The translations under genes and the position numbers were made by a program. This document shows, one piece after another, positions 1 through 64,000 of a DNA stretch of 64,000 bases (the first letter of the stretch is position 1; each line of letters starts with the position of its first letter). A model generated the notes under the pieces. The model was given only the letters and a program-made list of their open reading frames with translations. It was not told the origin of the DNA and made no database searches. This stretch comes from Cellvibrionaceae bacterium (GTDB taxonomy: Bacteria > Pseudomonadota > Gammaproteobacteria > Pseudomonadales > Cellvibrionaceae). The stretch covers positions 6,455 to 70,454 of the forward strand of contig JAGKWQ010000014.1 in NCBI GenBank assembly GCA_021151825.1, given 5' to 3'.

Positions 1-83
1 AAAAAATCGCAAAAGAGCTTGGTGTATCACCAACACTGGTTAATTTTATGATTTGCGATGCATTGTTCAAACGTCTACGGTAA
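1..83 (+). CDS. 3' end of a PvdS-like ECF sigma factor (partial, runs off window start)
   Basis: Frame starting at nt 3 reads KIAKELGVSPTLVNFMICDALFKRLR*, close to the PvdS region-4 sequence DIARELGVSPTLVNFMIRDAL as I recall it. Overlaps the phnR 3' end by 17 nt. Not in the ORF track. Confidence 0.7.
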   Translation, partial: KIAKELGVSPTLVNFMICDALFKRLR

Positions 84-771
84 CTTCAATCGCATTGTGT
101 AACCAATGTTCAATGTTGTAATCGATTAATTTTTTTCCTTCATCATAACGCCAGCGCAAAATTTTCAGGCAGGGATGTCCATCGCTACAGCCCAATGCGA
201 TGGCTTGGTCTGTTTCCAGGCTGCCCACCTGAATATTACTGGTTTCGCTACCGATATTTACGCCGTAATGGCGATTTTGTAATTCGGTGATGGATTGGCT
301 GAGGTCAAAGTTTTCCAGATCTGGAAAGCGGCGCGTATCAAAAAATAAATCTTCGATTAACACGGGGCGGCCATCAAGGCTACGAATACGGCGCACTGTA
401 AGCAGCGAGTTTTTGCCGCTAAGTTGCATCGCTTCTTTTAACGATGGTGATGCAGGACATTTTTCGATTTTTAATACTTGCGTTTGCGCCATGCGGCCTT
501 GTTCAACTGCCATGGTATTGAAATTAACTTTGCGTTTGGCATCAATGACAAAACGTGCCGGTGCAACAAACCAGCCGCGGCGGTTTTGTCGATAAATCAA
601 ACCTTCGGATTCGAGTTTTACCAAGGCATCGCGCAAGGTAATACGGGTGGTACTGAATTGTTCCACCAGTTCGCGTTCGGACGGCAATTTATCATTAGCT
701 ACCAGGCGTCCTGATTGAATAATCGTTTGCAAATGCCGCCGCAATTGTTGGTAAATCGGTATCGCTTCCAT
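67..771 (-). CDS. phnR: GntR/HutC (UTRA) family repressor, PhnR-like phosphonate regulator
   Basis: N-terminal wHTH (KLPSERELVEQFSTTRITLRDALVKLESEGLIYRQNRRGWFV), C-terminal UTRA domain, last gene of an operon with phnX. Confidence 0.85.
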   Translation of the reverse strand: MEAIPIYQQLRRHLQTIIQSGRLVANDKLPSERELVEQFSTTRITLRDALVKLESEGLIYRQNRRGWFVAPARFVIDAKRKVNFNTMAVEQGRMAQTQVLKIEKCPASPSLKEAMQLSGKNSLLTVRRIRSLDGRPVLIEDLFFDTRRFPDLENFDLSQSITELQNRHYGVNIGSETSNIQVGSLETDQAIALGCSDGHPCLKILRWRYDEGKKLIDYNIEHWLHNAIEVTVDV

Positions 772-786
772 TGTATCTCCTCGTTA

Positions 787-821
787 GCGCCGCCTAGTGT
801 AAGGGGTACACAAGGCGGTGC
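787..821. other. GC-rich hairpin between phnX and phnR
   Basis: GCGCCGCCT(787-795) pairs with AGGCGGTGC(813-821), plus inner GTGTA/TACAC. No U-tract follows on the minus strand. Confidence 0.5.
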
Positions 822-881
822 CTAGCAGGAGATTACTGTCCGAATGCGAGCTGATTGGTGAATGGCCGGGAAGATCGCCAG

Positions 882-1679
882 TCAGGGTTTTTCGTTACGA
901 GCCAAACGACATTCAATATCGGCTAATACGCTGGGCAAATCTGCTACGGAATCAATAAAATAATGCGCTCCGGTATGCTCCAGGCTGCGATAGGCCCCAC
1001 AGCGTAAAGTGGCGCGCGCCTCTGGTGATAATTGTTGCCATTCTGTTTCACCAAGCCCGACGGCATTACCGCTAATTGCGACGGCAACTGTCCACATACC
1101 GGCGTTGCGGCCTTCACTGATACCGGGCGCGGTATCATCCACCTTCACGCAATGTTGCACTGCACTCACACCCAATTGCACAAGATTTGAAAGCGCTGCC
1201 GCTGCAGCGGGTCTGGTTACGGGCACTTCATCGGCAGCAACGATACAATCTGGCACAAAGCCTTGTTTTGCCGCTGCTACCACTAAATTATCAATCATCG
1301 CGCGTCCATAACCGGTGGTGGTACCGATTTTTAAACCGCGTGCGCGCACTGCAACCAACATATCCAATGTGCCGGGAACCAGTTTGGTATGTAATTCAAT
1401 TTGCTCGCGTTGCAATGGAATCAAGCGTTGATACAGCGCATCAATTTCTGCTTCTGTCGGCAGGCGGCCATGCCGTGTAATCCAGGCCTGTTGAATGCGC
1501 GGTTGTTGCAACAATCGACAAATGTGCACACGCTTTTCGGTGCCCATAGGTTCGCGTGCTTCAGCGAGGGTAATGTCAATACCGTGTTCCGCAAATAATT
1601 CTACAAATGCTTTTAGCGGTGCACGTGAACCGAAATCTACCAGTGTGCCCGCCCAATCAAAAATAACTGCTTCTAACAT
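882..1679 (-). CDS. phnX: Phosphonoacetaldehyde hydrolase (phosphonatase), HAD family
   Basis: AVIFDWAGTLVDFGSRAP motif I, AREPMG, GTTTGY, VKVDDT, EGRNAGMWTV. Start set at ATG 1679 (AAGG SD upstream, no overlap with the upstream gene) rather than 1742. Confidence 0.93.
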   Translation of the reverse strand: MLEAVIFDWAGTLVDFGSRAPLKAFVELFAEHGIDITLAEAREPMGTEKRVHICRLLQQPRIQQAWITRHGRLPTEAEIDALYQRLIPLQREQIELHTKLVPGTLDMLVAVRARGLKIGTTTGYGRAMIDNLVVAAAKQGFVPDCIVAADEVPVTRPAAAAALSNLVQLGVSAVQHCVKVDDTAPGISEGRNAGMWTVAVAISGNAVGLGETEWQQLSPEARATLRCGAYRSLEHTGAHYFIDSVADLPSVLADIECRLARNEKP

Positions 1680-1692
1680 ATTGAAAACCTTG

Positions 1693-2871
1693 TTAAACAA
1701 TGTTGATAAAATCGAGTGGTTGTTGTGCGGCGATTTGCTCAATCACTAACTCCATAAAACCACCGCTACAAGTCATGCCTTTGCCACCAATGCCGGTGAC
1801 GGCATGAATATATTTTTGAACGCGTGTTGCGAGAATTGAATTGTCGTGCTGGCTGTAATATCCGTTCCAGAAACGGTTGATGCGTAATTCATCTACACCG
1901 AGTATGCGTTGCGCTTCAGTGAGGATTAATTGGTTGATGTGTTGATCGTTGTGATAATCAAGCGAATCAACATCCAGTGCGTTGGTATAGTGATGTGAAT
2001 CACCAATAATCAATGAACCGTCTGCACGCTGGGCAAATAACAAATGAATGCCTTCTGCTTGCAATTGCTGTTGATATTCCGAGGCAACTAAATTCGAATA
2101 GGAAGGACAGCTATGGAATGCGTCGTAACGGCGAATCGATAAACCGGTTAGCAAATTGCAATGTAATTTCACCTGGCTGGACGCAATGGTATCCATCATT
2201 TGTAATTTGCAAATTCGCATTTCCGGTGTTTGTAATATCGAGGGGAATAAACGATTGAGTTGATGACCACAACAAATCAGGACATCGCGCGCGCTATAGA
2301 TCGCATTGTCAGCAGTGCGCAGGTTACATCCGGAATTATTTTCTTCCACTGAGTGGATCAGGCTACCATTTCGATAATCACAGCGGCCAGACTGGATAAT
2401 CACTTGTAATAACGCTGCTAATAATTTGGGGCTGTCCACTGTGGCATCATCAGGAAAAAATAATCCACCTTTGGCGTAATCTTTATTCAGTGGTTGTGAT
2501 AATTCGCAACATTCATTAGCACTCAACAGTCGGCTGGCATAACCTTGTCCATCATTTAGTTGCTGCATTTCCTCCAGCAATTGCAACTCCTGCTCATCTG
2601 ATGCGACATACAAAGAGCCATTTTTTTTCCAGGGCAGGGGAATTGATTTATTAATTTCCGTTAAATGGTGTACTGTCCTCGCCCCGATATTACGCCAGTT
2701 ATTCAGGCTCACACCGGATGGAACCAGTTGTCCGAAATTGCGCACGCTGGCGCCTTTGGCTTCCACGCCTGATTCTAATAATAATACTGACCATCCACGT
2801 TGTATCGCGTGATAGGCCGCAAATGTGCCGAGAATTCCAGCACCGACTATAGCGAGATCATACTGTTTCAT
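1693..2871 (-). CDS. FAD-dependent amine oxidoreductase (DAO family, TIGR03364/PbfC-like)
   Basis: GAGILG Rossmann motif, GASVRNFGQ, RICKLQMM, IIGDSHHY and TGIGGKGMT motifs, next to phnX. ATG at 2871 preferred over TTG at 2877. Confidence 0.85.
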   Translation of the reverse strand: MKQYDLAIVGAGILGTFAAYHAIQRGWSVLLLESGVEAKGASVRNFGQLVPSGVSLNNWRNIGARTVHHLTEINKSIPLPWKKNGSLYVASDEQELQLLEEMQQLNDGQGYASRLLSANECCELSQPLNKDYAKGGLFFPDDATVDSPKLLAALLQVIIQSGRCDYRNGSLIHSVEENNSGCNLRTADNAIYSARDVLICCGHQLNRLFPSILQTPEMRICKLQMMDTIASSQVKLHCNLLTGLSIRRYDAFHSCPSYSNLVASEYQQQLQAEGIHLLFAQRADGSLIIGDSHHYTNALDVDSLDYHNDQHINQLILTEAQRILGVDELRINRFWNGYYSQHDNSILATRVQKYIHAVTGIGGKGMTCSGGFMELVIEQIAAQQPLDFINIV

Positions 2872-2879
2872 AACCAACC

Positions 2880-4184
2880 TTACTCATAACAAAATTTCAT
2901 GGGGGATAAAGGACGTGCGCGTAAACGCCGATTGAAATAGGCGAGGGACAATGCCATTAACAGCATTCCCAAAAAACCAAAGCTATAGCTGCCGGTGACG
3001 ACAAAATCGATCCATTGCAATTGTGGTTGGATAAAATTTTTGAACAGCAAAATAACAATGGTGCCGATATACCCAAACGCATCGGCGACATAAATTAAAA
3101 AACCGGCGTTAGCAACGCTGCCACTAGCGGCCACCAGGCGATCAAAGAAAATGCAATTGAAGGGAATGTAACTCATGTAGAGGCCGGCATTTAATAGCAA
3201 CATCCACCAAAGCCCGTTAATGATGTCTAATTGAAATAATGCCGTTGCTAGCGCAGACAGTGCGAACCCCGCAATCACCACCCAGTGTAATAAACAGAGC
3301 GCGCGCAAATTATTCGTGACCCACATGCTCAGCCACATAATTCCTAATACCAATAACGCAATAGGAATACTGGTGGTGGCGAAAATTTCGGGTGCGTTGC
3401 CATAACCCAATTCAATCCACAATTCCGCCGCAAAATTATCGGTGAAATCGCGAAATGCGGTGAGCAACATGTAAGTAAAAATCAGCGCGGTTAAACCCCA
3501 TCCAAATTGTTGGTAAAATGCCTGGCGTTGTGCGCGGTCCATCGGGCGCCGTTCCCGGCGCTGTGCAATATCGTCTGGTGTCGGTGGTGGTGTTTGTGCG
3601 AGTAACCAAATGCAAATCATCACCAACGGTAAAAATAACGCACCGCACACGGCGGGCATCCAGAACTCAGGAACACCTGCATCCACAATTAACCAGCGGC
3701 CAATGGTTTTTACGATGCCGGAACCGAAAATTAAACTCGTACACAAAATAGCGCCGAGCGCTTCAGTCACACGCCTGCCTTCGAGGTAACTGAATACCAA
3801 ACCCCATACCAGTCCCAAAGGTAAACCGTTGGCAAACAGTGCGATGATTTTTAATTCCGGAGGTAGCAACGCAAATAACACCAACATCAATTGCGCCCAT
3901 AACACCAGCCCGATAAACCAGGAAAAGCGTTTTTCAGCGGTGATTTCCGAAATGACTTTTATGCCGATAAATTTCGATAACGCATAACCCAATACTTGCG
4001 CAATGAGCAATGCGGTTTTGAAATCCAGCGACCAATCCCAACCGGCAACATGATCAAATGTTGCCGCAGTAAATGGTTTGCGATAGGCATACATGCTGAT
4101 GTACGTCATCATCGCCACGCCGCCGGTAAATAAAATAAATACCGGCGTTGTGCAGCGCTGCAAATAGCGATGTAAGGCAGTCAT
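2880..4184 (-). CDS. MFS-like integral membrane protein, DUF5690-type; probable aminophosphonate permease
   Basis: About 12 hydrophobic segments; motifs MYAYRKPFTAATF, GYALSKFIGIKVISE, FSYLEGRR, YMSYIPFNCIFFDR, GFLIYVADAFGY. Confidence 0.75.
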   Translation of the reverse strand: MTALHRYLQRCTTPVFILFTGGVAMMTYISMYAYRKPFTAATFDHVAGWDWSLDFKTALLIAQVLGYALSKFIGIKVISEITAEKRFSWFIGLVLWAQLMLVLFALLPPELKIIALFANGLPLGLVWGLVFSYLEGRRVTEALGAILCTSLIFGSGIVKTIGRWLIVDAGVPEFWMPAVCGALFLPLVMICIWLLAQTPPPTPDDIAQRRERRPMDRAQRQAFYQQFGWGLTALIFTYMLLTAFRDFTDNFAAELWIELGYGNAPEIFATTSIPIALLVLGIMWLSMWVTNNLRALCLLHWVVIAGFALSALATALFQLDIINGLWWMLLLNAGLYMSYIPFNCIFFDRLVAASGSVANAGFLIYVADAFGYIGTIVILLFKNFIQPQLQWIDFVVTGSYSFGFLGMLLMALSLAYFNRRLRARPLSPMKFCYE

Positions 4185-4189
4185 GATGC

Positions 4190-6787
4190 TCAGAAACCAA
4201 ACTTGATGCCGGCTTGCCCGCGCACGCCGTAATATTCAATTTGTTTCGGGCGATCACTGCTGCCGATGTAATAACTCAAGGGTTCATCAGTGAGATTATT
4301 GAGCTCCGCAAATACCATTAACTGTTCAGTGATTTGAAATGAGGTGCTGAAATCGACGCTGGTATAGTCACCATAGTAATTATCAAATTTGGCTTCCTCT
4401 CCGTGTTCTTCGATGTAAGCACCTTTCTGGTTAATCGCAATTCGCGCCGAAAAACGTCCGTCATCGTAATAAAACGTGATGTTGTATAACTCGTCGGCCT
4501 GGCGTGGAATAGGTACAGTACCGGAGCGACCATCAATGGTCATGGACGAATTCATTGCTGTGAAATTGGTTTGTATTCCGGTATGGCGCAACAGACCGGG
4601 TAAAAAAGTAAACCGTTTATTCAGCGCGATTTCAGCACCGTAGAGTTTTGCATCGGCGCCATTTTCAGGACGGAAAAAATTCACGCCGGACTTGCCATTA
4701 AATTCACCGATGCTGCTGCTTTGGAAAATAGGATCGGTGATGTCCTTGTAAAAAAGCCCGCCGGATAACAAACCTATATCGCCAAAATAATGTTCGGCCA
4801 TCAGGTCATAATTCCAACTGTAAGTCGGATCGAGTTGGGTGTTGCCGCTGAAAAACTCGTTGTCCGCTTCGGAATAGGTGCCGCCGGGATTAAGCGAGGC
4901 GAAATCGGGACGAGTGAAACTGCGAGTCGCTGACAACCGTAAATTGGTGTTGTCATTGATGTTGTATTTCACATGGACCGATGGTAATACAGAAACATAA
5001 TCTTTCTTATCGTTGCTATTTTGTAAGCTGGATTTATTCGTCGCCGCATCCGTTACCAATACCTGTCCGGCAACTTCTGTGATGGTCTGCTCCAAACGCA
5101 CACCGGAAATCAGATTCCATTGATCATTCAATTGCCAGGTTGCCATACCGTAAGCAGCTGTATGTTGTTCCTCGACATCGAAATTGCGACCCAATGCGGC
5201 ACCGTTGGAAATCAACGCCGATTCACTGTCAACCAATACCAGATTATGGCGGTTGGCGTTGTACCAATCACTCAGGTCTTTATTGGAAACCACTTTGGAA
5301 AAATGTTGTTGGTAAACGGGACCGATGTTTAAATCATCCAGATAATCCGTGCGACCCGGCTGGTCAATTTGCTGGAAGTCAGCGAGTGTAGGTGCAGGGC
5401 CCGCCGCTTTATTCCACTCATAAAATTCATCGGCATAAGAAGCGGTGCGTTGCTTATCGCGATACTTTGCGCCGAATTTTAAGGCGAGATCATCGTTGAT
5501 ATCAGTATTGAAATTAACACTGGCAACCGCTTTATCTTTTTCTTCTACGTGGACTTTATAAAGTTCGACCCAGGATAAAACTTCTTTGCGCGGGTCCATG
5601 GCAAAACCATCGGGCAAATGAGTGCTAATGGCATCGGCAGGGTCGCTGCCACCGTCAATGGTGTTATACGCATATTTTTTTCCGGTGCCGCGATCTTCAA
5701 GCCCGGTGTAGCCCACATTTTTTTGATCGAAACGAACCACAAAATAGGAATTGTCATCGCAATTGGGAATACAACCGTATTTAAATTCATTCGCATACGT
5801 TGCCAGGGTCCAATCCCAGCGACTGGCGTCACTAAGGTGATGTTCGCCACCGATCTGGTAACCGGTCATTTCGGTAATCAATTCGTTGTGAATGTTTTGT
5901 ACTTCCACGCGATCCTTATCAAAACGGTAGCGGTGTTTGTAATGGGTTTCGTCATCAATCAGCGTGCCGTAAAGTGCGCGTGCTGTGAATTTATTGTCAT
6001 CGTTGGGAGCAAATTCCATCGCTGCATTTAATCCGTAAGTTTCGCGCTCGCCGGTGTAATCGCGTAATTCCAAACGATAAATTCCCAAACCATCATCGCC
6101 TCTACGCGGTTCGTAATTGTCGGTTGCCCATGCGCGTTTCCATGCCGTACCGTTGACTAAAAAACCAAAACGTCCATCGTCAGTACGATTGCCATAAAGC
6201 ACACTCGCGTTGTAACCACTGTGGTCATCCGCTTTTTCATTAAATGAATCTGCCAGAGAGATATGAAAAGTTTCCTGCTCCGGCGCGGTGCGGGTAATAA
6301 AATTGACACTGCCACCAATCGCATCGCCTTCCATATCAGCGGTTAAGGTTTTGGATACTTCGATGCGTTGGATCATTTCTGTTGGAAAAAAATCAAATGC
6401 AGTAGCGCGGCTGGTGGTTTCTTCTTCCGCAGTGGGAATGCGATCACCATTTAACGTGGTGGAATTCCATTGCGAGGGCAGGCCGCGTACTGCCACAAAA
6501 CGGCCTTCGCCCTGATCGCGTTCAATCGATACGCCCGGCACGCGCTGCAATGCTTCTGCCGCATTGCGATCCGGTAGCGTTGCCATATCGGTAGCGCTCA
6601 CCACACTCATCACCCGGTTGGAATGTTGCTGGATTTCCAGTGCGCGTTGTTCGCCGCGCACCAAATGTCCGAGTACCTGGATTTCTTCTATTGCGGGATT
6701 ATCACTGGTGGCTTCTTGGGCCACTAACGGTGCGCTCGCCAACGCAATGGCCAATGCCAGGGGGTTGCGCAGAAGTAACGAATTCAT
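4190..6787 (-). CDS. TonB-dependent outer-membrane receptor
   Basis: Signal peptide, IEEIQVLG TonB box region, plug (AEALQRVPGVSIERDQGEGRFVAVRG; IEVSKTLTADMEGDAIGGSVN), NLTDEP near the C-terminus, terminal Phe. Confidence 0.95.
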   Translation of the reverse strand: MNSLLLRNPLALAIALASAPLVAQEATSDNPAIEEIQVLGHLVRGEQRALEIQQHSNRVMSVVSATDMATLPDRNAAEALQRVPGVSIERDQGEGRFVAVRGLPSQWNSTTLNGDRIPTAEEETTSRATAFDFFPTEMIQRIEVSKTLTADMEGDAIGGSVNFITRTAPEQETFHISLADSFNEKADDHSGYNASVLYGNRTDDGRFGFLVNGTAWKRAWATDNYEPRRGDDGLGIYRLELRDYTGERETYGLNAAMEFAPNDDNKFTARALYGTLIDDETHYKHRYRFDKDRVEVQNIHNELITEMTGYQIGGEHHLSDASRWDWTLATYANEFKYGCIPNCDDNSYFVVRFDQKNVGYTGLEDRGTGKKYAYNTIDGGSDPADAISTHLPDGFAMDPRKEVLSWVELYKVHVEEKDKAVASVNFNTDINDDLALKFGAKYRDKQRTASYADEFYEWNKAAGPAPTLADFQQIDQPGRTDYLDDLNIGPVYQQHFSKVVSNKDLSDWYNANRHNLVLVDSESALISNGAALGRNFDVEEQHTAAYGMATWQLNDQWNLISGVRLEQTITEVAGQVLVTDAATNKSSLQNSNDKKDYVSVLPSVHVKYNINDNTNLRLSATRSFTRPDFASLNPGGTYSEADNEFFSGNTQLDPTYSWNYDLMAEHYFGDIGLLSGGLFYKDITDPIFQSSSIGEFNGKSGVNFFRPENGADAKLYGAEIALNKRFTFLPGLLRHTGIQTNFTAMNSSMTIDGRSGTVPIPRQADELYNITFYYDDGRFSARIAINQKGAYIEEHGEEAKFDNYYGDYTSVDFSTSFQITEQLMVFAELNNLTDEPLSYYIGSSDRPKQIEYYGVRGQAGIKFGF

Positions 6788-6843
6788 GCTGTCGATCCGG
6801 TTGTTGGTTGTGTTGATTGGTGATTTCTATTTGCACTTAATTC

Positions 6844-6861
6844 ATCTGGTCTATACCAGAT
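6844..6861. promoter_or_regulatory. PhnR/PhnF-type operator 1
   Basis: Palindrome ATCTGGT-CTAT-ACCAGAT. The core reads TGGTATAGACCA on the minus strand, the HutC-subfamily/PhnF-type operator, and lies just downstream of the predicted -10. Confidence 0.75.
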
Positions 6862-6870
6862 AATGAAGTC

Positions 6871-6915
6871 ACCATAACCCAACAATATGTCAGTTCAATG
6901 ACGGATAAATGACGA
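6871..6915 (-). promoter_or_regulatory. PhoB-dependent promoter of the TBDR-phn operon (Pho box plus -10)
   Basis: Minus strand carries three 11-bp-phased repeats TCGTCATTTAT / CCGTCATTGAA / CTGACATATTG. The -10-like TATGGT (6871-6876) sits 10 nt after the 18-bp box. Confidence 0.75.
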
Positions 6916-7012
6916 TTTTGAGGACAGTTGCATGAGCAGGAAAAATAGGACTAATCACTTTATAGAAACTATTACCTGTGGCTTTCGTCGCACGGAAGAA
7001 ATTGTTGGTTGG

Positions 7013-7056
7013 CTGTAACATCAATGTCACTCGCCAGTCATATTGATAGGTAATAT
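7013..7056 (+). promoter_or_regulatory. PhoB-dependent promoter of the secreted hydrolase (Pho box plus -10)
   Basis: 11-bp-phased repeats CTGTAACATCA / ATGTCACTCGC / CAGTCATATTG, then -10-like TAATAT at 7051-7056. Confidence 0.65.
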
Positions 7057-7079
7057 TGGACTAGACCAGATTTGGTCTA
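7057..7079. promoter_or_regulatory. PhnR/PhnF-type operator 2
   Basis: TGGACTAGACCA (7057-7068) plus an overlapping inverted repeat TAGACCA-GATT-TGGTCTA (7062-7079). Same core as operator 1. Confidence 0.7.
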
Positions 7080-7111
7080 ACTTTTAATTAACGTATATAA
7101 GGAGGGTTCCT

Positions 7112-8899
7112 ATGTTGAACATACAGTTGCCGCGCCCATGGCGATCAGCAATGAAATTGTTATTAACCGGTGCGTTACTCAGCTGTGCAAGCTGGAGTAG
7201 TGCTGCACCGAAAGCGTTATTGATTGGTATCGATGGCGCGCAGTACGAGCGTATCCAGGCACTCAATACGCCTAATTTTGATCGCTTGTATATCAACCGC
7301 GCTTACACCGGTGGTATTGCGGGTGAGTCCAGCCAGCAATCCACTTATAGCGGTCCGGGTTGGTCCACAATTCTCACGGGGAATTGGGTTCACAAACATC
7401 AAGTCACATCCAACAGCTCAGGTCTTGCCAATCCCGCTTACCCGAGTATTTTCAAGCGACTTAAGCAGGCCAACAGCAATTTGAAAGTGGCGAGTATTGT
7501 TAACTGGGCTCCCATCAACACCCAATTTTTTACCAACGATGTTGCGCTAATTAATAAAGTCCAAAGTGGTTTGAGTGATACCAATGTAGTTACCGAAGCA
7601 ATTTCATTTATGAACAGCGGCGGTGATTTTACGTTTGTGCATCTCGACGGCCCTGACCACGCCGGTCACAGCTACGGTTTTGGTAGCAGTTACGATGCAA
7701 GCATCATCACCGCTGATCAACAACTCGGGCAATTGCTCAATGCAGTTGAGCAATTAAAACTAACAACGGGTGATGATTGGTTGGTATTGGTGACTACCGA
7801 TCACGGCCGCGAAGCCACCGGTTTTAACCACGGCAATCAAACATTCAATGAAAAAACAATTTTTATTGCGAGCAATAAAATTCTCAATCAGGAATTCAGC
7901 CAACACGTCACTACATTGGCAAATACTGCATTCAATAATATTTACGGTTATGCCGCGCAAACATCAATTACGCCTACATTGCTGCGTCACATGGGCGTAG
8001 AGCCACAACGTACCTGGCAATTGGATGGTCTCCCATTAATTGGCAATCTCGGCGTGCGTAAAGTCATGGCGGGCACCAATACCGATATCGCCTGGTATAG
8101 CGATAGCACCGGCACTGTGGATATTTATCGCAATGGAACCTATGTGGATAGCGCGCTGGCAACCAGTCTGGGATGGAATGATCCTGCGGTTGTGCAAGGT
8201 GTGCCTGATTATTCATTGGTATTGAATAACACGCCGGTAAGTTATCGCGGCGCGTTATCGAATGTTGATATCACCGCTATCCTGAATTGGAGTACCAGCC
8301 GCGCGTATTTTTTCCGCAGCGATAATCGTTACGTGCGTTACAACAAAACTGCCGATCAAAGTGATAGTGGTTATCCAGCCGATGTTACCAACAGCAACTG
8401 GCCGGGCTTGGGTAATTATAAAAATTTAATCACTGCCAGTTTTAACGCGGAGAATGGAAAAAGTTATTTCTTTTTAAGTGATGGAAATTATATCCAGTAC
8501 GATAACGCCACCGACAAAGCCGACACCGGTTATCCCAAACCAACCAATAACACCAATTGGCCTGGCCTTGGTAATTACGCGCAAGATATTCGCGCAACCT
8601 TGCGTTGGACTGGCAACAAAGTGTTTTTCTTTTTCGCGAACGGAACCTATTCGCGCTACGACCTGGTGAATAACAGTGTGGATAGCGGTTATCCAAAACC
8701 GGTTAACAACAGCACTTGGCCGGGCCTCGGAAATTATGCGACAGAAATTACTGAAGCTGTTAAATGGAGCAATAGTCGAGCGTACTTTTTTCTGAGCAAT
8801 CAGCGCTATATTCGTTACAGCATTACCGCTGATTCAGTGGATGCAGGTTATCCAGCTACCGTTAATAATACGAGCTGGCCGGGATTGTTGAATCCTTAA
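7112..8899 (+). CDS. Secreted alkaline-phosphatase-superfamily (NPP/phosphodiesterase-type) hydrolase with C-terminal hemopexin-repeat domain
   Basis: GGAGG SD and signal peptide. Metal/catalytic motifs IGIDG, YSGPGWSTILTG, HLDGPDHAGH, TTDHG. Four C-terminal YFF..Y..Y...GYP...WPGL repeats. Confidence 0.88.
   Translation: MLNIQLPRPWRSAMKLLLTGALLSCASWSSAAPKALLIGIDGAQYERIQALNTPNFDRLYINRAYTGGIAGESSQQSTYSGPGWSTILTGNWVHKHQVTSNSSGLANPAYPSIFKRLKQANSNLKVASIVNWAPINTQFFTNDVALINKVQSGLSDTNVVTEAISFMNSGGDFTFVHLDGPDHAGHSYGFGSSYDASIITADQQLGQLLNAVEQLKLTTGDDWLVLVTTDHGREATGFNHGNQTFNEKTIFIASNKILNQEFSQHVTTLANTAFNNIYGYAAQTSITPTLLRHMGVEPQRTWQLDGLPLIGNLGVRKVMAGTNTDIAWYSDSTGTVDIYRNGTYVDSALATSLGWNDPAVVQGVPDYSLVLNNTPVSYRGALSNVDITAILNWSTSRAYFFRSDNRYVRYNKTADQSDSGYPADVTNSNWPGLGNYKNLITASFNAENGKSYFFLSDGNYIQYDNATDKADTGYPKPTNNTNWPGLGNYAQDIRATLRWTGNKVFFFFANGTYSRYDLVNNSVDSGYPKPVNNSTWPGLGNYATEITEAVKWSNSRAYFFLSNQRYIRYSITADSVDAGYPATVNNTSWPGLLNP
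8270..8896 (+). repeat. Four hemopexin-like protein repeats (~53 aa, beta-propeller blades)
   Basis: RAYFFRSDNRYVRY..DSGYP..NSNWPGL; KSYFFLSDGNYIQY..DTGYP..NTNWPGL; KVFFFFANGTYSRY..DSGYP..NSTWPGL; RAYFFLSNQRYIRY..DAGYP..NTSWPGL. Confidence 0.9.
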
Positions 8900-8905
8900 T
8901 TACTC

Positions 8906-8937
8906 ATCCCCCGCGCAAGCCAAAATGCGCGGGGGAT
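8906..8937 (+). terminator. Intrinsic terminator-like hairpin after the hydrolase
   Basis: Perfect 12-bp stem ATCCCCCGCGCA / TGCGCGGGGGAT with an 8-nt loop, followed by TATTATT. Confidence 0.8.
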
Positions 8938-9053
8938 TATTATTAACTTTAAAATCTTAAGAAATTTACTCCTTAATTTTTCCAACGAATTTTACTAATA
9001 AATTTAATTTATCAAATTTTGCCTGGCCGATGTATGGATCGTTATCTATAGCG

Positions 9054-9068
9054 TACCCCATAGGGGTA
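9054..9068. promoter_or_regulatory. Palindrome resembling a CsoR/RcnR/FrmR-family operator
   Basis: TACCCC-ATA-GGGGTA perfect inverted repeat in a very AT-rich spacer. No cognate regulator gene in the window. Confidence 0.4.
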
Positions 9069-9366
9069 TGGTTAATTTATTCTTTAACACAAAAATAAAA
9101 TTTATTCATATATGAAATAGATGTTTTATTATTTATCGATAAATAAATTAAAAATTTATTAAAAAAATTGAAACATTTGGTGGGTAATATGATTGTAACA
9201 GTCAAGGAGCGATGATAGGATCTAACGTTCATGGAGTGGGAATTAAATAGTCAAGGCAGGGTAGTTCATAATTTTTGCTGAATTTCAGCATTGCTGTATC
9301 GTCTGCTCCCTGCTTTTTCTGGTATTCCTTCCTAAAATATACTTATAAATTTTTCCATTTAAGTTT

Positions 9367-9396
9367 TATATCAGTCCATTGGTTTTGACTGATATA
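9367..9396. other. Inverted repeat in the BGC leader region
   Basis: TATATCAGTC-N10-GACTGATATA perfect 10-bp stem. A second palindrome TGCTGAA-T-TTCAGCA lies near 9277-9291. Confidence 0.45.
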
Positions 9397-9632
9397 TGTG
9401 TTTTTCTAATTTTATATTTATTTTCCGACTCTGTTTTCGGATGGGTTTTTATTGCCTTTTTTCAAGGTCGATGTATTTAAACTTTAGGTTGGGGGCGCGT
9501 TATTTAATGGTAGTTCACTTACCTTAAATATCCAGTGTCCAGCCGATGAATTAAACGTATTTAATTTATTTTCCTTGAAAATTTACTGTATTTTTTCAGG
9601 GGCTAATTACTTAATTTTTTTGGATAGGGATC

Positions 9633-10475
9633 ATGAAGGTAGCAGTTATTGGTGCGGGCATCATGGGCGTTGATCTTGCCTTGGCATTGGTTGCTGCAGG
9701 GCATAAAGTCTTGCTCAAGGATATACATCAAGATGCGCTTGATTTTGCAAAACAAGCTATACCGCAAAAATTGCGTGGTTATAAGATGCTGAATCCCGCA
9801 CTCAGGAATGTGAGTGTCGAAAGTGTTTTTGAATCAATTCACTTTGTGTTGACCTATGCAGGAATGGATCAGGTTGATTGGGTTGTTGAAAATATCCCTG
9901 AAGATGTTGAACTGAAAAAAAAGGTGTATCAGGAATTGGCTTCCGCTTGCAATAGCTCTGTTTATTACGGAGTTAATACAAGTTGTATATCGATCACAAA
10001 GATTGCCGCCGTTACACCGGATCCATCGCGGGTAATTGGAATGCATTTTATGAACCCTGTGCCAATCAAAACCGGGGTTGAAGCCATACGCGGCTACCAT
10101 ACATCCGAAGAGACTATAGACGCAGCAAAACAATTTCTTAAGTCAATGAATAAACAAATGATTTTGGTAAACGATTACCCCGGGTTTGTTGCCAATCGTT
10201 TATCGCATTTATTTATGAATGAAGCAGCATTTCTGGTTCAGGATCGGGTTGCAGACCCGGCGGCAATTGATGCAATTTTCAAGGAAGGTTATGGGCATAG
10301 TATGGGGCCATTGGAGACGGCTGACTTGATCGGATTGGATACTGTAGTGCTATCTCTGAAAGTACTTTATGAAAACTATCAAGATACTAAATTCAGATGT
10401 TGCCCATTACTACAAAAAATGGTGGATGCAGGCGATCTGGGTAGAAAGAGTGGTAAAGGATTTTACGTCTATTAA
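9633..10475 (+). CDS. 3-hydroxyacyl-CoA dehydrogenase-like (FkbK/ZmaG/XcnB-type, glyceryl-ACP dehydrogenase)
   Basis: GAGIMG, VVENIPE, NTSCISIT, GMHFMNPVP, PGFVANRL, GPLETADLIGLD. First gene of the FkbH cassette. Confidence 0.9.
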   Translation: MKVAVIGAGIMGVDLALALVAAGHKVLLKDIHQDALDFAKQAIPQKLRGYKMLNPALRNVSVESVFESIHFVLTYAGMDQVDWVVENIPEDVELKKKVYQELASACNSSVYYGVNTSCISITKIAAVTPDPSRVIGMHFMNPVPIKTGVEAIRGYHTSEETIDAAKQFLKSMNKQMILVNDYPGFVANRLSHLFMNEAAFLVQDRVADPAAIDAIFKEGYGHSMGPLETADLIGLDTVVLSLKVLYENYQDTKFRCCPLLQKMVDAGDLGRKSGKGFYVY

Positions 10476-10483
10476 TTTGGGGA

Positions 10484-11569
10484 ATGACGATGCTGACGAT
10501 CGATAAAGAAAGGATTTATCCTGCTTCATCCAACAATCAAAAGCTGCAGCCGATTAAATGTGTTGTATGGGACTTGGATAATACCGTATGGCACGGCGTA
10601 TTAGCAGAAAATGATGAGCTTGTTTTGAAGGATGGTGTTGTCGATATTATTGCGGCCCTTGATAAAAAAGGTGTACTTCAGTCCATTGCCAGCAAGAATA
10701 ATTATGATGATGCAGTCAATAAGCTGGAGCAATTCGGGCTGCTTGATTACTTTCTTTACCCTCAAATCAATTGGAATGCAAAGTCATCTTCCGTTGAGCT
10801 GATTTGTAAAAGTTTGAATATTGGTATCGATACATTCCTGTTTATTGACGATCAACCTTTTGAGCTTGAGGAAGTAAAGCTCGCTCATCCACACGTAGAA
10901 ATTTTTGATGCTGCCGACTACCAATCGCTGATGGAGTTTACCCGTATAGATTCTATTGCAGTAGCTGATGACGCAGCTATGCGCAGGGTTCGCTACCAGG
11001 AAGATATGAAGCGGCATCGTAGTGAGGAAGAGTTTGTAGGAACGCCAGAGGCTTTTCTCGCTTCTTTAAATATGGTTTTTACCATTTCAAAAGCATCCCC
11101 CGAGGACTTACTTAGGGCGGAAGAACTGACGGTTAGAACCAATCAACTGAATTCAACGGGTATTACTTACAGTGCAGACGAATTATTTGAATTCATGCAT
11201 TCAGATAAACATGAATTATTAATTTGTGAGTTGACTGATAAGTATGGCTCATATGGAAAAATTGGCCTGACACTAATAGAAAAATGTGAGTCCGTTGATG
11301 TAGTTAAGTTATTACTGATGTCGTGTCGTACAGCTGCTCGTGGAGTAGGTAGTGTATTACTCAGCTATTTAATGCGGCAGGCAAAATCACGCGGTAACTC
11401 GTTGCACGCAGAATTCAGAAGGACGGATCGTAATCGGCAAATGCTGGTTACCTATCAATTTTCAGGTTTCGTAGAACAAAGTCGAGATGCCGAAGGGAAC
11501 ATTTTATTTGAGCACAACCTAGCTGATATCCAGGAATATCCTGATTATATAAAAGTTTTTCATCCGTAA
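10484..11569 (+). CDS. fkbH: FkbH-like glyceryl transferase/phosphatase (HAD-IIIC)
   Basis: VWDLDNTVWHG, SIASKNN, YPQINWNAKS, FIDDQPFE, RTNQLNSTG, DKYGSYGKIG, LLMSCR. Confidence 0.93.
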   Translation: MTMLTIDKERIYPASSNNQKLQPIKCVVWDLDNTVWHGVLAENDELVLKDGVVDIIAALDKKGVLQSIASKNNYDDAVNKLEQFGLLDYFLYPQINWNAKSSSVELICKSLNIGIDTFLFIDDQPFELEEVKLAHPHVEIFDAADYQSLMEFTRIDSIAVADDAAMRRVRYQEDMKRHRSEEEFVGTPEAFLASLNMVFTISKASPEDLLRAEELTVRTNQLNSTGITYSADELFEFMHSDKHELLICELTDKYGSYGKIGLTLIEKCESVDVVKLLLMSCRTAARGVGSVLLSYLMRQAKSRGNSLHAEFRRTDRNRQMLVTYQFSGFVEQSRDAEGNILFEHNLADIQEYPDYIKVFHP

Positions 11570-11609
11570 ATTGTCATTTTAAATAGTTATTGTTAGGGAA
11601 AGGAATTTT

Positions 11610-11876
11610 ATGCGCTATTCAGAACCACTAGTCCGCGAAAAAATTCGCCAATTTATCATTGCCAACATGAATAGCTTTGAAGAGATTGAGCTTTTAGATA
11701 GTGACAATATTTTTCAGAGCGGCTTTGTGAGTTCAATTTTTGCTATGCGTTTGCTCAATTTTATTGAGAAGGAATTTTCAGTACAAATTCCCGACGATGA
11801 TATTTTGCTTAAAAACTTCAGCTCTGTTGATGTGATGAACGAGATGGTTTCCCGTTTGCAATCTGAAACGGCTTAA
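11610..11876 (+). CDS. Stand-alone acyl carrier protein (FkbJ/ZmaD/XcnD-type)
   Basis: 88 aa acidic protein, DNIFQSGFVSSIFAMRL phosphopantetheine site, located between fkbH and the ACAD. Confidence 0.88.
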   Translation: MRYSEPLVREKIRQFIIANMNSFEEIELLDSDNIFQSGFVSSIFAMRLLNFIEKEFSVQIPDDDILLKNFSSVDVMNEMVSRLQSETA

Positions 11877-11890
11877 TAGCAGTGCACCCA

Positions 11891-13048
11891 ATGAACAATA
11901 AATCAGTACATCCATTAGTTGCGCAAGCAAAGGCATTTGTTGATACATCAATTCGTCCTTATGCGGGGCAGTTTGATGCGCAGGGAGAAGTCCCTCAAGA
12001 GATTGTCAGGGCAATGGCTGATAAAGGTTTTTTAGGTTCCATTTTGCCCATTGAATATGGCGGCTTGGGGCTTGATGCGTTGGCGTATGGTTATTTGACC
12101 GAAGAGCTTGGCAAAGGCTGTAACTCAGTTCGTACGTTGCTAACTGTACACACTAGCCTTGTGGGTGAAACGTTAGCCCGGTTAGGAACCGCATTCCATA
12201 AAGAACAGTATCTCACGGCGATTGCAAAGGGAGAAAAGATTGCATGTTTTGCACTCTCTGAGCCGGGAGTAGGAACAGATGCAACGGCGGTGCAAACATC
12301 CTATATCGAAGACGGTGATAACTTTGTTATCAATGGCCGAAAAAAATGGATTTCATATGCAGCAATTGCTGATGTTTTTTTGGTATTTGCGAGTGACGCC
12401 ACAGGAGCAGTCAGTGCTTTTTTAGTGGAGCGTGGTGACGGTGTTACTACTGTGCCAATGACAGGTATGTTGGCTAGCCGTGGCTCCCATATTGCAGAAG
12501 TTTTTTTTGACAATGTACGCGTACCTAAAAGGAATCTTGTTGGCCGTTTGGGAATGGGATTTAGCTTCGTAGCCAATACGGCTTTATTTTATGGTCGCTA
12601 TAGCATTGCCTGGGCGGGAGTTGCACTTGCGCATGCTGCAGTCGAAGAAATGGCAACTTATGCTCGTACCCGTGAACAGTTTGGAAAAAAAATAGGGCAG
12701 CATCAACTCGTTCAAGGATTGATTGCCGATGCAGTAACCTCACTGCACCTTGCCCGATCAACGTGTGAAAAGGTGGCCATGTTGCGCATTGCAGAAGATG
12801 ATGAAGCAATTATGGAAACTAATATTGCAAAATATTTTACGTCAAAAATTGCCATGGATATTACTACCAATGCGGTACAGGTTTTTGGCGGTAATGGATG
12901 TTGGAATATTTATCCGGTTGAAAGACTTTTCCGGGAAGCAAAAGTGCTGGAAATTATCGAGGGAACATCCCAGATACAACAGGTAATGATTGCTGAATAT
13001 GGAATTAAACGCTATTACCGCGCGCTATCTAAAGTTGAATACGCGTAA
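11891..13048 (+). CDS. Acyl-CoA dehydrogenase-like (FkbI/ZmaE/XcnE-type)
   Basis: FALSEPGVGTD, NGRKKWIS, REQFGKKIGQHQLVQ, AVQVFGGNG, EIIEGTSQIQ. ATG 11891 preferred over GTG 11882. Confidence 0.9.
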   Translation: MNNKSVHPLVAQAKAFVDTSIRPYAGQFDAQGEVPQEIVRAMADKGFLGSILPIEYGGLGLDALAYGYLTEELGKGCNSVRTLLTVHTSLVGETLARLGTAFHKEQYLTAIAKGEKIACFALSEPGVGTDATAVQTSYIEDGDNFVINGRKKWISYAAIADVFLVFASDATGAVSAFLVERGDGVTTVPMTGMLASRGSHIAEVFFDNVRVPKRNLVGRLGMGFSFVANTALFYGRYSIAWAGVALAHAAVEEMATYARTREQFGKKIGQHQLVQGLIADAVTSLHLARSTCEKVAMLRIAEDDEAIMETNIAKYFTSKIAMDITTNAVQVFGGNGCWNIYPVERLFREAKVLEIIEGTSQIQQVMIAEYGIKRYYRALSKVEYA

Positions 13049-13195
13049 CGAATCTCAAAACACAGTATCAATAAAAAGGGAATTTTGGTGTTAGCAAACG
13101 CAAGGAGGAAGTGCCTGACTTGAGGCATAAATTCCGTCCCTGTAGCCATTAGAAATCATTCAGGTTTTAGACGCAAAAACGGAATTGGTAGAATC

Positions 13196-16100
13196 ATGTT
13201 TACTACGCTCATTGATGCACTTATTGCTTGCAAAAAAACCGAAAAAGGCATTGTCTTCATCAAGAATACTGAAGAAGACGATTTTCTTTCTTATGCGGAT
13301 CTTTACAAAAGAGCAATTCATTTACTGGCTCATTTGCAGCATTCTGGCGTGCAATCAGGCGATGAGTTGGTGCTGCAATGTGCATCCTTACAAGAGCTTA
13401 TGGAAGGCTACTGGGCGTGTTTACTTGGGAAAATAGTGCCGGTGCCCCTGGCATTAGCAGATCAGGGTGAGAATGCCTTAAAAGTATTTAATGTGTGGTC
13501 GGCTTTACAAAAGCCATGGTTGTTGGCGGACACTCCCGCTGTATTGGAGAAGTTATCCAGTTTTGCCGGAAAGCATAATCTCGCTAACGAATTTATAGAA
13601 ATCTCTACAAAAACACTGTTGATTGAGCATTTTCCAGAGGATTCCGGAACACCGGAACTTCCCACAGTTACACAAGATGATATTGCTTTTATCCAATTCT
13701 CTTCCGGCTCTACAGGCGCGCCAAAAGGAGTTGTGCTTACCCACCATAATCTGCTGGTAAACATTCGCGATATCCTGGCATCCGTCCAACATACTGAATC
13801 TGATTCTTTCCTCAGCTGGAAGCCAATCTCCCATGATTTCGGCATGATTGCATTTCATTTGGCTCCTGTTGTTGGTGGTTCTACGCAATACCGTATTTCA
13901 ACTGACGCTTACATATGGTCGCCTTCTTTATGGTTCAGTTCGGTTAATAAATATCGAGCAACTATTTTGGGTTCCCCCAACTTTGGTTATCGTCATTTTT
14001 TAAATCTTTATCGCCGCGGAAACCCCGATGGATTTGTTTGGGACCTAAGTTGTGTAAAAGCCATATTTAATGGCGCTGAACCTATATCGGCCAAACTGTG
14101 TGACGAATTTTATCGTGAGCTTGCGCCTTATCAATTAAGTCAGAATGCGATGCGACCAGGATATGGTTTGGCCGAGGCATCGCTAATTGTTTCTTTGTGC
14201 AAGCCAACGGATCTGGTTCGTGAAATATCTATCTCAAGGCATCAGGTGTCGCAAGGGCAGGCGATTGAAATTGTGTCTCCAGATCATAAAGATGCCGTGC
14301 AGTTTGTTGATTGCGGTGTTCCTTATCCATCAACACAAGTTCGAATCACGAATAAAAACCGCAAGCCGGTTGCTGAAGGAATGGTTGGCAATGTTGAGAT
14401 CAAAGGAGAAAATGTCACCACGGGTTATTACGCTAACGAAAGTGCAACAAAAGAAGTGCTGGACAGCGACGGATGGTTAAATACCCAAGACCTTGGTTTT
14501 ATACATGAAGGCCGTTTATTCATCGTTGGTCGCACCAAAGAGATGATTATTATTGGTGGTGTAAATTATTTCCCTCATGATATAGAAAAAGCAATTTTAC
14601 ATGAGATGGGCGATGGCGATTTAAATCGTTTTATCGCGTGTGGAATTAAATCCGTTAAGACTGAAAGTGAACAGCTGGTTATTTTTGTTTATCACAAAAA
14701 AAGTAGCCAGGATTTTGCCCCATTGGTGGAGCAAGTTAAAAAAATTGTATTGGATTCCCTGAATCTCAGGGTTGCCCATGTTGTTCCCGTCAAGCGCATA
14801 CCAAAAACTACCAGTGGCAAAGTTAAACGTTTTGCGTTAGTGCAAGCTTTCAATGAAGGCGCCTACGATGCGGAGCTAGAAACACTAGGGCAGCCCCGTG
14901 AACAAATTATAAACCCGGCGATCAATGCAGAACCGCAAGCCGAAAATGAATCATTTCCAGCTATTAAATTGGCGGATATCCGTAAGCGCGTATGTGCGTT
15001 GGTTGCGGCACTCAGTGGTATTTCCAGCATTGACCCATCAGCCAGTTTTTTTGATTTGGGCCTGACCTCTTTGAAATTGGTGATATTGCAGGAGCAAATT
15101 GAGGAAAGTTTTGGTGTGCAACTCAGCAGCACATCTACGCTGGATAATCCCACGGCTGAATCTCTGACACAAAATATTTTTAATACACTGACAGCGAGAT
15201 CTGTTGATGTCACTCACCAGAAACCTGCAAATCACATTGCCAATAATGACGCAATTGCGATTATCGGTATGGCCTGTCGTTTTCCCGGTGAAACGAATAC
15301 TCCTGACGCATTCTGGCAATTATTAGCAAATAGTATTGATCCGGTTGCCGATATGCCCCTGGAGCGATGGCAAGATGACTTGCAAGCCCAGGTAAATGTG
15401 ACAACACGCAAAGGGGGTTTTCTTAAACAGGTTGATCAATTTGATCCCTATTTCTTTGGTATTTCTCCTATTGAAGCCGAATCACTTGATCCGCAACAAC
15501 GATTGTTATTGGAAGTTTGCCACGAAAGTTTTGAAAATTCCGGTTTGGATGTCCCGGCATTAATTGGCTCCAATACCGGTGTATTTCTAGGAATTTCCGG
15601 GAGCGAGTATGCAGCTGTTGCAAAAGAATATGGTCACGGAACGGGGCCTTATACATTTACCGGCTCAATGTTCAATACTGCTGCCGGCCGAATTTCTTAT
15701 GTTTACGGTTTGCAAGGCCCTTGTATAGCATCTGATACCGCATGTTCTTCTTCGTTAGTTGCGGTCCATCAAGCTTCGCGCGAATTGCGTTCGTTCTCTT
15801 GCGATATGGCGGTCGCTGCTGCAGTTAATTTAATGTTGAAACCTGATGGGCATATCAGTTTTTCAAAAATGAATGCATTGTCCGGTCAGGGCAAGTGTCG
15901 CAGTTTTGATGAAAATGCTGATGGATACATTCGCAGTGAAGGTTGTGCGGCAATTGTTATGAAACGCCTTGCAGATGCCGAGCGCGATGGTGACAACATT
16001 ATTGCCGTTATCCTTGGCTCTGCCGTTAATCATAACGGGCGCAGTGGTGGCCTCACTGTACCTAGCGGTAATGCCCAGGAAAAACTGGTGCGCAAAGCAT

Positions 16101-19100
16101 TACACGCTGCCAATGTTAATGCCGACGATATTGATTACGTAGAGGCCCATGGTTCGGGGACAAAATTGGGTGATCCCCAGGAAGTGGATGCACTGAATAA
16201 AGTATTTGGTCATCGCCGCCGCCCATTATGGTTAGGCAGTGTGAAATCCAATATGGGGCATTTGGAAAGTGCTGCCGGATTAGCCGGTCTGATGAAACTC
16301 GCACTTTCGCTAAAACAGGGTTTGTTAGCTCCCAACCTGCATTTTTCTACACCCAATAGCATGATCGATTGGGAGAATTCCCCATTACGAGTGGTTAATA
16401 AATTAATTGCCTGGCCAGAGAGTAAATCACCACGCACAGGTGCTATCAGTTCATTAGGTATTAATGGCACGAATGTTCATGTTATTGCTCAATCGCATTC
16501 GGCCGCTGAATACCCGGTTGTACCCGTTCGCCATAACGCGCCCTATTTATTTACCTTATCGTCAAAATCAGATGCCAGTTTACGCAATACTGTAAAAGCA
16601 TTTTCTGAAACAGATTTATCAGTTTATCCGCTGGCAGAATTATGCCGTGCAGTTAATTTCCAACGTTCCAGCTATGCATCACGTTTTGCTTGCCTGGTTT
16701 CCAGCACAGAAGAGCTGCAAAAAAAATTGCAACGTTATGTTGATGGAAACTCCGTACCATCCTGTCTGGCTTCGCCAGGTGGTCGTTTTGGCCGGGAACC
16801 TGTTGTATTTCTCTATACCGGCCAGGGGTCGCAATATTCCGGGATGGGTGAAAGCCTATATAAAAATTCGCCGCATTTTAAAGTTTCATTTGATGAATGT
16901 GACCGTTTATTTGCAGAAACACTTGGCGTATCCCTGCTTGATGTCCTGTACGGTGAACAAAAGGATTTATTGTCACAAACGCATATATCCCAGGCATTAA
17001 TTTTTAGTATTGAATATGCATTAACTGCTTTCTGGCACTCGCTGGATATTGTTCCCGATTATGTATTGGGGCATAGCATCGGCGAATACGCAGCGGCCTG
17101 CGCGGCAGGAATTTTGGAATTACCTGATGCAGTAGCAATGGTGTCCCTGCGTGGCAACGTGATGCAAGGCAGCAATGCCTCGGGCAAGATGGTGGGAATA
17201 TTAGGTAGCCGCGAACAAGTAGACACGCTGTTGGCAGAGTGTCCGGGCGCTTATATCGCAGCAGTGAATACAGCGGAAAATTTCACAATCGCTGGCACAA
17301 CAACAGCTGTTGAAAAATGTGTTGCCGCAGCAAAGCAAGCAAGAGTTTTTACTGAAGCCTTGCCAATGCAACACGCTTTCCATACTCCATTGATGGCTGC
17401 GTCAGCGGCGGAACTTGCACAAGGTTTGGATGGCATTCGATTTAATTCCCCAACAATTCCTTTTGTGTCTACTAAAACCGGACGTGTGATTGAATCAGCC
17501 ACGGATATTGGTGTGAGTTACTGGAGTGAACATCTCTCTTCACCGGTATTATTCGCCGATGCAATACAGACGCTGATACAAGCTGGGGCAAATTATTTTA
17601 TCGAGTTAGGTGGTACTGCAACCCTGACGGGCCTGGCCGCACAAATTATTGATACTGATGATGCCTGTTTTGTTCCATCATTGCGCCAAAACCGCGATGC
17701 CTGGACCCAGATTAGTGAAAGCCTCGCACAACTTTATTTACAAGGCGCTGCTGTAAATTGGAAATCGTTCCATGGCGGACGCCCGACACCGCTCACGTCC
17801 TTGCCTAATACCGTTTATCAACGTGAAACCTATTGGTTTAAAAAACTGAATGAAAGCACCAATTCAGAAACACAAATTCAAAATAAATCCAATCTGATAA
17901 GCACTGCCACTGTTGCTATTGCAGCAAAAACTCCTGCTAGAGACATCGCCCCCGTTGTTACTGAATTAACACTACAAACGGTGGTTTCTGATGTTCGCCA
18001 AATGATTAGCCAGGTAACTGGTGTGGCGGAAACAGATCTCGCTGATGACGTACATTTATTTTCCCTGGGCGTTGATTCATTGATGCTGGTGCAGCTTGAT
18101 AAACGCATCACCGGGCGTTATCAGGTTGAAATAACCATGGGTGAGTTTTTTAGCGAATTGAATACGCCACAAGCGATAGCAAATCATATTTTTACCAAGA
18201 CCCCGGAAGAAATTCGTGCTCGTTATCGCCAGATAATTACTCCTGCTGAGGCTGGATTACCTGCTGTGCCAGCAGCCGATGCAAGTATTGCGGCGATTGT
18301 GCAAACCCAGTTGGCATTAATGCAACAACAATTGGCGTTATTAGGTGGGCAGCCAATCAATGTTAATTCATCGGTTGGTCCTGTTGCGATAACGTCTGTG
18401 CCGGGCACAAAAAAACCATTGCTTGCGCCAGAGAAAAAGCGTGCAAATATTCGTGATATTGTTCTTGAAGAAGAAAATATTAATGCGCAACAAAAAGCAT
18501 TTGTTGCGCAACTTGTCAGTGAGCTGACGGCGAGAACCGGCAAATCAAAAATTTATGCGGAGCAGCATCGCGATGGTTTTGCAGACTGGATTGCCACGCT
18601 CAATTTCACACTAACGACCAAAGAATTAATTTATCCGCTGGTTGCAGAAAGCTCGAAAGGTAGCCGCTTCCTCGATATTGATGGCAACGAATATATTGAT
18701 ACTGCCATGGGTTATGGTGTTTGCCTGTTCGGACACAACCCCGATTTTGTGGCAGAGGCAATCCAGCAGCAATTGGTGAAGGGAATAGAACTTGGCCCTC
18801 AATCTGCAATTGCAGGCGAGGTAGCGCAATTGGTGCGAGACCTGACTGGGGTTGAACGGGTTGCATTTGCGAATACCGGCACAGAAGCAGTAATGGTTGC
18901 TATACGCCTTGCCCGCGCTGCAACAGGTCGCCGTAAAATTGTTCGATTTATTACATCCTTCCATGGTTCATTTGATGGTGTGCTTGCAGAAGTTGGTGAA
19001 AATGGTTCAGAACCAATGGCATCCGGTATTCCACAATCCATGGTCGATGACACTATCGTTTTGCATTACGGTGCAGAAGATTCATTAACCCGAATTATTG

Positions 19101-22100
19101 AGCAAGCAGAAGATATTGCTGCTGTTTTGGTTGAACCGGTGCAAAGCCGTAATCCCGGCTTTCATCCGCGTGAATATTTGCATGCGCTGCGCGACCTTAC
19201 ACAACATCATGGTATCGCGTTAATTTTCGATGAAATGGTAACAGGTTTTCGCTGTCATCCTGCTGGTGCGCAAGCATATTTTGAGGTGCAAGCCGACCTG
19301 GTGACTTATGGAAAAATTGCCGGTGGTGGAATGCCTATCGGAATTGTTGCTGGCAAGAAAATATTTATGGATGCCATCGACGGCGGCACCTGGCGCTTTG
19401 GTGATACATCTGGCCCCGGTGCTGAAACAACATTTTTTGCCGGAACATTTTGTAAACATCCGCTCACCATGGCTGCAGCACGTGCCGTGCTTACTCGTAT
19501 TAAGGAAGAGGGCGTATCATTACAAGAACGTATCACACGCATGGCAATCGCGTTGGTTGAACGGCTAAACCATTATTTTGATGCGGACCAGGTTCCAATC
19601 AAAATGAAAATGTTTAGTTCAATGTATCGCTTTGAAACTGGAGCCTCGCAGGATCTACCGCGCTTGTCATTGGAAATGAATTTGTTTTTCCGGTTGATGC
19701 AATTGCAAGGTGTTTATGTATGGGAACGGCGCACCTGTTTCTTTTCAGCGGCTCACAGTGATGCGGATGTTGACCGGATTTTTGCTGCCGTTTGTTACGC
19801 CGTAAAACGATTACGTGAAGGCGGATTTAGTTTTCGTGCGTTAACAAAAAATGCCGAGCCAAATAATTTCCCGGGTACTACAGGGCGTCATCCGTTATCG
19901 GCAGAAGAGCGCAGATTATATGTCCTTAGTAATCTCAATGGCGGTACGCAAGCCTATAAAATCCGGGGTGCATTGAAACTCTCGGGTACGCTGGAGCTCC
20001 AGCGTTTGGAGAATGCCCTTGCCACTGTAGTTCAGCGTCATGACACGTTACGCAGCCATTATGAAATTTCTGCCCAAGGAATTGAACGTGTTATTAATGA
20101 TGAGGTAGCGGTTAATCTTGAACGCCATTACCCTGCCAGCAGCGATTCCCTTGACGATATTCTTAACATTGAAAAATCCTATCCACTGACCCAGGCACCG
20201 CTGTGGCATATTTCGCTGATTCAACTGGGTGCTACAGAACACATATTGGTATTTGATTTTCATCACTTGATTGCGGATGGTTTGTCCATATCGATCATCA
20301 TTGATGACCTTATGGCTATTTATAGTGGCAGCGATGCAAAACCGGTAACGTTAACCTATAGCGACTATGTGCAATGGCAAACCGGTTTTGTTACCGGAGT
20401 CACATTTGCGCAGCAAAAAAATTATTGGTTGGATAATTTACTGCCATTACCTGATCCCCTGGCATTACCGTCAGACTTTAACCGCCCTCCGCATAATGAT
20501 TTTTGTGGTGGCTCGCTTGAATTCCAGATTGATTCTGTACAAAACGGCAAGCTTAAATCTATTGCGAAACAGCAACAGGTAACCCCGTTCATGCTGTTGC
20601 TTGCCAGCTATGCCATTTTGGTTCATAAATTAAGCCAGCAAGATGATATTTGCATCGGCGTTCCATTTGATCTGCGCGGCAATGGCAATTTCGAGCGTAC
20701 TATCGGAATGTTTGCCCAGACATTGATTTTGCGTCTGAACACAGATCGAAAAATTCCGTTTACACAATTACTTGAACATGTGCGCACACAATGTGCCGCA
20801 GCCTATTCTCATCCGAATGTTCCGTTGGATGCGATTATCGAAGAGTTGAATGTGGTGCGCGAAATGAGTCGCAACCCGGTTTTCGATACGATGTTTATTT
20901 ATGAAACCGGAGATAGCCGCCTTACAGGAACCCAGGGTTTGGAGGTGGAAACATTACCACTTAAGACACAAGGTTCTGCATTTGATTTGACATTGGAGAT
21001 CACCGAGGAGCGTGGGAACCTGCGCTGCTCATTTATCTATGCAAAACGATTGTTCCGCGCCGAAACGATTAATCGCTGGAAATCTTATTTTGAAACTATT
21101 CTCGATCAAATTATTGAGAACGCAGATGTTACCTTGAATGCAATTAATATCCTGCATAAACAAGATGAACAACGATTATTAGTCGAATTTAACAATAGCC
21201 AGCGCAACTACGATTTCGATCATTCACTTCCGCATTTGCTATCCGCTGCGGCACAACAGCACGCAGACAATATTGCACTGGTTGTTGATAGTCCAAGCGG
21301 AAAAGTACACTTAAGTTATCGTCAGTTAGATGCTGAATCGGATCGGCTGGCACATTATCTCATTGCGCAAGGTGCTGGTGCGGGCCATTGCATCGGTATT
21401 TTATTAAAACGCGAAGCCTCGCTAATTGTTGCGCTCCTGGCTGTATTAAAGGCCGGGGCCGCTTATGTTCCGCTTGATCCTGAATATCCGACGGCACGAC
21501 TCTCCTATATGGTTGAGCGGGCTGGTGTAAGTTTATTGATTAGCAAACCGGAATTGGTTTCAGGTTTGAATTACAACAGCCACCTGATAAATCCGGATGA
21601 CGTTCCCGATACAACAACTGCTCACCAGCTTCCGGTAATAAATCCGCATGATCTGGCATACGTTATTTTTACTTCCGGCTCCACTGGAAACCCTAAAGGG
21701 GTGATGCTTGAACATCGCAATCTCGTCAATTTTGTATTGTCGATGCAAGAGCAGTTGGCACTCTCTGCTCATTCAGTAGTATTAGGCCTGACAACTTTCT
21801 CCTTCGATATTTTTGTGCTGGAAGTCTTCGTCACCCTGGCCCAGGGCGCGCGACTGGTTCTTGCCAACGAACAGCAACAACAAAACCCTGAATTGTTAAG
21901 TCAATTGATGCAGGATACGGCGGTTAATGTTGCACAAATGACGCCCAGCCGTTTGCAATTATTTCTGTCTGTGGCAAGTGCGCAGCCTGTACTGAAACAG
22001 TTGGAAATTCTTTTAGTCGGTGGGGAAGCATTCCCCGCGCAATATCTGACGCAATTACAACAATTTCCGCAACTCCGTTTATTAAATATGTACGGCCCAA

Positions 22101-23611
22101 CGGAGACTTGTGTGTGGTCTGTCATAAAAGATCTGACAACTGCAACGGAAGTGACTCTTGGTAAACCGATTGCCAATACTCGCCTGTACGTAATGGACCA
22201 AAACCATTCCCTCCTGGCAGAGGGGGCCAAGGGCGAATTATTTATTGCCGGTGCCGGTGTTGCACGTGGTTATTGGCAAGATGATGAGCGCACTGCGCAA
22301 TCATTTCTGGATGATCCTTTTGTTGCCGGGGAAAAAATGTATGCCACGGGTGATATTGTTTCCTGGACGATGGATGGCGAACTTGGTTATCACGGCCGTC
22401 GCGATAATCAAATCAAACTGCGTGGTTATCGGATTGAATTGCAAGATATTGAAGCTGCATTGCTATCCTTCGCAAAAATTGAAACCGGTGCAGTAGTTGT
22501 CAGACATTTAAGCGAACACAACCCTGTCCTGGCCGCCTTTTACAAAGCACAGGATTCTGTTGCTGACAGCGATCTGGAATTGGAATTACGCACTTATCTG
22601 CGCTCACGACTGCCGGAATATATGGTTCCTTCGGTTCTGGTTTCCCTGCCTAATTTGCCGTTGACGCCTAATGGAAAAATTGACCGGAAAAGTTTACCAG
22701 AAAATATCCACTCCATCGGGCTACAACAACAGCTCCCGGAAAGTGTGGACATTGATGATGGTGCTACAGAAGACCCAATCATTGCAAAGATACGTTCAGT
22801 GTGGAAAAAAATTCTGGGCGAAAAAAATATTTCCCAACACAGCAGTTTTTTTGATGTGGGTGGTAACTCATTTAGCTTGATGTTAATGCACGCTGGTTTA
22901 AATGAACATTATCCGGATGTTGTCGACGTCACCGATATTTTTTCCAATCCCACAATTCGTTCATTACGCGATTTAATTGTGCAACGCATCGATCAGCAGG
23001 ATGAATTTTCATTTACCGAGATTCGCTTGCCCGCTGATTTTTTTGACGTGAGCGGGAATACCAGTAGTGCCAGCCATATGCAGATAGAGCTGGATAAGAG
23101 CTGGACTGTAAAAGCTGTTGGTTTGGCTGCGCGCTATGCGGTGGATACTTACGATGTTGTACTGGCGATGAAAGCACTTTACCTCAACAAGTTACTCGAT
23201 CAAAACCGCATAACGGTATATGCCCCGGCCAGAGAAATTACGATCAATACAGCGGCAGGATTTATTGCTATTGATCTCGATTTCAATCAATTGGCGGATA
23301 TGGAAAGCCTGCTCCATGCGGTACACAAACAGCGTACTTTGACGATTGCATCAACAACAATTCACACCGATATTCCATCGCCAAAACGCAAACACGATGA
23401 TGGTGTAATTGCATTATTTCGCGATCAACATTCTAGTGATACACAAGATCCGCGATCATTCGATATGGTTTATAGCCTGAAGCTCCACGATGCCGGAACG
23501 GCATTGCGCGTGGATTTTAACCAGCGTCGATTGTGCGAGAAAAAAATAAATGGCTTTTTAGGTGGCTATGTAAAGCTCATGAAAGCCGTCGTTGAAGCTT
23601 CCGAAGGATGA
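13196..23611 (+). CDS. Starter megasynthase FAAL-ACP-KS-AT-ACP-aminotransferase-C-A(Gly)-T-truncated C (MycA-like)
   Basis: FAAL FIQFSSGSTGAPKG; ACP GLTS; KS DTACSSS/EAHGSGT/NMGHLE; AT GHSIG/HAFH; ACP GVDS; class III aminotransferase FDEMVTGFR/TYGKIAGGG; C HHLIADG; A code read manually as DILQLGMVWK (Gly); T GGNS; final ~200 aa resemble only the C-terminal lobe of a C domain. Confidence 0.9.
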   Translation: MFTTLIDALIACKKTEKGIVFIKNTEEDDFLSYADLYKRAIHLLAHLQHSGVQSGDELVLQCASLQELMEGYWACLLGKIVPVPLALADQGENALKVFNVWSALQKPWLLADTPAVLEKLSSFAGKHNLANEFIEISTKTLLIEHFPEDSGTPELPTVTQDDIAFIQFSSGSTGAPKGVVLTHHNLLVNIRDILASVQHTESDSFLSWKPISHDFGMIAFHLAPVVGGSTQYRISTDAYIWSPSLWFSSVNKYRATILGSPNFGYRHFLNLYRRGNPDGFVWDLSCVKAIFNGAEPISAKLCDEFYRELAPYQLSQNAMRPGYGLAEASLIVSLCKPTDLVREISISRHQVSQGQAIEIVSPDHKDAVQFVDCGVPYPSTQVRITNKNRKPVAEGMVGNVEIKGENVTTGYYANESATKEVLDSDGWLNTQDLGFIHEGRLFIVGRTKEMIIIGGVNYFPHDIEKAILHEMGDGDLNRFIACGIKSVKTESEQLVIFVYHKKSSQDFAPLVEQVKKIVLDSLNLRVAHVVPVKRIPKTTSGKVKRFALVQAFNEGAYDAELETLGQPREQIINPAINAEPQAENESFPAIKLADIRKRVCALVAALSGISSIDPSASFFDLGLTSLKLVILQEQIEESFGVQLSSTSTLDNPTAESLTQNIFNTLTARSVDVTHQKPANHIANNDAIAIIGMACRFPGETNTPDAFWQLLANSIDPVADMPLERWQDDLQAQVNVTTRKGGFLKQVDQFDPYFFGISPIEAESLDPQQRLLLEVCHESFENSGLDVPALIGSNTGVFLGISGSEYAAVAKEYGHGTGPYTFTGSMFNTAAGRISYVYGLQGPCIASDTACSSSLVAVHQASRELRSFSCDMAVAAAVNLMLKPDGHISFSKMNALSGQGKCRSFDENADGYIRSEGCAAIVMKRLADAERDGDNIIAVILGSAVNHNGRSGGLTVPSGNAQEKLVRKALHAANVNADDIDYVEAHGSGTKLGDPQEVDALNKVFGHRRRPLWLGSVKSNMGHLESAAGLAGLMKLALSLKQGLLAPNLHFSTPNSMIDWENSPLRVVNKLIAWPESKSPRTGAISSLGINGTNVHVIAQSHSAAEYPVVPVRHNAPYLFTLSSKSDASLRNTVKAFSETDLSVYPLAELCRAVNFQRSSYASRFACLVSSTEELQKKLQRYVDGNSVPSCLASPGGRFGREPVVFLYTGQGSQYSGMGESLYKNSPHFKVSFDECDRLFAETLGVSLLDVLYGEQKDLLSQTHISQALIFSIEYALTAFWHSLDIVPDYVLGHSIGEYAAACAAGILELPDAVAMVSLRGNVMQGSNASGKMVGILGSREQVDTLLAECPGAYIAAVNTAENFTIAGTTTAVEKCVAAAKQARVFTEALPMQHAFHTPLMAASAAELAQGLDGIRFNSPTIPFVSTKTGRVIESATDIGVSYWSEHLSSPVLFADAIQTLIQAGANYFIELGGTATLTGLAAQIIDTDDACFVPSLRQNRDAWTQISESLAQLYLQGAAVNWKSFHGGRPTPLTSLPNTVYQRETYWFKKLNESTNSETQIQNKSNLISTATVAIAAKTPARDIAPVVTELTLQTVVSDVRQMISQVTGVAETDLADDVHLFSLGVDSLMLVQLDKRITGRYQVEITMGEFFSELNTPQAIANHIFTKTPEEIRARYRQIITPAEAGLPAVPAADASIAAIVQTQLALMQQQLALLGGQPINVNSSVGPVAITSVPGTKKPLLAPEKKRANIRDIVLEEENINAQQKAFVAQLVSELTARTGKSKIYAEQHRDGFADWIATLNFTLTTKELIYPLVAESSKGSRFLDIDGNEYIDTAMGYGVCLFGHNPDFVAEAIQQQLVKGIELGPQSAIAGEVAQLVRDLTGVERVAFANTGTEAVMVAIRLARAATGRRKIVRFITSFHGSFDGVLAEVGENGSEPMASGIPQSMVDDTIVLHYGAEDSLTRIIEQAEDIAAVLVEPVQSRNPGFHPREYLHALRDLTQHHGIALIFDEMVTGFRCHPAGAQAYFEVQADLVTYGKIAGGGMPIGIVAGKKIFMDAIDGGTWRFGDTSGPGAETTFFAGTFCKHPLTMAAARAVLTRIKEEGVSLQERITRMAIALVERLNHYFDADQVPIKMKMFSSMYRFETGASQDLPRLSLEMNLFFRLMQLQGVYVWERRTCFFSAAHSDADVDRIFAAVCYAVKRLREGGFSFRALTKNAEPNNFPGTTGRHPLSAEERRLYVLSNLNGGTQAYKIRGALKLSGTLELQRLENALATVVQRHDTLRSHYEISAQGIERVINDEVAVNLERHYPASSDSLDDILNIEKSYPLTQAPLWHISLIQLGATEHILVFDFHHLIADGLSISIIIDDLMAIYSGSDAKPVTLTYSDYVQWQTGFVTGVTFAQQKNYWLDNLLPLPDPLALPSDFNRPPHNDFCGGSLEFQIDSVQNGKLKSIAKQQQVTPFMLLLASYAILVHKLSQQDDICIGVPFDLRGNGNFERTIGMFAQTLILRLNTDRKIPFTQLLEHVRTQCAAAYSHPNVPLDAIIEELNVVREMSRNPVFDTMFIYETGDSRLTGTQGLEVETLPLKTQGSAFDLTLEITEERGNLRCSFIYAKRLFRAETINRWKSYFETILDQIIENADVTLNAINILHKQDEQRLLVEFNNSQRNYDFDHSLPHLLSAAAQQHADNIALVVDSPSGKVHLSYRQLDAESDRLAHYLIAQGAGAGHCIGILLKREASLIVALLAVLKAGAAYVPLDPEYPTARLSYMVERAGVSLLISKPELVSGLNYNSHLINPDDVPDTTTAHQLPVINPHDLAYVIFTSGSTGNPKGVMLEHRNLVNFVLSMQEQLALSAHSVVLGLTTFSFDIFVLEVFVTLAQGARLVLANEQQQQNPELLSQLMQDTAVNVAQMTPSRLQLFLSVASAQPVLKQLEILLVGGEAFPAQYLTQLQQFPQLRLLNMYGPTETCVWSVIKDLTTATEVTLGKPIANTRLYVMDQNHSLLAEGAKGELFIAGAGVARGYWQDDERTAQSFLDDPFVAGEKMYATGDIVSWTMDGELGYHGRRDNQIKLRGYRIELQDIEAALLSFAKIETGAVVVRHLSEHNPVLAAFYKAQDSVADSDLELELRTYLRSRLPEYMVPSVLVSLPNLPLTPNGKIDRKSLPENIHSIGLQQQLPESVDIDDGATEDPIIAKIRSVWKKILGEKNISQHSSFFDVGGNSFSLMLMHAGLNEHYPDVVDVTDIFSNPTIRSLRDLIVQRIDQQDEFSFTEIRLPADFFDVSGNTSSASHMQIELDKSWTVKAVGLAARYAVDTYDVVLAMKALYLNKLLDQNRITVYAPAREITINTAAGFIAIDLDFNQLADMESLLHAVHKQRTLTIASTTIHTDIPSPKRKHDDGVIALFRDQHSSDTQDPRSFDMVYSLKLHDAGTALRVDFNQRRLCEKKINGFLGGYVKLMKAVVEASEG

Positions 23612-24873
23612 ATATTATTATGAAAAAAATTGCGGTGTTATTTTCCGGTCAGGGTTCCCAATATATAGGTATGGGTAAAGCCTTATATGAACAGCATGAC
23701 GCTGTCCGCAAACTTTATCAGGAAGCCTCGGACATTTTATCGATTGACATGGCCAAACTGTGTTTTGAAGGTCCTGCTGATCTGCTGAATAAAACTGAAA
23801 ATACCCAGCCGGCATTGTTGTTAAACAGTGTTGCTGCTTATCAGGTTTTTATTAATAACACGCGTTTATCGCCCCACGTTTTTGCCGGGCATAGCCTGGG
23901 TGAGTTGAGTGCATTGGTGTGTGCCGGAGCGCTGTCGGTTACGGATGGTTTGAGGTTGGCTCGCGCACGTGGCCTGGCTATGTCGCGCAGTGCCAATGAA
24001 GGCAATACCGGTATGTATGCAATCACCAAACTTGACCGCGATCACCTTGAAAAAATTGCCGCACAAGACCAAGACTTTGGTACAGCACTGGTAATTGCAA
24101 ATTTCAATTCAGCGCGGCAGCAAGTGTTATCGGGTGATTTAACCGCGCTTGCCCGTGTAGGTGAGCACATGAAAGCGGAAGGTGGCACCGTAATTCCATT
24201 GCGAGTAAGTGGCGCTTTTCACAGCCCTTATATGCAAGCAGCCGCGCAGGAGTTTAAAGAGTTATTACAAACCACTGAATTGAATCCGTTAAAAATTTCT
24301 GTGGTAGCCAATGTTGATGGAAAACCCTATCAATCAGTTGCTGAAATCAAGGAAAAGTTGGTGCAACAAATTACTGCACCGGTTTTATGGCAAGACACCA
24401 TGGAATATCTGCGCGATGCCAATGTAGATATATTTATTGAAGCAGGACCTGGTGAAGTTCTACGGAAATTAGCACAAATAAATATTGCCGGATGCAAAGC
24501 GTTTGCTTTGGACAAAACAGAAGAAGAACGCGAACTATTACAGGAGTTGGATGCTGATATTCGCCAGTTAAAAGAACAGCCCACATTATTAGGGAAATGT
24601 TTGGCTATCGCAGTTAGCACTAAAAATAATAATTGGGATGAAGCAAGTTATCGACAAGGAGTTGTTGAACCCTATCAAAAAATCAAGGAAATGTACGATC
24701 ACTCCAAACAATCATCAGTGGACCCCGCGCCATCACAATTGGCTGAAGCCCTGGATTTATTGCGCCTTATTTTTACCACCAAAGGCACACCGCCGGAAGA
24801 GCAACGCTTGCGTTACCTCCACATCGGCGAGGTAACAGGTAAACGCGATTTGATTGAAAAATATATAGCTTAA
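23608..24873 (+). CDS. Discrete acyltransferase (trans-AT), FenF/ItuD/ClbG-like with ~110-aa C-terminal extension
   Basis: FSGQGSQ, GHSLGE, SGAFHS, IEAGPG. Helical tail (CLAIAVSTKNNNWDEASY...FTTKGTPPEEQ) is absent from housekeeping FabD. ATGA-coupled to the starter gene. Confidence 0.88.
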   Translation: MNIIMKKIAVLFSGQGSQYIGMGKALYEQHDAVRKLYQEASDILSIDMAKLCFEGPADLLNKTENTQPALLLNSVAAYQVFINNTRLSPHVFAGHSLGELSALVCAGALSVTDGLRLARARGLAMSRSANEGNTGMYAITKLDRDHLEKIAAQDQDFGTALVIANFNSARQQVLSGDLTALARVGEHMKAEGGTVIPLRVSGAFHSPYMQAAAQEFKELLQTTELNPLKISVVANVDGKPYQSVAEIKEKLVQQITAPVLWQDTMEYLRDANVDIFIEAGPGEVLRKLAQINIAGCKAFALDKTEEERELLQELDADIRQLKEQPTLLGKCLAIAVSTKNNNWDEASYRQGVVEPYQKIKEMYDHSKQSSVDPAPSQLAEALDLLRLIFTTKGTPPEEQRLRYLHIGEVTGKRDLIEKYIA

Positions 24874-24891
24874 GTTGCCAAGAATCGTCCT

Positions 24892-27800
24892 ATGGATATC
24901 AAGAATTTTCAACTCGCCGATTTGCTGAAAGAGCACACCGACGAACCCATTGCTGTCACCCAGGTCCAGGCTACTGCCCGCAGGCAGCCTATTGCGATTA
25001 TTGGTATAGATTGCAAAATTGGTGAAGCGAACAGCAGCGAAGAATATTGGACTTTATTACGTGAAGGCCGTATTGCCTTGCGCAATCTTCCTGAGTCGCG
25101 TAGTGCAGATATTGTTGAATATTTGCGTTTGCGTGGAGCACAACATTCTATTAGTGACGATCAGTACCTGCGCGAAGGTTACCTTGAAGAAATCGATAAA
25201 TTCGATTATCAATTTTTTGGATTGGCGAAGCAGGAAGCGAATCTAATGGATCCAAACCAACGGCTTTTTTTGCAATCCGCATGGGCCGCGCTGGAGGATG
25301 CCGGTTACGGTGGCGATAGTATCAAACAAACAAAGACCGGGGTTTTTGCCGGGTTTAGCAGTGACTTTGGTGAAGATTATCGCCGCCTTATTCACATCCA
25401 TGCGCCGGATGCGCCTGAAATTTCTGTAGCAGGAAATATCCGTTCAATCATTGCCAGTCGCATTGCCTATCATCTGGACTTAACAGGCCCATCGATGATG
25501 ATTGACACTGCCTGTTCATCAGGATTGGTAGCCGTTCACCAGGCTTGCAAATCATTGCAAAGCGGTGAGTGTGAAATGGCATTGGTGGGTGCGGTAAAAA
25601 TTGATTTGATTCCGATTCAGGAGGATCCAGCAACGGGGATTGGTACTAAAGATATTCAGGACACCATTGCCGTCGATGGATTAACGCGCACCTTTGATGA
25701 TCATTGTGCAGGAACATCGGCATGTGAAGGTGTGATCAGTTTTTTGTTGAAACCTCTTAGTGCAGCAGAACGGGATGGTGACAATATTCATGCTGTTATT
25801 ATGGGTAGTGCTATTAACCAGGATGGACACTCAGTAGGAATTACTGCACCTAATAGTGCGGCGCAGGAGCGTTTAATTTGTGCAGCGCTAAACGATGCAG
25901 AATTACACGCGCAGGATATTTCCTACATTGAAGCACACGGCACCGCAACGCGATTGGGTGATCCAATTGAAATCAGTGGCATCCAGCGCGCGTTCCAGCA
26001 GTTCACAGATCGCAAACAATTTTGTGCAATAGGCAGCGTTAAATCCAATCTGGGCCATATGGATAATGCGGCTGGTCTGGCGGGGCTTGCTAAAGTGGTA
26101 TTGGCGATGAAGCATCGGCAGCTACCCGCCAGCTTACATTTCCATTTGCCAAATCAAAAAATTGCATTTGAAAAATCACCTGTCTATGTCAACGACCATT
26201 TACGTGCATGGGATTCGGCCGCCGGAAAACCGGTATATGCCGGTATCAACTCCTTTGGGCTCAGTGGTACTAATTGCCACGTGATTGTGCAATCTTATGC
26301 AGCGGTCCAGTCGCGCGTGGACAATACTACAGCGCCGTATTTTCTCTGTTTGTCTGCGCGAAACTCACAAGCATTACGTGAGAATGCCCAAGCGTATTTA
26401 CAATATCTGCAACAACATTCCCCGACATTGGGAGACCTGGCTTATACCGCAATCGTTGGTCGTTTTCATTTTGAGTATCGTTTGGGTATTGTGTTTTCCA
26501 GCAAGGAGGAATTGCTGCGGATTTTATCTTCCTATGTACAAGAAGTCCTGACTCCTGATGAAAACTTTTTTAGCGGCAATTTCCGTGTGGTAGCTGATGG
26601 ACAGGATTTGCGAGAAGGGCTGCTTACTGAAAGCCAACAATACCTCTTATCGAATCAAGCCAGCATTCTGGCGCAGCAAATAGACCTGGTATCCGATAAA
26701 CGCTTGAGCCAATTAAAACGTTTATGTGAGCTGTACGTTGCCGGAGCTACGATCAAGGGTGCAGAGTGGTTCAATGCACAACATCACCATCAACGAATTT
26801 CATTGCCGACTTATCCATTTGCGCGCGAACGTTGTTGGGTTGAAACTACAGCTGCTGGCGAGAGCAGGGCGCAATCTTCCAGTGGTAAAACATTTGCTCA
26901 TCCATTGCTAGACCAATGTGCGCTGGAATCTAACGGTATTCTTGTTTATCGCACCACCTTAAGTGCAAATACTCACTGGGAGCTTGCCGAGCATAAAGTT
27001 CGAGACACTTATGTGCTACCGGGGACCTGTTATGTAGAGATGTTATTGGAAATTGCACGCCAGTTAACCAATGATCGGATCGAAACTATTTGTTTTAAGG
27101 ATATTTTATTTCTCGCACCGTTTAGTGTGCAGGATGGCGAACGCAAAGAAATTCATATCCGCCTGGATGAAAAAGGCAATCACTATCAGGTCACTATTTC
27201 AAGTCAGTCACTTCAGGGATGGGATATCCACGCTGAAGCAACTTTATCATTGGCTAACAATTTTCCTGCTCCAGTGCCAGTAATTATTCCAACACTTATT
27301 GAATTGCTACCCAAGCCAATTACCTTTTCTCGCCAGGATGACGAAAGCCGGGGGCTGATAATTGGCGATCGTTGGAGCCATGCATTTGTGCGCGGCTGGA
27401 TGAATACCAATGCTACAGAGTTTCTGGTAGAGCTCTCGCTTCCCACTGCTTATAGCGGTGAAGAAAAGCAATATATTTATCATCCCGCTTTACTAGATAC
27501 CGCCGTTAATGCAATTAACCATATGATTGATGAAGGCGCGCTTTATTTACCATTCTCTTATTCAAATTTTGCAATTCGTGCGCGTTTGCCGGCGCGATTC
27601 CTGGTTCGCCTGATACGAGAAAATGATAGTAAAGAGTTGTGTCAATTTTCGATCCAGCTGCTAACCCTCGAGGGTATTTTACTTGGCAAGATCGACGCTT
27701 ACGAAATCAAACGTGTTCCGGAGCACCAAACATTTGAGGCTGCCAATACGTCTCAAGCCTATACCCTGACACAAGTAGAGAACCAGTCAGCAAACCTCAC

Positions 27801-29598
27801 TACGACATTAGCTGCACCGGTGTTAGTGATTCACCAGGATGATGCGGACCAGCGCAGGTTCCTGGAGAATTTCAAAAAAATAACAGCGGTGGAAATTATT
27901 GCGCTGACAATTAATTCAAACGCAGATCTAAACCTCCACACACTGTCAGAGCGCGTAGGTCAACGCAAGTTATCCGGAGTAGTATTTTTTACCAATCCAA
28001 TATCGATACCATTAACAGCGATCACAAATTGCCTACAAACTGCAATGGCAAATATCAATACATTAACCATGGCGCGTTTGGATCTTCAAGGGCCAATGTT
28101 GTGTGTCTCCATTCATGAAACTTCCAATGCTCCGCTGGCAAATGCATTATCAGGATTTGTTCAGGTTGCAGGCCTTGAAAATCCACAGTTAAATATTCGT
28201 CCACTTGTTATTGCAGAACCCACATCTGCGGATGTGATGGCCGATATTATTCATCGTGAGTTATGCAATCCTGCTGTGCGAATTCCTGCGTTGTATCAAC
28301 AAAACAATTTATGGAACTATCGTCTTGATGCGGTGAAATTTGGCGGTAGAACATCATTGCAACTGCATGCCAATAAAACATATGTAATTACCGGTGGTTT
28401 TGGCGCACTTGGCCTTGAAGTAGCACTCAGCCTTGCGGAGCAGGGGGCCAGAAATATTGCCTTGATAGGCTCTACTGCGATTGCTGATCAGGCGCAGTGG
28501 TCACAACTTCTTGCTGACATCAATGTAAATAATAAAACACGGCAACGTTTGCAAATGTTAACCCGATTAAAAGAAATGGGAGTAACAATCGGTTGCTATG
28601 CCGTTGATGTAGCAAACGCAGTGAAGTTGGAAAGTTGTCTGACTGATATTCGTAGCAAGCTTGGTCCTATTGCCGGGGTAATCCACGCTGCAGGGCGTGC
28701 CGGTGCAGGATTCATGATGAATAAAACACCGGAGCAGCTCGCTCATGTTGTCGACGCAAAAATTCTCGGGGCCTGGCACTTGCACCAGTTGACACAGCAG
28801 GACTCGCTCGATTTCTTCGTGCTGTATTCTTCTATCGCAACTGTACTTCTGAATGCAGGGCAGAGTGATTACACCGCAGCCAATGCATTTTTGGATGGCC
28901 TTGCGATTATGCGTCGCAACCAGGGGCTTCCGGCATTATCCATTTGTTGGCCGGCATGGCGTGAAACAGGTATTGCCGTAGAACACGGCGCTGTTGATGA
29001 AGACGAACTTTTTTCTCCCATCAACACTGTTCCCGCATTAACACGCTTATCTACCGCCATTGCGGCAGGTAATAGCATTCCGCCGGTAATTATTATTGCC
29101 GATCTTCATCCACGCGCACGGCGTGACGATCTGGAGCAACTTGGCATTCAGATCGCACCTGCACTCCAGCGTCGTTTCAATAATGCAAAAACCGTAAATG
29201 CGGATGAAAAGGAATCTCTTGAAAATAAACTTGTTATCAAGGGATTGGATGATCCGGATGAATATGATTTTCTCGCCGCCAGAACCTGGGCAGTTATTTT
29301 AGGCATTACTGATTTTGATGTGGATGATGCCTTCAGCGATCTGGGCGGTAATTCAATTTTAGCGACGCAGTTATATCGCGAATACGAACGTGTGCATCCC
29401 GGTGTGATGGAAATGGCGGATTTATTTACGCATACCAGCATCAGGGCCCAGGGTGCACATTTTAGAAAAGCTTTAAACAAACCGACATCCATTGCAGCAC
29501 AGCCAAGCGCGGTATCGGACGAGGATGATATTGACATTATTCTCGCGCGTTTAGCTCGCGGTGAATTGTCTGCTGATGAAGCAGAGTCAATTCTTTGA
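24892..29598 (+). CDS. AT-less PKS module KS-DH-KR-ACP
   Basis: KS DTACSSG/EAHGTAT/NLGHMD; only an AT-docking remnant; DH EHKVRDTYVLPG and HPALLD; KR TGGFGALG, HAAGRAGAG, QSDYTAAN; ACP GGNS. Confidence 0.9.
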   Translation: MDIKNFQLADLLKEHTDEPIAVTQVQATARRQPIAIIGIDCKIGEANSSEEYWTLLREGRIALRNLPESRSADIVEYLRLRGAQHSISDDQYLREGYLEEIDKFDYQFFGLAKQEANLMDPNQRLFLQSAWAALEDAGYGGDSIKQTKTGVFAGFSSDFGEDYRRLIHIHAPDAPEISVAGNIRSIIASRIAYHLDLTGPSMMIDTACSSGLVAVHQACKSLQSGECEMALVGAVKIDLIPIQEDPATGIGTKDIQDTIAVDGLTRTFDDHCAGTSACEGVISFLLKPLSAAERDGDNIHAVIMGSAINQDGHSVGITAPNSAAQERLICAALNDAELHAQDISYIEAHGTATRLGDPIEISGIQRAFQQFTDRKQFCAIGSVKSNLGHMDNAAGLAGLAKVVLAMKHRQLPASLHFHLPNQKIAFEKSPVYVNDHLRAWDSAAGKPVYAGINSFGLSGTNCHVIVQSYAAVQSRVDNTTAPYFLCLSARNSQALRENAQAYLQYLQQHSPTLGDLAYTAIVGRFHFEYRLGIVFSSKEELLRILSSYVQEVLTPDENFFSGNFRVVADGQDLREGLLTESQQYLLSNQASILAQQIDLVSDKRLSQLKRLCELYVAGATIKGAEWFNAQHHHQRISLPTYPFARERCWVETTAAGESRAQSSSGKTFAHPLLDQCALESNGILVYRTTLSANTHWELAEHKVRDTYVLPGTCYVEMLLEIARQLTNDRIETICFKDILFLAPFSVQDGERKEIHIRLDEKGNHYQVTISSQSLQGWDIHAEATLSLANNFPAPVPVIIPTLIELLPKPITFSRQDDESRGLIIGDRWSHAFVRGWMNTNATEFLVELSLPTAYSGEEKQYIYHPALLDTAVNAINHMIDEGALYLPFSYSNFAIRARLPARFLVRLIRENDSKELCQFSIQLLTLEGILLGKIDAYEIKRVPEHQTFEAANTSQAYTLTQVENQSANLTTTLAAPVLVIHQDDADQRRFLENFKKITAVEIIALTINSNADLNLHTLSERVGQRKLSGVVFFTNPISIPLTAITNCLQTAMANINTLTMARLDLQGPMLCVSIHETSNAPLANALSGFVQVAGLENPQLNIRPLVIAEPTSADVMADIIHRELCNPAVRIPALYQQNNLWNYRLDAVKFGGRTSLQLHANKTYVITGGFGALGLEVALSLAEQGARNIALIGSTAIADQAQWSQLLADINVNNKTRQRLQMLTRLKEMGVTIGCYAVDVANAVKLESCLTDIRSKLGPIAGVIHAAGRAGAGFMMNKTPEQLAHVVDAKILGAWHLHQLTQQDSLDFFVLYSSIATVLLNAGQSDYTAANAFLDGLAIMRRNQGLPALSICWPAWRETGIAVEHGAVDEDELFSPINTVPALTRLSTAIAAGNSIPPVIIIADLHPRARRDDLEQLGIQIAPALQRRFNNAKTVNADEKESLENKLVIKGLDDPDEYDFLAARTWAVILGITDFDVDDAFSDLGGNSILATQLYREYERVHPGVMEMADLFTHTSIRAQGAHFRKALNKPTSIAAQPSAVSDEDDIDIILARLARGELSADEAESIL

Positions 29599-29626
29599 TT
29601 GGGATTAATCGATAACAGCTACTGGA

Positions 29627-32600
29627 TTGATTGACGTTATGAATTCACCAAAAAATACTTTGAAAAATTTTATTCTCCAGCAAGTAGCGAAGCAGGCAAT
29701 ATCGCAAGCTGAAGCAAAACAATATTTGCTGGAATTGAATAGTTCAGCTGATGCATCGGGAACAGAAAGCTCCAGCAATGATATTGCCATCATAGGCATG
29801 GCTGGAAAATTTCCCAAAGCCGAAAATGCAGATGAGTTTTGGGACCTGTTACGCCGGGGTATCAACTGTATTGATGATTACCCGGAAGCGCGTCGCAAGG
29901 ATTTTGAGCATATCCTGCGCAACCCGCATTACACTGAATTTTTAATTGGCGATGCCATTAAACGTGAAGATATTCCGCATGCCCATGCGCGTGCAGGTTA
30001 CCTGAAATTTATTGATAAATTTGATGCCGGTTTTTTTGGAATTCCACCTTCTGAAGCCACTTTCATGGACCCATACCAACGTATGGCCCTGGAGACTGCA
30101 TGGGAGACATTGGAAGACGCAGGTTACGGTGGTGACACTTTATCCGGTACAGCGACCGGCATATTTATCGGCAAAGAGGGCACTAACTATTCTCTTTACC
30201 GTTATTGTTCAGTGAAAGATCCCATGCAATTGACAGGTTCATGGGAAAGCATCATGGCCAGTCGTATTTCTTATTTATTTAATTTCCGTGGACCCTGTTT
30301 AGTCGTAGACACTGCATGTTCGGCCGGATTGGTTTCGGTACATATGGCAGCGCGTGCCATTTTGAATAAAGAATGTGATCAAGCTATAGCAGGAGGAATT
30401 AACCTGAGTGTGACCGGTGAATTCAACAGCCGTTTCCAGGGCGGTATGAATATGGATTCGGTTGAGTCGGATGATGGAGTGATACGTACATTTGATGGTC
30501 GCGCAAACGGCACAGTATGGGGCGAGGGCGTTGCATTTGTATTGCTTAAGCCACTCGCAAAAGCGTTGCAGGATGGCGATCACATTCATGCCGTTATCAA
30601 GGGCAGTGCAATTAATAATGATGGTGCATCCAATGGTTTGACTGCACCGAATGCCGAGGCACAGGAAGAAGTTATTGTTAAAGCCTGGGAGAATGCGGGC
30701 ATCAATCCTGAAACACTGTCTTATGTGGAGGCCCACGGTACTGGTACTGTGCTTGGTGATCCCATTGAATTCAAAGGTTTAACCAGTGCCTTTCGCCGGT
30801 TCACGCAAAAATCACAATTTTGTGCGATTGGTTCTTTGAAAACAAATATGGGGCATTTGGTTGCGGCTTCCGGTGTTGCATCGTTGTTCAAGGTCGTTAA
30901 ATCGATGCAACACAAACAACTTGCACCGACAATTAATTTTGGCGAGCCCAACCCCTACATTCCTTTTACATCCAGCCCGCTCTATGTGTCTGATCGATTG
31001 CAGCCCTGGGAGATCACTCCGGGAACACAACGCAGGGCAGCATTGAGTTCATTTGGTTTCAGCCATACCAATTGCCATATGGTTGTTGAAGAAGCACCCG
31101 CAACAACACCCTTGCCAGCCGTGAAGCCGGCGTATTGTTTTACTCTATCAGCGAAAAAAATCGAATTACTGCAAGATTATGTTGCGCGCTTTTTAAATGT
31201 TAATCGCGCTATAAACGAATTCTCCCTCGCTGATCTTTGCTACACCTTGAATATCGGGCGCGGGCATTACGATTATCGATTGGCTATTGTTGCAAACGAC
31301 AAGCAAGAATTAAGCGCGGCGTTGGAAGCGGCTGCCAATGTTATTAACGGCACTGCCACACATAAAGGTGTTTATTTCGGTCACTACGCGATTGTCAGTG
31401 AAAAGAAAAAAGAGCGTCTCGCTGGCGACATCACCGATAAAGAGAAAAAACTTTTTACCTCAGAAGCGGCGCAGCACTTACAAAATTATCTTTCCAATGC
31501 GGATGTTTCCCTTCTGCATAAACTGGCCCGGATTTATTGCATTGGTGCAGATGTCAATTGGTCACATTTTTATCGCAATGAAGCTCGGTTGCGTTTGGCG
31601 TTGCCAACCTATCCATTTGAACGCAAGCGCGTGTGGGCTGAGCCTAAGATCACTAAAATTACCAGTGTCGATACGCGCTTGCACCCACTGATTGATCGCG
31701 AGATCAAACAATCTGCGAATGAATGGATATATGAGTCCTTATTCAGTAGCGAGAGCCACTGGGTGTTATCTGATCACAAGATTATGCATTCCGCTGTTGT
31801 GCCCGGGACTACTTATCTGGAAATGGCTCGTAGCGTTGCCCAACTGGCGTTGGGCTGGGATTCGCTTGAATTGAGCGAATTATTTTTTCTTCAACCGATG
31901 GTAGTTGAAGATGAAACCAAACGGCGGGTTCGGGTGCAGTTAACAACGCACGAACAACAAGCGGCTTTTGCAATTGAAAGTACTGAATCTGATGCAGCTT
32001 CCGAACAATGGATTCGCCATGCGGAAGGAAATATCAAACAACTACAGCAAGCGCCCGCCGCATTGCCAGATTTTGCCAAGGTAAAACAACAGGCAACTGA
32101 TGTGATTGAAAATTATCAGGGTCATAGCGATACCGGTGTTTTCCAATTTGGTCCCCATTGGGATGTGGTGCGCGCAGCTTGGTCCAGCCCACATGAAAGT
32201 CTGGCGCGTTTGGTGCTCGCCGATAATTTACGACATGAGCTGCAACATTATCTTATTCATCCATCGATTTTGGATAATGCAATGAATCTCACCAGCCAAA
32301 CGACGGGTGAGACTTTTCTGCCATTCATGTACAAATCGTTTCGTTTTTATAAGCCGTTTACCCGCGAATTATTGACTTATCTGGTGCCGCGCGAACCGCT
32401 TTCGGCAACCGATGAAACACAAACATTTAATGTTGTACTGGCGGATTTGCAGGGCAATGTATTGGCCGAAGTGGATGGTTACGTCACCAGAAAAGTACAT
32501 AATTTTGATTTCACTACTGACACAGTAACGAATGAATTTTTGGCTCGTCGATGGATGACGGTATCGACCGTTGCCTCAACCACAGCCATTAGCGGTCAGT

Positions 32601-34438
32601 TGCTGGTGATCGCGAGTAATAACAGTGATGCACAACAATTGGTGCACAGTTTCGATCAAGTGAATGTGAATGCCGATGCTGTGGTTATCGCTGCTCCTGG
32701 CGATAGTAGTATTGATCAACAAAAAATATTCAGTGCTGATGTTGAAGGATTTTCTGCTTTGCTTTCGGTTTACGGAGAAAACCTGGCGGGGATTGTATTG
32801 GCTACTGGTTGGGGGCGTTCTGTTGCAGACGGCTATTTGCATACTGCAGAACGCTTTTCACAACAACGAATATTAAGTGTTGATGGGTTATTTCATTTAC
32901 TAAAAACAATATTGGATAGTAAACAAAAATTGCCGTGGGGATTTGCGGTGTTGACAACGGCTGCCCAAACAATTGATAGCCAAATTGCGGTCAGCAATCC
33001 ATTAGGGGCTGCAACTACAATGCTGGGAATAACGGCAGCTATGGAAAATCCTGGTTTGCCTTGTCGGTTGCTGGATACCGATCCTGCTCAGGATTCACAA
33101 CAACTGATTGAAACTTTATTGCAATTGGCACCAGGAAAAATAACAGCTCTGCGCAATGGAAATATTTATCAGCAAGAGCTTTATCCGCGGCGCTTTAGTG
33201 AAGAATCGCCACTGCTTTTCAAAACAGAAGGTGCATATCTGGTTACCGGTGGCCTTGGTGGTTTGGGTTTGGCTGCAGCGAAACACATCGCCAATCAAGC
33301 ACGGGCAAATGTCATTTTGCTTGGACGCTCGCCATTAGCAGAGCGCTCACAATGGGCCGAGCTTGCCGCTAGTGATAACCTTCCTGGCAATAAAAAACAA
33401 TCACGCTTATACACTTTACTGTTGGAGCTGGAGCCTAATCTTTCCTCGCTAACCTATTATCAAGTTGATGTGACTGACGAACAAAAACTTGCTGGTACCC
33501 TCGCTGAAATCAAGTCTCGTTTCAATAGTATTAACGGGGTCTTTCATACCGCTGGTGTAGCAGGGGATGGATTTATTTTGCGCAAGGATTTTGCAACATT
33601 TGATGCAGTGCTTAAACCCAAGCTTGAAGGAACCCGCAATTTGCTAACCCAATTGTATGATCAAGCACTTGATTTTTTTGTGCTTTATTCATCGATCACT
33701 GCGTTAACGGGCGGGCAAGGGCAAGGAGATTATGCCGCTGCCAACGCATTTATGGATGCGCTATCCGCAGGGCATCATAATCAAAAACTGACAGCCGTGA
33801 ATTGGCCAAGCTGGTCTGATGCGGGTATGGCGGTAGATTTTGGTATTACTGAAAGCCAGACACCTTTTACGTCAATTACTGCAGTGTCCGCTTTTTCAAA
33901 ATTAGCCAAAGTTCTTGCTAACAAGGCAAGCGAAATCATCCCTGCCGATATTAATCCGGCGTTGTTTGCTGAAATCCAGGCGCAATTGCCATTCAATCTG
34001 AGTCGTGAGCTACAAGCAATGATTGCACGACAATCGCCGTCAGTATCCAGTACAGAGGATATGGAAAATGCTGATGTACATATTCGCGGTAAAAGTGCCG
34101 ACGATCTCACCGCCACCGAAATTACCCTGGCAAAAATTTATGCCGCAGTGCTGGGGTTAAATGAAATTGATTTGTTTACTAATTTCCAGGATATGGGCGG
34201 CAACTCCATTATCGCGACCCATTTACTGAAGGTGATTGAAAATTATTTCCCCGGTCTAGTCGATATTTCCGACGTTTTTTCATATCCCGCTATTGATGAT
34301 ATGGCGAGCTACATCGACAGCAAAGGTGAAAATTCTCCGCTGGTTGAAAACAAAGAATCGACTGTTGATTGGGAACGGTTGGTAGACCAAGCGGTAGAGA
34401 GCGATGAAGCACTGGAAAATATTTTGGCGAATTTATAG
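29627..34438 (+). CDS. AT-less PKS module KS-DH-KR-ACP
   Basis: KS DTACSAG/EAHGTGT/NMGHLV; DH DHKIMHSAVVPG and HPSILD; KR TGGLGGLG, HTAGVAGDG, QGDYAAAN; ACP GGNS. True start may be ATG 29639. Confidence 0.9.
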   Translation: MIDVMNSPKNTLKNFILQQVAKQAISQAEAKQYLLELNSSADASGTESSSNDIAIIGMAGKFPKAENADEFWDLLRRGINCIDDYPEARRKDFEHILRNPHYTEFLIGDAIKREDIPHAHARAGYLKFIDKFDAGFFGIPPSEATFMDPYQRMALETAWETLEDAGYGGDTLSGTATGIFIGKEGTNYSLYRYCSVKDPMQLTGSWESIMASRISYLFNFRGPCLVVDTACSAGLVSVHMAARAILNKECDQAIAGGINLSVTGEFNSRFQGGMNMDSVESDDGVIRTFDGRANGTVWGEGVAFVLLKPLAKALQDGDHIHAVIKGSAINNDGASNGLTAPNAEAQEEVIVKAWENAGINPETLSYVEAHGTGTVLGDPIEFKGLTSAFRRFTQKSQFCAIGSLKTNMGHLVAASGVASLFKVVKSMQHKQLAPTINFGEPNPYIPFTSSPLYVSDRLQPWEITPGTQRRAALSSFGFSHTNCHMVVEEAPATTPLPAVKPAYCFTLSAKKIELLQDYVARFLNVNRAINEFSLADLCYTLNIGRGHYDYRLAIVANDKQELSAALEAAANVINGTATHKGVYFGHYAIVSEKKKERLAGDITDKEKKLFTSEAAQHLQNYLSNADVSLLHKLARIYCIGADVNWSHFYRNEARLRLALPTYPFERKRVWAEPKITKITSVDTRLHPLIDREIKQSANEWIYESLFSSESHWVLSDHKIMHSAVVPGTTYLEMARSVAQLALGWDSLELSELFFLQPMVVEDETKRRVRVQLTTHEQQAAFAIESTESDAASEQWIRHAEGNIKQLQQAPAALPDFAKVKQQATDVIENYQGHSDTGVFQFGPHWDVVRAAWSSPHESLARLVLADNLRHELQHYLIHPSILDNAMNLTSQTTGETFLPFMYKSFRFYKPFTRELLTYLVPREPLSATDETQTFNVVLADLQGNVLAEVDGYVTRKVHNFDFTTDTVTNEFLARRWMTVSTVASTTAISGQLLVIASNNSDAQQLVHSFDQVNVNADAVVIAAPGDSSIDQQKIFSADVEGFSALLSVYGENLAGIVLATGWGRSVADGYLHTAERFSQQRILSVDGLFHLLKTILDSKQKLPWGFAVLTTAAQTIDSQIAVSNPLGAATTMLGITAAMENPGLPCRLLDTDPAQDSQQLIETLLQLAPGKITALRNGNIYQQELYPRRFSEESPLLFKTEGAYLVTGGLGGLGLAAAKHIANQARANVILLGRSPLAERSQWAELAASDNLPGNKKQSRLYTLLLELEPNLSSLTYYQVDVTDEQKLAGTLAEIKSRFNSINGVFHTAGVAGDGFILRKDFATFDAVLKPKLEGTRNLLTQLYDQALDFFVLYSSITALTGGQGQGDYAAANAFMDALSAGHHNQKLTAVNWPSWSDAGMAVDFGITESQTPFTSITAVSAFSKLAKVLANKASEIIPADINPALFAEIQAQLPFNLSRELQAMIARQSPSVSSTEDMENADVHIRGKSADDLTATEITLAKIYAAVLGLNEIDLFTNFQDMGGNSIIATHLLKVIENYFPGLVDISDVFSYPAIDDMASYIDSKGENSPLVENKESTVDWERLVDQAVESDEALENILANL

Positions 34439-34526
34439 TCCACATTAAAAGATTGCCAATGAATAAAGGCTCAAGGAATAAAGTTTCAAAGAATAAATAC
34501 CCCGGGAACGGTTTGAGGAAATTTAA

Positions 34527-37500
34527 GTGAGTGCTAGTGAAGACATTAAAAAAGACCTAATCCGTTTTTTGCTTGAGCAGGTTAAAGATAAACAGCTCAG
34601 CAAAGATCGTGCACTAGGTTTTCTGAAAAGCCTCGAAGGCGCCGATAAGGCTACATCAAAAGATGTGGCCGTAATCGGCATTGCTTGCCATTTTCCTGAA
34701 GCAGATTCTAAAGAAGAGTTTTGGACTAATCTGGATTCCGGACGGCTCAGTATTCGCCCATTCCCGGCCCATCGCCGGGCAGATCTTTCAGCAATTGATA
34801 ACGGGCAGGCGGAGTTATTCGCCGGTGGCTTTCTGAATAATGTAGATGGTTTCGATAGCGCTTATTTTAATATTGCACCTGCAATCGCCCGCCATATGGA
34901 CCCTTACCACCGTTTGTTTTTAATGGCGCTGATCGAAGCGATTGAGGATGCCGGTTATAGTCGACAAGAATTGAATGGTAAAAATATTGGTGTGTTTGCA
35001 GGCAATGATCACACGCATCGTTTATTTAATTCCTATCTGGATTTTGTAAATGAACCAGGTTTCAACGCAATCACCGGCTCATGGACAGCTATATTCGCCA
35101 GCCGCCTTTCTTATTTATTAAATCTGAAAGGCCCGGCGATGGTTGTGGACACATCCTGTTCATCGGGATTGGTCGCGCTGGATTGTGCAATCAAAGCATT
35201 ACAGGCAGGCGATTGTGAATCGGCATTGGTCGGCGCCGCTAATTTATTTTTTGCACCGGGCAAGGGAATTGTTGGCGATATTGAAAACGATGATTTTCGC
35301 GTGCGTGCGTTTGATGAAAAGGCCACCGGTACCGCATGGGGTGAAGGCGTTGCTGCATTAATGGTTAAGACCCTGGCTGCGGCTGAACGTGACGGCGATA
35401 CTATTTATGGCGTTATCAAAGGTATTGCCGTTAACAATGATGGTGCATCCAATGGTATCACTGCGCCAAATGCAAAAGCCCAGCAAGATGTTGTACTTAA
35501 GGCGTGGGAAAAGGCGGGCATCAATCCTGAACATATTTCTTATATCGAATCTCATGGTACCGGCACCAACCTGGGTGATCCCATTGAAATCAAAGGCCTT
35601 GCTGGTGCGTTTGGCCGGCATACCAAACGTAAACAATTTTGTGGCCTGGGTTCGGTAAAAACTAATATTGGCCATACTGTTGGTGTTGCCGGCCTTGCAT
35701 CATTAATTAAAGTATTGCTGGCCATGAAACACCAACGCTTGCCAGCCAGTTTGAATTTTGATGTTCCCAACCCATTTATCGACTTTTGCAGCAGTCCAAT
35801 TTTTATTAATGACCACTCCCGCCATTGGGCTGCGGAAGGAAAACGTTTAGCTGGTGTGAGTTCTTTCAGTTTAAGTGGTACCAACTGCCATGTGGTGGTA
35901 CAAGAACCTGAATTATCAAGCAGAGCAATTATTGCTAATCGCGTACATTTGTTTCCGCTTTCAGCGCGTAACGAAACGCTATTGCAACAAACGTTACAAC
36001 GTTATATTCAATTTATTGAGCGCGAGCCTTTGGCTAATTTGATAGATGTTTGCGCAACAGCAGCTATTGGGCGCGAGCATCATCCACTGCGTATAGCCAT
36101 TACTTGTGACAGTCTTTACCAACTCAAAGATCAGCTTATTGAGTTATTGAATGGGCTAGCACAGGGAAAATCGTTGGATCAATTAACCAATGTGGCCAAC
36201 ACAACAATTGCGCACGAAAAAACGGCGGTGCTGGACAAGCTAGCACGCGATATCACGAATTCAGATAAAACAGCTTTCGATGTTAAAGCACTTGAACAAC
36301 TTTCGCTGTTATATGCAGCAGGTGCAATGATTAACTGGTCAGCACTATTTGCTGATACGGGATGGAAGCGCGCACATTTACCCGCACAGCCATTTTTATT
36401 GGAACGCTATTGGGATAAAGCCGCTGGAAAAATCGCTGAACCGATAAATAATGCCAGTGTGGATTCTGATCCTAACGGTGAATTAAACCTTAAAAAGGAA
36501 TTGGACCTTCAACAAATATTGTCGTTGCTTGATAAACAAACCCAACTTTTTATTGGCATACCAGAGGATGTACTAACAGAAGTTAGTGCGCACAAGCTAA
36601 CGGCTTATGTCATCGCCGAAACCCTCGGCTATGAACAATTAAAATGGCAAGATGATTTTTATGCGTTGGGTGGTGATTCCATCAGTGCCGCGCGCATTAT
36701 CCATATCCTTAATGAGTTGTGCCTAACTAACATTTCCGTTGCTGATTTGCTGGCCGCAGAATCTCTGGGAGATTTCAGTCAAAAATTGGTAACTGTGTAT
36801 GGCCTGCCCGAAAAAATTCGCACGGTAGGTAACAGTGTGGCTCCTGAAAATAAAATCCAGCGCATTGAGCAGGCCAATACATACCCGTTATCCAGCGCAC
36901 AAAAGCGGATGTATTTGCTTTCACAAATAACACCGGAATCCACTGCCTATAATGTGAATTCTGTCATTGCTATGGATAGCCTGCCGGATATCGATCAAAC
37001 CAATGTCCTGGTACAAGCACTGATTGAGCGCCACGAAATTCTGCGCACCGGTTTTGAAATGGCGGGTAATGACCCAGTACAACGAGTTCACGATAAAGTC
37101 ATTTTTAACACTGATATTTATGATCTAAAAGATTGCAGCCTGGATGACATCCAGAAACAGATTGCAGCTGTTATCAAACAATTTATTCGCCCGTTTGATT
37201 TAACAAAACCACCACTGTTGCGCCTGGGTTTTATGTTGGCACCGCAGGACCGTTACTATATGTTGATCGATATGCACCATATAGTGACTGATGGTTCTTC
37301 TATGGGGATATTGATATCTGATTACTTGCATCTGCTAGCGGGTAAAACGCTGCCACAGTTACCGTTTCAATATAAAGATTTTGCTGCATGGCATAACCAG
37401 CATGTGGTTAGCGATGATTACCGGCGGCAGGCACTTTACTGGCGTAACCGTTTTGCCGATGGAATTCCTGTTTGCGAATTGTCCGCCGATTTCCCTCGGC

Positions 37501-40500
37501 CAGTGGTGCAGCAATTTTCCGGTCAAAAAATACATCAACAACTTCCCGCTGAATTAACCGAAAAACTAAAAAAATTGGCAACAACCCAAAGTGTCAGCCT
37601 ATTTGTGTTGTTAATGGGCGCGTTGCGTGTATTGCTGTTTAAATACCGGGCAGGTGCGGATCTTGTTATTGGTTCTCCTGTCACCGGACGCAATCAGGCT
37701 GCATTACATTCTTTGATCGGAATGTTTGTAAACACCTTGGCATTGCGTGCAGAGGTAAAACCACAGGAATCGTTTGCAAGTCTTCTCAAAAGTTTGAAGA
37801 AAATTACCCTGGAGGATTTGGCACATCAGGATTATCCCTACGAAGATTTGGTGGAAAGCCTGAATATTCCCCGCAATCCCGGCCGTAATCCGCTCTTTGA
37901 TATTTACTTCGTGTTACAGAATGCGGATATGGGATTAGGTGGAGAAGGTGGGTTAGACACTCTGGAGATAGATACCGGAATCGCCAAATTTGATCTCACT
38001 ATTATTGCACGTGAAAGTCGTGGCAACCTGGCGATCGAATGGGAGTTCGCAACTGCCATTTATACGCCTGCTACTATCGCTAAAATGACTACCCATTTTG
38101 CACAATTACTGGAAAGCATATGCAGTAACGTCGATAGCAAAATAACCGGTCTTGATTTTTTATCTCCGCAAGAAAAACAATTTTTACTTCATGATATTAA
38201 TCAAACCGAAACTGATTATCCAAAAGACCGTGGAATTCCCGGTTTATTTCAGCAACAGGTTTCCTGTCGACCTGATTCAATTGCCGTGCAACACGGTTCG
38301 CAGCAACTCACCTATGCACAATTAAATGATCGCGCAAATCGCCTTGCGCATTATCTTGTGGCGCAAGGTATTAGCCGTGATGAGTTTATCGCGCTCTATT
38401 TTACGCCCTCTATTGATATGGTTACTGCAATTCTGGCTGTGTTAAAAACAGGGTGCGCCTATGTGCCGCTTGATCCTGAAAATCCGGTGGACCGCAATAA
38501 GGGAATTCTTAATGACAGTGCTGCTGCCTTGTTATTAAGCGTATCTTCTTTATCCGTTCCGGAGGATTGGCCTGCACAATTATTAGCAATTGATGCGCTG
38601 GATTTGCAAGGCTATACCTCTAGCAACCCTGATATTGCAGTTACGGGTGATGATCTGGTTTACGCAATGTATACCTCTGGCACCACAGGTAGGCCCAAAG
38701 GAACCTTACTGAGGCAGAAAAGTATTATCAGGGTAGTGTGTAAGACCAATTTTTTATCGCTTGATGAAAGCGACGTTTGCCTGTTGCTTTCCAGCTATGC
38801 CTTTGATGGTTGTGTACTTGATTTATATGGTGCGCTGTTAAATGGCGGCCGCCTTGTATTAATTGATAAAACCGACATGTTTGATCTGAATAGGTTAGGA
38901 AATATTATTCAGCAACAAGGCATCACTTCACTGTTTGCAACAACATCGCTGTTTAATGTTTTGGTCGATAATCAATTGAAGTGCCTGACGGGGGTGCGCC
39001 AGATTATGTTCGGCGGTGAAGCGGCCTCCAGCAAACATATTAATAAAGCGTTCGCCGTGCTTGGCCCGGGACGTTTAATTAATGGTTATGGCCCAACCGA
39101 GACCGCTGTATTCGCAACCACACTGTGTGTCCAGCAACCACCAGCATTGCACATGGCAGTAGCAATTGGCTCTCCAATTGCGAACACATACGTATACGTT
39201 CTTGACGAACAATTGCAGCCCGTACCAGCAGGTGTAGTGGGAGAGTTATACATCGGCGGCGATGGTGTTGCTGTAGGTTATTTAAACCAGCCTGAATTAA
39301 CGGCAGAAAAATTTATAACCAATCCCTTTGTTGCTAATGACAGGCTTTATAAAACCGGGGATTTGGTTAAATGGTTACCGGATTGCAATATTCAATATAT
39401 CGGACGTGCCGACCATCAACTAAAAATTCGCGGATTCCGTATTGAGCTTGAAGAAATACGTGAAGTGATTTTACAAGCAAGCGGTGTTATGGAATGCCTG
39501 GTTACTACTGACTCGCAACAGGATGGGCACAAACAATTGCTGGCCTATATCGTAGTTGACGAGCCAGAATGTTTTAACACCGATTTATTACGGCAACAAC
39601 TTGCTCGTCAACTACCAGATTATATGTTGCCGGGTAACATAGTAGTGCTTGCAGCGTTTCCATTGACTAATAACGGTAAAATTGACCGCAGCAAATTGCC
39701 TGAGCCCGAGCGCCAGCAAATACGCCGTGTTGCACCGTCCAATGCTGTAGAAATCGCCTTGGTGAGCACATGGCAATCCGTGTTGGGTTTAACCGATATA
39801 GGAATCAACGAAAATTTCTTTAGCCTGGGCGGTGATTCCATTCGCGGAATACAAGTCATTGCACATTTGCAAAATGCCGGCTGGCATTTGCAAATGGCGC
39901 AAATTTTCCAGTATCAAACTATTGGCGAGCTGGCCCCATGGCTTACACCGGTTTCTATCAGTACTGCAGAGCAGGGATTAATAACCGGAGCATTGCCATT
40001 AAATCCAATCCAGCGCTGGTTTTTTGCAACGCAACAAAACGGTCTGGATCATTTCAATCAATCTATGTTTATTGAGATGGACAATATTCCGGAATCCGCG
40101 GAACTGGAACAAGCGTTAATTTATTTATGTATACACCATGATGCGTTGCGCAGTCGTTTTTATTGCGATGATAATAATTGGCGCGGTGAAATTATCAATA
40201 ATCCGCATAATTTCATCCTTAGCGAATGGCAAGAAAAAGATTGGCAATGGGATAGTGAATCGCTCACCGCCAGACTCGCTGAACTGCAAACTTCTTTAAG
40301 GATTGATCAAGGTGTGTTGTTAGCCTTGGGAGCCTTTCGTTCTCCATCACAACAAGGCATTTGCATTGCGATTCACCATTTAGCGGTCGATGTTATTTCA
40401 TGGAATGTGCTGCTGGAGGATTTGCAAATATGCCTCACCGCAGCCATACAACACAAAACTCCGCAACTGAAGCCTAAAACCCATTCCATAATCGAATGGA

Positions 40501-41384
40501 ATAATGCATTAACAGAAAGTGCCAATAAGGACGCAACTATTGCGAATCTTGATTATTGGCTTGCTATTGCACAAACGAATATTCGTTCTATTTGTGCAAA
40601 TGCACCCATCGGCAAGGTTAGTGATGCGCGCACATTAAGCCATCAACTTTCAGCGCCGGTATCAGCGTCAATCATGGGGGCTGCCAATAATGCATTCCAC
40701 ACTGAGCCCCAACATCTCATCCTGGCCGCATTAACTATTGCATTAGAAATCTGGAAGGGGCCAGGTGATAGTTTGATCCAGCTTGAGCGCCATGGCAGGG
40801 ATGTAATTCCCATGCGCTCGGAAGCTCTGGATATTAGCCGAACCTGTGGATGGTTTACGGTTGCCTTTCCATTTCTATTAAAGGCCGATGCAGATTTTTC
40901 AAAGATTATTAAAGCGGTAAAAGAATCGCTCCGTTCAGTGCCGGGCAAAGGGCAAGATTATGGTTTGCTCACTTACCTGTGTGAAAAAATCAACGCAAGT
41001 GAACGTAATACCTTGCAACAATTGCAACCGCACATCGGATTCAATTTTCTTGGTTCGGTCGACACGGGAAGTTCACCCACCAAACAGGTCATTCCCCTGG
41101 GGCGGCAGCTCACGACCAGCCCGCACATGCGTCAACATTTGGCGCTGGATTTGGTGGTTAGCCTTGCTCGTTCACAGTTAGAAATCGAAGCGCTTTTTGA
41201 TAGTACTCGCCTTCATGAACAGGAAGTCAACGAATTTCTGCTGATATTCACGAATGCGTTGGACGACATTGGGAATTTTTGTCTGCAACGTGAGGTGGCA
41301 GAAAAAACGGCGAGCGATTTTACGGCTACTGATATTAAGCAAAGTGAGCTCGACGCCATTTTTGAAGATTTGGATATTTTTTAA
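34527..41384 (+). CDS. Hybrid KS-ACP-C-A-T-E (AT-less, non-reducing PKS module plus D-amino-acid NRPS module)
   Basis: KS DTSCSSG/ESHGTGT/NIGHTV; ACP GGDS; C HHIVTDG; A code read as DGLFMGGVFK (aliphatic, ambiguous); T GGDS; E HHLAVDVISW, ERHGRD, RTCGWFT, FNFLG. Confidence 0.9.
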   Translation: MSASEDIKKDLIRFLLEQVKDKQLSKDRALGFLKSLEGADKATSKDVAVIGIACHFPEADSKEEFWTNLDSGRLSIRPFPAHRRADLSAIDNGQAELFAGGFLNNVDGFDSAYFNIAPAIARHMDPYHRLFLMALIEAIEDAGYSRQELNGKNIGVFAGNDHTHRLFNSYLDFVNEPGFNAITGSWTAIFASRLSYLLNLKGPAMVVDTSCSSGLVALDCAIKALQAGDCESALVGAANLFFAPGKGIVGDIENDDFRVRAFDEKATGTAWGEGVAALMVKTLAAAERDGDTIYGVIKGIAVNNDGASNGITAPNAKAQQDVVLKAWEKAGINPEHISYIESHGTGTNLGDPIEIKGLAGAFGRHTKRKQFCGLGSVKTNIGHTVGVAGLASLIKVLLAMKHQRLPASLNFDVPNPFIDFCSSPIFINDHSRHWAAEGKRLAGVSSFSLSGTNCHVVVQEPELSSRAIIANRVHLFPLSARNETLLQQTLQRYIQFIEREPLANLIDVCATAAIGREHHPLRIAITCDSLYQLKDQLIELLNGLAQGKSLDQLTNVANTTIAHEKTAVLDKLARDITNSDKTAFDVKALEQLSLLYAAGAMINWSALFADTGWKRAHLPAQPFLLERYWDKAAGKIAEPINNASVDSDPNGELNLKKELDLQQILSLLDKQTQLFIGIPEDVLTEVSAHKLTAYVIAETLGYEQLKWQDDFYALGGDSISAARIIHILNELCLTNISVADLLAAESLGDFSQKLVTVYGLPEKIRTVGNSVAPENKIQRIEQANTYPLSSAQKRMYLLSQITPESTAYNVNSVIAMDSLPDIDQTNVLVQALIERHEILRTGFEMAGNDPVQRVHDKVIFNTDIYDLKDCSLDDIQKQIAAVIKQFIRPFDLTKPPLLRLGFMLAPQDRYYMLIDMHHIVTDGSSMGILISDYLHLLAGKTLPQLPFQYKDFAAWHNQHVVSDDYRRQALYWRNRFADGIPVCELSADFPRPVVQQFSGQKIHQQLPAELTEKLKKLATTQSVSLFVLLMGALRVLLFKYRAGADLVIGSPVTGRNQAALHSLIGMFVNTLALRAEVKPQESFASLLKSLKKITLEDLAHQDYPYEDLVESLNIPRNPGRNPLFDIYFVLQNADMGLGGEGGLDTLEIDTGIAKFDLTIIARESRGNLAIEWEFATAIYTPATIAKMTTHFAQLLESICSNVDSKITGLDFLSPQEKQFLLHDINQTETDYPKDRGIPGLFQQQVSCRPDSIAVQHGSQQLTYAQLNDRANRLAHYLVAQGISRDEFIALYFTPSIDMVTAILAVLKTGCAYVPLDPENPVDRNKGILNDSAAALLLSVSSLSVPEDWPAQLLAIDALDLQGYTSSNPDIAVTGDDLVYAMYTSGTTGRPKGTLLRQKSIIRVVCKTNFLSLDESDVCLLLSSYAFDGCVLDLYGALLNGGRLVLIDKTDMFDLNRLGNIIQQQGITSLFATTSLFNVLVDNQLKCLTGVRQIMFGGEAASSKHINKAFAVLGPGRLINGYGPTETAVFATTLCVQQPPALHMAVAIGSPIANTYVYVLDEQLQPVPAGVVGELYIGGDGVAVGYLNQPELTAEKFITNPFVANDRLYKTGDLVKWLPDCNIQYIGRADHQLKIRGFRIELEEIREVILQASGVMECLVTTDSQQDGHKQLLAYIVVDEPECFNTDLLRQQLARQLPDYMLPGNIVVLAAFPLTNNGKIDRSKLPEPERQQIRRVAPSNAVEIALVSTWQSVLGLTDIGINENFFSLGGDSIRGIQVIAHLQNAGWHLQMAQIFQYQTIGELAPWLTPVSISTAEQGLITGALPLNPIQRWFFATQQNGLDHFNQSMFIEMDNIPESAELEQALIYLCIHHDALRSRFYCDDNNWRGEIINNPHNFILSEWQEKDWQWDSESLTARLAELQTSLRIDQGVLLALGAFRSPSQQGICIAIHHLAVDVISWNVLLEDLQICLTAAIQHKTPQLKPKTHSIIEWNNALTESANKDATIANLDYWLAIAQTNIRSICANAPIGKVSDARTLSHQLSAPVSASIMGAANNAFHTEPQHLILAALTIALEIWKGPGDSLIQLERHGRDVIPMRSEALDISRTCGWFTVAFPFLLKADADFSKIIKAVKESLRSVPGKGQDYGLLTYLCEKINASERNTLQQLQPHIGFNFLGSVDTGSSPTKQVIPLGRQLTTSPHMRQHLALDLVVSLARSQLEIEALFDSTRLHEQEVNEFLLIFTNALDDIGNFCLQREVAEKTASDFTATDIKQSELDAIFEDLDIF

Positions 41385-41450
41385 ATTTAACTCGTTATAA
41401 ACCTGTGGTGATACCAGGTAGAAAATACCGGGACTGTATGGAAGTAAATT

Positions 41451-44400
41451 ATGCTAAATAAAGAAAATATTCAGGATGTTTATGGCTTGGCACCTATGCA
41501 GGAATGCATGTTGGTGCAATATGTCAAAGATCCGCAAACTACCGCTTATGTGGAACAATTTGATTTTACCTTGCAAGGTGAATTGCAAGTTGAATTACTG
41601 GAACAGAGTTTCAATCTAGTGATTCAAAAATATTCTGCGCTACGCACGGTATTTAGTTATCGTAAAACTGACCACCCACGCCAGGTCGTATTGAAGAAGC
41701 GTAATTTTGAATTGGCAATTGACGATTTTTCTGGCATTGATACCAGTATGCTGGTAGCTGCATTGGAGGAATTTAAACTCAATGATCGCCGCAAAGGATT
41801 TGATTTATCGGCCGATCTTTTATTGAGGGCTACGCTGATCAATCTCGGTAACCAGAAGCATCGCCTGATATTTACTTTTCATCATATTATTCTGGATGGC
41901 TGGTGCCTGGGCCTGGTATTTGGAGATGTTTTCTCTTTTTATGATGAATTATGCAAATTACCAACTGCAGTTATTGAGCCTCAAGAAACCTCAACATATA
42001 ACCAGTTTATTGCGTGGCTCGGCAGCCAGGATAAAGCTTCAGCCAATAATTATTGGCGCGAATATTTGGCGGGCTACGACGCACCGGTTGGTATTCCGTA
42101 TTTTGACAAGCCATTTAACGGTGATTTTTCTACTGCCAATCATGGGTTTTTATTAGGCGCTGAACTCACGGCTGCAATTAATAATATTGCAAAATCTCAT
42201 TCACTAACCTTCAGCAGTATTTTTCAAACGGCTTGGGGTGTATTACTGCAAAAATGCCAGGATACAGATGATGTAATCTTCGGTACGGTTGTCTCTGGCA
42301 GGCCGCCAGCATTGCCGGGCGTATTAAATATGGTGGGGTTATTTATTAATACCCAGGCATTGCGTATTAAAAGTGAACCAGAGCAATCCTTTATCACGTT
42401 AGCGGCAGCCACCCAGCAACATATATTTGCTGCAAGTGCTTATGAATTTTCTCCATTATTTGAGATTCAGGCGCAATCAGCATTAAATAATCAGTTGTTA
42501 AATCACATTGTTGCCTTTGAGAACTATCCGCTATCTGAACAAATGAAGGAAGTAGGTTTAACCGGGCAGGGCTTAAGGGTTCTGGATGTCGATGTGTTTG
42601 AACAAACCAATTATGACTTCAATGTTATTGTTAATCCTTCAGCTAACACTCGTGTAAGTTTTTCCTATAACGGTAACCGTTATCAAGCTGAGACTATTGA
42701 GGTTTTAGCACGCAGTTTGATGCATTTGCTAACTCAAATTGCTACAAACCCGACAGCACATGTTGCCGCATTAAGTATCTGTGCACCTGAAGAACGCGAG
42801 CGTGTTTTGAATGCATTTAATAACACTCGCACTGATTATCCGCATACCAGAACTATCGCATCGCTATTTGATGAAACCGCTACCGTATATTCACAAGAGG
42901 TTGCGCTTGCCTATCAAAATATCACGTATCGGTATTCCGAATTACGCGCTAAAGCGATAGTAGTGGCACACACATTCAAGGAAGCCGGTGTTGCTCCGGG
43001 AGATGTCGTTGGTTTGATAACCCCGCGCTGCCCGGAAATGATTGTCGGAATCCTTGCAGCATTTTATTGCGGTGCCTCTTACTTACCGATTGATGTAAAT
43101 ATGCCCGCTGGCCGAATTGAATTTCTGTTGAGCGATGGCAATGCAAAAATAATTGCAACATTGTCGAGTTTTGCCAGCCGACTACCATCGGATTTAGATG
43201 TTGTTGAACTTGATCGTGCCATTGTACAAACAATGGGCCATAACAATGATGCAATATCGCTGCCGGGCCTGAGCCTAAGTTCTTCCGAGCCCGCCTATAT
43301 CATGTATACCTCGGGTTCCACTGGCCAGCCTAAGGGATGTGTGGTGACGCACCGCAATATTGCACGTTTGGTAAAAGGAAATGATTTTGCATGTTTTGAT
43401 TCAACCCAATCATTATTGCTGACCGGCGCGCCTATTTTTGATGCAAATACATTTGAAATCTGGAGTGTGTTGTTAAATGGAGGGCGCCTGTGTTTGGCAG
43501 ATGAAGCCGATATACTTGATCCAGCCCGCCTGAAAAACCAACTTGCCAAACACAACGTAACCAGCTTGTGGCTGACATCTGCATTATTTAATCAACTATG
43601 CGAAGCCGATGTGAGTTTATTTGCCGGGTTACAACAATTATTGGTGGGTGGTGATGTGCTATCTCCCAACCATATTCGCAAATTGCGCGAGACTTACCCG
43701 GAAGTTGCCATTATCAATGGCTATGGTCCAACAGAAAACACCACATTTTCTGCCACGCATTTGATTGATCAAGTTGATACCGGACGTTTGCCAATTGGCA
43801 AACCCATCAAAAATTCCACAGCTTATGTCGTTGATAAGAACCTGCAATTACTTCCACCTGGCGCTTATGGCGAATTATGTGTAGGTGGTGATGGCATTGC
43901 TCTCGGCTATCTAAATCGCCCTGAATTAACGGCAAAAGTATTCGTTAAAAATCCATTTGCTGAGGGAAATTTATATCGCACAGGTGATATTGCTCGTTGG
44001 CTGCCGGATGGCTCAATCGATCTGCTTGGCCGTAAGGATTTCCAGATAAAAATTCGCGGCTTCCGTGTAGAGCTGGGCGAAATTGAGCGAGTCTTTACCG
44101 CAATTGAAGGAATACAGGAAGCGATTGTTATTGTGCGCGGTGAAGGTTCGGATAAACAACTTCACGCCTATTTCATTGCTGTTGATCAAATGGATGTAGT
44201 GCAGTTGCGTGCATTACTCGCACGGCAATTGCCGGGTTATATGATTCCCGTTTATATGTTGCAAATGCAAAAATTCCCACTCACGATAAACGGGAAAGTG
44301 GACCGTGCGGCATTACCCGTCATTGAACAAAAAGCGATTGCCGCAGTAGCCAATGTACAACCGCGTAATCCGGTTGAACAACAAGTTGCGGCAGTGTGCC

Positions 44401-44696
44401 GTGAAGTGTTGGGGCTGGATGCATTAAGTGTTCACGACAACTTCTTTGATATCGGCGCTAATTCGCTCAACCTTATTACCATTAACAATCGCCTGAAAAT
44501 AATCCTGAATCGCGACATTCCTCTCACCCTGCTTTTTGAGCATACCAGTGTTGCCCGGCTCGCTGAATATCTTGTGCAGGGCGAAGCACAACAACAAGAG
44601 CGCTTGCAGCAAGAACAAACAGAATTGAATGCTGCAAAAGATAACCTGATTAAAAATCGCAACTTAATGCGTATGATGGAAGTAGAAAGCGAATGA
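41451..44696 (+). CDS. NRPS module C(DCL-type)-A(Val)-T
   Basis: N-terminus IQDVYGLAPMQ typical of a post-epimerase C domain, HHIILDGW, A code DAFWLGGTFK (Val), T GANS. Confidence 0.9.
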   Translation: MLNKENIQDVYGLAPMQECMLVQYVKDPQTTAYVEQFDFTLQGELQVELLEQSFNLVIQKYSALRTVFSYRKTDHPRQVVLKKRNFELAIDDFSGIDTSMLVAALEEFKLNDRRKGFDLSADLLLRATLINLGNQKHRLIFTFHHIILDGWCLGLVFGDVFSFYDELCKLPTAVIEPQETSTYNQFIAWLGSQDKASANNYWREYLAGYDAPVGIPYFDKPFNGDFSTANHGFLLGAELTAAINNIAKSHSLTFSSIFQTAWGVLLQKCQDTDDVIFGTVVSGRPPALPGVLNMVGLFINTQALRIKSEPEQSFITLAAATQQHIFAASAYEFSPLFEIQAQSALNNQLLNHIVAFENYPLSEQMKEVGLTGQGLRVLDVDVFEQTNYDFNVIVNPSANTRVSFSYNGNRYQAETIEVLARSLMHLLTQIATNPTAHVAALSICAPEERERVLNAFNNTRTDYPHTRTIASLFDETATVYSQEVALAYQNITYRYSELRAKAIVVAHTFKEAGVAPGDVVGLITPRCPEMIVGILAAFYCGASYLPIDVNMPAGRIEFLLSDGNAKIIATLSSFASRLPSDLDVVELDRAIVQTMGHNNDAISLPGLSLSSSEPAYIMYTSGSTGQPKGCVVTHRNIARLVKGNDFACFDSTQSLLLTGAPIFDANTFEIWSVLLNGGRLCLADEADILDPARLKNQLAKHNVTSLWLTSALFNQLCEADVSLFAGLQQLLVGGDVLSPNHIRKLRETYPEVAIINGYGPTENTTFSATHLIDQVDTGRLPIGKPIKNSTAYVVDKNLQLLPPGAYGELCVGGDGIALGYLNRPELTAKVFVKNPFAEGNLYRTGDIARWLPDGSIDLLGRKDFQIKIRGFRVELGEIERVFTAIEGIQEAIVIVRGEGSDKQLHAYFIAVDQMDVVQLRALLARQLPGYMIPVYMLQMQKFPLTINGKVDRAALPVIEQKAIAAVANVQPRNPVEQQVAAVCREVLGLDALSVHDNFFDIGANSLNLITINNRLKIILNRDIPLTLLFEHTSVARLAEYLVQGEAQQQERLQQEQTELNAAKDNLIKNRNLMRMMEVESE

Positions 44697-47600
44697 ATAT
44701 CAAAACCACTACTACAGGTTTGGAAATTGCGGTAATTGGTTTATCCGGACGCTTTCCCGGCGCGATCGATATTCACGAATTTTGGAAAAACCTGATATCT
44801 GCATCAGACACGATTGATTTGCTATCACTTGAAGAATTGCGGGCAGCAGGTGTTGATGAAGAACTTTTGCAGCAACCTAATTTTGTAAAAGCCAAAGGAG
44901 TTTTTCCAGAGCTGGAGTTTTTTGATGCGGAATTTTTTGACTACACCCCGCGGGATGCAGAAACCATTGATCCACAAGTGCGTGCATTGCACCAAGGGGT
45001 TTACCACGCATTGGAAGATGCCGGGTATCCCGCAGATGGCAGGAAACGCAATATCGGTTTATTTGCCGGTGCATCCGGTAATTTTAATTGGGAACTGGCG
45101 ACCTTACTTAAAGCATCCAGCGGTAGTGCCAGTCAATTTGCCGCGATCCAATTAAACGATAAAGATTTTTCGGCGACCCGCCTGGCTTACAAATTAAATT
45201 TGTGTGGCCCCAGTGTTACTGTACATTCAGCGTGTTCAACATCTCTTTATGCAATTGATTTAGCCTGCCGCAATTTATACACAGGCGCATGTGCAATGGC
45301 CATTGCCGCATGCAGTGGTTTGACGTTGCCCCATCGCAATGGTTATTTGTATGAAGATGGAATGATCAAATCGCCCGATGGAAAATGTCGCCCATTTTCC
45401 ATGGAAGCGAATGGTACCGTGGAAGGCAATGGTATGGGGGTTGTGGTATTGCGCCCCCTTGCTGATGCAGTGAAAGCCGGGGATCGGATCTATGCCGTTA
45501 TTCGTGGCACAGCCGCTAACAACGATGGCAACCGCAAGGTAGGGTACACAGCTCCCAGTGTTGAGGGGCAGGCTGAAGTTATTCGTCGTGCAATTTTTAT
45601 GGCTGAAGTAGAGCCGGAATCGATCACCTATATTGAAGCGCATGGCACAGGAACCAATTTGGGTGATCCGGTTGAAATTGAAAGTTTGAAAAAAGCATTC
45701 AATACCGAAAAGCGTAATTTCTGTGGTATTGGTTCATTGAAATCCAATATCGGCCATCTCGATACTGCTGCGGGTATTTCGTCGTTTATTAAAACAGTAT
45801 TGGCTCTTAAACATCGCGAATTACCACCTACCGTTAATTTCACCGAAGCTAACCCGGAAATCAATTTTGAGCAGAGTCCGTTTCATGTCATCACCGAACG
45901 CCAGCAATGGCAACGCCCTGCACACCCTGAAGAAATAAATGCGTTTTTGCCCCTGCGCGCGGGTGTTAGCTCTTTTGGGATTGGCGGAACCAATGTGCAC
46001 GTTATTCTGGAAGAGGCTCCGGAGATTACGGCATCCTCACCATCCTCAGAATGGAACACGTTGTGCGTGAGTGCAAAAAACGAAGCGGCTTTAGCTCGCG
46101 CGGTACAACAACTTAATTATTATATCGACGCTAATCGCACGATGAATCCTGCGGATTTGGCTTACACCTATCACGTTGGGCGCGGTCAATTTGCGCATCG
46201 AAAAACCTGGGCATATAAAACACTTGAAGATTTGCAAGTGCAATTGACACAGGAAAGTGAACAAACTCGTATTGCAAAATCACCATTGCGCGTTGCATTT
46301 TTATTTCCAGGGCAAGGTACGCAATATCCTGCGATGGCCTCTGGTTTGTATCAGCAAATACCGCAATTCCGCAGTGAGCTTGAAAAATGTTTGGCGATTT
46401 GTGAGCAAATCGGTGAGGCGCATATCCGCGGCTTATTATTAAGCCCTCGCGATGGTGATGAACAAGTTATCCGCGCCACCTCGTCTGCGCAATTAAGTTT
46501 ATTTGTGATTGAATATTCTCTCGCTAAAACATTAATGGAGTGGGGAGTAAAACCCTATGCCATGCTCGGCCATAGCCTGGGCGAGTATGTGGCGGCGTGT
46601 ATCGCTGGAGTATTTACACTGGATGATGCCCTGAAACTTGTGAGCCAGCGCGGGAAGCTAATGCAGGCAATGGCCCCCGGTGCAATGTTGGCGGTGAATT
46701 TATCTGAGCAACAACTGCGTGAATGCATACCCGTCGGATTGGATATTGCAGCTGTTAATGGGCCAGAGCAATGCACAGTGGCAGGGTCATTAGTAATGAT
46801 CGACTCTTTTGCCTCTTCCCTGCAAAAACAAAACGTAATTGCCAAACCCTTGCAAACTTCCCATGCATTTCATTCCGCAATGATGGAACCGATGCTGGAT
46901 GAATATGAGCGAATCCTGGGTGAAATAGAGTTCAAACGGCCACAGCTAGCTTATGTATCAAACGTTACCGGAACATGGATTAGCGACGCGCAAGCAATGG
47001 ACCGACGTTATTATCTGGATCATGTTCGCCAGGCAGTTCGTTTTGCGGATGGTATCACTCAGTTAATCGTGGAGGAAAATACCTTATTTGTCGAAGTGGG
47101 TGCGGGTGGTGTATTAACTGCATTTGCAAAACAACAACCACAAGCACGGGCTATTCCCGCTATCTCACTTGTGCGTCACATCAAAAAAGACATTGAAGAT
47201 GCACATTTTTTTGCACAAGCAATAGGCGAATTATGGGCTCATGGAGCAACGCTTGATTGGCGAAAATTCTACAATATGCAACAGCGTCAATTGCTGGATG
47301 CTCCGTTTTATCCCTTTGCCAAAACTCCGCTGGTTATTAATTACGGTGATATTTACAGCTTATTAAAAGGATTTTCTGCTCCTGCCAATGTTATTGGTAA
47401 TAACATTACTTATCCGCAACATTTCAGTTGGCAGGATGCATTGGTAAACAAGGCTACTGATAATGATATTGTCTACCCTTGTTTGATTTTTAATACTCAT
47501 AAAGGAAAACAGAAAAAGTTTTCGCTAATTGGTGGTTTGCGCCCAATCCAGATTAGCGATTCAGATAAATACCTCAAGATAGCCGCCAATAACTATGGAA

Positions 47601-50600
47601 TAGATCCTGGTAATGGTGCCGATTATCGCCGGTTGATTCGCGATCTAACGCGTGAAGATGGTGTTCCTCAATTATTGCTGTGGCATAGGAATCTCACTGC
47701 AAAAACGGATATTTCGGAATTGCGGCTACACATTAATTCAGCGCTTGATGCCTTCAGTGATGAATGCACCCATCAAAGTTTTCGTGCTGTACTTGTTTTC
47801 ACCACACAAGACGCGCCCGTAGAAAAAGACAGTTTTCATTGGGAACTCTGGGTTCGCACAATAATGCTTGCTTATAACAACATCCAGATTTCAGTTGTTT
47901 TCCAGCTTGGAAAACCTAAAAAACATGCGGTAGATCGTTTGCTTGAGCAGGAAATTTATTTATCGGGTGCAAAAGAAAATCTGGTTCTGCTGAAAGACAA
48001 TCGTCGTTATGTATATCTGCCTCACTCAAGCTCCTATATACCCGCTGGAGAACTTCAGGCTTCAGGAAAATCCTACGCAGTATTAGCTCCCACGGGATAT
48101 CCGATTCACGCTTTTTCTGACAGTTTGCAAAAGATTAGCGGTGCCTATGTCGATAGCTACCCAGTAAATCTGCCAATAGATTCCCACCGGAAGAGCAATA
48201 TCAAAAATGATATTCGCGTTATTGACAATGATATTGTTCAAACACAAGCGATCTATTTAAATCAATATGGCATCCAGGATACATCAGCCAGTCATCGGCT
48301 GATGGACGAACTCTGCGCAAATCTTATTGCTGGATATATTGACCGGTTTCTTCCCCTGCAACCGGGAAGCATCTTTAATCGCAATGATTTAACACAAGCA
48401 TTACAAGTCATTCCAAAGCTTGAAAAATATGTCGATTACTTCATACAAATTCTATTAACTGACAGAATTTTGGAGCTGGTTACAAGCTCAAATGATACTT
48501 TCAAAGTAATTAAGAGCATCATTGATCTACGAAAAAAAGAGACTATTCGTGATGAGCTAAATCAAAATGATTTTTTTTGTGGACAAGTGAAATTACTTGA
48601 GCACTGTGTAACTCATTTTGATCGGGCGTTATCCGGCGCTGTGCCTGCGATTGAGGTACTGTATCCGGCAGGTTCAAATTCGCTGCTGAAATCAACCTAT
48701 GAAAATTCGATTCAAGAGCAAGAAGATGAATTTATCCGCATGCTCTTTGAAAAAATTATTGGAAAAATTACTGGCCAGGTTAAGAAGATACGCATTCTGG
48801 AAGCCGGTGGTGGTTATGGTTTGATGATGCGCCGTATTATGCCGCTTTTGAAAAAGATGAAGAATGTCGAGTACTACTTTACCGATATCGGAACAACTTT
48901 TCTTGAGCAGGCCAAGAACTATGCACTGGATAACCAGTGTGATTTTATGACATTCGGTTTGTTTGATATTAACAAGCCAGCACAAGATCAGGGTTTGGAA
49001 GAAAACAGTTTTGATATTGTTTTTGCATTTAACGTTGTACATGCAACCCATAGCATTGGAACCAGTATTGAAAATCTTAAAGCGTTGTTGGTCGACAAAG
49101 GCATTCTTTGTTTATTGGAACGTACTAATGTTCGTCGTTATGTGGATTTAATCTGGGGATTGGCTGACGGCTGGTGGCATTTTGATAATGCCGAGCGCCA
49201 ATTATCACCATTGATGCCCATTGAGAAGTGGGAAGCGTTGTTAAAGGAAAAGGGATTTGAATCCATACTGGCTTATCCAGATACCACAGCACTGCGCGAG
49301 CGCCTTGACGTAGGTGTGATACTCGCGCAGAACCAATTACCGGCACCGGCTAAAAATTACTTGCCTGACGTTACTCCAAATAACATTGAAGCTAAAGCCT
49401 ATGATCAGGTGTTTATTATTGATTTGCCGTTGGTGCAATTAAAAAGCGGGTTTAGGTCAATTGCAGGCAATAAAGCAAAAATAAATGTTGCCCAAAAATA
49501 TTTCGAATCCGCCAGTCAGGTATTGGCTTCGATAAAAACAAACTCATCCATTATCCTTACCCAGGCCTCGCCCGATACTGATTGTGACTATGGCCCTATG
49601 CAGTTGGAATCCCGCATTGAGTTCGAGAAAAAAACCAATGCTGCCAGCATCTATTTACCCTTTGATAAAACGGTAGAGGGTTATTCCCAAACCATTCCAG
49701 ATCGTCAGGCCTTTTCCAAGGGACTTGCCGTTATTGTTAGCGGCTGGAGTCATGGTGTCATAGAGGCTGGACATCAATCGTTGTTCAGCTTGCCAAGCAG
49801 GCCAGTCTTATCGTATGGAGCCTCAACTACCAATGACGAAACCTCTTCAAGTATGGAGGCGAGCGAAGGGTATGAAACTTTATTAATTACTATTTTGAGT
49901 GATTTATTCGGAATTGAAAACCTGACGGCAAATGATGATTTCTTTGAGCTGGGCGGTGATTCCTTGAAGGTAGCGCAATTAACTACCGAGCTTGCCAAGC
50001 ATGGTTTAAAAGTTTCACCTAATGAAATCTTTAATAACACGCGAATTTCCCAACTGGCTGGTTATCTTGCTGTGCACTGTAAATCAGCCGATGAGAACAT
50101 CATTACTCGTGATGATCTGGTGCAATATTTTTCGTCCAAACATGGTGTGTCAGCCGACTTTATCAGCTATCAAGTTGCAGGAAAACGGCAAAATATTCTC
50201 TTTCTGGATGATGTGGCCCTACAGACGTCCGGTGGTTACATCCAGGAGTTGGCTGCATTAAATATTGTTGCAGACATACAGCCAGATTACGTATATCCCT
50301 TGTCGCGAATCATTAATGTTCCTTTATCCATGGATAGTGACTTATTCAGCAACTCCTTTGCTTTACAAAATATCGAAGCAGATCAATATAAAAAGATTGC
50401 ACAGATGGTGACCCATCAGCAGCGCCGCTTGAGTTTGCAAATTATTCGCGGAGAAGTTGAGGAGCAATATAATTTAAGTCCGTTCCAGAAAATGTATTTG
50501 AAAAGCACTGCGCGTGTCTCGTTGTACGAAATTGAATTTGAGGAAATGATTGACCGGCAATTACTCAATCGTGCTTTTTCTGATGTGGTTGCAACACAAG

Positions 50601-51757
50601 GGCTGTTACGCAGCAGCCTTAGCCGCAGTTTCAAACGCTTGTGTTGGGTCCAGCACAAAGCGGGGGATGAACTGGCATTGCCATACCTTGATTTATCTCC
50701 TTATTCCCTGGAAACAAAAAAGAATATTGTTGAATACATTATGAAACAACAATATGCCGTAAATTTCGATGCTGAAAAGGGCGTTATGTTCAGGGTTATC
50801 CTGATTCGGCTGGATTTGCGCAGATCCACATTATTATTCAATTTGGACCATTCCATTTTTGACAATATGAGTGGTCAGGTTCTCAAACGGCAATTATTAA
50901 ATCGTTATCGCGCTCTGTTAGCCGGAACTACTGCCAGACCCGTACCAGCAAAATCGTTTAATGAATATTTGACGCAAATCAATCGCGGACCGCAAGGTGT
51001 TTCACCGGAGTGGTTAATAAAATTATTTGATCTGGAAGCTTACGGTAAAGCCCGGCTGAAAGTAGAAGATAAAATCATTGCCAATCGCCAACCTAAATTC
51101 AGCAAGCTGCGCTATGAAATTGACCTTTCAAGCTATCAATTAGCTGCTGACGATCAGGTTGCCTGGGAGGTCAGTGTCAGTGTTATTGCATACACATTGG
51201 CACGTTATCTTAACCAGGAAGACATTCCACTTAAATTGCTATATCAAGGGCGAAAATATCAGGACATTTCGTTCTTTGATACGCTGGGGCTATTTGTTGA
51301 TGTCATTCCTTTATTAATTCGCACTCGCGCGAATGGCCAGGGTGCAGACATTGTTTCTGACATCAGTCGCAAATTTAACCTGATTAATCGCTATAACGTT
51401 AACTTCATGAACATGATGCTAAATCTTGGCATGTTAGTGAAATGGCGCGACGTATTGGGATTCATTGCGCCTAAAAAGTTATCGAAACAAGATCCAATGA
51501 TTTTGTTGAATTACGTAGGCAAAGCAGGGGATGAATATAAAAATATTCTCGATCTTTCAATTAATTCAATGCTCGAATCAGAAGGAAAGCTGGACTACGC
51601 CAGCTTTTACATTATTGCGACCCAGATGGATGGAAAAGTTGTTCTGGACATCTTGTGTAACTTTGAAAAGGACATGGAGATTATAAGAAATATTATGCAA
51701 CAAGAGACGAACAGATTATTAGGTACTGAAGATATCAATTATTTATTGAAAGCTTGA
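44693..51757 (+). CDS. Terminal PKS module KS-AT-(degenerate KR)-cMT-ACP-terminal C-like domain; no TE
   Basis: KS HSACSTS/EAHGTGT/NIGHLD; AT GHSLGE/HAFH; KR structural remnant without a GxGxxG or YxxxN motif; cMT ILEAGGGYG and NVVHAT; ACP GGDS; C-like domain YNLSPFQ...DHSIFD (50846-50863). Confidence 0.85.
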   Translation: MNIKTTTTGLEIAVIGLSGRFPGAIDIHEFWKNLISASDTIDLLSLEELRAAGVDEELLQQPNFVKAKGVFPELEFFDAEFFDYTPRDAETIDPQVRALHQGVYHALEDAGYPADGRKRNIGLFAGASGNFNWELATLLKASSGSASQFAAIQLNDKDFSATRLAYKLNLCGPSVTVHSACSTSLYAIDLACRNLYTGACAMAIAACSGLTLPHRNGYLYEDGMIKSPDGKCRPFSMEANGTVEGNGMGVVVLRPLADAVKAGDRIYAVIRGTAANNDGNRKVGYTAPSVEGQAEVIRRAIFMAEVEPESITYIEAHGTGTNLGDPVEIESLKKAFNTEKRNFCGIGSLKSNIGHLDTAAGISSFIKTVLALKHRELPPTVNFTEANPEINFEQSPFHVITERQQWQRPAHPEEINAFLPLRAGVSSFGIGGTNVHVILEEAPEITASSPSSEWNTLCVSAKNEAALARAVQQLNYYIDANRTMNPADLAYTYHVGRGQFAHRKTWAYKTLEDLQVQLTQESEQTRIAKSPLRVAFLFPGQGTQYPAMASGLYQQIPQFRSELEKCLAICEQIGEAHIRGLLLSPRDGDEQVIRATSSAQLSLFVIEYSLAKTLMEWGVKPYAMLGHSLGEYVAACIAGVFTLDDALKLVSQRGKLMQAMAPGAMLAVNLSEQQLRECIPVGLDIAAVNGPEQCTVAGSLVMIDSFASSLQKQNVIAKPLQTSHAFHSAMMEPMLDEYERILGEIEFKRPQLAYVSNVTGTWISDAQAMDRRYYLDHVRQAVRFADGITQLIVEENTLFVEVGAGGVLTAFAKQQPQARAIPAISLVRHIKKDIEDAHFFAQAIGELWAHGATLDWRKFYNMQQRQLLDAPFYPFAKTPLVINYGDIYSLLKGFSAPANVIGNNITYPQHFSWQDALVNKATDNDIVYPCLIFNTHKGKQKKFSLIGGLRPIQISDSDKYLKIAANNYGIDPGNGADYRRLIRDLTREDGVPQLLLWHRNLTAKTDISELRLHINSALDAFSDECTHQSFRAVLVFTTQDAPVEKDSFHWELWVRTIMLAYNNIQISVVFQLGKPKKHAVDRLLEQEIYLSGAKENLVLLKDNRRYVYLPHSSSYIPAGELQASGKSYAVLAPTGYPIHAFSDSLQKISGAYVDSYPVNLPIDSHRKSNIKNDIRVIDNDIVQTQAIYLNQYGIQDTSASHRLMDELCANLIAGYIDRFLPLQPGSIFNRNDLTQALQVIPKLEKYVDYFIQILLTDRILELVTSSNDTFKVIKSIIDLRKKETIRDELNQNDFFCGQVKLLEHCVTHFDRALSGAVPAIEVLYPAGSNSLLKSTYENSIQEQEDEFIRMLFEKIIGKITGQVKKIRILEAGGGYGLMMRRIMPLLKKMKNVEYYFTDIGTTFLEQAKNYALDNQCDFMTFGLFDINKPAQDQGLEENSFDIVFAFNVVHATHSIGTSIENLKALLVDKGILCLLERTNVRRYVDLIWGLADGWWHFDNAERQLSPLMPIEKWEALLKEKGFESILAYPDTTALRERLDVGVILAQNQLPAPAKNYLPDVTPNNIEAKAYDQVFIIDLPLVQLKSGFRSIAGNKAKINVAQKYFESASQVLASIKTNSSIILTQASPDTDCDYGPMQLESRIEFEKKTNAASIYLPFDKTVEGYSQTIPDRQAFSKGLAVIVSGWSHGVIEAGHQSLFSLPSRPVLSYGASTTNDETSSSMEASEGYETLLITILSDLFGIENLTANDDFFELGGDSLKVAQLTTELAKHGLKVSPNEIFNNTRISQLAGYLAVHCKSADENIITRDDLVQYFSSKHGVSADFISYQVAGKRQNILFLDDVALQTSGGYIQELAALNIVADIQPDYVYPLSRIINVPLSMDSDLFSNSFALQNIEADQYKKIAQMVTHQQRRLSLQIIRGEVEEQYNLSPFQKMYLKSTARVSLYEIEFEEMIDRQLLNRAFSDVVATQGLLRSSLSRSFKRLCWVQHKAGDELALPYLDLSPYSLETKKNIVEYIMKQQYAVNFDAEKGVMFRVILIRLDLRRSTLLFNLDHSIFDNMSGQVLKRQLLNRYRALLAGTTARPVPAKSFNEYLTQINRGPQGVSPEWLIKLFDLEAYGKARLKVEDKIIANRQPKFSKLRYEIDLSSYQLAADDQVAWEVSVSVIAYTLARYLNQEDIPLKLLYQGRKYQDISFFDTLGLFVDVIPLLIRTRANGQGADIVSDISRKFNLINRYNVNFMNMMLNLGMLVKWRDVLGFIAPKKLSKQDPMILLNYVGKAGDEYKNILDLSINSMLESEGKLDYASFYIIATQMDGKVVLDILCNFEKDMEIIRNIMQQETNRLLGTEDINYLLKA

Positions 51758-51804
51758 TAAAAGGTGTATCGATTACTGATTTTTACTATTAACGAGAAAC
51801 TACT

Positions 51805-53058
51805 ATGTTATTCACTCTATCAATCCGTAACGCATTTCGACATCGAGGTCGATTATTGTTGACTACATCCATTGTGATGGTAGCCAGCCTTCTGCTTGTT
51901 ATTGCTGTTGGTCAAATTGGCGGTATTAATCGCACATTGACTAATAGCGTAACTGACACGCTCACCGGTCATATCAATATAAAACCGCAAGGCGCACCGG
52001 TCGCCTTTTTTGAATTCGCATCACCTAAACGTTTGGAATTGATTCGTGCTGAAGATGTTGAAGATGTTATCGCGCGCGTATCTGCACTTCCAATGGTGGA
52101 AGCAGTGACTCCGCGGATTAAGTTCGGCTCATTGATTGGTAACGATGAGAAATCTATACCCGCAATGATTATTGGTGTAGATCCGGAAAGGGAAGGGAAG
52201 GTATGTACTGACCTGGTTAATATTGTAAAACCCCTGCAGGATTCAGGAAATGCTGTATTGGCAACTTACCTGGCGAACCGTGTGGGCATTCAGCAGGGCG
52301 AGAATATTTTGGTATTCAGTGAAACCGCTGACGATAGTTTTAACGCTGCAGAATTTAAAATTGACAGCACTATCGATACGCCGGTACTCATCGATGAATT
52401 TATTAATTCAGTGTTTCTGGTAGATATACAAACTGTGCGGGATTTGTTGTACCTGGATCAATCCGCATCAGAAATTAGCATTCGCTTGAAACCCGGCTAT
52501 ACCACCGACCTTGCAGCGGCTCGTGATGCGATTAATCGTGCACTAACTCCAGCCCAGCAAGCGTATCTCAAAACTTATACCTATCGGGAAGTAGAGCAAT
52601 CAATAGAAGGTATATCCGGTATTGCGGCAGGCATGGGAACAATTCAGGTTGGGACCATCATGTTAATTATGCTGGTCACTGTATTGATTATTACGAGTAT
52701 TACTTTACATGAGCGTCGCTTTGAAATCGGGGCGCTAATGTCTATTGGAATGTCTCCTGCAAAATTAACAGCTATGTTCGTTATGGAAGTAGGAATAAAG
52801 GTGGTGTTAGGGTACGTGTTGGGCGCAATTCTTGGATTCCTGATTCTGCAAGGAATTAATTTTTCAGGAGGAATTAAAGCGGCTAATCAGGTGGACCAAT
52901 ACATCTATGGTGGCAAGGTTATGTTTCCCATTGTGGACTACGCCAACATTGCCTTAGGCATGGTATTGGTTGTTAGCATCGCCTTGCTGATTACGCTGGG
53001 AACCTGCATAAAAGCATCACGCCAGGATATCGTTGGCCTGCTGAACAGTAAAAAATAG
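51805..53058 (+). CDS. ABC transporter permease, FtsX/LolE/MacB family
   Basis: IRNAFRHRGR N-terminus, large periplasmic domain, ERRFEIGALMSIG motif, C-terminal TM helices. Confidence 0.9.
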   Translation: MLFTLSIRNAFRHRGRLLLTTSIVMVASLLLVIAVGQIGGINRTLTNSVTDTLTGHINIKPQGAPVAFFEFASPKRLELIRAEDVEDVIARVSALPMVEAVTPRIKFGSLIGNDEKSIPAMIIGVDPEREGKVCTDLVNIVKPLQDSGNAVLATYLANRVGIQQGENILVFSETADDSFNAAEFKIDSTIDTPVLIDEFINSVFLVDIQTVRDLLYLDQSASEISIRLKPGYTTDLAAARDAINRALTPAQQAYLKTYTYREVEQSIEGISGIAAGMGTIQVGTIMLIMLVTVLIITSITLHERRFEIGALMSIGMSPAKLTAMFVMEVGIKVVLGYVLGAILGFLILQGINFSGGIKAANQVDQYIYGGKVMFPIVDYANIALGMVLVVSIALLITLGTCIKASRQDIVGLLNSKK

Positions 53059-53067
53059 GAGAAAATC

Positions 53068-54321
53068 ATGGAGTTCAATGCGACCTGGGCATTAGTGTTA
53101 AAGAGTATTTTTAGAAATAAATCCCGCAGTTTTATGTTGGGTTTGTTAATTTGTTTTGCTGCCTTTGTTATGGCATTTTTCACCCAGTTTCTGATGGGAG
53201 TCAGCAAAAATTTTACCGATAATCTGGTTGAACTCGCCAGCGGGGACATATACATTTCCAGTGAAATAAAGGACCAGCGCGATCAAAACATTTTTGATCG
53301 GGAATACGAATACTTTCGTTACTCACCCGAGTTTTACACGGAGTTAGAAAAGCTGAATGGTTTTGTGAGTTCGCATCCGCGTTTGGATATGGCCGCACGT
53401 ATTGTCACCAGCCAGGATTCTATTGATTTTTCCCTCTCGGCATTTAATCCGGCAGAGGAAGCGTCGTTACTCAAAAACTTTGTGATTATTGAGGGGCGGA
53501 TGATAAAACCTGATGCCTACGAAATTATTGTCCCGGAAGATTGGGCCAGACGTCATCAGATAGTACCCGGCAATTCAGTTTCCGTTATGTCCCGCTCCGT
53601 GGATCGCCGGATAAATTTGCTTGGTTTTACTGTGGTTGGCACATTCAAAACCAATAGCCTTTCTGCCTGGTTTAATAATTCTGTATATACCAGTATTGGG
53701 CCAGCCCGGGCTTTGGTTAATGATCCGCAAGTTGTCACTCGTTTGAACCTGCGCTTTGCGAGTGGTTTTGATAAAGATAAAGCCATTGCTGAAGTAAACG
53801 CGGTGATGAAAAATCACATTGGCGATAAGAACCCCACACTTAATGCTACCTACTGGAAAGATGGCGCCGAATTTTTTACCTCTCTGGTAGCAGGTATTGA
53901 GGCGGGCTTCTTCATTGTTATCGGTGTTATCTGTTCAATTCTAGGCGCATGTATTGCACTTACTACAGTCATGGGAATTATGGAGCGCAGCAAGGAGATT
54001 GCAACGTTGGGTGCACTGGGTGCTGCTCCCAAAACAATTCGTAAAATATTCTTAATGGAAAATGTTTTCCTATCCGATATCGCATCGTTGTTAGGCATTT
54101 CAATTGCGGCGGTTGCTTTCATTATCACGGCTAAAACAGGGCTGCCAATCAATAACCCCGAATTGGAAGGTTTTCTCGGGGCATCACATTTTTATCCAGC
54201 CTATGATGTTGCTGGATTCATCGGCGCGTTTCTCATTACCAAGCTGGTAGCAACGAATGCTACTTTTTTTATAGCAGGCTGGGCGGCAAAACGTTCAATT
54301 GCTGATGCTATGGCTGAATAA
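53068..54321 (+). CDS. ABC transporter permease, FtsX/LolE/MacB family (second paralogue)
   Basis: KSIFRNKSRS, ERSKEIATLGALG, same topology. Confidence 0.9.
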   Translation: MEFNATWALVLKSIFRNKSRSFMLGLLICFAAFVMAFFTQFLMGVSKNFTDNLVELASGDIYISSEIKDQRDQNIFDREYEYFRYSPEFYTELEKLNGFVSSHPRLDMAARIVTSQDSIDFSLSAFNPAEEASLLKNFVIIEGRMIKPDAYEIIVPEDWARRHQIVPGNSVSVMSRSVDRRINLLGFTVVGTFKTNSLSAWFNNSVYTSIGPARALVNDPQVVTRLNLRFASGFDKDKAIAEVNAVMKNHIGDKNPTLNATYWKDGAEFFTSLVAGIEAGFFIVIGVICSILGACIALTTVMGIMERSKEIATLGALGAAPKTIRKIFLMENVFLSDIASLLGISIAAVAFIITAKTGLPINNPELEGFLGASHFYPAYDVAGFIGAFLITKLVATNATFFIAGWAAKRSIADAMAE

Positions 54322-54356
54322 CTTTTTTCAATTTAATTTTTTTAGGGGCTAATATC

Positions 54357-55130
54357 GTGGAAATCGTCTTAAAAGATGTTACTAAGCACTATCAGCTAGG
54401 CCAGACAACTGTACATGCTCTCAAAGGTGTAAATCTCACGGTTAAATCCAATGATTTTTTAACAGTTGCAGGTCCTTCAGGCAGTGGGAAAACCAGTCTA
54501 TTAAATATGATTGGTTGTATCGATTCGCCGACCAGTGGGTCAGTATTATTTGATGGAGTAGATGTAAATCAATTGAGTCTTACCGAAAAGGCATTACTGC
54601 GTAATGAAAAAATTGGTTTCATATTCCAGTCATTCAATCTCATGCCCGTGTTGTCGGTGTATGAGAATATTGAATTACCAACGCTGATTGGAAAAAAGCC
54701 ACGTAAACGCAAGGATACTCGCGATTGGATTATGCATCTCATTGCCGCGGTAGGTTTAGAAACCCGTGTAAAACATAAACCTGATGAACTTTCCGGCGGG
54801 CAACGCCAGAGAGTTGCGATTGCGCGGGCATTGGTTAATAACCCGGCATTGATTTTGGCTGATGAACCAACTGCAAACCTGGATTCAGATACGTCGCTGA
54901 TTATTCTTGATCTAATGCGTCAGCTTAATAAAGAAGAGAATACCGCCTTTTTATTTTCAACCCACGATCCTGATATTGTTGCCCGTTGCGACACCGTTAT
55001 TCATGTGCGCGATGGATTAATAGTTAATACGTTAACCCAGACACCTGTTGTAACCCTGCCTGCCGCACACATTATTGACGGTGTTATGCAGGTTCCACCG
55101 GGCAATACCATTCCGTTGGCAACTAAATAA
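54357..55130 (+). CDS. ABC ATPase, LolD/MacB family
   Basis: GPSGSGKT Walker A, IGFIFQSFNL, LSGGQRQRVAIARAL, LADEPTANLD, THD. Confidence 0.95.
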   Translation: MEIVLKDVTKHYQLGQTTVHALKGVNLTVKSNDFLTVAGPSGSGKTSLLNMIGCIDSPTSGSVLFDGVDVNQLSLTEKALLRNEKIGFIFQSFNLMPVLSVYENIELPTLIGKKPRKRKDTRDWIMHLIAAVGLETRVKHKPDELSGGQRQRVAIARALVNNPALILADEPTANLDSDTSLIILDLMRQLNKEENTAFLFSTHDPDIVARCDTVIHVRDGLIVNTLTQTPVVTLPAAHIIDGVMQVPPGNTIPLATK

Positions 55131-55144
55131 AAGGAACCCTGGAT

Positions 55145-55951
55145 ATGAATATACAATCTGGTATACGAAGGTCTGGTTTTTTTCTGTTGCTAATTAGTAT
55201 TTTGTCAGTTAATGCGGTGGCACAAACTGCTGCAGTAACTGGCGCTATTGCCGCCGGCAATACTACTGAAATATCAAAAGAAGATATTAGCAATTTATTG
55301 AAAAACCTTGAATCAAGCATGTTGCCTGCCGTGGCTTCTGCATCAATGCGTATGATAAGTTTTAAAAATGGGAAGAGCGTTAAAACAATCGATATGAATT
55401 TTAAAGTTAAAAGTGACAACGTATTGATTGATATACAAGCTCCGGCAGTGGACAAAGGTAAATATATTCTTAAATCGGAAGATAATTTGTGGATGTATTT
55501 CAGTAAAATAAAACGCTCGATACGCATTGCTTCACGAGATAGCTTCATGGGAACTGATGCCAGTAACTATGATTTGCTGGAATTAAATTTAATTGATGAT
55601 TATGAACTGAAATCCGCAGAAGAAACTGTTTTGGATAATCGCAAAGTTTATCGGCTGGAGCTTTTCGCCAAGCCCAATACTGAAGGCTACAACCAGATTG
55701 TAAGCTGGATTGATGCCGAAGAACGCCGCATTATTAAAAATGATTGCTATGCAATATCAGGCACCATGATTAAAACCATTAATTATGAAAGTTATGAAAA
55801 GGTCGATTCCTATCTGGTACCCAGCAGAATCAACATTAGCAATCATCTTGAGAATGGTAGAAATAGCATTATTGAAATATCCAGGGTTACTGCGATCAAG
55901 GATCTTGATGAGTCTACTTTTAGTCTCGGCTACCTGGAGTCCCTTAACTAG
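55145..55951 (+). CDS. Periplasmic LolA-like 'outer membrane lipoprotein-sorting' protein
   Basis: Signal peptide, P...KG...L....NLWMY, RSIRI, FMGTDASNYDL motifs of the LolA-like family. Confidence 0.8.
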   Translation: MNIQSGIRRSGFFLLLISILSVNAVAQTAAVTGAIAAGNTTEISKEDISNLLKNLESSMLPAVASASMRMISFKNGKSVKTIDMNFKVKSDNVLIDIQAPAVDKGKYILKSEDNLWMYFSKIKRSIRIASRDSFMGTDASNYDLLELNLIDDYELKSAEETVLDNRKVYRLELFAKPNTEGYNQIVSWIDAEERRIIKNDCYAISGTMIKTINYESYEKVDSYLVPSRINISNHLENGRNSIIEISRVTAIKDLDESTFSLGYLESLN

Positions 55952-56000
55952 GGGCTCCAATATTATTTATTGAGTTATTGACGGTTAGAGCAGGTTTTTA

Positions 56001-57257
56001 ATGAAGGTTTTTTTATCTGTGGGGGGAGTACTATTAACCATCGGACACATGGCAGCTGCCGGGACGCTCTTTGACGGCGCCATTCCTACAGATGGAGAAT
56101 TGAATTTGGGTTATGGTGCGATCAAAAATCCCGACGGTGATTTTGATAGCCAGGAGCATTATTTAGGCGGTCAATTAAAAATTAGGCCATCAGATACCAG
56201 CATTTTCTTGCTAGATGGTTTTTTGAAAAGTAAAAAGGTTAGTGACTTTAATGCTGAAGGGAGTTTTTTTTCATATCGAGATACCGAGCAACGATTGAAT
56301 CAATTATATGCTTCCATCAGATTTGATGGTGGTCATAAATTAACTGTGGGGCGGCAGCGCCTATTGTGGGGACATGGATTCTCTTTTATTCCTACGGATT
56401 TTATTAATCCTCCGCGTGACCCCGGTGCACTGGATATTGAAAACCGAAAAGGCGTTGATTCAATTTCGTTGGATATTTTTGGCCGTAGAACCAGTTACAC
56501 ATTTTTGGTTAATCTGGATAAAAGCAACGATCCCGGTTTTGGTGGAAAAATAACAAACAGTAGTGTGGCTGGATTGGATTTAAATGCTGTTTATTATTAT
56601 GCAAAGGAAACAGGTAACGCGGCAGGGATATCTTTTTCTGCCGATCCATTATCCTGGTTTAGTATAGGCAATGGCGAATTAACCATGATAGGGAGTGTTG
56701 CGGTAAAACAGAAATCCTCGTACTTTCGCCCTGTCTTCCAATCCGATATTAATGGTGCAACTTATTGGGCCCCAGGCGAACCTATTGCGGGTGATGAAGG
56801 AAATATCTATTCATCGCTTTATGGATTGTATTACGAGCTACCTCAGTATCGTATATCTATGCGTGCTGAATATTATCGCGTCGGCGATGCCTATAGTGCG
56901 TTACAACTCCAGAGCTTATATGGCGGACTAAATAATCAATACCAACTTTATAAGCCATGGGAAAATGCATTACCAACAGGCCGCACGCAGCAGCATTATG
57001 TAAGCCTTTCCTTTGGCCAGGATAAAATCACCGATGCAACCGGGATCAAAATAAGTGACACGTTTGGTTATAGTTTTTCTTATTTGCAAGGGCAGGATGA
57101 TAAGTCGGAATTGTTTTCGGCTGCATTAGTATCGACTTATTTTGAAACTATGGAAATAGCGGCAAACTGGTTTATTCCTGTAGGGAACAGCCATTCTGAA
57201 TTTAATGATGCCAACTATGACTATATTTTCAATCTATCCTTTAAAGTTATTTTTTAG
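56001..57257 (+). CDS. Putative outer-membrane beta-barrel protein
   Basis: Signal peptide, alternating aromatic strands, GRQRLLWGHG..PTDFINP motif, C-terminal LSFKVIF with terminal Phe. Confidence 0.65.
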   Translation: MKVFLSVGGVLLTIGHMAAAGTLFDGAIPTDGELNLGYGAIKNPDGDFDSQEHYLGGQLKIRPSDTSIFLLDGFLKSKKVSDFNAEGSFFSYRDTEQRLNQLYASIRFDGGHKLTVGRQRLLWGHGFSFIPTDFINPPRDPGALDIENRKGVDSISLDIFGRRTSYTFLVNLDKSNDPGFGGKITNSSVAGLDLNAVYYYAKETGNAAGISFSADPLSWFSIGNGELTMIGSVAVKQKSSYFRPVFQSDINGATYWAPGEPIAGDEGNIYSSLYGLYYELPQYRISMRAEYYRVGDAYSALQLQSLYGGLNNQYQLYKPWENALPTGRTQQHYVSLSFGQDKITDATGIKISDTFGYSFSYLQGQDDKSELFSAALVSTYFETMEIAANWFIPVGNSHSEFNDANYDYIFNLSFKVIF

Positions 57258-57272
57258 TAGAGAAAGTTTATT

Positions 57273-57998
57273 GTGAGCAAAACGGTGTTATTTGGCGTTC
57301 CTTATGCAGGAGGAAGTGCAGCAGCAATTTATGGAAAATGGGCCAGGCATCTTGGCGAACATATTCAACTTATTCCGTTAGAGCTTGCAGGCCATGGTCG
57401 ACGCACTAACGAAAATTTTCACGATAATATTGCCGTTGCTGTTGCAGATATGCTGCAAACCATAAAAGAAATTGCGCGATCAAATACCTATGCATTTTAT
57501 GGGCATAGCATGGGTTGTGTGTTGGTGTATGAATTATTGAAGGCAATTGGGAGTGCTGGGTTGCCCGCTCCCAAAACAGTATTTTTATCGGGCAGAAACC
57601 CTCCTCATCATGTTTATGCGGGAAAAGATATTCATTATTTGTCAGATGAGGCTTTCTTGACAGAGATAAAGAAAGTAGGGGGGACACCTATGGAGTTTTT
57701 TGAACTTCCGAGCCTGGTACAAATGTTCCTGCCGGTATTACGCGCGGACTATCGTCTGATAGAGCGGTATCGTTATGCAGAACCACGTCATGTTACATCA
57801 GCAAATCTGATATTTCTTAGCAGTGATATGGATCCCCTGGTTACCCGACCAGATACTGAGGAATGGCGCCACTATACAAGCTCACAGTTTGAACTGCATA
57901 ATTTTTCGGGTGGGCATTTTTTTATTAATCAAGCCTACGCTGAAATTTGCAATCTAATCACTCAAAAATGCAGTGACACTCCGAAAGTTTATGCTTAA
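57273..57998 (+). CDS. Type II (editing) thioesterase
   Basis: PYAGGSA, ELAGHGRR, GHSMG nucleophile, LRADY, GGHFFI. Confidence 0.93.
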   Translation: MSKTVLFGVPYAGGSAAAIYGKWARHLGEHIQLIPLELAGHGRRTNENFHDNIAVAVADMLQTIKEIARSNTYAFYGHSMGCVLVYELLKAIGSAGLPAPKTVFLSGRNPPHHVYAGKDIHYLSDEAFLTEIKKVGGTPMEFFELPSLVQMFLPVLRADYRLIERYRYAEPRHVTSANLIFLSSDMDPLVTRPDTEEWRHYTSSQFELHNFSGGHFFINQAYAEICNLITQKCSDTPKVYA

Positions 57999-58303
57999 CC
58001 CAACGCAATTGGATAACGCTATTTTTTAATTACTGGTTATAGAAAGAGCTCCATTGCTCCAGCAAAAACATAGCGTTCTTTACTCATTTTGTAGTGTGTT
58101 ATGTTGCTTTCATGAGCACGCGTTAAACCCCATATCAATGGCAATCCCTGACCTAATGCACCCAATGAGGTGCTTCAGGTTCGTTCCTTATAGTGGTTCT
58201 CTCCCCCCGCATGGACTTCCAGATCTGAATTGGTGAAGTTTTGTTTACGTATACAATTCCTCTCAAGAGGTGGTTGTTGTCGTCTTGATAATTAACTAAG
58301 ATA

Positions 58304-58322
58304 GTAAACAATAATCATTATC
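58304..58322 (+). promoter_or_regulatory. Fur box upstream of fecI-like sigma
   Basis: GTAAACAATAATCATTATC matches GATAATGATAATCATTATC at 15/19 positions (counted by hand). Confidence 0.75.
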
Positions 58323-58355
58323 AACAAATTCATTCTTAATTGCTGGAGAACCCTA

Positions 58356-58877
58356 GTGCCGCCTGAAGCTGTATCAGACCAGCAATTCGATGCCTGGTAT
58401 TTAAATCATAATGACTGGCTGCAGCGCTGGCTCCGGCGTCGTATGGGGGATCACTGTACTGCGGCTGATTTAGCCCATGACACTTTTCTTCGGGTATGGG
58501 TTAAATCCCAAACTGACAAACTTCCTGAAGTGCATGAACCAAGAGCTTATCTCACCACGATAGCCAAGCGATTAATGATTAATCATTATGAGCGTCAATC
58601 GCTAGAGCGTGCTTTTATGGCGACGCTTGAGCAATTACCGGAACCGTTAGTTCCCTCTATTGAAGAACAAGTTATTGTTTTAGAAGCATTGCATGAATTG
58701 GATGTACTGTTATCCGAACTTCCACCCAAGGTTCGTTCTGCCTTCCTGATGTCTCAATTGGAAGGGTTAACGTATGAGGATATTGCTGTGCGTTTGCAAG
58801 TAAATGTACGCACCGTTACACGTTATATGGCACAGGGATTTCGCCAATGCTTACGCCTAATGTTAACCAGTGACTGA
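58356..58877 (+). CDS. fecI: FecI-family iron-starvation ECF sigma factor
   Basis: WLRRRMG..AADLAHDTFLRV, PRAYLTTIAKRL, FLMSQLEGLTYEDIA; GGAGA SD before GTG. Confidence 0.92.
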   Translation: MPPEAVSDQQFDAWYLNHNDWLQRWLRRRMGDHCTAADLAHDTFLRVWVKSQTDKLPEVHEPRAYLTTIAKRLMINHYERQSLERAFMATLEQLPEPLVPSIEEQVIVLEALHELDVLLSELPPKVRSAFLMSQLEGLTYEDIAVRLQVNVRTVTRYMAQGFRQCLRLMLTSD

Positions 58878-58886
58878 CCATCAAAC

Positions 58887-59855
58887 ATGAATAATCATAT
58901 TGATGAACAGGTTACTTCCCGGGTAATTGATGAAGCTGCTGATTGGCTGGCACGCATGCACAGTAACAAGCTGTCAGAGATTGAGAAACATGCATGGGAG
59001 CAATGGTTGAAACAGAGTGCCGAGCATCAGCGCGTATGGAAAAACGCTGAACTGCTCACTAGTCAATTTGATCGCATAGAGCCTAAATTGGGCATGTCTG
59101 TGCTTGATCGCCCTCGAGAACCAGCTTCAAGACGCAGGTTCCTTCGAACAATTGCCACACTGCTCTTTATTCCCGCTGCAACATGGTTTGGTACCCGGTT
59201 TTATGAGGTTAGCCGAACTAACTTTTATCGCACGGCTACCGGTGAGCGTCGCGAAATCATATTGGCGGATCGCAGTACCGTTGTATTGAATACCACCACG
59301 GAGCTGAATGTAAAATTTGATAATACCCAGCGCCTGCTGCAGCATATAACCGGTGAAATTTTTGTACGCACAGCACCTGATACTCAATTGTCGAACCGTC
59401 CCTTTCTGGTTGAGACTGATAATGGCCGGATGCGAGCCCTTGGGACGGAGTTTGTGGTCAGGCATGGCAACGTTGGTACGCGCTTGTCGGTATTTGAAGG
59501 CGCTGTTGAAGTCATTACCAGCCAAAGTCAATCCAGGGCAATTGTGGAGTCAGGGCAGCAAGTGATCTTCTCTGCACGATCTATTGGTGCAATAACACCA
59601 ATCCAATCGGGCGCAGGGGCCTGGCGAAATGGCGTCCTCTACGCTCAAGGGATGCGCCTTGCCGAATTCACGAAAGAGTTGGCCAGATACCGGCCCGGCC
59701 TGCTGCACTGCAATCCCGCCGTTGGAGACTTGCGAGTAACCGGGGCCTTCCGGCTCGCTGACACCGATACTATTCTTCGTTTACTTGCAGATACCCTGCC
59801 TGTCAGCATCGATGCGCGCACCCGCTATTGGGTGACAATTAATCCCCGTCAATAA
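58887..59855 (+). CDS. fecR: FecR-family anti-sigma/signal transducer
   Basis: EAADWLARM, SRRRFL before a TM helix, TATGERREIILADRSTVVLNT, RALGTEFVV, AWRNGVL, RTRYWV. Confidence 0.93.
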   Translation: MNNHIDEQVTSRVIDEAADWLARMHSNKLSEIEKHAWEQWLKQSAEHQRVWKNAELLTSQFDRIEPKLGMSVLDRPREPASRRRFLRTIATLLFIPAATWFGTRFYEVSRTNFYRTATGERREIILADRSTVVLNTTTELNVKFDNTQRLLQHITGEIFVRTAPDTQLSNRPFLVETDNGRMRALGTEFVVRHGNVGTRLSVFEGAVEVITSQSQSRAIVESGQQVIFSARSIGAITPIQSGAGAWRNGVLYAQGMRLAEFTKELARYRPGLLHCNPAVGDLRVTGAFRLADTDTILRLLADTLPVSIDARTRYWVTINPRQ

Positions 59856-59952
59856 TTTTTAAAAAATTTCATTTTTAATGTCCGGTTTTTGGGTTTCGTC
59901 TGTCATGTTTTTTGAAAATTTCGTTCAATGACTTTTGACCTGGATATAACCG

Positions 59953-62442
59953 ATGTTTGAATACCGTACCCGTTTTAGTTTTCCCGCTCGTCGATTCAGC
60001 CTGCACAATGCAGCGACCCATACCGCTTTAATTATTTGCACTGGCCTGGCCATGGCTAATGTCACCATGGTGCCCGGTGCATGGGCAGAAGAAAGCATTT
60101 CTACGCAGGAAGTAAAAACCTATCGTATTGAGGCGGGACCATTGGAATCCGCTTTACTGGCATTCGCTGGCCAGGCCGGTGTTAATTTGAGTGTGAATAG
60201 TAACCACTTGACCGATCTTAAAACGGCGGGATTAACCGGCACATTTTCAGTAGAAGAGGGCTTCTCACGCTTATTGATGGATACCAATTTGCGTGTAGTT
60301 AAACTGGAGCAAGGTAATTACACCATCGAAAGCAAGCCTGCGCCGATACCCTCAGTGAAAGCACTGGCGCCTGTGATAATTACCGCGCGCACCGACAGTG
60401 AAGTTGTTGAACCGTCCCGATCCGTGACACTTATTGAGAAAGAAGAACTGGATACTTTACGTCAAGGTTCGGACAGCCTCGCCACCTTGCTTGGAAAAGC
60501 AATCACAGGAATGGCAGATTCGAGTCATACCATCACCGAGTCCGGTCAGACATTACGTGGCAGGGAAACATTGGTTTTAGTAGATGGTGTTCCCCTGAAT
60601 ACCAATCGCGGCTCTTCGCGCAACCTTGCCAACATTAACCTTGCCGATGTAGAGCAAATCGAAGTGCTGCGTGGTAGTCGCGCAATTTATGGAAGTGGTG
60701 CTGCAGGAGGTATTATTTCAATTCGTACGCGCAAGCCGGAAGGTGAAACCCGTGCGCAAACAACAGTTACCGGCGTTGTACCTTTGTCAAACATTGGCAC
60801 TTCCGGATTGGGTGGTGAAATCCAGCATTACATTTCAGCGGCAAGTGAAGTGGTAGATTACACCGTAAGTCTCGGTGCTCGCCATGTAGGCGGATCATTT
60901 GATGCAAAAGGAAATCGCATTGCGCCAGAGCCAAGCCAAGGCGATATTTTTGATTCGAATATTTACAGTGCTGCGACCAAACTCGGTTTTAAAATCAGCA
61001 CGGAGCAGCGTTTGCAATTGTCGGCAAGTTATTACGATGTTCGGCAAGACACTGAATATGCTACTGATCCGGGAGTTGCAAAGCTTCCTCCCAATAGCGT
61101 TCCTGCCCGCTCGATAAAAGGACTTGAACTGGAAGAGCAAAATCGGGTCGAGAATACCTTGCTTGGTGTTGATTACGAACATCGTAACATTGGTGGAAAT
61201 ACGCTCGCTGCGCAAATTTATTATCGGGATTTTTTCACCCGTTTTGCGCCGTTTGACGCACGTAAAGTACCGGTGCGTGGTGCCAATGTTGATCAATCGA
61301 TGCAAAATTCCGAAGTATATGGTGGACGCCTGACGATCAAATCTCCATTGGGTGAAAACAAAACTACACAGCTTGTATGGGGTGGGGATTTTCACAATGA
61401 AGTCACTGACATGCCGCTGGATATTTTTGATTCCGCGCTGTATGACTCAAGTGGTGGATTGGTTTTCAAAAAAACCGGCAAGCTCATTTATATGCCTGAG
61501 GTGACAACAAATACGTCAGGTGCATTTGCACAACTGGAGCATCGATTTAATAAGCGTTGGTCAATCGAAGCAGGAACACGCTATGACCGCTCGAAGGCAA
61601 GCTTCGATGATTTCATACCATTATCCCAATCGAAATTATCCAATCCCGGAACCGTTGCTGGCGGCACCGTAGACTACGATGCATGGACATACAATGCCGG
61701 TACAGTTTTTTCGTTAACAAAATCCCATGAAATTTATGCGTCTTTTAGCCAGGGTTTTCAATTGCCCGATATTGGTCTGCAAGTGCGCAATGCAACACCT
61801 GCATTCAATATTAATAGTTCAAATCTCCAGGCTGTAAAAACTGATACCACTGAATTGGGGTGGAGAGGCCGTTGGGATAATTCACTTGCAAACGTTAGTG
61901 TATTTAAATCCCAATCAGATTTAGGTGCTGTTCAAAGTTTTAATAATGGACTTCGACTCGCGCGCACCAAAGAGCGGATTTACGGTGTTGAAGGGGGCAT
62001 CGATTATTTTACTGATGACGAGCGTTGGAGTGCAGGCTCAACTATCACCTGGATGAAAGGGGAAGAATTACCACAAAACTCCAGCCAATATCAGGATATG
62101 CCGGGCAATCGTATCCCGCCATTAAAATTTACCGTTTACTCAGAATATCGGCCTTCAGAAAATTGGAGCCATAAACTTCAGGCAACTGCATTTCAAGGGA
62201 AAGATTATCGGCTTAATGGTGTTGCAAGTTTCAGTCGCAGGGATACGAATGGGTATGCCACAGTGGATTTAATTTCTCGCTGGAAAATTGATGATGAAAG
62301 TAGTGTCGTTGTTGGTGTAGAAAACCTTCTTAATCGTTATTACTACCCACTCTACAGCCAACTTTTACGTAGTGATACCAACACCAGTCATTTACCGGCG
62401 AGTGGAACGGTGCTGAGAGTAAGTGTTACTCACAACTGGTAA
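59953..62442 (+). CDS. TonB-dependent siderophore receptor with N-terminal signalling (STN) domain, IutA/RhtA-like
   Basis: STN (IEAGPLESALLAFAGQAG...GLTGTFSVEEG), plug TLRGRETLVLVDGVPLN and IEVLRGSRAIYGSGAAGGII, ENLLNRYYYP, terminal W. Confidence 0.92.
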   Translation: MFEYRTRFSFPARRFSLHNAATHTALIICTGLAMANVTMVPGAWAEESISTQEVKTYRIEAGPLESALLAFAGQAGVNLSVNSNHLTDLKTAGLTGTFSVEEGFSRLLMDTNLRVVKLEQGNYTIESKPAPIPSVKALAPVIITARTDSEVVEPSRSVTLIEKEELDTLRQGSDSLATLLGKAITGMADSSHTITESGQTLRGRETLVLVDGVPLNTNRGSSRNLANINLADVEQIEVLRGSRAIYGSGAAGGIISIRTRKPEGETRAQTTVTGVVPLSNIGTSGLGGEIQHYISAASEVVDYTVSLGARHVGGSFDAKGNRIAPEPSQGDIFDSNIYSAATKLGFKISTEQRLQLSASYYDVRQDTEYATDPGVAKLPPNSVPARSIKGLELEEQNRVENTLLGVDYEHRNIGGNTLAAQIYYRDFFTRFAPFDARKVPVRGANVDQSMQNSEVYGGRLTIKSPLGENKTTQLVWGGDFHNEVTDMPLDIFDSALYDSSGGLVFKKTGKLIYMPEVTTNTSGAFAQLEHRFNKRWSIEAGTRYDRSKASFDDFIPLSQSKLSNPGTVAGGTVDYDAWTYNAGTVFSLTKSHEIYASFSQGFQLPDIGLQVRNATPAFNINSSNLQAVKTDTTELGWRGRWDNSLANVSVFKSQSDLGAVQSFNNGLRLARTKERIYGVEGGIDYFTDDERWSAGSTITWMKGEELPQNSSQYQDMPGNRIPPLKFTVYSEYRPSENWSHKLQATAFQGKDYRLNGVASFSRRDTNGYATVDLISRWKIDDESSVVVGVENLLNRYYYPLYSQLLRSDTNTSHLPASGTVLRVSVTHNW

Positions 62443-62544
62443 TTTATTTTAAAATAAAAGTGCAACCTCAATTGGTTGCGCTTTTTCATCTCATTAAAAT
62501 GCAGCCAATGTAAGCTGAAAAACTGCATTTTCTTTTCATCAAGA

Positions 62545-62960
62545 ATGGACCGTTTAACACCACACCTGAATGCTGCTGCCTCTTATGAATACACCGAAAC
62601 CAGGATTGCAGAGGCCAATGATGATAGTTACGGCAACAAGCTAATACTACGCAATGGAGCCAAAGTATTCTTGCGTTACGATCAATAAGATGTCGGAGCT
62701 ACCGGTTATAGTGTGGGCTTGGGCACCGATGCGGTAAGCAGTCAGCAAGGTGATGTGACAAACAGTTTCCAGATTCCGGGTTACGTGCGTGCCGACCTAA
62801 TGGCTCAAGACCAATGGCTTTGGTCAAATTCAATTCTCACTGCACATTAAATATCACCAACATTAGCGATACACACTATTATATTGTTAGTGCCAGCCGC
62901 GATGAAATCGCACCTGGCAGGCCTGGCGCAGTATTAGCCTATATGCGCATAAATTATTGA
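62545..62960 (+). pseudogene. Decayed 3' fragment of a FhuA-like TonB-dependent receptor
   Basis: LTPHLNAAASYEYTETRI...GNKL...VFLRYDQ*, continuing in frame past TAA 62686-88 as GYSVGLG...QQGDVTNSFQIPGYVRADLMA. A frameshift near 62847 gives LNITNISDTHYY...EIAPGRP..VLAYMRINY* (TGA 62958-60). Confidence 0.8.
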
Positions 62961-62970
62961 TTAGATTTCT

Positions 62971-63018
62971 ATTAACCATTGTTTTCAAAGTGGTTAATGG
63001 GAAAATTTAATTTTTCCC
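62971..63018. terminator. Tandem inverted repeats after the receptor remnant
   Basis: ATTAACCA(62971-78)/TGGTTAAT(62991-98), then GGGAAAA-N6-TTTTCCC. Confidence 0.4.
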
Positions 63019-63293
63019 CTCAGTTAATTTTTCTCCCGGTATTATGCTGTTCAATGCGGCAGATACTCATAGTGATTGGAACAAACCGCGTAGTAACAGA
63101 AAACTCACTTAGCATAGAGTAGAATGCAAGCCCCATATTCTTCTGCGAAACCAGCTACGCCAATGAATATGTAAAAATTATTAAAAAATATTTACTGAAA
63201 TAGTGAATGTATTGGGCAACTGTTAAGCTGCTGTGTAAATGTTTTACGATGCCTGATTGTTCGATGTCGGTATACGCTTGATAATATTAATTG

Positions 63294-63761
63294 ATGAATA
63301 TAAAAGTGATGCAGAGAATAAAAAAGCCTAAAACACGTTATGAGCCATCAGAGTTTTTGCTGGATGAATTTAAGCGTGCGGGACTATCACCAACACCATC
63401 AAAACTAAAAATACTTGATATTTTTCATGAAAACGCGAATGGCAGTTTAAGTGCGTATGATGTTTATAACGTTGGTCAAAAAAAGAATTTCAACCTTTCC
63501 ATGTCTACTGTTTATGTTTCAATTGGCCGGCTGGTTAGCTACGAGCTTTTAGTCGTTACTATGTTTACTGGTAATGAAAAAAAGTTCAGATTAAACAAAG
63601 GCCAGAAAAATAGCGTGATTAAATGCCCTCATTGCGGAACCTTTGAAGATTTCGATGGAGAAAAAATTAGTCGCCTTTGTTCAGAAACTCTGCTTTCAAT
63701 GAATTTTTCTCCGGAAAAATGTGTCTTTTCAATTGATGCATTATGTAATAGGTGTCGATAA
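63294..63761 (+). CDS. Divergent Fur-family transcriptional regulator
   Basis: GLSPTPSKLKILDIF..SLSAYDVY..SMSTVYVSI wHTH, plus CPHC and CNRC Zn motifs. The usual His-rich metal motif is missing. Exact start (63291/63294/63309) is uncertain. Confidence 0.8.
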   Translation: MNIKVMQRIKKPKTRYEPSEFLLDEFKRAGLSPTPSKLKILDIFHENANGSLSAYDVYNVGQKKNFNLSMSTVYVSIGRLVSYELLVVTMFTGNEKKFRLNKGQKNSVIKCPHCGTFEDFDGEKISRLCSETLLSMNFSPEKCVFSIDALCNRCR

Positions 63762-64000
63762 TTTTAGTGCATTTTCACTTTTTCAAGACTGGCTATTAAT
63801 CGCGTTTAACTCACGTTGTTGCCCATGACCGCAATAGATTGTGATAAATTCCGGTAAGTTTCAGCAAATGCTTATCATCATTACCAACTTTGGATGTTAA
63901 ATTTTGAATGGACTGATCAAGGTCAAATAAAATTTCCCGCTGTTTTTCATCTCGAATATAACTTTCCACCCAAAAAAATGAAGCATAACGAGCACCGGCA

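Follow-up and report, generated by a model that had tools for sequence, protein, structure and literature searches.

Paired Pho-box motifs and predicted HutC-type operators at two putative divergent promoters of a phosphonate locus in a Cellvibrionaceae bacterium

Results

The window, meaning the whole 64,000-nt stretch of DNA that was analysed (C21:6455-70454), comes from a 5.77-Mb genome of 46% G+C in 70 contigs, the nearest public relative of which is a Cellvibrio MAG. Within it, a 324-bp spacer (6788-7111) parts two divergent transcription units (Table 1). To the left, reading away from the spacer, lie genes for a TonB-dependent receptor (TBDR), a DUF5690 membrane protein, a PbfD-type FAD amine oxidoreductase, the phosphonoacetaldehyde hydrolase PhnX and a PhnR-like GntR/HutC regulator. 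To the right lies a gene for an exported enzyme of the NPP/alkaline-phosphatase superfamily with hemopexin repeats (NPP-hemopexin), the transcript of which appears to be monocistronic because a strong terminator is present at 8906-8937. The TIGR03364/PbfD family has been linked to the oxidation of AEP and N-methyl-AEP (PMC10590968), and the DUF5690 gene is syntenic with TBDR, PbfD and phnR genes in genomes G072, G119 and G287. A scan of the 110-bp gap between phnX and phnR (772-881) gave no consensus promoter. A GC-rich inverted repeat lies in the same gap.

Table 1. Genes and regulatory features on either side of and within the divergent spacer.
Feature	Position	Strand	Details
PhnR-like GntR/HutC regulator gene	67..771	-	GntR and UTRA domains; closes the operon predicted as its target
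PhnX phosphonoacetaldehyde hydrolase gene	882..1742	-	TIGR01422, 325 bits vs cut-off 220
PbfD-type FAD amine oxidoreductase gene	1693..2877	-	TIGR03364, 340 bits vs cut-off 285
DUF5690 membrane protein gene	2880..4184	-	PF18943, 516 bits; presumed inner-membrane carrier
TonB-dependent receptor (TBDR) gene	4190..6787	-	First gene of left operon; TIGR01782, 515 bits; Plug and barrel domains
Left operator ATCTGGTCTATACCAGAT	6844..6861 (core 6847-6858)		Predicted PhnR-like repressor site, TBDR operon; ~+6 to +17
Candidate -10 TATGGT, TBDR-operon promoter	6876-6871	-	10 nt past last Pho unit; read from sequence
Left Pho-box array TCGTCAT ttat CCGTCAT tgaa CTGACAT	6887..6915	-	19.5 bits, rank 8 of 11.5 million positions; units TCGTCAT 6915-6909, CCGTCAT 6904-6898, CTGACAT 6893-6887
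Right Pho-box array CTGTAAC atca ATGTCAC tcgc CAGTCAT	7013..7041	+	24.7 bits, rank 3 of 11.5 million positions; units CTGTAAC 7013-7019, ATGTCAC 7024-7030, CAGTCAT 7035-7041
Candidate -10 TAATAT, NPP-hemopexin promoter	7051..7056	+	9 nt past last Pho unit; read from sequence
Right operator TATTGGACTAGACCAGAT	7054..7071 (core 7057-7068)		Candidate site; abuts -10 and covers expected start, ~-6 to +6
Everted repeat TAGACCAgattTGGTCTA	7062..7079	+	One arm common to right operator
Exported NPP/alkaline-phosphatase-superfamily enzyme gene with hemopexin repeats	7112..8899	+	Pfam Phosphodiest and Hemopexin

We compared the 67-771 protein with named regulator families. Its best match was TIGR03337 (PhnR) at 237.9 bits, short of the curated equivalog cut-off of 296.75, and for this reason we refer to it as PhnR-like. 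The same protein scored 100 bits on TIGR02325 (PhnF) vs 238 on TIGR03337, and its Litoribrevibacter orthologue was likewise below the TIGR03337 cut-off (268.9 bits). It is the sole HutC-type regulator nearby and is a candidate cognate regulator encoded at the locus itself; only one HutC paralogue occurs elsewhere in the genome, which is 26% identical and sits beside an unrelated flavoprotein gene. A TIGR03337 search of a sparse sample of 300 genomes across the class returned two matches. One of these, a PhnR-like HutC protein of 35% identity in genome G552 (L065, G552:C67:1-12000), is encoded between an amino-acid-type ABC ATPase gene and serB, and was rejected as a phosphonate regulator on account of this amino-acid transporter and SerB context and the lack of phn genes.

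We next turned to the repeats within the spacer. On both sides, three CTGTCAT-like 7-mers with 4-nt spacers recur at an 11-bp phase, the arrangement of a putative Pho box; the phase is exact in both three-unit arrays, and ATTG follows the last unit of each to give CATATTG. A Pho-box 7-mer matrix, trained on nine canonical Pho promoters of the host genome with this locus left out, placed both arrays among the ten best in the genome, where the remaining top-ranked arrays belonged to the pstS-ompA, porin, EAL-domain and pstB/pstS promoters. Since two outward-facing top-ten arrays lie <130 bp apart, chance can be excluded as their origin. The right array was also among the 34 best matches considered in a scan of the host genome with a weighted E. 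coli-type Pho-box consensus, the intergenic matches of which lay upstream of phoB, pstS, pstB, phoH, a PhoU_div gene, the pstS-ompA fusion, a porin gene, two EAL-domain genes and a TBDR gene. Both partners of the phosphate-sensing pair are encoded in the host genome, PhoB at 359 bits on TIGR02154 (cut-off 296) and PhoR at 418 bits on TIGR02966 (cut-off 334).

The predicted Pho regulon of the host extends to other functions (C7:105699, C28:54618, C1:65895 and C7:171306), namely two EAL-domain (c-di-GMP phosphodiesterase) genes, a PstS-OmpA fusion and a second TBDR, the last bearing an N-terminal carboxypeptidase-regulatory-like domain.

The spacing between array and candidate -10 element, a TAnnnT hexamer (Table 1), matches that of the host phoB and pstS promoters, where the gap is likewise 10 nt. 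On both sides of the spacer the Pho box appears to stand in the place of the -35 element, ~10 nt ahead of the -10 hexamer. No consensus sigma-70 -35/-10 promoter was found on either side of the spacer, as would be expected of activator-dependent promoters. The left -10 is weak, and an alternative, CATTAT, lies at 6865-6860. A minus-strand consensus promoter at 7030-7001 was set aside as probably spurious, given that its GTGACA hexamer is a Pho unit read on the opposite strand.

Each candidate -10 is accompanied by a palindrome. The left palindrome, TGGTCTATACCA, reads TGGTATAGACCA on the minus strand (6858-6847) and begins 12 nt beyond the -10; the core of the right one, TGGACTAGACCA (7057-7068), follows TAATAT with a 0-nt gap. 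Both carry the GTnTAnAC core of a HutC operator and are accordingly candidate sites for such a protein. We scored them with an operator matrix built from 19 training sites, all from other genera. The left 18-mer was the best match in the entire 5.77-Mb genome (24.9 bits), the runner-up at 19.0 bits lying inside a coding sequence. The right operator, which has three mismatches to the 16-mer consensus, scored 13.8 bits and ranked 51st of 5.77 million positions, with ~0.003 such matches expected in 324 bp. The 12-bp core is generic to the HutC subfamily (DasR, NagR) and therefore proves nothing by itself. Indeed, TGGTCTATACCA occurs near the G552 regulator, indicating that the core motif is common to HutC regulators of other pathways, although the influence of G552 on the matrix is small because it contributed a single site of the 19. 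As the core TGGTCTAGACCA is generic to HutC regulators and recurs in G552, assignment of the palindromes to the PhnR-like protein rests on the co-occurrence described below.

Taken together, these findings bear out every element of the initial annotation at its stated position, namely three 11-bp-phased repeats per side ending in CATATTG, a -10 element 9-10 nt past each array and an operator after each -10; the -10 elements read here are TAATAT at 9 nt on the right and TATGGT at 10 nt on the left. It had also portrayed the two promoters as mirror images. The order of elements is indeed the same on both sides; the symmetry is inexact in that one side has 12 nt more between -10 and operator than the other, the operator abutting the -10 on the right and lying 12 nt beyond it on the left.

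Several further features of the spacer were considered. An inverted duplication was rejected as the origin of the two sides, since only the functional motifs match (arms of 15 nt and 17 nt, at 87% and 71% identity) and the spacer centre is not conserved. Looping between the operators was likewise rejected: their centres are 210 bp apart (~20 helical turns) in the window and in the close relative L001 vs 197 bp in the close relative L002, and the idea is unsupported because the phase between them is not conserved. An extra TGGTCTA at 7073-7079 scored -1.0 bits as a third operator (7070-7079), which is not significant, and may be only a hairpin arm. The everted repeat TAGACCAgattTGGTCTA is followed by ACTTTTAATT, and together these form a predicted hairpin at the extreme 5' end of the NPP-hemopexin mRNA (-8.8 kcal/mol, z = -3.1). 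This hairpin at 7062-7079 was flagged by a terminator scan and is kept in L001, not in L002; the everted repeat could serve as an mRNA 5'-end hairpin or as an auxiliary half-site. A direct repeat was also observed, AGGAAAAATAGGACTA (6938-6953) being 81% identical to AGGTAATATTGGACTA (7048-7063). The upstream copy, in the poorly conserved spacer centre, could be a half-site relic.

We then asked which parts of the spacer are conserved. When L001 (95% protein identity) and L002 (88%) were aligned with the window, conserved sequence was seen only at the two operators, the -10 elements and the majority of the GTCA cores in the Pho units, and the central 100 bp were not conserved. The left operator 18-mer and 17 nt of the right operator (AATATTGGACTAGACCA) were invariant in all three sequences. 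Of the right -10, AATAT was invariant in L001 and L002, and the left -10 was kept in both as TAnGGT. The two proximal units of the left array (GTCAT and GACAT cores) were kept in both relatives, the distal unit aligning poorly in L002, where the right array retained its cores with spacers that vary.

Conservation extended to other genera. The PhnR-like genes of Litoribrevibacter (G001), of genus g93 (G138 and G176) and of G072 lie within phn clusters, and the clusters around PhnR-like genes are of the types phnW-phnX-phnZ, PbfD-phnR, phnS2T2U2 and TBDR-DUF5690-PbfD-phnR. Intergenic regions of the phn clusters of these four genomes carry ATCTGGTnTAnACCAGAT sites, and in G072 the left operator 18-mer recurs without change ahead of phnW. 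Whole-genome 16-mer scans of G138 and G176 returned sites with at most one mismatch at two places only, within the phn locus and immediately ahead of the NPP-hemopexin gene. The NPP-hemopexin orthologues of Litoribrevibacter and g93 (52-65% identity) are not on the phnR contig and have nonetheless kept both motifs: a Pho box of 12.3-15.4 bits (chance expectation 0.001-0.004 per 250 nt), then a -10 and one or two operators. Over the genomes compared, an NPP-hemopexin gene that is unlinked to phnR and has both motifs was seen in three genera. At the NPP-hemopexin orthologues in G072 and G089 neither motif was found, and membership of this enzyme in the regulon is therefore not universal.

The TBDR promoters tell a similar story in genus g26. 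In G119, the promoter of the operon of a 52% identical TBDR reads GTTTCAT-tttt-GAGTCAT-aaat-TTGTCAT, 10 nt, TACAAT, 9 nt, TGGACTATACCA, its three-unit Pho array scoring 21.4 bits; in G072 it reads TATTCAT-aaag-ATGTCAT, 10 nt, TAGACT, 10 nt, TGGACGAGTCCA. The order Pho box, -10, operator is also present at the phnS2 and PbfD-phnR promoters of G001, G138 and G176. In all, the succession of Pho box, 9-10 nt, -10 and operator was seen across at least four genera, and the promoters that show it are those of TBDR, NPP-hemopexin, phnS2 and PbfD-phnR. PhnR-like genes are present in G089 and G287 as well, where no operator within one mismatch was found in the stretch examined. The predicted operator thus co-occurs with orthologous regulators and targets in G001, G138, G176, G072 and G119 and at the unlinked NPP-hemopexin genes.

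Some additional observations were made in these genomes. The TBDR orthologue of G072 (L062 7784-10888) is split into ORFs at 8768-10888 and 7784-8575, its promoter keeping Pho box and palindrome; the gene may have suffered a frameshift or be in decay. The divergent phnW / PbfD-phnR spacers of Litoribrevibacter and g93 (L023 7838-7991, L060 8475-8679 and L061 11855-12038) share a conserved weak Pho-like box, xTTTCAT-nAAA-CTGnAAC (~9 bits), 10 nt before a TATnnT -10 that abuts the operator. The phnW side has the operator only, which suggests that just some of the promoters receive the phosphate input. An operator-like 16-mer, ACTGATATAGACCAGA, with two mismatches to the consensus, is identical in two genera (G001:C4:900583-900598 and G176:C4:1310328-1310343) and could point to an additional member of the regulon or be the target of a different HutC protein.

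Discussion

Our findings suggest that the spacer comprises two divergent PhoB-dependent promoters, each of which would also be gated by the PhnR-like HutC-family repressor. Under phosphate starvation, phosphorylated PhoB would occupy the 11-bp-phased direct repeats in place of a -35 element and recruit RNA polymerase to the -10 located 9-10 nt downstream, a geometry that fits class II-type activation. A dimer of the PhnR-like protein would bind the TGG(T/A)NTANACCA palindrome and sterically block initiation or promoter escape, until a phosphonate-derived effector, probably 2-aminoethylphosphonate or a close derivative, frees it from the DNA. With both gates present, full expression of the TBDR-DUF5690-PbfD-PhnX-PhnR operon and of NPP-hemopexin would need low phosphate together with a phosphonate signal. 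Judging from the sequence evidence, we put the probability that motifs of both classes are functional and work in the way described at roughly 0.78. Directly observed are the motifs with their rarity, conservation and link to PhnR-like loci, together with the PhoB and PhoR genes; we infer the binding events, where transcription starts, whether each input activates or represses, which effector is involved and how strict the AND logic is.

Activation by PhoB and repression by a PhnR-like protein on both transcripts had been proposed in the initial annotation, and the proposal gains support from the motif ranks, the presence of PhoB and PhoR and the conservation of the sites; its AND logic is suggested by promoter geometry and the PhnF precedent. 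The same annotation had named motif conservation in orthologous spacers as a test, and the motifs turned out to be retained. Its placement of the hemopexin enzyme in the phosphonate regulon also agrees with our results, both motifs being kept even where the gene is unlinked to phn genes.

The alternative that survives best, although we consider it unlikely, is that both factors bind with no strict AND: PhoB could be the main switch, with the PhnR-like protein only trimming expression or autoregulating, or derepression alone could give substantial PhoB-independent expression on the left. The position of phnR fits such a scheme, for it is the last gene of the operon that its product would repress, and repressor level would track operon activity. 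The left promoter has a partial -35, TTGAAC, embedded between Pho units with a 16-nt spacer, which could drive PhoB-independent basal transcription, and the right operator matches the matrix only weakly (13.8 bits). Furthermore, AEP catabolism in other bacteria is commonly substrate-induced and insensitive to Pi (PMC8316502). Against this scheme, conservation of the order Pho box, 9-10 nt, -10 and operator across four or more genera speaks for a role of both inputs, and neither side of the spacer has a consensus sigma-70 promoter.

It is less probable still that the palindromes are operators while the repeats are not PhoB sites, having arisen by chance or serving another OmpR-family regulator, so that control would be by phosphonate only. 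Two left units do depart from consensus (CCGTCAT, and CTGACAT with A for the T of GTCA), and the third left unit is altered in L002. However, such an explanation would have to accommodate two genomic top-ten arrays within 130 bp, orthologous promoters with Pho boxes expected 0.001-0.004 times by chance, and a constant 9-10 nt to the -10, as at the host phoB and pstS promoters. Least credible of all is that another HutC-type protein, the C46 paralogue, binds the palindromes or that the PhnR-like protein is an activator: the core motif is common to many HutC regulators and the genome does hold one other paralogue, but that protein, 26% identical and beside a flavoprotein gene, has no matching site nearby, the operator tracks PhnR-like loci across genera, and sites at or downstream of the -10 are in the position of a repressor.

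We therefore return to dual control by PhoB and the PhnR-like repressor as the preferred reading. Since phnR lies inside the operon that it would repress, we speculate that a leaky gate may allow a transient pulse of expression after a phosphate downshift, before repression returns. A broader proposal, which we offer tentatively and at somewhat below even odds, is that the double switch defines a conserved multi-genus regulon for scavenging bound phosphonates. Here, lipids or glycans would lose an aminophosphonate head group to the action of the secreted NPP-hemopexin hydrolase, after which the TBDR and DUF5690 proteins would import this group and PbfD and PhnX would release phosphate from it; the freed phosphonate would be the PhnR inducer, and starvation would first give a short repressor-free pulse that tests the surroundings for substrate before full expression.

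On the strength of the predicted double switch, a TBDR, a DUF5690 carrier and a secreted phosphodiesterase-like enzyme bearing a hemopexin propeller can be assigned to a phosphonate regulon, even where the enzyme gene is unlinked. The switch thereby serves as strong and portable evidence that such a regulon contains a secreted hydrolase not yet characterised. It also gives a concrete lead on how aminophosphonates may be set free from lipids or glycans, a step that is missing in phosphonate cycling. The two compact promoters, of ~60 bp each, are also natural two-input sensor parts responding, as predicted, to low phosphate and phosphonate.

The type of switch is itself ordinary, since textbooks portray phn genes as controlled by a Pho box and a HutC-type repressor together. 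Dual control by PhoB and PhnF is the accepted model for phn operons, and deletions of the PhoB box and the PhnF box have been tested in Agrobacterium (PMC11494704). As in PhoB and PhnF control of C-P lyase (the E. coli model and PphnG of Agrobacterium tumefaciens; PMC11494704), the promoters described here would join a Pho box and the box of a HutC-subfamily GntR repressor, although the Agrobacterium PhnF box, TGTCTAT inverted repeats with a 4-nt gap, differs in layout from our operators (PMC11494704). The two systems are also alike in that the repressor is encoded in the phn cluster and in their rationale, namely that the genes should be expressed only where low phosphate coincides with a phosphonate. 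In contrast to that system, the regulator here is PhnR-like rather than PhnF, the pathway is phosphonatase and PbfD rather than C-P lyase, the arrangement is duplicated on two divergent promoters, and among the predicted targets are an outer-membrane receptor and a secreted enzyme.

The M. smegmatis PhnF site, which goes back to Gebhard et al., is reportedly TGGTATAGACCA, identical to the left operator on the minus strand. PhnF of that organism (phnF/phnDCE) binds two sites in a bidirectional promoter region (PMC7866108), and the likeness comprises a HutC-type repressor, two sites, a divergent promoter region and a phosphate-starvation-induced system. Unlike the present locus with its predicted PhoB control, M. 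smegmatis employs SenX3-RegX3 as activator, the system serves phosphate import, and the repressor gene is itself one of the divergent units.

PhnR of Salmonella enterica (STM0430; phnSTUV, phnWX) offers a third parallel, being a GntR/HutC regulator encoded beside genes for AEP transport and phosphonatase, and TIGR03337 is the closest named family of our regulator. The regulator here differs in scoring below the equivalog cut-off, a TBDR and DUF5690 are found in contrast to PhnSTUV ABC transport, and PbfD replaces PhnW. We found no published operator for a GntR-type PhnR in the literature searched. The dre sites of DasR/NagR, HutC-subfamily regulators of N-acetylglucosamine regulons, have the same palindromic core, TGGTCTAGACCA; effector, regulon and organisms differ. 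Set against these systems, what is new here is the promoter pair and the genes that it is predicted to control: an outer-membrane receptor, a DUF5690 carrier, PbfD in place of PhnW and a secreted NPP-hemopexin enzyme.

Follow-up and report, generated by a model that had tools for sequence, protein, structure and literature searches.

Several described assembly lines share parts with the locus analysed here. MycA/ItuA of the mycosubtilin/iturin systems consist of an acyl-adenylating domain, an ACP, a KS, a further ACP, an in-line class-III aminotransferase and a C-A-T module, and FenF is a discrete AT. FkbH-type cassettes for hydroxymalonyl- or methoxymalonyl-ACP belong to the FK520 (FkbGHIJK), zwittermicin and xenocoumacin (XcnBCDE) pathways. 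In the colibactin aminomalonyl system serine is converted, via an A domain and a 3HCDH/ACP/ACAD trio, into an ACP-bound extender, and ClbG, a FabD-like discrete AT of ~420 aa that serves AT-less modules beside cis-AT modules, is a precedent for delivery of an ACP-bound extender by a discrete AT. Crocacin is the product of a myxobacterial cis-AT system, in which Gly and two reducing ketide modules give a 6-aminohexadienoyl unit, and JamQ provides a precedent for tetramate-type release. As precedents for chain release by a terminal C domain, PMC5640695 cites crocacin, FK520 and C-1027, and it describes the crocacin domain CroK-C2 as hydrolytic.

Extent and gene content of the cluster

The window, i.e. 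the whole stretch of 64,000 nucleotides analysed, contains an unbroken run of + strand ORFs that extends from 9633 to 57998 (48 kb) and comprises 17 tightly packed genes, an additional 88-aa ORF at 11610-11876 included, with intergenic gaps of -4 to 147 bp. Domains were called with Pfam and NCBIfam, and NCBIfam matches were judged by their curated cut-offs. Four of the genes form an FkbH/ACP/dehydrogenase cassette, six encode megasynthases and five a MacB/Lol-like exporter; a discrete FabD-like acyltransferase and one type II thioesterase (TEII) complete the run:

9633..57998, +, whole cluster
9633..10475, +, 3-hydroxyacyl-CoA-dehydrogenase-type enzyme (3HCDH; FkbK/XcnB-like role; PF02737, PF00725)
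10484..11569, +, FkbH-family glyceryl-ACP-forming phosphatase/transferase (TIGR01686)
11610..11876, +, free-standing 88-aa cassette acyl carrier protein (weak PF00550, E 1.8e-4)
11882..13048, +, acyl-CoA-dehydrogenase-type enzyme (ACAD; FkbI-like role; PF00441, PF02771, PF02770)
13196..23611, +, starter megasynthase, 3471 aa, FAAL-ACP-KS-AT-ACP-AmT-C-A-T plus a 210-aa tail (Pfam); FAAL at residues 1-560, KS 685-1050, AT 1204-1518, ACP 1599-1665, aminotransferase 1814-2153, C 2233-2662, A(Gly) 2684-3161, then T
23608..24873, +, discrete acyltransferase, 421 aa, FabD-like core with a ~130-aa C-terminal extension
24892..29598, +, KS-DH-KR-ACP module without AT (Pfam)
29627..34438, +, KS-DH-KR-ACP module without AT (Pfam)
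34527..41384, +, hybrid protein, 2285 aa, AT-less KS-ACP followed by C-A(hydrophobic)-T-E (Pfam)
41451..44696, +, NRPS module C-A(Val)-T, 1081 aa (Pfam)
44693..51757, +, terminal megasynthase, 2354 aa, KS-AT-(~490 aa)-cMT-(~200 aa)-ACP-C (Pfam)
50450..51754, +, condensation-superfamily domain at its end, probable chain-release catalyst, motif DHSIFDNMSGQ
51805..55130, +, MacB/LolCDE-like ABC exporter, two FtsX permeases and an ATPase (PF02687, PF12704, PF00005)
55145..55951, +, LolA-like (TP_0789-type) periplasmic protein (PF17131, E 1.2e-43)
56001..57257, +, 418-aa protein, putative outer-membrane beta-barrel, without family match
57273..57998, +, type II thioesterase, editing and possibly off-loading (PF00975, E 2.8e-39)

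A strong terminator-like hairpin (8906-8937) closes the gene upstream of the cluster. The same 17 genes are present in the same order on a JGI metagenome contig (81-97% aa identity), where the first gene is likewise the 3HCDH gene and the last one the TEII gene. Since this relative spans 3HCDH to TEII and its downstream flank is unlike that of the window, the boundaries 9633 and 57998 are supported. The ORF list revealed no frameshifts or internal stops over the 48 kb; the serine is kept in every carrier domain, Cys-His-His in all five KS domains, and the catalytic residues of both DH and both KR domains are intact. Three Sfp-type PPTase homologues are encoded elsewhere in the genome. The first-pass annotation had described an apparently complete, co-directional operon of ~48 kb with these components, and the domain calls, intact motifs and matching boundaries bear this out.

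The LolCE and LolD models matched the exporter genes below their cut-offs. The 418-aa protein gave no Pfam or NCBIfam match; it has a signal-like N-terminal segment, ends in ...FKVIF, and has orthologues on the JGI contig (86%) and in Saccharophagus degradans (38%). These features suggest an outer-membrane beta-barrel; an AF2 model consists mostly of beta strands but is unusable (pLDDT 30). The MacB-like, LolA-like and barrel-like proteins may carry a lipid-like product across the envelope.

Predicted chain assembly

Judged from domain content, the FAAL and ACP of the starter megasynthase would adenylate and load a fatty acid, KS-AT-ACP would extend the acyl chain once, and the in-line class-III aminotransferase is positioned for conversion of the 3-keto into a 3-amino group, after which Gly would be joined to the 3-amino fatty acyl chain. 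The KS displays the motifs DTACSSS/EAHGSGT/NMGH, the A1 code, DILQLGMVWK, specifies Gly, and the 210-aa C-terminal tail gives a faint partial-C match. The likeness to mycosubtilin/iturin, proposed earlier together with this order of steps, is sound: it lies in the domain order of the starter and in the presence of a discrete FabD-like AT gene, and a close homologue of the starter protein is labelled 'iturin family lipopeptide synthetase A' by JGI. The systems differ in that the starter module here has its own AT, the first amino acid is Gly and not Asn, the remaining line is rich in PKS modules, and a type I TE for ring closure is absent.

The two AT-less KS-DH-KR modules should then yield a 6-amino-hexa-2,4-dienoyl stretch. 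The DH motifs are HKVRDTYVLP and HPALLD in the first (24892..29598) and HKIMHSAVVP and HPSILD in the second (29627..34438); the KR of the first has its tyrosine in YTAAN and is devoid of the LDD-type Asp, and that of the second contains 'VAGD' (B-type-like) and YAAAN. An unreduced ketide unit would next be added by the AT-less KS-ACP module of the 2285-aa protein (KS motifs DTSCSS/ESHGTGT/NIGH). The same protein would add a hydrophobic residue and epimerise it: the A2 code, DGL(F/A)MGGVFK, is Val-like and hydrophobic, with the exact residue not assignable from the code, and the second C-like domain carries the epimerase motif HHLAVDVISW at residue 1950. Val would follow, as read from the A3 code DAFWLGGTFK.

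The KS-AT-cMT-ACP module of the terminal megasynthase is predicted to form a 2-methyl-3-keto unit. Its cMT matches CurJ best (5THY, 144 bits) and, among C-methyltransferases, most resembles those of CurJ, DisA and citrinin, whose His and Glu are retained; neither KR nor DH was detectable in this module, and ~690 aa of the protein (~490 + ~200 aa) gave no Pfam or NCBIfam family match. Each testable step of the colinear reading proposed before, from the two KR/DH ketide units and the unreduced ketide through the D-aliphatic residue and L-Val to the methylated unreduced ketide and a terminal C domain, is consistent with the KS, A-code, epimerase, cMT and terminal-C evidence. The predicted product is a fatty-amino-acid/peptide/polyketide hybrid, and the cluster is modular and built from known parts.

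Extender supply and chain release

The FkbH protein scores above the TIGR01686 cut-off (253.8 versus 146.65 bits). The small ACP stays below that of NF005480 (34 bits), and an ORF of 86-136 aa occupies its position in every relative. With the 3HCDH-type and ACAD-type enzymes these genes justify the xenocoumacin/zwittermicin-type analogy drawn previously, the differences being that an O-methyltransferase is absent here and that the ATs are without ZmaA-like motifs. The cassette would produce hydroxymalonyl-ACP. The presence of trans-AT modules was also correctly recognised: three modules lack an AT, and these would be served by the discrete AT. As in colibactin, the trio occurs here together with a ~420-aa FabD-like discrete AT and with AT-less beside cis-AT modules; the precursor here would be glycerate through FkbH, and there it is serine through an A domain. 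By this analogy, the discrete AT would most likely hand the hydroxymalonyl unit to the unreduced KS-ACP module, in the manner of ClbG.

The discrete AT scores 308 bits against TIGR00128 (FabD; cut-off 260.9), its best matches of solved structure are FabDs, PksC and DisD, with ZmaA reaching just 65 bits, and its motifs GHSLGE/GAFHS are conserved in relatives. The starter-module AT has GHSIGE/HAFH and CurL as its best solved-structure match, and alignment with CurL and ZmaA gave GHSLGE/HAFHS for the AT of the last megasynthase. Since all three ATs thus have malonyl-type motifs (HAFH, GAFH, HAFH), they do not fix the acceptor of the hydroxymalonyl unit; the solved hydroxymalonyl-ACP AT, ZmaA, carries GYSFGE/GAAHS instead.

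No type I TE and no T domain downstream of the terminal C domain were found by Pfam. The best matches of this domain among solved sequences are C domains of BacC, AmbE and PvdL (~1e-9); 119 library proteins match at E<=1e-30, in nearly all cases at their C-terminus, and DHxIFDxxSGQ is invariant in 21 family members. Its AF2 model (pLDDT 81.7) corresponds to a complete C-superfamily fold, which Foldseek matches to C, E and Cy domains with probability 1.00. Release by a C-like domain, as suggested earlier, is therefore probable from sequence. We give first place to a macrolactam closed by the free 3-amino group; the chain might also plausibly be hydrolysed, cyclised to an N-acyl tetramate or passed to an amine or alcohol from outside. 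The end of the line resembles that of crocacin, likened by description, in lacking a TE and terminating in a condensation domain, as does the Gly-derived 6-aminohexadienoyl unit; the 3-amino fatty acid starter and the FkbH cassette are not known from crocacin.

That the same assembly line releases its chain otherwise than by macrolactamisation is a serious possibility, to which we give somewhat less than an even chance. The terminal C domain might hydrolyse the thioester in a crocacin-like manner, the Val amide nitrogen might attack it to form an N-acyl 3-methyl-5-isopropyl tetramate, or a free amine might accept the chain. The catalytic His is retained, the fold resembles chain-release C domains, enacyloxin 6CGO and HtmB2-CT among them, about as closely as it does C, E and Cy domains, and terminal C domains listed in PMC5640695 are trans-esterifying or hydrolytic. 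The sequence, however, selects no single nucleophile, and a decarboxylase or amine-forming gene that could supply an outside amine is absent from the cluster (Pfam). We consider it unlikely that the cassette ACP, charged with glycerate or hydroxymalonate, itself accepts the chain from the terminal C domain, so that a hydroxy-acid ester leaves and the thioesterase frees or cyclises the chain. It is the only free carrier protein of the cluster, the lack of a signature for ACP-linked extenders in the three ATs (by motif and solved-structure comparison) and of a downstream T domain would fit, and cassette and terminal C occur together in every family cluster of which both ends are seen. Yet this co-occurrence does not separate the two readings, because the cassette equally accompanies AT-less modules and a discrete AT; moreover, glyceryl-ACP alone would suffice as acceptor, whereas a decarboxylative extender calls for all four genes of the cassette, both dehydrogenases included, and we found no experimental precedent.

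A conserved cluster family

The reading that we favor, and hold to be probable, is that the cluster, operon-like and one of a conserved family of uncharacterised clusters, encodes a functional hybrid NRPS/PKS line, with assembly, routing and macrolactam release as proposed. All 17 genes are also present in S. degradans strains (38-67% identity), and, in the parts compared, the front half of the cluster is present in Massilia sp. W12 (identities within the same range), Alteromonas sp. a30 and a second metagenome contig. The genes in S. degradans, Massilia and Alteromonas are the same and nearly in the same order, with variable positions of the exporter and 3HCDH genes; a 3HCDH orthologue exists in all family clusters, but in S. 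degradans it follows the TEII gene, and the S. degradans cluster further encodes a PPTase and another thioesterase. S. degradans and Massilia share the terminal-C motif without change and conserve the Gly code. The designation of the cluster as orphan holds insofar as open-access full texts gave no characterised match and no description of a product of the family; it is not unique, being shared across genera. Solanimycin and legionellol were ruled out as matches by their different architectures.

That a member of the family has already been characterised, with an entry in MIBiG or a paper in a subscription journal, so that this cluster would join a known family, seems quite unlikely: the literature search covered open-access texts, and starter-type proteins are very common (2140 matches at E<=1e-60, some labelled as iturin family), but nothing fitting emerged and the names of the homologue sources are generic only. 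A silent or decaying cluster that makes nothing is very improbable. Although a search of 24 other species of the genus did not find the cluster, its reading frames and catalytic motifs are intact, and protein identity to the JGI relative is 81-97% within the cluster, as against just 65-78% between that relative's flanking genes and their counterparts in this genome. The cluster belongs to a family conserved in several genera of Gamma- and Betaproteobacteria, and the conservation of its genes across relatives argues for selection on an intact pathway.

Layout and integrity of the assembly line

The ORFs of the cluster form a continuous run on the + strand from 9633 to 57998, with intergenic gaps of -4 to 147 bp, and amount to 17 genes when an 88-aa ORF at 11610-11876 is counted. 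A strong terminator-like hairpin at 8906-8937 closes the gene upstream of the cluster and is followed by an AT-rich spacer of ~700 bp; no tRNA gene is present in the 64-kb window. The G+C content of the cluster is 0.440 versus a mean of 0.459 for the large contigs of the genome, a gap that is too small to support a recent foreign origin.

Genes of the cluster, in order, with position in the window, strand and basis of the assignment
9633, +: cassette gene 1, 3-hydroxyacyl-CoA-dehydrogenase-type enzyme (Pfam/NCBIfam)
10484, +: cassette gene 2, FkbH-domain protein (TIGR01686, 253.8 bits versus a cut-off of 146.65)
11610-11876, +: cassette gene 3, small ACP of 88 aa (weak match, E 1.8e-4)
11882, +: cassette gene 4, acyl-CoA-dehydrogenase-type enzyme (Pfam/NCBIfam)
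13196, +: starter megasynthase, 3471 aa, FAAL-ACP-KS-AT-ACP-aminotransferase-C-A-T plus a 210-aa tail (Pfam)
23608, +: discrete AT, 421 aa (FabD equivalog TIGR00128, 308 versus 260.9 bits)
24892 and 29627, +: two AT-less proteins, each KS-DH-KR-ACP (Pfam)
34527, +: 2285-aa protein, KS-ACP-C-A-T-E (Pfam)
41451, +: 1081-aa protein, C-A-T (Pfam)
44693, +: terminal megasynthase, 2354 aa, KS-AT-cMT-ACP-C (Pfam)
closing six genes, +: two FtsX permeases, ABC ATPase, LolA-like protein, 418-aa protein, type II thioesterase

The minus strand of the upstream flank (67-8899) encodes a GntR/UTRA regulator, a HAD hydrolase, a FAD oxidase, a DUF5690 protein and a TonB-dependent receptor, and opposite this block lies a gene for a secreted member of the alkaline phosphatase superfamily that contains hemopexin repeats. 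The 10 kb retrieved upstream of the related cluster on JGI metagenome contig 3300051388 lack this block, and the ABC gene adjacent to that cluster has a homologue here just upstream of the window (C21:4780-6369). Directly 3' of the cluster, at 58356-63761, are genes for an ECF sigma factor, a FecR-type anti-sigma factor, an STN-domain TonB-dependent receptor and a Fur-family protein. These are not among the fetched neighbours of the related clusters and therefore are probably not cluster regulators; a Fur-family gene is found ~10 kb upstream of the cluster in Saccharophagus degradans.

The catalytic residues of the assembly line are preserved throughout. All five KS domains retain Cys-His-His, both DH domains contain the His and Asp motifs, both KR domains the tyrosine, and every carrier domain its serine. 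In addition, three Sfp-type phosphopantetheinyl transferase homologues are encoded elsewhere in the genome. Together with the retained methyltransferase residues described below, these motifs indicate that the assembly line is intact, as the first-pass annotation had proposed in calling it apparently complete.

The specificity codes of the adenylation domains were read against a fragment of GrsA, from which the code of GrsA itself (DAWTIAAICK) was recovered correctly. The code of A1, DILQLGMVWK, corresponds to Gly and that of A3, DAFWLGGTFK, to Val. The code of A2, DGL(F/A)MGGVFK, is Val-like and hydrophobic but does not permit assignment of a single residue, and the domain following A2-T contains the epimerase motif HHLAVDVISW. 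These codes and motif are consistent with the Gly, D-aliphatic and L-Val residues that had been predicted. Since every test run (A codes, E motif, and KS, DH, KR and cMT residues) gave a consistent result, the colinear reading of the product is supported: a 3-amino fatty acid, Gly, two KR/DH ketide units, an unreduced ketide, the D/L dipeptide and a methylated unreduced ketide.

Assembly lines are numerous in this genome. Further large PKS/NRPS genes are located at C2:6652-9291, C2:63646-73728 and C67:310644-326334, and a PPTase homologue (C2:74149-74670) lies beside one of those on C2.

The starter module and the predicted methylated last ketide

Pfam matches in the 3471-aa starter protein occur in the order AMP-binding, PP, KS, AT, PP, Aminotran_3, Condensation, AMP-binding, PP. 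As in the iturin and mycosubtilin starters, an acyl-adenylating domain is followed by ACP-KS-ACP-aminotransferase-C-A-T. The KS of iturin and mycosubtilin is AT-less, however, and is served by FenF only, whereas in the protein described here a CurL-like cis AT with the motifs GHSIGE/HAFH separates the KS from the second ACP. Moreover, in iturin and mycosubtilin a C-terminal type I thioesterase closes the ring on the beta-amine, whereas the cluster megasynthases contain no TE domain and the only thioesterase in the cluster is the stand-alone type II enzyme. The starter can thus be called iturin/mycosubtilin-type in its domain order, but not with respect to an AT-less KS or a type I TE. Starter proteins of this type are very common, with 2140 matches at E<=1e-60 in Proteobacteria, Actinobacteria and Firmicutes. 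The conserved last 210 aa of the protein (22976-23608), after the Gly carrier domain, match the middle of a condensation domain faintly (E 1.7e-4, profile positions 207-275), and may serve for docking or be a relic half-domain where the NRPS part gives way to the PKS part.

The methyltransferase of the terminal megasynthase, which retains the His of NVxHAT and the Glu, has as its closest relatives three C-methyltransferases, those of CurJ (144 bits), DisA and citrinin synthase. Best matches and retained residues indicate that it is a C-methyltransferase. An O-methyltransferase, which would fit a methoxy-pyrrolinone end, was rejected because the best matches are all C-methyltransferases. The domain is flanked by stretches of ~490 aa (47240-48720) and ~200 aa (49270-49870) whose length is conserved in the relatives. 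These ~690 aa gave no Pfam match and no match to the KR or DH domains of this cluster; judged by sequence, they may be degenerate structural DH/KR remnants. A CurJ-like C-methyltransferase between stretches unlike the cluster's KR and DH agrees with the predicted methylated, unreduced last ketide.

The probable extender cassette and chain release

Three KS proteins (24892, 29627 and 34527) are AT-less, giving no Acyl_transf_1 match, and a free-standing AT is encoded at 23608 in the same cluster, as expected of trans-AT modules. The FkbH gene is adjoined by genes for a dedicated ACP and for oxidoreductases of the 3-hydroxyacyl-CoA-dehydrogenase and acyl-CoA-dehydrogenase types. The cluster shares these components with FkbH-type extender cassettes, but a specialised AT was not found: judged by motifs and by matches to solved structures, none of its three ATs is recognisable as specialised for an ACP-linked extender. 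Their motifs are HAFH, GAFH and HAFH (starter, discrete and terminal AT, respectively) versus GYSFGE/GAAHS in ZmaA. The best solved relatives of the discrete AT are FabDs, PksC and DisD, and its match to ZmaA reaches only 65 bits. The terminal-module AT was considered as a hydroxymalonyl AT and rejected: despite 215 bits to ZmaA (and 236 bits to SpnD-AT), its aligned motifs GHSLGE and HAFHS match those of malonyl-specific CurL. The proposed likeness to the xenocoumacin/zwittermicin cassette therefore extends to FkbH, ACP and both oxidoreductases but not to an AT with the ACP-linked-extender signature.

The cassette, including its ACP ORF, is present in every relative examined and must therefore have a role. 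ClbG of the colibactin pathway is the model for the routing that we prefer. By analogy, the discrete AT, which carries a conserved extension of ~130 aa, would move malonyl and hydroxymalonyl units alike, delivering the latter to the unreduced KS-ACP module.

The cluster encodes neither a type I TE nor a reductase. The last 435 residues of the 2354-aa protein form a complete condensation-superfamily fold (AF2 pLDDT 81.7). Foldseek matched it at probability 1.00 (TM about 0.6-0.69) to C, E and Cy domains as well as to chain-release C domains, no subtype being prominent. The second (catalytic) His and the Asp of its DHSIFDN motif align with HHxxxDG of BacC and AmbE, and D133, H134, I136, F137, D138, S141, G142 and Q143 are invariant across 21 aligned family members. 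Heterocyclisation (Cy, DxxxxD) was rejected as the sole reading of DHSIFD because the catalytic His is kept and the nearest sequences are ordinary C domains. A HMMER search of 1.84 billion representative proteins gave 119 matches at E<=1e-30; inspection placed the match at the extreme C-terminus in nearly all of them, and the closest matches are 2131-2423 aa long and have the domain at that same place. Fold, retained His and lack of a type I TE support the C-like domain predicted to release the chain. Terminal C domains with this function are named for crocacin, FK520 and C-1027 in PMC5640695. The nucleophile could be the free 3-amine, water, the amide nitrogen of Val, or an amine or alcohol from outside.

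The terminal C domain ends its protein and is not followed by a carrier domain of its own, a feature that would suit a different role for the cassette: together with the DHxIFD domain it could serve as an off-loading device in which the chain is moved to the hydroxyl group of glycerate or hydroxymalonate bound to an ACP. The hydroxy acid would then not be built into the chain, and the free-standing ACP would be the acceptor for the terminal C domain. Co-occurrence of cassette and terminal C domain fits extender and acceptor alike and does not separate them, and we consider off-loading improbable. If true, it would give widespread uncharacterised C-terminal condensation domains a new release logic and establish a new class of exported lipo-amino-polyketide-peptides. 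ClbG-style routing by the discrete AT remains our preferred reading.

Distribution, export and significance

None of the 24 other species searched in its genus has the cluster, and it is also absent from a 400-genome sample of the order. In that sample, a search with the aminotransferase region gave best PKS-embedded matches of 42-46% and no orthologues, and a scan of close-relative species genomes with the terminal protein gave only KS-AT matches of 34-46% that do not share its architecture. Word-based and profile searches located relatives, whose contigs were then examined. On JGI metagenome contig 3300051388, 17/17 genes lie in the same order, with 81-97% protein identity. The cluster there begins at the 3-hydroxyacyl-CoA dehydrogenase gene and ends at the type II TE gene; the downstream flank differs from that of the window, and the genes of its upstream flank share only 65-78% identity with genes of the present genome. 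Two assemblies of S. degradans also contain all 17 genes (38-67% identity), with the dehydrogenase gene relocated behind the type II TE gene and an extra thioesterase and PPTase. S. degradans 2-40 lacks PKS/NRPS genes of this complexity (PMC2699552), so the cluster is strain-variable in S. degradans too. The front half (cassette, starter, AT and both KS-DH-KR proteins) is common to Massilia sp. W12, Alteromonas sp. a30 and a second metagenome contig.

The exporter genes match PF02687, PF12704 and PF00005, that is, FtsX-type permeases with a periplasmic domain plus an ABC ATPase of the MacB/LolCDE type. LolCE and LolD models match below their cut-offs, which indicates that these are not housekeeping Lol genes. 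The 418-aa protein, which has a signal-like N-terminus, ends in FKVIF and matches no family, is a putative outer-membrane barrel; its AF2 model (pLDDT 30) is too poor to confirm this. In a distant family member on a JGI 3300010381 contig (1357-3273), the genes beside the cassette encode DHQS-like and DeoC-like proteins and an ABC-2 exporter. There the Lol-like exporter is replaced and the biosynthetic core kept, so that the export machinery is swapped.

RpoB of the genome is 77% identical to that of a Ketobacter MAG and 71% to that of Pseudoalteromonas, which places the organism in the Gammaproteobacteria. The rRNA contigs of the assembly were rejected as contaminants: C58, with the sole full 16S, and C27, with 16S fragments, are Bacteroidota, and C8 carries a eukaryotic 18S. 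The assembly contains no gammaproteobacterial 16S, and the genome probably derives either from a bin or from a mixed culture (algal or protist?). The G+C of contig C32 (1542 b) reads as 0, perhaps through masking.

A search of the open-access full-text literature yielded no description of a cluster composed in this way. The solanimycin and legionellol clusters were rejected as known relatives because their architectures differ, and homologues bear only generic database names. That a characterised family member already exists seems to us a fairly small chance. The cluster had been considered an unmatched orphan; no described product was found in the open literature, but it is not unique, having relatives in several proteobacteria.

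All parts are of known kinds, and we found no described example of their combination; with building blocks all known, the cluster is a genome-mining lead rather than a surprise. It raises the questions of how ACP-linked hydroxymalonyl is routed when all ATs look malonyl-specific, and what role the large group of C-terminal DHxIFD condensation domains plays. S. degradans strains with the cluster may provide a cultivable test bed. The family spans distant proteobacteria living on algae, plants and polysaccharides and, if active, would make a so far undescribed class of compounds in which a 3-amino fatty acid and Gly are combined with a dienoyl ketide, a D/L dipeptide and a methylated keto unit.

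Follow-up and report, generated by a model that had tools for sequence, protein, structure and literature searches.

Hydroxymalonyl-ACP is a rare extender unit, and few acceptor ATs for it have been characterised. In the zwittermicin A pathway of Bacillus cereus, ZmaN, ZmaD, ZmaG and ZmaE act together with the cis-AT of ZmaA, while the xenocoumacin/amicoumacin pathways have XcnB-E/AmiE-H and the AmiI/XcnH module; in the literature on the latter compounds, four genes of the xcnB-E type are assigned to the hydroxymalonyl pathway (PMC4894447, PMC5055758). Assembly lines that rely on trans-ATs can likewise use an ACP-linked extender, the precedents being OzmC (oxazolomycin) and ZmaF. A different precedent, for β-amino fatty acid starters, is MycA of mycosubtilin and iturin (FAAL-ACP-KS-ACP-AMT-C-A-T), which works with FenF. 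3-Amino-2-hydroxy fatty acids occur in peptides that inhibit proteases and in membrane-active ones. In the puwainaphycin and microginin pathways their 2-hydroxyl is reportedly attributed to an oxygenase. These cyanobacterial pathways reach the 3-amino-2-hydroxy fatty acid via FAAL, PKS and aminotransferase (PMC4219810), the same residue that we predict for the locus described here.

Cassette genes and the adjoining synthase

Within the window, i.e. the whole 64-kb stretch of DNA that was analysed, four genes encode a dehydrogenase, an FkbH protein, a free-standing ACP and an ACAD (Table 1). The first-pass annotation had placed them in the order of xcnBCDE, and this is borne out: gene order equals that of the X. 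doucetiae xcnB-E homologues, with identities of 56% (B), 58% (C), 42% (D) and 62% (E), and the Pfam and TIGR01686 matches agree. The DxDxT motif of the FkbH protein reads DLDNT, and its SCR cysteine motif is also present. The phosphopantetheine serine of the cassette ACP lies within GFVSSIFAMRLL, and the equivalent helix is GLVNSLFAMRLL in XcnD and GYVNSLFAMQML in ZmaD, so that GxVxSxFAM(R/Q)(L/M)L is common to all three; identity between the cassette ACP and ZmaD is 39%, with an equal recognition helix.

The presence or absence of an FkbG-type O-methyltransferase separates methoxymalonyl from hydroxymalonyl pathways. As had been noted earlier, none is found in the window, where the sole methyltransferase is a domain within ORF7, nor is there a free-standing adenylation gene. 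Zwittermicin A likewise has these four enzyme types and no O-methyltransferase. With all four types present and FkbG absent, the prediction of a hydroxymalonyl-ACP cassette, made at first pass from the established logic, is supported. One FkbH is present in the whole genome, along with nine AT matches, of which this cluster accounts for three.

Table 1. Cassette genes, ORF1 domains and motifs, and the remaining ATs, with positions in the window.
Feature	Position	Strand	Evidence	Predicted role
3-hydroxyacyl-CoA-dehydrogenase homologue (FkbK/ZmaG/XcnB type), 280 aa	9633..10475	+	Pfam PF02737, PF00725; 3HCDH_N 1.4e-47, 3HCDH 1.4e-31	Predicted oxidation of glyceryl-ACP to 2-hydroxy-3-oxopropionyl-ACP
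FkbH-family phosphatase/acyltransferase (ZmaN/XcnC type), 361 aa	10484..11569	+	TIGR01686, 253.8 bits (cut-off 146.65)	Predicted transfer of a glyceryl unit from 1,3-bisphosphoglycerate to ACP
Free-standing ACP (ZmaD/XcnD type), 88 aa	11610..11876	+	PP-binding 1.8e-4, NF005480 1.8e-8	Putative carrier of the extender unit
Acyl-CoA-dehydrogenase homologue (ACAD; FkbI/ZmaE/XcnE type), 388 aa	11882..13048	+	PF02771, PF02770, PF00441; three Acyl-CoA_dh domains, 1e-20 to 1e-37	Predicted final oxidation to hydroxymalonyl-ACP
ORF1: FAAL-ACP-KS-AT-ACP-aminotransferase-C-A-PCP + ~200 aa tail	13196..23611	+	Pfam, synteny	
ORF1 AT domain, aa 1195-1530	16781..17785	+	PF00698 at aa 1204-1518; motifs, clade, clade-specific residues, distribution	
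ORF1-AT GHSIG	17069-17083	+		
ORF1-AT F-T-E triplet	17348-17356	+		
ORF1-AT HAFH	17372-17383	+		
ORF1 ACP2, in-line carrier, aa 1599-1665	17990..18190	+	PP-binding	
ORF1 class-III aminotransferase domain, aa 1814-2153	18635..19654	+	PF00202	Predicted conversion of the 3-oxo to a 3-amino group
Discrete trans-AT, 421 aa with C-terminal tail	23608..24873	+	TIGR00128, 308 bits	Predicted malonyl supply to three AT-less modules
ORF7 cis-AT of the KS-AT-MT-ACP-C module	46298..47233	+	HAFH, K/R triplet	Probably specific for malonyl-CoA rather than the conserved cassette partner

ORF1 holds in a single protein the MycA-type succession FAAL-ACP-KS-...-ACP-aminotransferase-C (Pfam). The starter logic is equal and in both systems a discrete AT gene adjoins the synthase, whereas MycA, devoid of a cis-AT, is loaded with malonate by FenF, and ORF1 has a diverged cis-AT together with the hydroxymalonyl cassette.

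The cassette stands directly upstream of a synthase of the type (FAAL)-ACP-KS-AT-ACP-aminotransferase in ten clusters, namely: this window, a JGI metagenome, Alteromonas a30, Pleionea, Aliikangiella, Saccharophagus, a Lysobacterales MAG, a Bacillota MAG, Massilia W12 and Vibrio Of7-15. The hosts belong to the Gammaproteobacteria and Betaproteobacteria, with the one Bacillota MAG, and it should be noted that these clusters are related, so counts across them are not independent events. In Saccharophagus, no dehydrogenase gene was found within the 21-kb locus. In a scan with the ORF1-AT alignment (one genome per species), all three matches of at least 43% identity carry the cassette, while none of the 77 matches of 40% identity or less has the cassette-plus-aminotransferase arrangement; of the latter, L039 alone has cassette genes in its neighbourhood, and these are arranged differently.

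Sequence signature of the ORF1 AT

The three ATs of the cluster carry GHSIG/HAFH (ORF1), GHSLG/GAFH (discrete AT) and GHSLG/HAFH (ORF7), confirming the malonyl-type motifs read at first pass. All are GHSxG, and the change to GYSxG found in the zwittermicin ATs is absent in each; nor does the ORF1 AT of this window depart from HAFH. Nevertheless, ATs of the ORF1 type form a clade of their own (SH-aLRT 99) that is found only in cassette-bearing clusters, and its stem of 0.82 substitutions per site compares with 0.03-0.2 for the stems of its neighbours.

None of the ten members of this clade has K/R in the carrier-recognition triplet (vs. 69 of 74 neighbours), which instead reads F-T-E in nine and F-V-E in one. 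The lid ahead of HAFH is remodelled, its V-S, retained by 67 of 74 neighbours, surviving in a single member, and HAFH itself is kept by 5/10 members against 66/74 neighbours, the replacements being HPFH (twice), GAYH, QPFH and HAYH. V1364 is replaced by Thr in all ten members and the second Gln of GQGSQ has become variable, whereas 78 of 78 malonyl-type neighbours have V and Q, respectively, at these positions. In addition, the proline of TQP is missing in 8/10 members, and a basic residue near the position of FabD K286 is Ala in nine. Part of the lost positive charge may be made up for by an Arg that nine of the ten carry two residues ahead of F-T-E. Since the catalytic Ser and His and the carboxylate-binding Arg are invariant throughout the clade, its members are expected to act on a substrate of the malonate type.

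For ATs of ACP-linked extenders, such as ZmaA-AT, ZmaF and the methoxymalonyl ATs, non-basic residues in place of the basic RxR carrier-recognition triplet are a feature reportedly described by Haydock. In FabD, K189, R190 and R287 bind CoA and ACP (bioRxiv 10.1101/2020.05.15.098798), and Park et al. proposed the loss of basic triplet residues as a mark of ATs for ACP-linked extenders (PMC4207774). The aminotransferase context alone does not explain the changes in the ORF1 AT, because FAAL/AMT modules that lack the cassette (L053, L067 and L044) retain the canonical triplet and HAFH; L053 and L067 are cyanobacterial, with canonical malonyl ATs and no FkbH cassette. On the other hand, a triplet without K/R is also seen in the discrete AT (TVI), so this feature by itself is not decisive.

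As in zwittermicin A, the proposed acceptor is a dedicated cis-AT devoid of basic carrier-recognition residues. In an AT tree built without the XcnH/AmiI, FkbA and OzmC ATs, the ORF1-type clade does not group with the characterised hydroxymalonyl AT of ZmaA. Identity between the ORF1 AT and ZmaA-AT is only 27.5%, and the malonyl AT of CurL is the closer of the two, with 211 bits against 123 bits for ZmaA-AT. The ORF1 AT keeps GHSxG, with HAFH in half of its clade, as against GYSFG and GAAH in ZmaA; the triplets are F-T-E and M-C-M, respectively, and the module contains an aminotransferase in ORF1 but a KR in ZmaA.

Proposed pathway

We consider it probable that hydroxymalonyl-ACP is the substrate of the AT of this first module and that a 3-amino-2-hydroxy fatty acyl starter results. 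Each enzymatic step below, as well as the product, is predicted from the genes. The cassette would convert a glycolytic C3 unit into (2R)-hydroxymalonyl-S-ACP, as ZmaN/D/G/E and XcnB-E do, and the ORF1 cis-AT would move the hydroxymalonyl group from the free-standing ACP onto ACP2. The KS would then condense the FAAL-activated fatty acyl chain with this unit, and the in-line aminotransferase would turn the resulting 2-hydroxy-3-oxoacyl-ACP into 3-amino-2-hydroxy fatty acyl-ACP, to be extended by the C-A-PCP module. Malonyl units for the three AT-less modules would come from the discrete AT, and the last cis-AT, in ORF7, would use malonyl-CoA. In xenocoumacin and amicoumacin, too, the hydroxymalonyl unit becomes a vicinal O/N-functionalised carbon pair, but there an amino acid is extended and the unit is ketoreduced, whereas here a fatty acid would be extended and the unit transaminated.

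The first-pass annotation had left a choice between an AT of hidden specificity and a non-canonical use, for example as acceptor for the terminal C domain. The cassette-exclusive clade, altered triplet, lid and malonyl-signature residues of the ORF1 AT argue for the former; the latter fares poorly (see below).

We lean, if only slightly, towards a broader reading, in which a widespread, uncharacterised lipopeptide-polyketide family (marine Gammaproteobacteria, Massilia and one Bacillota MAG) makes an α-hydroxy-β-amino fatty acid by means of a second hydroxymalonyl-ACP cis-AT lineage that evolved independently from malonyl-type ATs. The candidate signature of such a lineage is F-T-E, T1364 and the remodelled lid rather than the HAFH position, and HAFH-based predictors would thus misassign it. 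If this is correct, the HAFH/YASH rule of genome-mining software fails there, and the route to 3-amino-2-hydroxy fatty acids is new. At least ten orphan gene clusters make up this conserved family, and the structure predicted for their products can be tested.

Other candidate acceptors

Because the discrete AT, like the three AT-less modules, is present in all ten clusters, co-occurrence alone cannot separate either from the ORF1 AT. The discrete AT could have a double role, serving the two KS-DH-KR-ACP modules with malonyl-CoA and the AT-less KS-ACP that starts ORF5 with hydroxymalonyl from the cassette; the product would be a 2-hydroxy-3-oxoacyl unit ahead of the next amide bond. An ORF5-like module accompanies the discrete AT in 10/10 clusters; in ORF5, Cys-His-His is present in the KS and β-processing domains are absent. 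Furthermore, the discrete AT is like ZmaF in its length and C-terminal tail, and six of seven orthologues lack the basic residues of the FabD K189/R190 type (TVI, SVI, SYI, ALI, SVI and EVI; only L024, with KVI, has K/R), whereas K/R occupies the triplet in the FabDs and in most of the other trans-ATs examined. As the triplet of the discrete AT varies instead of being fixed, there is no indication that a new contact has been selected for. Moreover, the canonical residues GQGSQ/GHSLG/R/GAFH are all kept (GAFH in 6/7 orthologues), whereas ZmaF has replaced them (GVGSH, GYSLG and GPFH, on a branch of 1.81). The discrete AT is conservative and FabD-like, and its clade, in which both the stem (0.31) and the tips are short, lies apart from ZmaF; identity is 42-44% to ordinary long trans-ATs vs. 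35% (over 400 aa) to ZmaF. In both KS-DH-KR-ACP modules the catalytic His and Asp of the DH are retained, and these modules must be supplied with malonate by the discrete AT. The ATs characterised so far for ACP-linked extenders, among them ZmaA-AT, ZmaF and OzmC (PMC6164871), each serve, to our knowledge, their own extender alone. The OzmC and ZmaF systems carry a second, dedicated trans-AT, whereas this cluster has one discrete AT that is canonical-looking and not ZmaF-like. On this evidence we regard the double role as unlikely.

Quite improbable is a canonical, ZmaA-like use in which the ORF7 cis-AT is the acceptor. ORF7-type ATs do share a clade (support 99) with ZmaA-AT, and ZmaA-AT is the second-best PDB match of the ORF7 AT (229 bits vs. 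215 for CurL), so that one of the ATs clusters with a hydroxymalonyl-specific enzyme; the same clade, however, also contains SpnD-AT and the malonyl-type XcnF-AT1, and the ORF7 AT is equidistant from ZmaA (37%), CurL (36%) and XcnF-AT1 (38%). XcnF is the counterpart of the late, malonate-incorporating AmiL-M and not of the hydroxymalonyl module AmiI/XcnH (PMC5055758, PMC4894447). HAFH and K/R in the triplet are kept in 3/3 ORF7 orthologues, and 8 of 12 genomes with ATs ~40% identical to the ORF7 AT have no FkbH above the family cut-off. Finally, the terminal KS-AT...ACP-C module is missing in Pleionea and Vibrio Of7-15, both with an intact cassette. This counts against a conserved partnership of the cassette with the last AT or with the terminal C domain.

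We give least credence to a non-canonical use, in which glyceryl- or hydroxymalonyl-ACP is taken without an AT, either by a KS or, as nucleophile, by a C domain such as the terminal one, or the two dehydrogenases act on the fatty acyl chain: no AT of the window has the ZmaA/ZmaF-type GYSxG or GAAH/GPFH, but the cassette persists in clusters without the terminal C domain, all four of its genes match the xcnB-E homologues of the assigned hydroxymalonyl pathway in identity and order, and no FabH-like tetronate condensing enzyme was found in the window.

In Pleionea, whose genome has only three ATs, the final enzyme of the assembly line is an NRPS with a TE. Natural variation of this kind, with the terminal PKS module present in some clusters and lacking in others, lends itself to comparative metabolomics.

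The cassette genes and their assembly line

The cassette consists of four ORFs, all in one direction, with the synthase ORF1 directly 3′ of them (see table). The first-pass annotation had likened their order, dehydrogenase-FkbH-ACP-acyl-CoA dehydrogenase (ACAD), to that of xcnBCDE, and this is borne out by the family matches and by the Xenorhabdus doucetiae xcnB-E homologues, which share the order and are 56, 58, 42 and 62% identical, respectively. FkbH has the HAD motif DLDNT and the SCR cysteine motif, and the recognition helix of the ACP, GFVSSIFAMRLL, is also found in XcnD and ZmaD. Equally correct was the statement that an FkbG-type O-methyltransferase and a stand-alone adenylation enzyme are lacking: no separate methyltransferase or adenylation gene lies within the 64-kb window. 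The window's FkbH is the only one in the whole genome, and none is found on contig C2 of the same genome. The cassette belongs to the Zma/Xcn hydroxymalonyl family; by established pathway logic (Chan et al. 2006, to the extent relayed in PMC5355916 and PMC4207774), its expected product is hydroxymalonyl-ACP.

Features of the cassette and the adjoining assembly line
Feature	Position	Length	Matches or domains
Cassette	9633-13048		four ORFs
3-Hydroxyacyl-CoA-dehydrogenase (HCDH) homologue	first cassette ORF	280 aa	PF02737 1.4e-47, PF00725 1.4e-31
FkbH	second cassette ORF	361 aa	TIGR01686 253.8 bits (cut-off 146.65)
ACP	third cassette ORF	88 aa	PP-binding 1.8e-4, NF005480 1.8e-8
ACAD homologue	fourth cassette ORF	388 aa
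ORF1	13196-23611		FAAL-ACP-KS-AT-ACP-aminotransferase-C-A-PCP
Discrete AT	23608-24873	421 aa
ORF3, ORF4			KS-DH-KR-ACP each, without AT; catalytic His and Asp kept in both DH domains
ORF5			KS-ACP-C-A-PCP-C/E; KS with Cys-His-His
ORF5 start	34527-36900		AT-less KS-ACP, Cys-His-His triad intact, without beta-processing domains, C domain directly next
ORF6			C-A-PCP
ORF7			KS-AT-MT-ACP-C
Lol-like export genes	51805-55951		3′ of ORF7

The AT motifs are GHSIG/HAFH in ORF1, GHSLG/GAFH in the discrete AT and GHSLG/HAFH in ORF7, exactly as reported in the first pass. From its domain content, the KS-ACP module at the start of ORF5 should leave a beta-keto group beside an amide bond. An AT-less KS-ACP also opens the xcn-type PKSs in both X. 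doucetiae (L010) and V. proteolyticus (L134).

The first-module AT as candidate partner of the cassette

FkbH homologues are numerous (55–89% identity). In eight of the ten FkbH neighbourhoods looked at, an ORF1-type synthase is the next gene after the cassette, namely: a JGI metagenome, Alteromonas sp. a30, Pleionea sp. CnH1-48, Saccharophagus degradans, Aliikangiella maris, Massilia sp. W12, Vibrio sp. Of7-15 and the window; the remaining two, X. doucetiae and V. proteolyticus, are xcn-type. A scan of one genome per species for relatives of ORF1-AT, the cis-AT of the first module, in which six aligned ORF1-type ATs served as query, brought in a Lysobacterales MAG and a Bacillota MAG with the layout of the window, giving ten clusters in total. 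Every match of at least 43% identity has HCDH, FkbH, ACAD, FAAL and aminotransferase genes nearby, and the arrangement of that cassette with FAAL and aminotransferase occurs at none of the 77 matches of at most 40% identity. ORF3/4/5-like genes are present in all six clusters with readable downstream genes.

The ten ORF1-type ATs group as one clade (SH-aLRT 99), whose stem is 0.82 substitutions per site long, while internal branches among the surrounding malonyl-type cis-ATs of the same tree measure 0.03–0.2. The clade (n = 10) was compared with 74–78 of these neighbours, all counts being of related sequences rather than of independent events. At the carrier-recognition triplet (RxR; Haydock; Park et al., PMC4207774), the ORF1-type ATs carry F-T-E (9/10) or F-V-E (1/10); K/R is thus found in none of the ten, as against 69 of 74 neighbours. 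V-S ahead of the HAFH position is kept in one of ten (neighbours, 67/74) and HAFH itself in five of ten (neighbours, 66/74), the others having HPFH (twice), GAYH, QPFH and HAYH. The deviation extends further: V1364T is invariant in the clade (neighbours V, 78/78), as are L1315M, F1407L, P1473G and P1475A; where the neighbours have a basic residue, around the position that aligns with FabD K286, the clade has Ala; the second Gln of GQGSQ varies, whereas it is invariant in the neighbours; and the TQP proline is missing in eight of ten. The clade keeps the nucleophilic Ser, catalytic His and carboxylate-binding Arg without exception, so ORF1-AT is predicted still to handle a malonate-type unit.

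Loss of basic residues at the triplet has been proposed as a mark of ATs for ACP-linked extenders (Park et al., PMC4207774), and FabD K189/R190 and R287 touch CoA and ACP alike (bioRxiv 10.1101/2020.05.15.098798). Since FAAL/aminotransferase modules that lack the cassette keep canonical AT motifs (Scytonema L053, Sphaerospermopsis L067, Polyangium L044), the change in the AT tracks the cassette and not the aminotransferase context. An Arg two residues upstream of F-T-E may partly compensate for the loss of charge. A charge match between helix II of the cassette ACP (F38/R41, AcpP numbering) and F-T-E was also considered; it was dropped because the in-line ACPs of the cluster likewise lack AcpP-type acidic residues.

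Taken together, the sequence comparisons suggest that the hydroxymalonyl unit probably enters the first module via ORF1-AT, by a route whose every step we infer. FkbH would put a glyceryl unit on the free ACP; oxidation of this glyceryl-ACP by the two dehydrogenases would give hydroxymalonyl-ACP. ORF1-AT would then transfer the unit from the free ACP to ACP2 of ORF1, where the KS would condense it with the fatty acyl chain that FAAL has loaded. Action of the aminotransferase would yield a 3-amino-2-hydroxy fatty acyl thioester, to be passed into the peptide-polyketide line. The module would work like the starter module of MycA, except that it carries an AT itself. Residues of the predicted type, 3-amino-2-hydroxy fatty acids, are known in cyanobacterial peptides (PMC4219810). 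Full-text literature searches returned no paper that brings hydroxymalonyl together with either an aminotransferase domain or 3-amino-2-hydroxy lipopeptides, nor any characterised product of this family of clusters with cassette and ORF1-type synthase.

Other possible destinations of the hydroxymalonyl unit

The main rival is the discrete AT, which would deliver the unit to the KS-ACP module of ORF5; its triplet also lacks K/R, in six of seven orthologues, unlike FabDs and most other trans-ATs of the same genomes. As both the discrete AT and ORF1-AT are present in all ten clusters, co-occurrence does not tell them apart. However, the triplet of the discrete AT is not fixed (first position T, S, S, A, S, E and K across the seven orthologues), the canonical malonyl residues are all retained, and both the stem (0.31) and the tips of its clade are short. 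The discrete AT is 42–44% identical to ordinary long trans-ATs and 35% identical to ZmaF, the aminomalonyl-ACP-specific AT of zwittermicin, whose motifs are GVGSH, GYSLG and GPFH and whose branch measures 1.81. Moreover, two modules whose DH domains appear active must also receive their malonate from the discrete AT, and in them a 2-hydroxy unit is chemically implausible. We therefore regard this route as unlikely. A class-wide search for relatives of the discrete AT gave one other match (39% identity), too sparse for use.

The FabD-equivalog score of the discrete AT (308 bits) was dropped as a sign of malonyl-CoA use, since RefSeq calls ZmaF an 'ACP S-malonyltransferase'. Names and FabD-model matches thus do not single out ATs for ACP-linked extenders. 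ZmaF (35637-36854 of L151, zma cluster, B. cereus plasmid) shares length and a C-terminal tail with the discrete AT.

ORF7-AT, the cis-AT of the last PKS module, was suggested as a ZmaA-like partner by a PDB sequence search, in which ZmaA-AT is its second-best match, and in the tree its clade also contains ZmaA-AT, SpnD-AT and an AT of X. doucetiae. That X. doucetiae AT, however, comes from XcnF, the counterpart of AmiL-M, a late PKS that incorporates malonate; the hydroxymalonyl module is instead part of AmiI/XcnH (PMC5055758, PMC4894447). The identity of ORF7-AT to ZmaA (37%), CurL (36%) and XcnF-AT1 (38%) is about equal, its orthologues retain HAFH and the basic triplet residues, and eight of 12 tested genomes with ATs about 40% identical to it have no FkbH above the family cut-off. 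The Pleionea and Vibrio Of7-15 clusters, which are natural variants of one cluster family, have all four cassette genes intact and are missing the terminal KS-AT-MT-ACP-C module: the final synthetase of Pleionea (L013-L015) is C-A-T-C-A-T-C-TE with no PKS part, the AT matches of its genome being three in all (ORF1-type AT, discrete AT and FabD), and the last modules of the Vibrio cluster (L135-L137) are all NRPS. This excludes both ORF7-AT and the terminal C domain as the conserved partner of the cassette; it speaks against the earlier suggestion that the ACP-bound unit serves as acceptor for the terminal C domain, and together with the XcnF literature it led us to drop ORF7-AT as that partner and to consider it an improbable acceptor. 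AT-independent or other uses of the cassette product are slightly more improbable.

Variation among related loci

Several loci depart from the layout of the window. In Saccharophagus degradans (L011), whose QPFH is the most deviant ORF1-type motif, the cassette comprises FkbH, ACAD and an ACP annotated with 136 aa, probably owing to a wrong start call that lengthens its N-terminus; an HCDH gene is absent throughout the 21-kb locus. Vibrio sp. Of7-15 has an ORF1-type protein without FAAL, and its HCDH-FkbH genes, adjoining a thiolase gene, lie on the opposite strand to ACP-ACAD; a genus search around this genome returned no genome other than itself. Among the 77 lower matches, a Desulfobacteraceae MAG (L039) has HCDH, ACP, ACAD and FkbH interleaved with a KS-AT, no aminotransferase and canonical AT motifs (VKVK/HAFH), and may put its FkbH cassette to a different use. 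Lol-like export genes (FtsX-type permeases, an ABC ATPase and a LolA-like protein) accompany the cluster at a shifting position, lying 5′ of the cassette in Massilia sp. W12 (L132, 5138-9151) and Pleionea (L009, 697-3443). Outside the window, contig C2 of the same genome has more PKS loci, namely a tandem trans-AT pair within one 640-aa frame and the gene of a 1507-aa protein with an AT 42% identical to ORF7-AT.

Follow-up and report, generated by a model that had tools for sequence, protein, structure and literature searches.

An X-linked condensation-type domain as the likely chain-release catalyst of a Cellvibrionaceae assembly line

The hybrid lipopeptide-polyketide assembly line encoded in the window, by which we mean the whole stretch of 64,000 nucleotides from a Cellvibrionaceae bacterium analysed here, raises the question of how a chain leaves a last enzyme that ends neither in a thioesterase nor in a reductase. 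The line starts with FAAL-ACP-KS-AT-ACP-aminotransferase-C-A(Gly)-T, followed by a trans-AT and then two KS-DH-KR-ACP modules, includes trans-AT PKS modules and a hydroxymalonyl-ACP cassette, and ends with KS-ACP-C-A-T-E, C-A(Val)-T and a terminal PKS of the order KS-AT(HAFH)-U1-cMT-U2-ACP-X-C (Table 1). An earlier note on this DNA had described the terminal module as lacking a type I thioesterase (TE) or reductase, and Pfam agrees, with no match to thioesterase, NAD_binding_4 or KR families at E <= 0.1 in the terminal open reading frame. The KS, AT (HAFH), cMT and ACP named in that note, together with the motifs it quoted, were likewise all found where it had placed them (translation, Pfam). 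The condensation-type (C) domain at the very end is thus the sole in-cis release candidate (Pfam).

Table 1. Features of the terminal polyketide synthase and its surroundings, in window coordinates.
Feature	Position (nt)	Residues (aa)	Strand	Evidence
Upstream NRPS module C-A-T	41451..44696		+	Pfam; A-domain specificity code
Terminal PKS ORF	44693-51757	2354 aa	+	open frame
KS	44723..45841	11-383	+	Pfam, E 3.5e-55 and 1e-43
AT	46298..47233	536-847	+	Pfam, E 4e-47
U1	47294..48292	868-1200	+	AlphaFold secondary structure, pLDDT 75-92
cMT, CurJ type, including helical lid	48290..49327	1200-1545	+	phmmer against CurJ 5thy; Foldseek
U2	49328..49867	1546-1725	+	AlphaFold secondary structure
ACP	49883..50068	1731-1792	+	Pfam PP-binding, E 4e-13; GGDSL 1754-1758
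X domain	50090..50446	about 1800-1918	+	AlphaFold, pLDDT about 88; DSSP
Terminal condensation-type domain	50447..51754	1919-2354	+	Pfam, Foldseek, clade tree
Active-site motif DHSIFD	50846..50863	2052-2057	+	translation; PvdL alignment
Export genes (two FtsX/MacB-type permeases, ABC ATPase, LolA-like protein, 418-aa protein)	51805..57257		+	Pfam
Discrete type II-like thioesterase	57273..57998		+	Pfam PF00975, E 2.8e-39

What reaches this domain can be predicted from the modules before it. The A domain of the upstream NRPS module carries the code DAFWLGGTFK, which we take to specify Val by alignment to the GrsA reference and comparison with the specificity code table; the code is identical or near-identical in four sister loci (L001, L003, L018, L019), and a Val-type code ahead of the terminal PKS is widely conserved. 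In the terminal PKS the KS retains its active-site Cys/His/His (motifs HSACSTS, EAHGTGT and SNIGH), the AT has GHSLG at 626 and, at 724-727, the HAFH motif of malonyl-type domains, and the phosphopantetheine attachment residue of the ACP, S1757 in GGDSL, is invariant across the wide family.

The methyltransferase matches the Pfam Methyltransferase family over residues 1349-1523 (E 2.5e-11) and PDB entry 5thy (CurJ) both in sequence (phmmer E 8e-41) and in predicted structure (Foldseek TM 0.84 normalised to target, rmsd 3.6). Its SAM motif ILEAGGGYG is intact at 1368-1376, NVVHAT lies at 1447-1452, and H1450 of NVVHAT and E1476 of LLERT are invariant; in PKS C-methyltransferases this His/Glu pair is catalytic. 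Judged by its sequence, modelled fold, SAM motif and His/Glu pair, the domain is a CurJ-type PKS C-methyltransferase.

Of the two stretches that flank it, U1 and U2, neither gave a significant match to KR or adh_short by Pfam (E <= 0.1), phmmer or a profile search against the PDB. In the AlphaFold model, U1 passes from a disordered post-AT stretch into an alpha/beta domain of Rossmann-like fold, then into a beta-hairpin and a single beta-alpha-beta unit. Together these look like the structural subdomain of a KR joined to the opening unit of its catalytic subdomain, with the glycine-rich NADPH loop missing; the first beta-alpha unit reads SYAVLAPTGYPIH in place of TGGTGxLG. U2 is modelled as a four-strand beta-alpha repeat with L1655-P1656 as its only residues invariant across the family, and is probably a remnant of the KR catalytic subdomain. 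The strand that would hold the catalytic Ser ends in an invariant YLP, and the consensus of the following helix has no evident Tyr. A KR-like reading of both stretches draws on the strand-helix alternation of their AlphaFold secondary structure, which is compatible with a double Rossmann-like fold, on Foldseek alignments of 415-689 columns that extend past the cMT (LovB, PsoA, Dictyostelium Pks16 and the psiME-psiKR-KR region of FAS), and on a weak match of U1 residues 1047-1116 to the end of the KR structural subdomain (HMM/hhalign, E only about 0.01). As in mFAS and highly reducing PKSs (LovB, PsoA, human FAS), a methyltransferase fold would be embedded in KR-type Rossmann scaffolding, but unlike those enzymes the terminal PKS retains no functional KR half. 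Since sister enzymes without a cMT lack U1 and U2 as well, U1, cMT and U2 behave as a single insertable cassette. The "dead KR" of the earlier note thus holds insofar as no NADPH-binding or catalytic motif is recognisable; it is, however, two separate stretches on either side of the cMT, and their likeness to a KR lies mainly in the predicted structure. An intact KR active site, which the note had named as evidence against its reading, was recognisable in neither stretch from sequence motifs or AlphaFold secondary structure.

Given the Val code, the malonyl-type AT, the intact cMT motifs and the lack of a recognisable KR motif, the terminal module is expected to hand over an ACP-bound beta-keto acyl chain that is Val-derived, C-methylated and unreduced. 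The terminal KS would extend the Val-ended chain with malonate, the cMT would methylate C-2 of the extended unit, and the beta-keto group would stay unreduced because the KR-like U1 and U2 would serve as a mere scaffold for the cMT.

The domain expected to receive this thioester is a C domain by profile and by fold. Residues 1924-2232 match PF00668 (Condensation) with 72.8 bits against a cut-off of 30.6, and the AlphaFold model (pLDDT 82) has an ordinary C fold, for which Foldseek returned the GrsA PCP-E didomain, TycC PCP-C, SrfA-C and AmbE at E 1e-22 to 1e-19, with TM scores normalised to the target of 0.62-0.69 for GrsA PCP-E, SrfA-C and AmbE and 0.53 for TycC PCP-C. The reading of its active site as DHxxxD instead of HHxxxDG, made in the earlier note, is borne out: DHSIFDN keeps the second His and the Asp, while other residues stand in for the first His and the Gly. 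Modelling, which the note had suggested for locating the His, places DHSIFD at the usual strand-loop-helix position, and H2053 aligns with the catalytic second His of the PvdL HHxxxD motifs. About 28 orthologues, at 39-52% identity, carry DHSIFDNMSGQ without change, and H2053, D2057, Q1932, R1973 and R2187 are invariant across 38 diverse terminal units. An epimerisation domain was considered and ruled out, as the motif is DHxxxD rather than HHxxxD, YQGRKY stands where an EGHGRE-type motif would be expected, and a tree of C-like domains places it apart from the terminal E-type domains.

That tree, built from 233 non-fungal C-like domains, supplies the phylogenetic placement that had also been suggested. 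The terminal C domain falls into one clade with support 1.0 that gathers 60 of the 61 X-linked C domains and takes in six other protein-terminal domains, four of which belong to orthologues of the terminal PKS. All 66 members lie at the C-terminus of their protein, and the 130 internal C domains in the tree all fall outside the clade, as do the 34 other sampled protein-terminal domains without X, the window's own E domain among them. Within the 65-leaf core of the clade the motif begins with DH in 51 cases, SH in six and NH in four, whereas outside it HH is found in 161 of 168, so that the clade motif is [D/S/N]HxxxDxxS as opposed to HHxxxDG. Among full-length matches in library representatives to the arrangement ACP/PCP-X-C, at most 27 residues follow the domain (37 of 37). 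This arrangement also closes sister-cluster PKSs without a cMT or with a degenerate one (P0050, P0143, P0027, P0028, P0030), ordinary NRPS modules (for Gly, Val, Leu or Asn) and one-module A-T enzymes; in most of the clade the terminal residue is Gly, Val or Leu.

The segment between carrier and C domain, which had been described as a linker of about 120 residues, proved instead to be a conserved folded domain, X. It has an alpha-beta-beta-alpha-alpha layout, after which come one strand and a pair of helices, and the final helix, also the longest, enters the C domain; in model numbering (DSSP) the first elements are a helix at 82-93, strands at 97-104 and 107-114, and helices at 116-120 and 124-131. 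An HMM of X found matches in 81 out of 197 proteins, with a median distance of 436 residues to the C-terminus, and X occurs almost exclusively between a terminal carrier domain and this type of C domain.

A release role of the terminal C domain is very probable because its group occurs only at enzyme ends, and we regard the domain as the likely catalyst on grounds of position, conservation and clade. ACP, X and C would act as one conserved off-loading unit, in which the ACP brings the thioester to the donor side of the C domain and H2053 serves as general base, so that an activated nucleophile attacks the thioester and the chain is freed. The closest described parallel is fungal. Terminal C domains of fungal synthetases have SHxxxDx or HxxxDxxS motifs and macrocyclise through an internal amine (PMC10510592, PMC11546977). 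As in fungal CT domains such as that of TqaA, a C domain after the last carrier replaces the TE and the first His and the Gly of HHxxxDG are lost; DHSIFDNMS fits HxxxDxxS, SH itself occurs in the clade core, and release by attack of an internal amine is likewise proposed. Unlike its fungal counterparts, the type found here is bacterial, ends PKS as well as NRPS modules and is always preceded by X. Fungal CT structures were absent among the 15 phmmer matches and the top 60 of 78 profile matches in the PDB, and the best of these matches are ordinary bacterial C domains, for example those of PvdL, BacC, SrfA-C and McyB.

Our tentative first choice of nucleophile is the chain's own beta-amine, which would stem from the aminotransferase domain of the starter; its attack would close a lipo-macrolactam head to tail, with a ring of about 21 atoms. 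In iturin-type lines, too, the ring closes on such a beta-amine. The line in the window shares with iturin and mycosubtilin the FAAL-ACP-KS-aminotransferase type of starter, which leaves a free beta-amine on the fatty chain, and would follow the same ring logic with the C domain as the catalyst, as in fungal CT domains; it differs in that a cis TE releases the iturins, and in its trans-AT modules, hydroxymalonyl-ACP cassette and ACP-X-C end. The aminotransferase-containing starter is present in the window, and in the three proteobacterial genomes looked at for it (Massilia, Alteromonas and Aliikangiella) a distance of about 30 kb separates it from the terminal PKS downstream. The core of the line, including the C-A-T module (usually Val-coding), the discrete TE and the exporter, recurs in Proteobacteria and one actinobacterium and probably also in Firmicutes. 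In the export region, the 418-aa protein matches no Pfam family, is 32% identical to the product of the Massilia gene immediately downstream of the terminal PKS and is probably an outer-membrane barrel; Saccharophagus carries the same export gene set. The Lol-like pump and the barrel would then export the lipid product, while the discrete TE, a probable editing enzyme, would clear stalled carriers. Against the beta-amine route, the same clade ends lines without an evident internal amine, for example FAAL-KS-AT with two NRPS modules and single A-T-X-C enzymes, so that beta-amine macrolactamisation cannot be the function of the entire clade; the prevalence of Gly, Val and Leu as terminal residues also speaks against it.

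Those single A-T-X-C enzymes need an acceptor, with no other NRPS gene within 10 kb downstream in one case (L005) and 1.3 kb in another (L004), which brings in a somewhat unlikely second option: release onto an external nucleophile that the cluster does not encode, which might be a polyamine, amino acid or alcohol, or else an acceptor that is carrier-bound and brought in by X, giving a linear amide or ester. The lack of side-chain nucleophiles in the terminal residues of the clade points the same way. Capture of free amines by terminal C domains is known in bacteria, and TubC/EpoB-type docking domains, located before C domains, have an alpha-beta-beta-alpha-alpha fold. X agrees with the latter in element order (DSSP) and in its place directly before a C-type domain, and could on that account bind the tail of a partner; nevertheless, its sequence shows no detectable similarity to them, as the X profile matched no PDB sequence at E <= 10, solved docking domains included. 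Nor is an amine-forming gene (decarboxylase, aminotransferase) or a spare carrier conserved by the terminal PKS in the six cluster copies. Precedents for off-loading by bacterial terminal C domains have been compiled (PMC5640695), and in CroK-C2, FkbP/RapP and SgcC5 a C-type domain does the work of a TE, although by hydrolysis or esterification. SgcC5 gives a weak match to the profile of the terminal C domain (E 1.8e-6). None of the three is known to have an X domain.

A five-membered ring is an unlikelier outcome, in which the C domain would let the Val amide nitrogen attack the thioester, leaving the beta-amine free and ending the product in an N-acyl 3-methyl (or 3,3-dimethyl) 5-isopropyl-pyrrolidine-2,4-dione. 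The cyanobacterial N-acyl pyrrolinones (Dol15F/Dol15G, JamP/JamQ) are made by modules of this type, in which KS-AT-ACP comes after an amino acid and the beta-keto group is left unreduced. Ring closure in their pathways has been proposed for either a TE, Dol15F, or JamQ, a C-like protein, and there is often a gene for an O-methyltransferase close by (PMC13643306, PMC2799420). The widely kept Val-type code fits this, as do a methyltransferase gene adjoining the TE in one sister cluster without a cMT and an NAD-dependent epimerase/reductase-family gene at that place in another. However, the separate methyltransferase matches only generic enzymes, the role of the free-standing JamQ is itself merely proposed, and members of this C clade also terminate ordinary NRPS modules, on which no such ring can form. 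The cyanobacterial lines also differ in carrying a TE and in methylating oxygen with a separate enzyme (the Dol15G O-MT) rather than carbon with an embedded cMT.

Simple hydrolysis of the thioester appears rather improbable. Hydrolysing terminal C domains are reported from crocacin (CroK-C2; PMC5640695) and from the fungal single-module enzyme IvoA (PMC11546977), and the wide occurrence of ACP/PCP-X-C agrees with water as the acceptor, for which no partner gene has to be conserved; decarboxylation of the freed beta-keto acid may then leave a ketone. Yet a lone A-T-X-C enzyme that merely hydrolysed its own substrate would run a futile cycle, unless X or C modifies it. Very unlikely, finally, is release by the discrete TE with a structural or other role for the C domain: the presence of the PF00975 gene in the window as well as in each of the five sister clusters checked, from Proteobacteria to Microbacterium, means that it could be more than an editor, but the invariant His/Asp and several core residues of the C domain are unexpected for a purely structural domain, and other assembly lines that end in this unit have no TE nearby.

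Taken together, release by the terminal C domain remains our preferred explanation. Of the earlier proposal that this domain releases a Val-derived alpha-(di)methyl-beta-keto unit, the predicted substrate and the C domain as sole in-cis candidate stand, while the tie between release chemistry and that particular unit does not, with ACP-X-C found on PKSs without a cMT and on NRPSs. Because ACP/PCP-X-C terminates PKSs, NRPSs and single-module enzymes alike, its function must be independent of a methylated beta-keto substrate, and the X-linked terminal C domains are, by their sequences, a large uncharacterised bacterial group confined to the ends of enzymes.

The protein that ends the assembly line is encoded by an open reading frame that is open over its whole length and specifies 2354 amino acids, the last domain of which is of the condensation (C) type. 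Across the whole protein Pfam returns no thioesterase, reductase or KR family, in line with an earlier note, made from the sequence alone, which saw no type I thioesterase (TE) or reductase in the terminal module. The motifs that it quoted are all found at their residues (GHSLG at 626, HAFH at 724, ILEAGGGYG at 1368, NVVHAT at 1447, GGDSL at 1754 and DHSIFD at 2052-2057), the KS keeps its Cys/His/His residues, and the motifs of the KS, AT, C-methyltransferase (cMT) and ACP are intact.

Features of the terminal PKS (residues), of its surroundings (window positions) and of sister loci
Feature	Position	Basis or remark
Terminal PKS	44693-51757 (+)
KS	residues 11-383	Pfam
AT	residues 536-847	Pfam
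U1, Rossmann-like stretch before the cMT	residues 868-1200
cMT, whole domain	residues ~1200-1545	phmmer vs 5thy
SAM methyltransferase	residues 1349-1523	Pfam
U2, Rossmann-like stretch after the cMT	residues 1546-1725
Carrier domain	residues 1731-1792	Pfam
X	residues ~1800-1918	AlphaFold
Condensation domain	residues 1924-2232	Pfam, 72.8 bits vs cut-off 30.6
Hydroxymalonyl-ACP cassette: 3-hydroxyacyl-CoA dehydrogenase, FkbH-like protein, 88-aa ACP, acyl-CoA dehydrogenase	9633-13048
Starter ORF, FAAL-ACP-KS-AT-ACP-aminotransferase-C-A-T	13196-23611
KS-ACP-C-A-T-E protein, 2285 aa	34527-41384	last domain 40000-41384 (aa ~1825-2285)
418-aa protein	56001-57257
L001, Saccharophagus degradans		recurring set present
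L002, Massilia sp. W12		recurring set present
L003, metagenome contig, Firmicute-like neighbours		recurring set present
L006, metagenome contig		recurring set present
L019, Microbacterium amylolyticum, IS-element flanks (IS110, IS481 transposases)		recurring set present

The cMT is a CurJ-type PKS C-methyltransferase (phmmer E 8e-41; Foldseek TM 0.84, normalised to the target), and all 17 orthologues compared keep the His of NVVHAT and the Glu of LLERT. For its flanks U1 and U2, searches with Pfam, NCBIfam, phmmer and a profile against the PDB gave no significant KR match. An AlphaFold model of residues 868-1728 (pLDDT 78.6) shows U1 as a Rossmann-like alpha/beta domain followed by a beta-hairpin and a single beta-alpha-beta unit, after which the cMT begins, and U2 as four further strand-helix repeats behind the cMT. 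Against LovB, PsoA, Dictyostelium Pks16 and the psiME-psiKR-KR part of human FAS, the Foldseek alignments extend over 415-689 columns, compared with ~390-400 for free-standing cMT structures; in searches with whole models the match lists are filled mainly by C-domain or cMT matches, so that U1, U2 and X are not isolated. Residues 1047-1116 of U1 align weakly to where the structural subdomain of the window's own KR ends, and HMM/hhalign comparisons with the window's own KR domains reach E-values of only ~0.006-0.16, giving no usable match. Instead of KR motifs, the model and the motif comparison show APTGYPIH at the position of TGGTGxLG and an LP, invariant across the family, where the catalytic Ser of a KR is expected. 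Describing this region as a dead KR is therefore fair in so far as it is KR-like and dead, but the basis is predicted structure without sequence similarity, and the remnant is interrupted by the cMT, one part before it and one after.

U1 and U2 are likewise missing from cMT-less sister enzymes: the P0050 protein passes from the end of its AT at 818 to an ACP that begins at 952. U1-cMT-U2 hence behaves as one cassette. Most cluster copies carry the embedded cMT; it is absent from the homologues P0050, P0143 and P0030, its core is deleted in P0027 of Aliikangiella maris (L016), which keeps U1 and part of U2, and P0028 has a degenerate SAM motif, ILEISDAF instead of ILEAGGGYG. Since DHSIFDN is kept in both P0027 and P0028, release appears to be independent of methylation. 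Two metagenome loci with a cMT-less terminal PKS have an additional gene beside the discrete type II-like TE, namely a separate 248-aa SAM methyltransferase (L003:15516-16262) and a 324-aa NAD-dependent epimerase/reductase-family gene (L006:14755-15729), which suggests that one and the same beta-keto end is tailored in different ways. The former was considered as a Dol15G-like enzyme and rejected, as it matches generic methyltransferases only.

What had been taken for a linker of ~120 amino acids between ACP and C domain turns out to be a folded domain, here called X. In an AlphaFold model of residues 1725-2354 (22 sequences, pLDDT 82.4) it has a pLDDT near 88 and consists of a helix, two strands, two helices, a strand and two helices, the last being the longest and running into the C domain, an order that we take to match that of docking domains preceding C domains. 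X has no sequence match in the PDB by profile search and no usable match in Pfam or NCBIfam. The C domain proper adopts a normal C/E fold (Foldseek, E ~1e-22); DHSIFD sits at the usual strand-loop-helix position, with H2053 aligned to the catalytic second His of the HHxxxD motif of PvdL. Its nearest solved relatives by sequence are ordinary bacterial C domains, and a reading as an E domain was rejected, because the E motifs are absent and the clade is different.

About 28 orthologues share the whole architecture, are 39-52% identical across the last 555 amino acids and have LFNLDHSIFDNMSGQVL invariant. Searching 1.84 billion representatives with an ACP-X-C profile and re-scoring the matches locally revealed 37 further proteins that match the full tridomain in one piece, all 37 with its end at most 27 residues from the C-terminus and with variable domains upstream (KS-AT; A; C-A; C-A with an N-methyltransferase; multi-module NRPSs of 3-6 thousand residues). 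Conservation across the tridomain set is 90% or higher for H2053, D2057, Q1932, R1973, G2099-P2100, R2187, Y2189 and G2199; the first position of the motif is taken by D, S, N, C, A or H. An HMM of X matches 81 of 197 collected proteins at a median distance of 436 aa from the C-terminus. In a FastTree phylogeny with local supports, built from 233 C-like domains of the collected proteins and the window without curated reference classes, one clade with support 1.0 takes in 60 of the 61 X-linked C domains. This clade also includes six other protein-terminal domains, four of them from terminal PKS orthologues in which X was missed by the filter, excludes all 130 internal C domains as well as all other 34 sampled protein-terminal domains without X, and is strictly terminal in position. 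In its 65-leaf core the motif starts with DH (51), SH (6) or NH (4), compared with HH in 161 of 168 domains outside the clade. Among relatives of the terminal unit, word-index searches and cluster look-ups turned up generic names only and no characterised protein.

The one seemingly free-standing X-C protein, P0209, was discarded as a split gene on a fragmented metagenome contig. At L018:3748-11494, on a metagenome contig, the terminal PKS is annotated as a pair of overlapping genes of 2091 and 497 aa and a permease gene is split too, most likely through frameshift errors and not because X-C is truly free-standing there. Single-module A-T-X-C enzymes of 1151 and 1201 aa are encoded at L004:10001-13456 and L005:5999-9604 (A-domain codes DGFLMGLVCK and DITNFVLIYK), with no further NRPS/PKS gene within the flanks covered. 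A different lipopeptide line, at L007:1443-18448, runs from FAAL-ACP-KS-AT through C-A-T-C-A and B12-binding/radical-SAM matches to T-X-C and is followed by a fused MacB-type exporter, which again combines a fatty-acyl starter with a T-X-C terminus and a MacB pump.

Domain order, the lack of an in-cis TE or reductase, the conserved His/Asp within a C fold and the terminal clade together argue that the terminal C domain is probably the release catalyst. The Val-ketide on the ACP would keep its beta-keto group and be C-methylated, and the C domain would then catalyse attack of a nucleophile on the thioester. The favoured nucleophile is the chain's own beta-amine, which would give a macrolactam ring of 4+3+2+2+2+3+3+2 = 21 atoms, because no other group in the chain is as good a nucleophile as this amine, because a conserved domain installs it, and because it usually closes the ring in lipopeptides with such a starter; the full statement, C-domain release onto the beta-amine with a ring of ~21 atoms, is put forward tentatively. 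Attack by an internal amine is known from fungal CT domains, which have in common with this domain an HxxxDxxS motif and the loss of the first His (PMC10510592, PMC11546977). In its action the terminal C domain would resemble fungal CT domains or bacterial terminal C domains of the crocacin, FK520 and C-1027 kind, a likeness that need not mean membership of any of these classes.

Capture of an external nucleophile by the C domain is rather unlikely: the single-module A-T-X-C enzymes and the lines ending in Gly, Val or Leu suggest that the clade can use one, and the presumed docking-domain order of X points the same way, but no acceptor-supplying gene is conserved. Closure to an N-acyl pyrrolidine-2,4-dione, which we regard as improbable, would fit the module type, the precedents of JamQ and Dol15F/Dol15G (PMC13643306, PMC2799420) and the fact that sister clusters have a methyltransferase gene of its own or a reductase-family gene; it cannot be the general reaction of the clade. 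Hydrolysis by the C domain, for which crocacin and IvoA are precedents, appears more doubtful again. Release by the conserved discrete TE is very improbable, given the invariant catalytic residues of the C domain and the T-X-C contexts elsewhere that have no TE. Ring closure by the last residue's own nucleophilic side chain was rejected, the terminal residues of the clade being mostly Gly, Val and Leu.

The neighbourhood of the terminal PKS forms one assembly line, in which the starter ORF is followed by a discrete AT, two KS-DH-KR-ACP proteins, the KS-ACP-C-A-T-E protein, a C-A-T protein and the terminal PKS. Its A-domain codes DILQLGMVWK, DGLFMGGVFK and DAFWLGGTFK presumably stand for Gly, an aliphatic residue (uncertain) and Val, judged by a GrsA reference and a code table. 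The last domain of the 2285-aa protein is taken as E-type because of its motif HHLAVDVISW, and the C domain starting the next protein (41451-42800) carries HHIILDGWC, motifs that together suggest that the residue preceding Val is probably D-configured. Downstream of the terminal PKS lie two FtsX permeases, an ABC ATPase, a LolA-like protein, a 418-aa protein and the discrete TE. The 418-aa protein, which ends in ...SFKVIF and has no Pfam or NCBIfam match, is 32% identical to a Massilia gene directly after, and overlapping, the terminal PKS gene in a locus without Lol-like pump genes, and probably forms an outer-membrane barrel dedicated to the product. Directly 3' of the cluster (58356-63761) are genes for an ECF sigma factor, a FecR-like anti-sigma factor, a TonB-dependent receptor with an STN domain and a Fur-family regulator; since they are not conserved beside sister clusters, they probably form an unrelated iron-uptake unit, and the siderophore product that they might suggest was rejected.

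A recurring set of a 2258-2290-aa KS-ACP-C-A-T-E protein, a ~1070-1095-aa C-A-T protein, the terminal PKS and the discrete TE is found in five sister loci (see the table). The terminal PKS protein is also present on a second complete Saccharophagus degradans contig, and related loci occur in Alteromonas, Janthinobacterium, Chromatiales and Aliikangiella. The aminotransferase-bearing starter ORF lies ~30 kb upstream of the terminal PKS in Massilia, Alteromonas and Aliikangiella, the three genomes covered by that search. Val-type codes for the penultimate residue are found in the window and in four out of six sister loci compared; the remaining two differ, one with an aliphatic-like code. The exporters follow the envelope type: Saccharophagus has a Lol-like set and a barrel, Massilia a barrel alone, directly after the PKS, and Microbacterium an ABC-2 exporter; none was seen beside the PKS in L003 and L006. 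No copy of the whole cluster (9633-57998) occurs in 24 further species of the window's genus or in 16 further genera of its order; together with the close copies in distant lineages and the IS flanks in Microbacterium, this points to horizontal transfer.

Release by terminal C domains is well studied in fungi and known from a handful of cases in bacteria. The literature searched, confined to work outside paywalls, contains no description of the T-X-C unit or of a product of this cluster family, and nothing on a Saccharophagus product. The novelty of the terminal unit lies in the paired X domain and in a large, monophyletic, always-terminal bacterial clade, which occurs on PKSs, NRPSs and single-module enzymes of mostly uncultured organisms. 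It is possible, if doubtful, that ACP/PCP-X-C is a general, undescribed bacterial off-loading tridomain, parallel to the fungal CT domain but independent of it, in which X has a mechanistic role; X might then be a lid over the acceptor side or a dock for the acceptor, and the cluster family that the tridomain ends here would make one conserved beta-amino lipo-polyene-peptide scaffold, spread horizontally over at least three phyla with lineage-specific exporters. As Saccharophagus degradans has the same cluster, the release question is directly testable, and the L004 and L005 enzymes offer a minimal system for studying the terminal unit. Insight into the chemistry of this unit would allow better structure predictions for many orphan gene clusters, would provide a new off-loading part for assembly-line engineering and would open a way into a cluster family that is conserved from Gammaproteobacteria to Actinobacteria.
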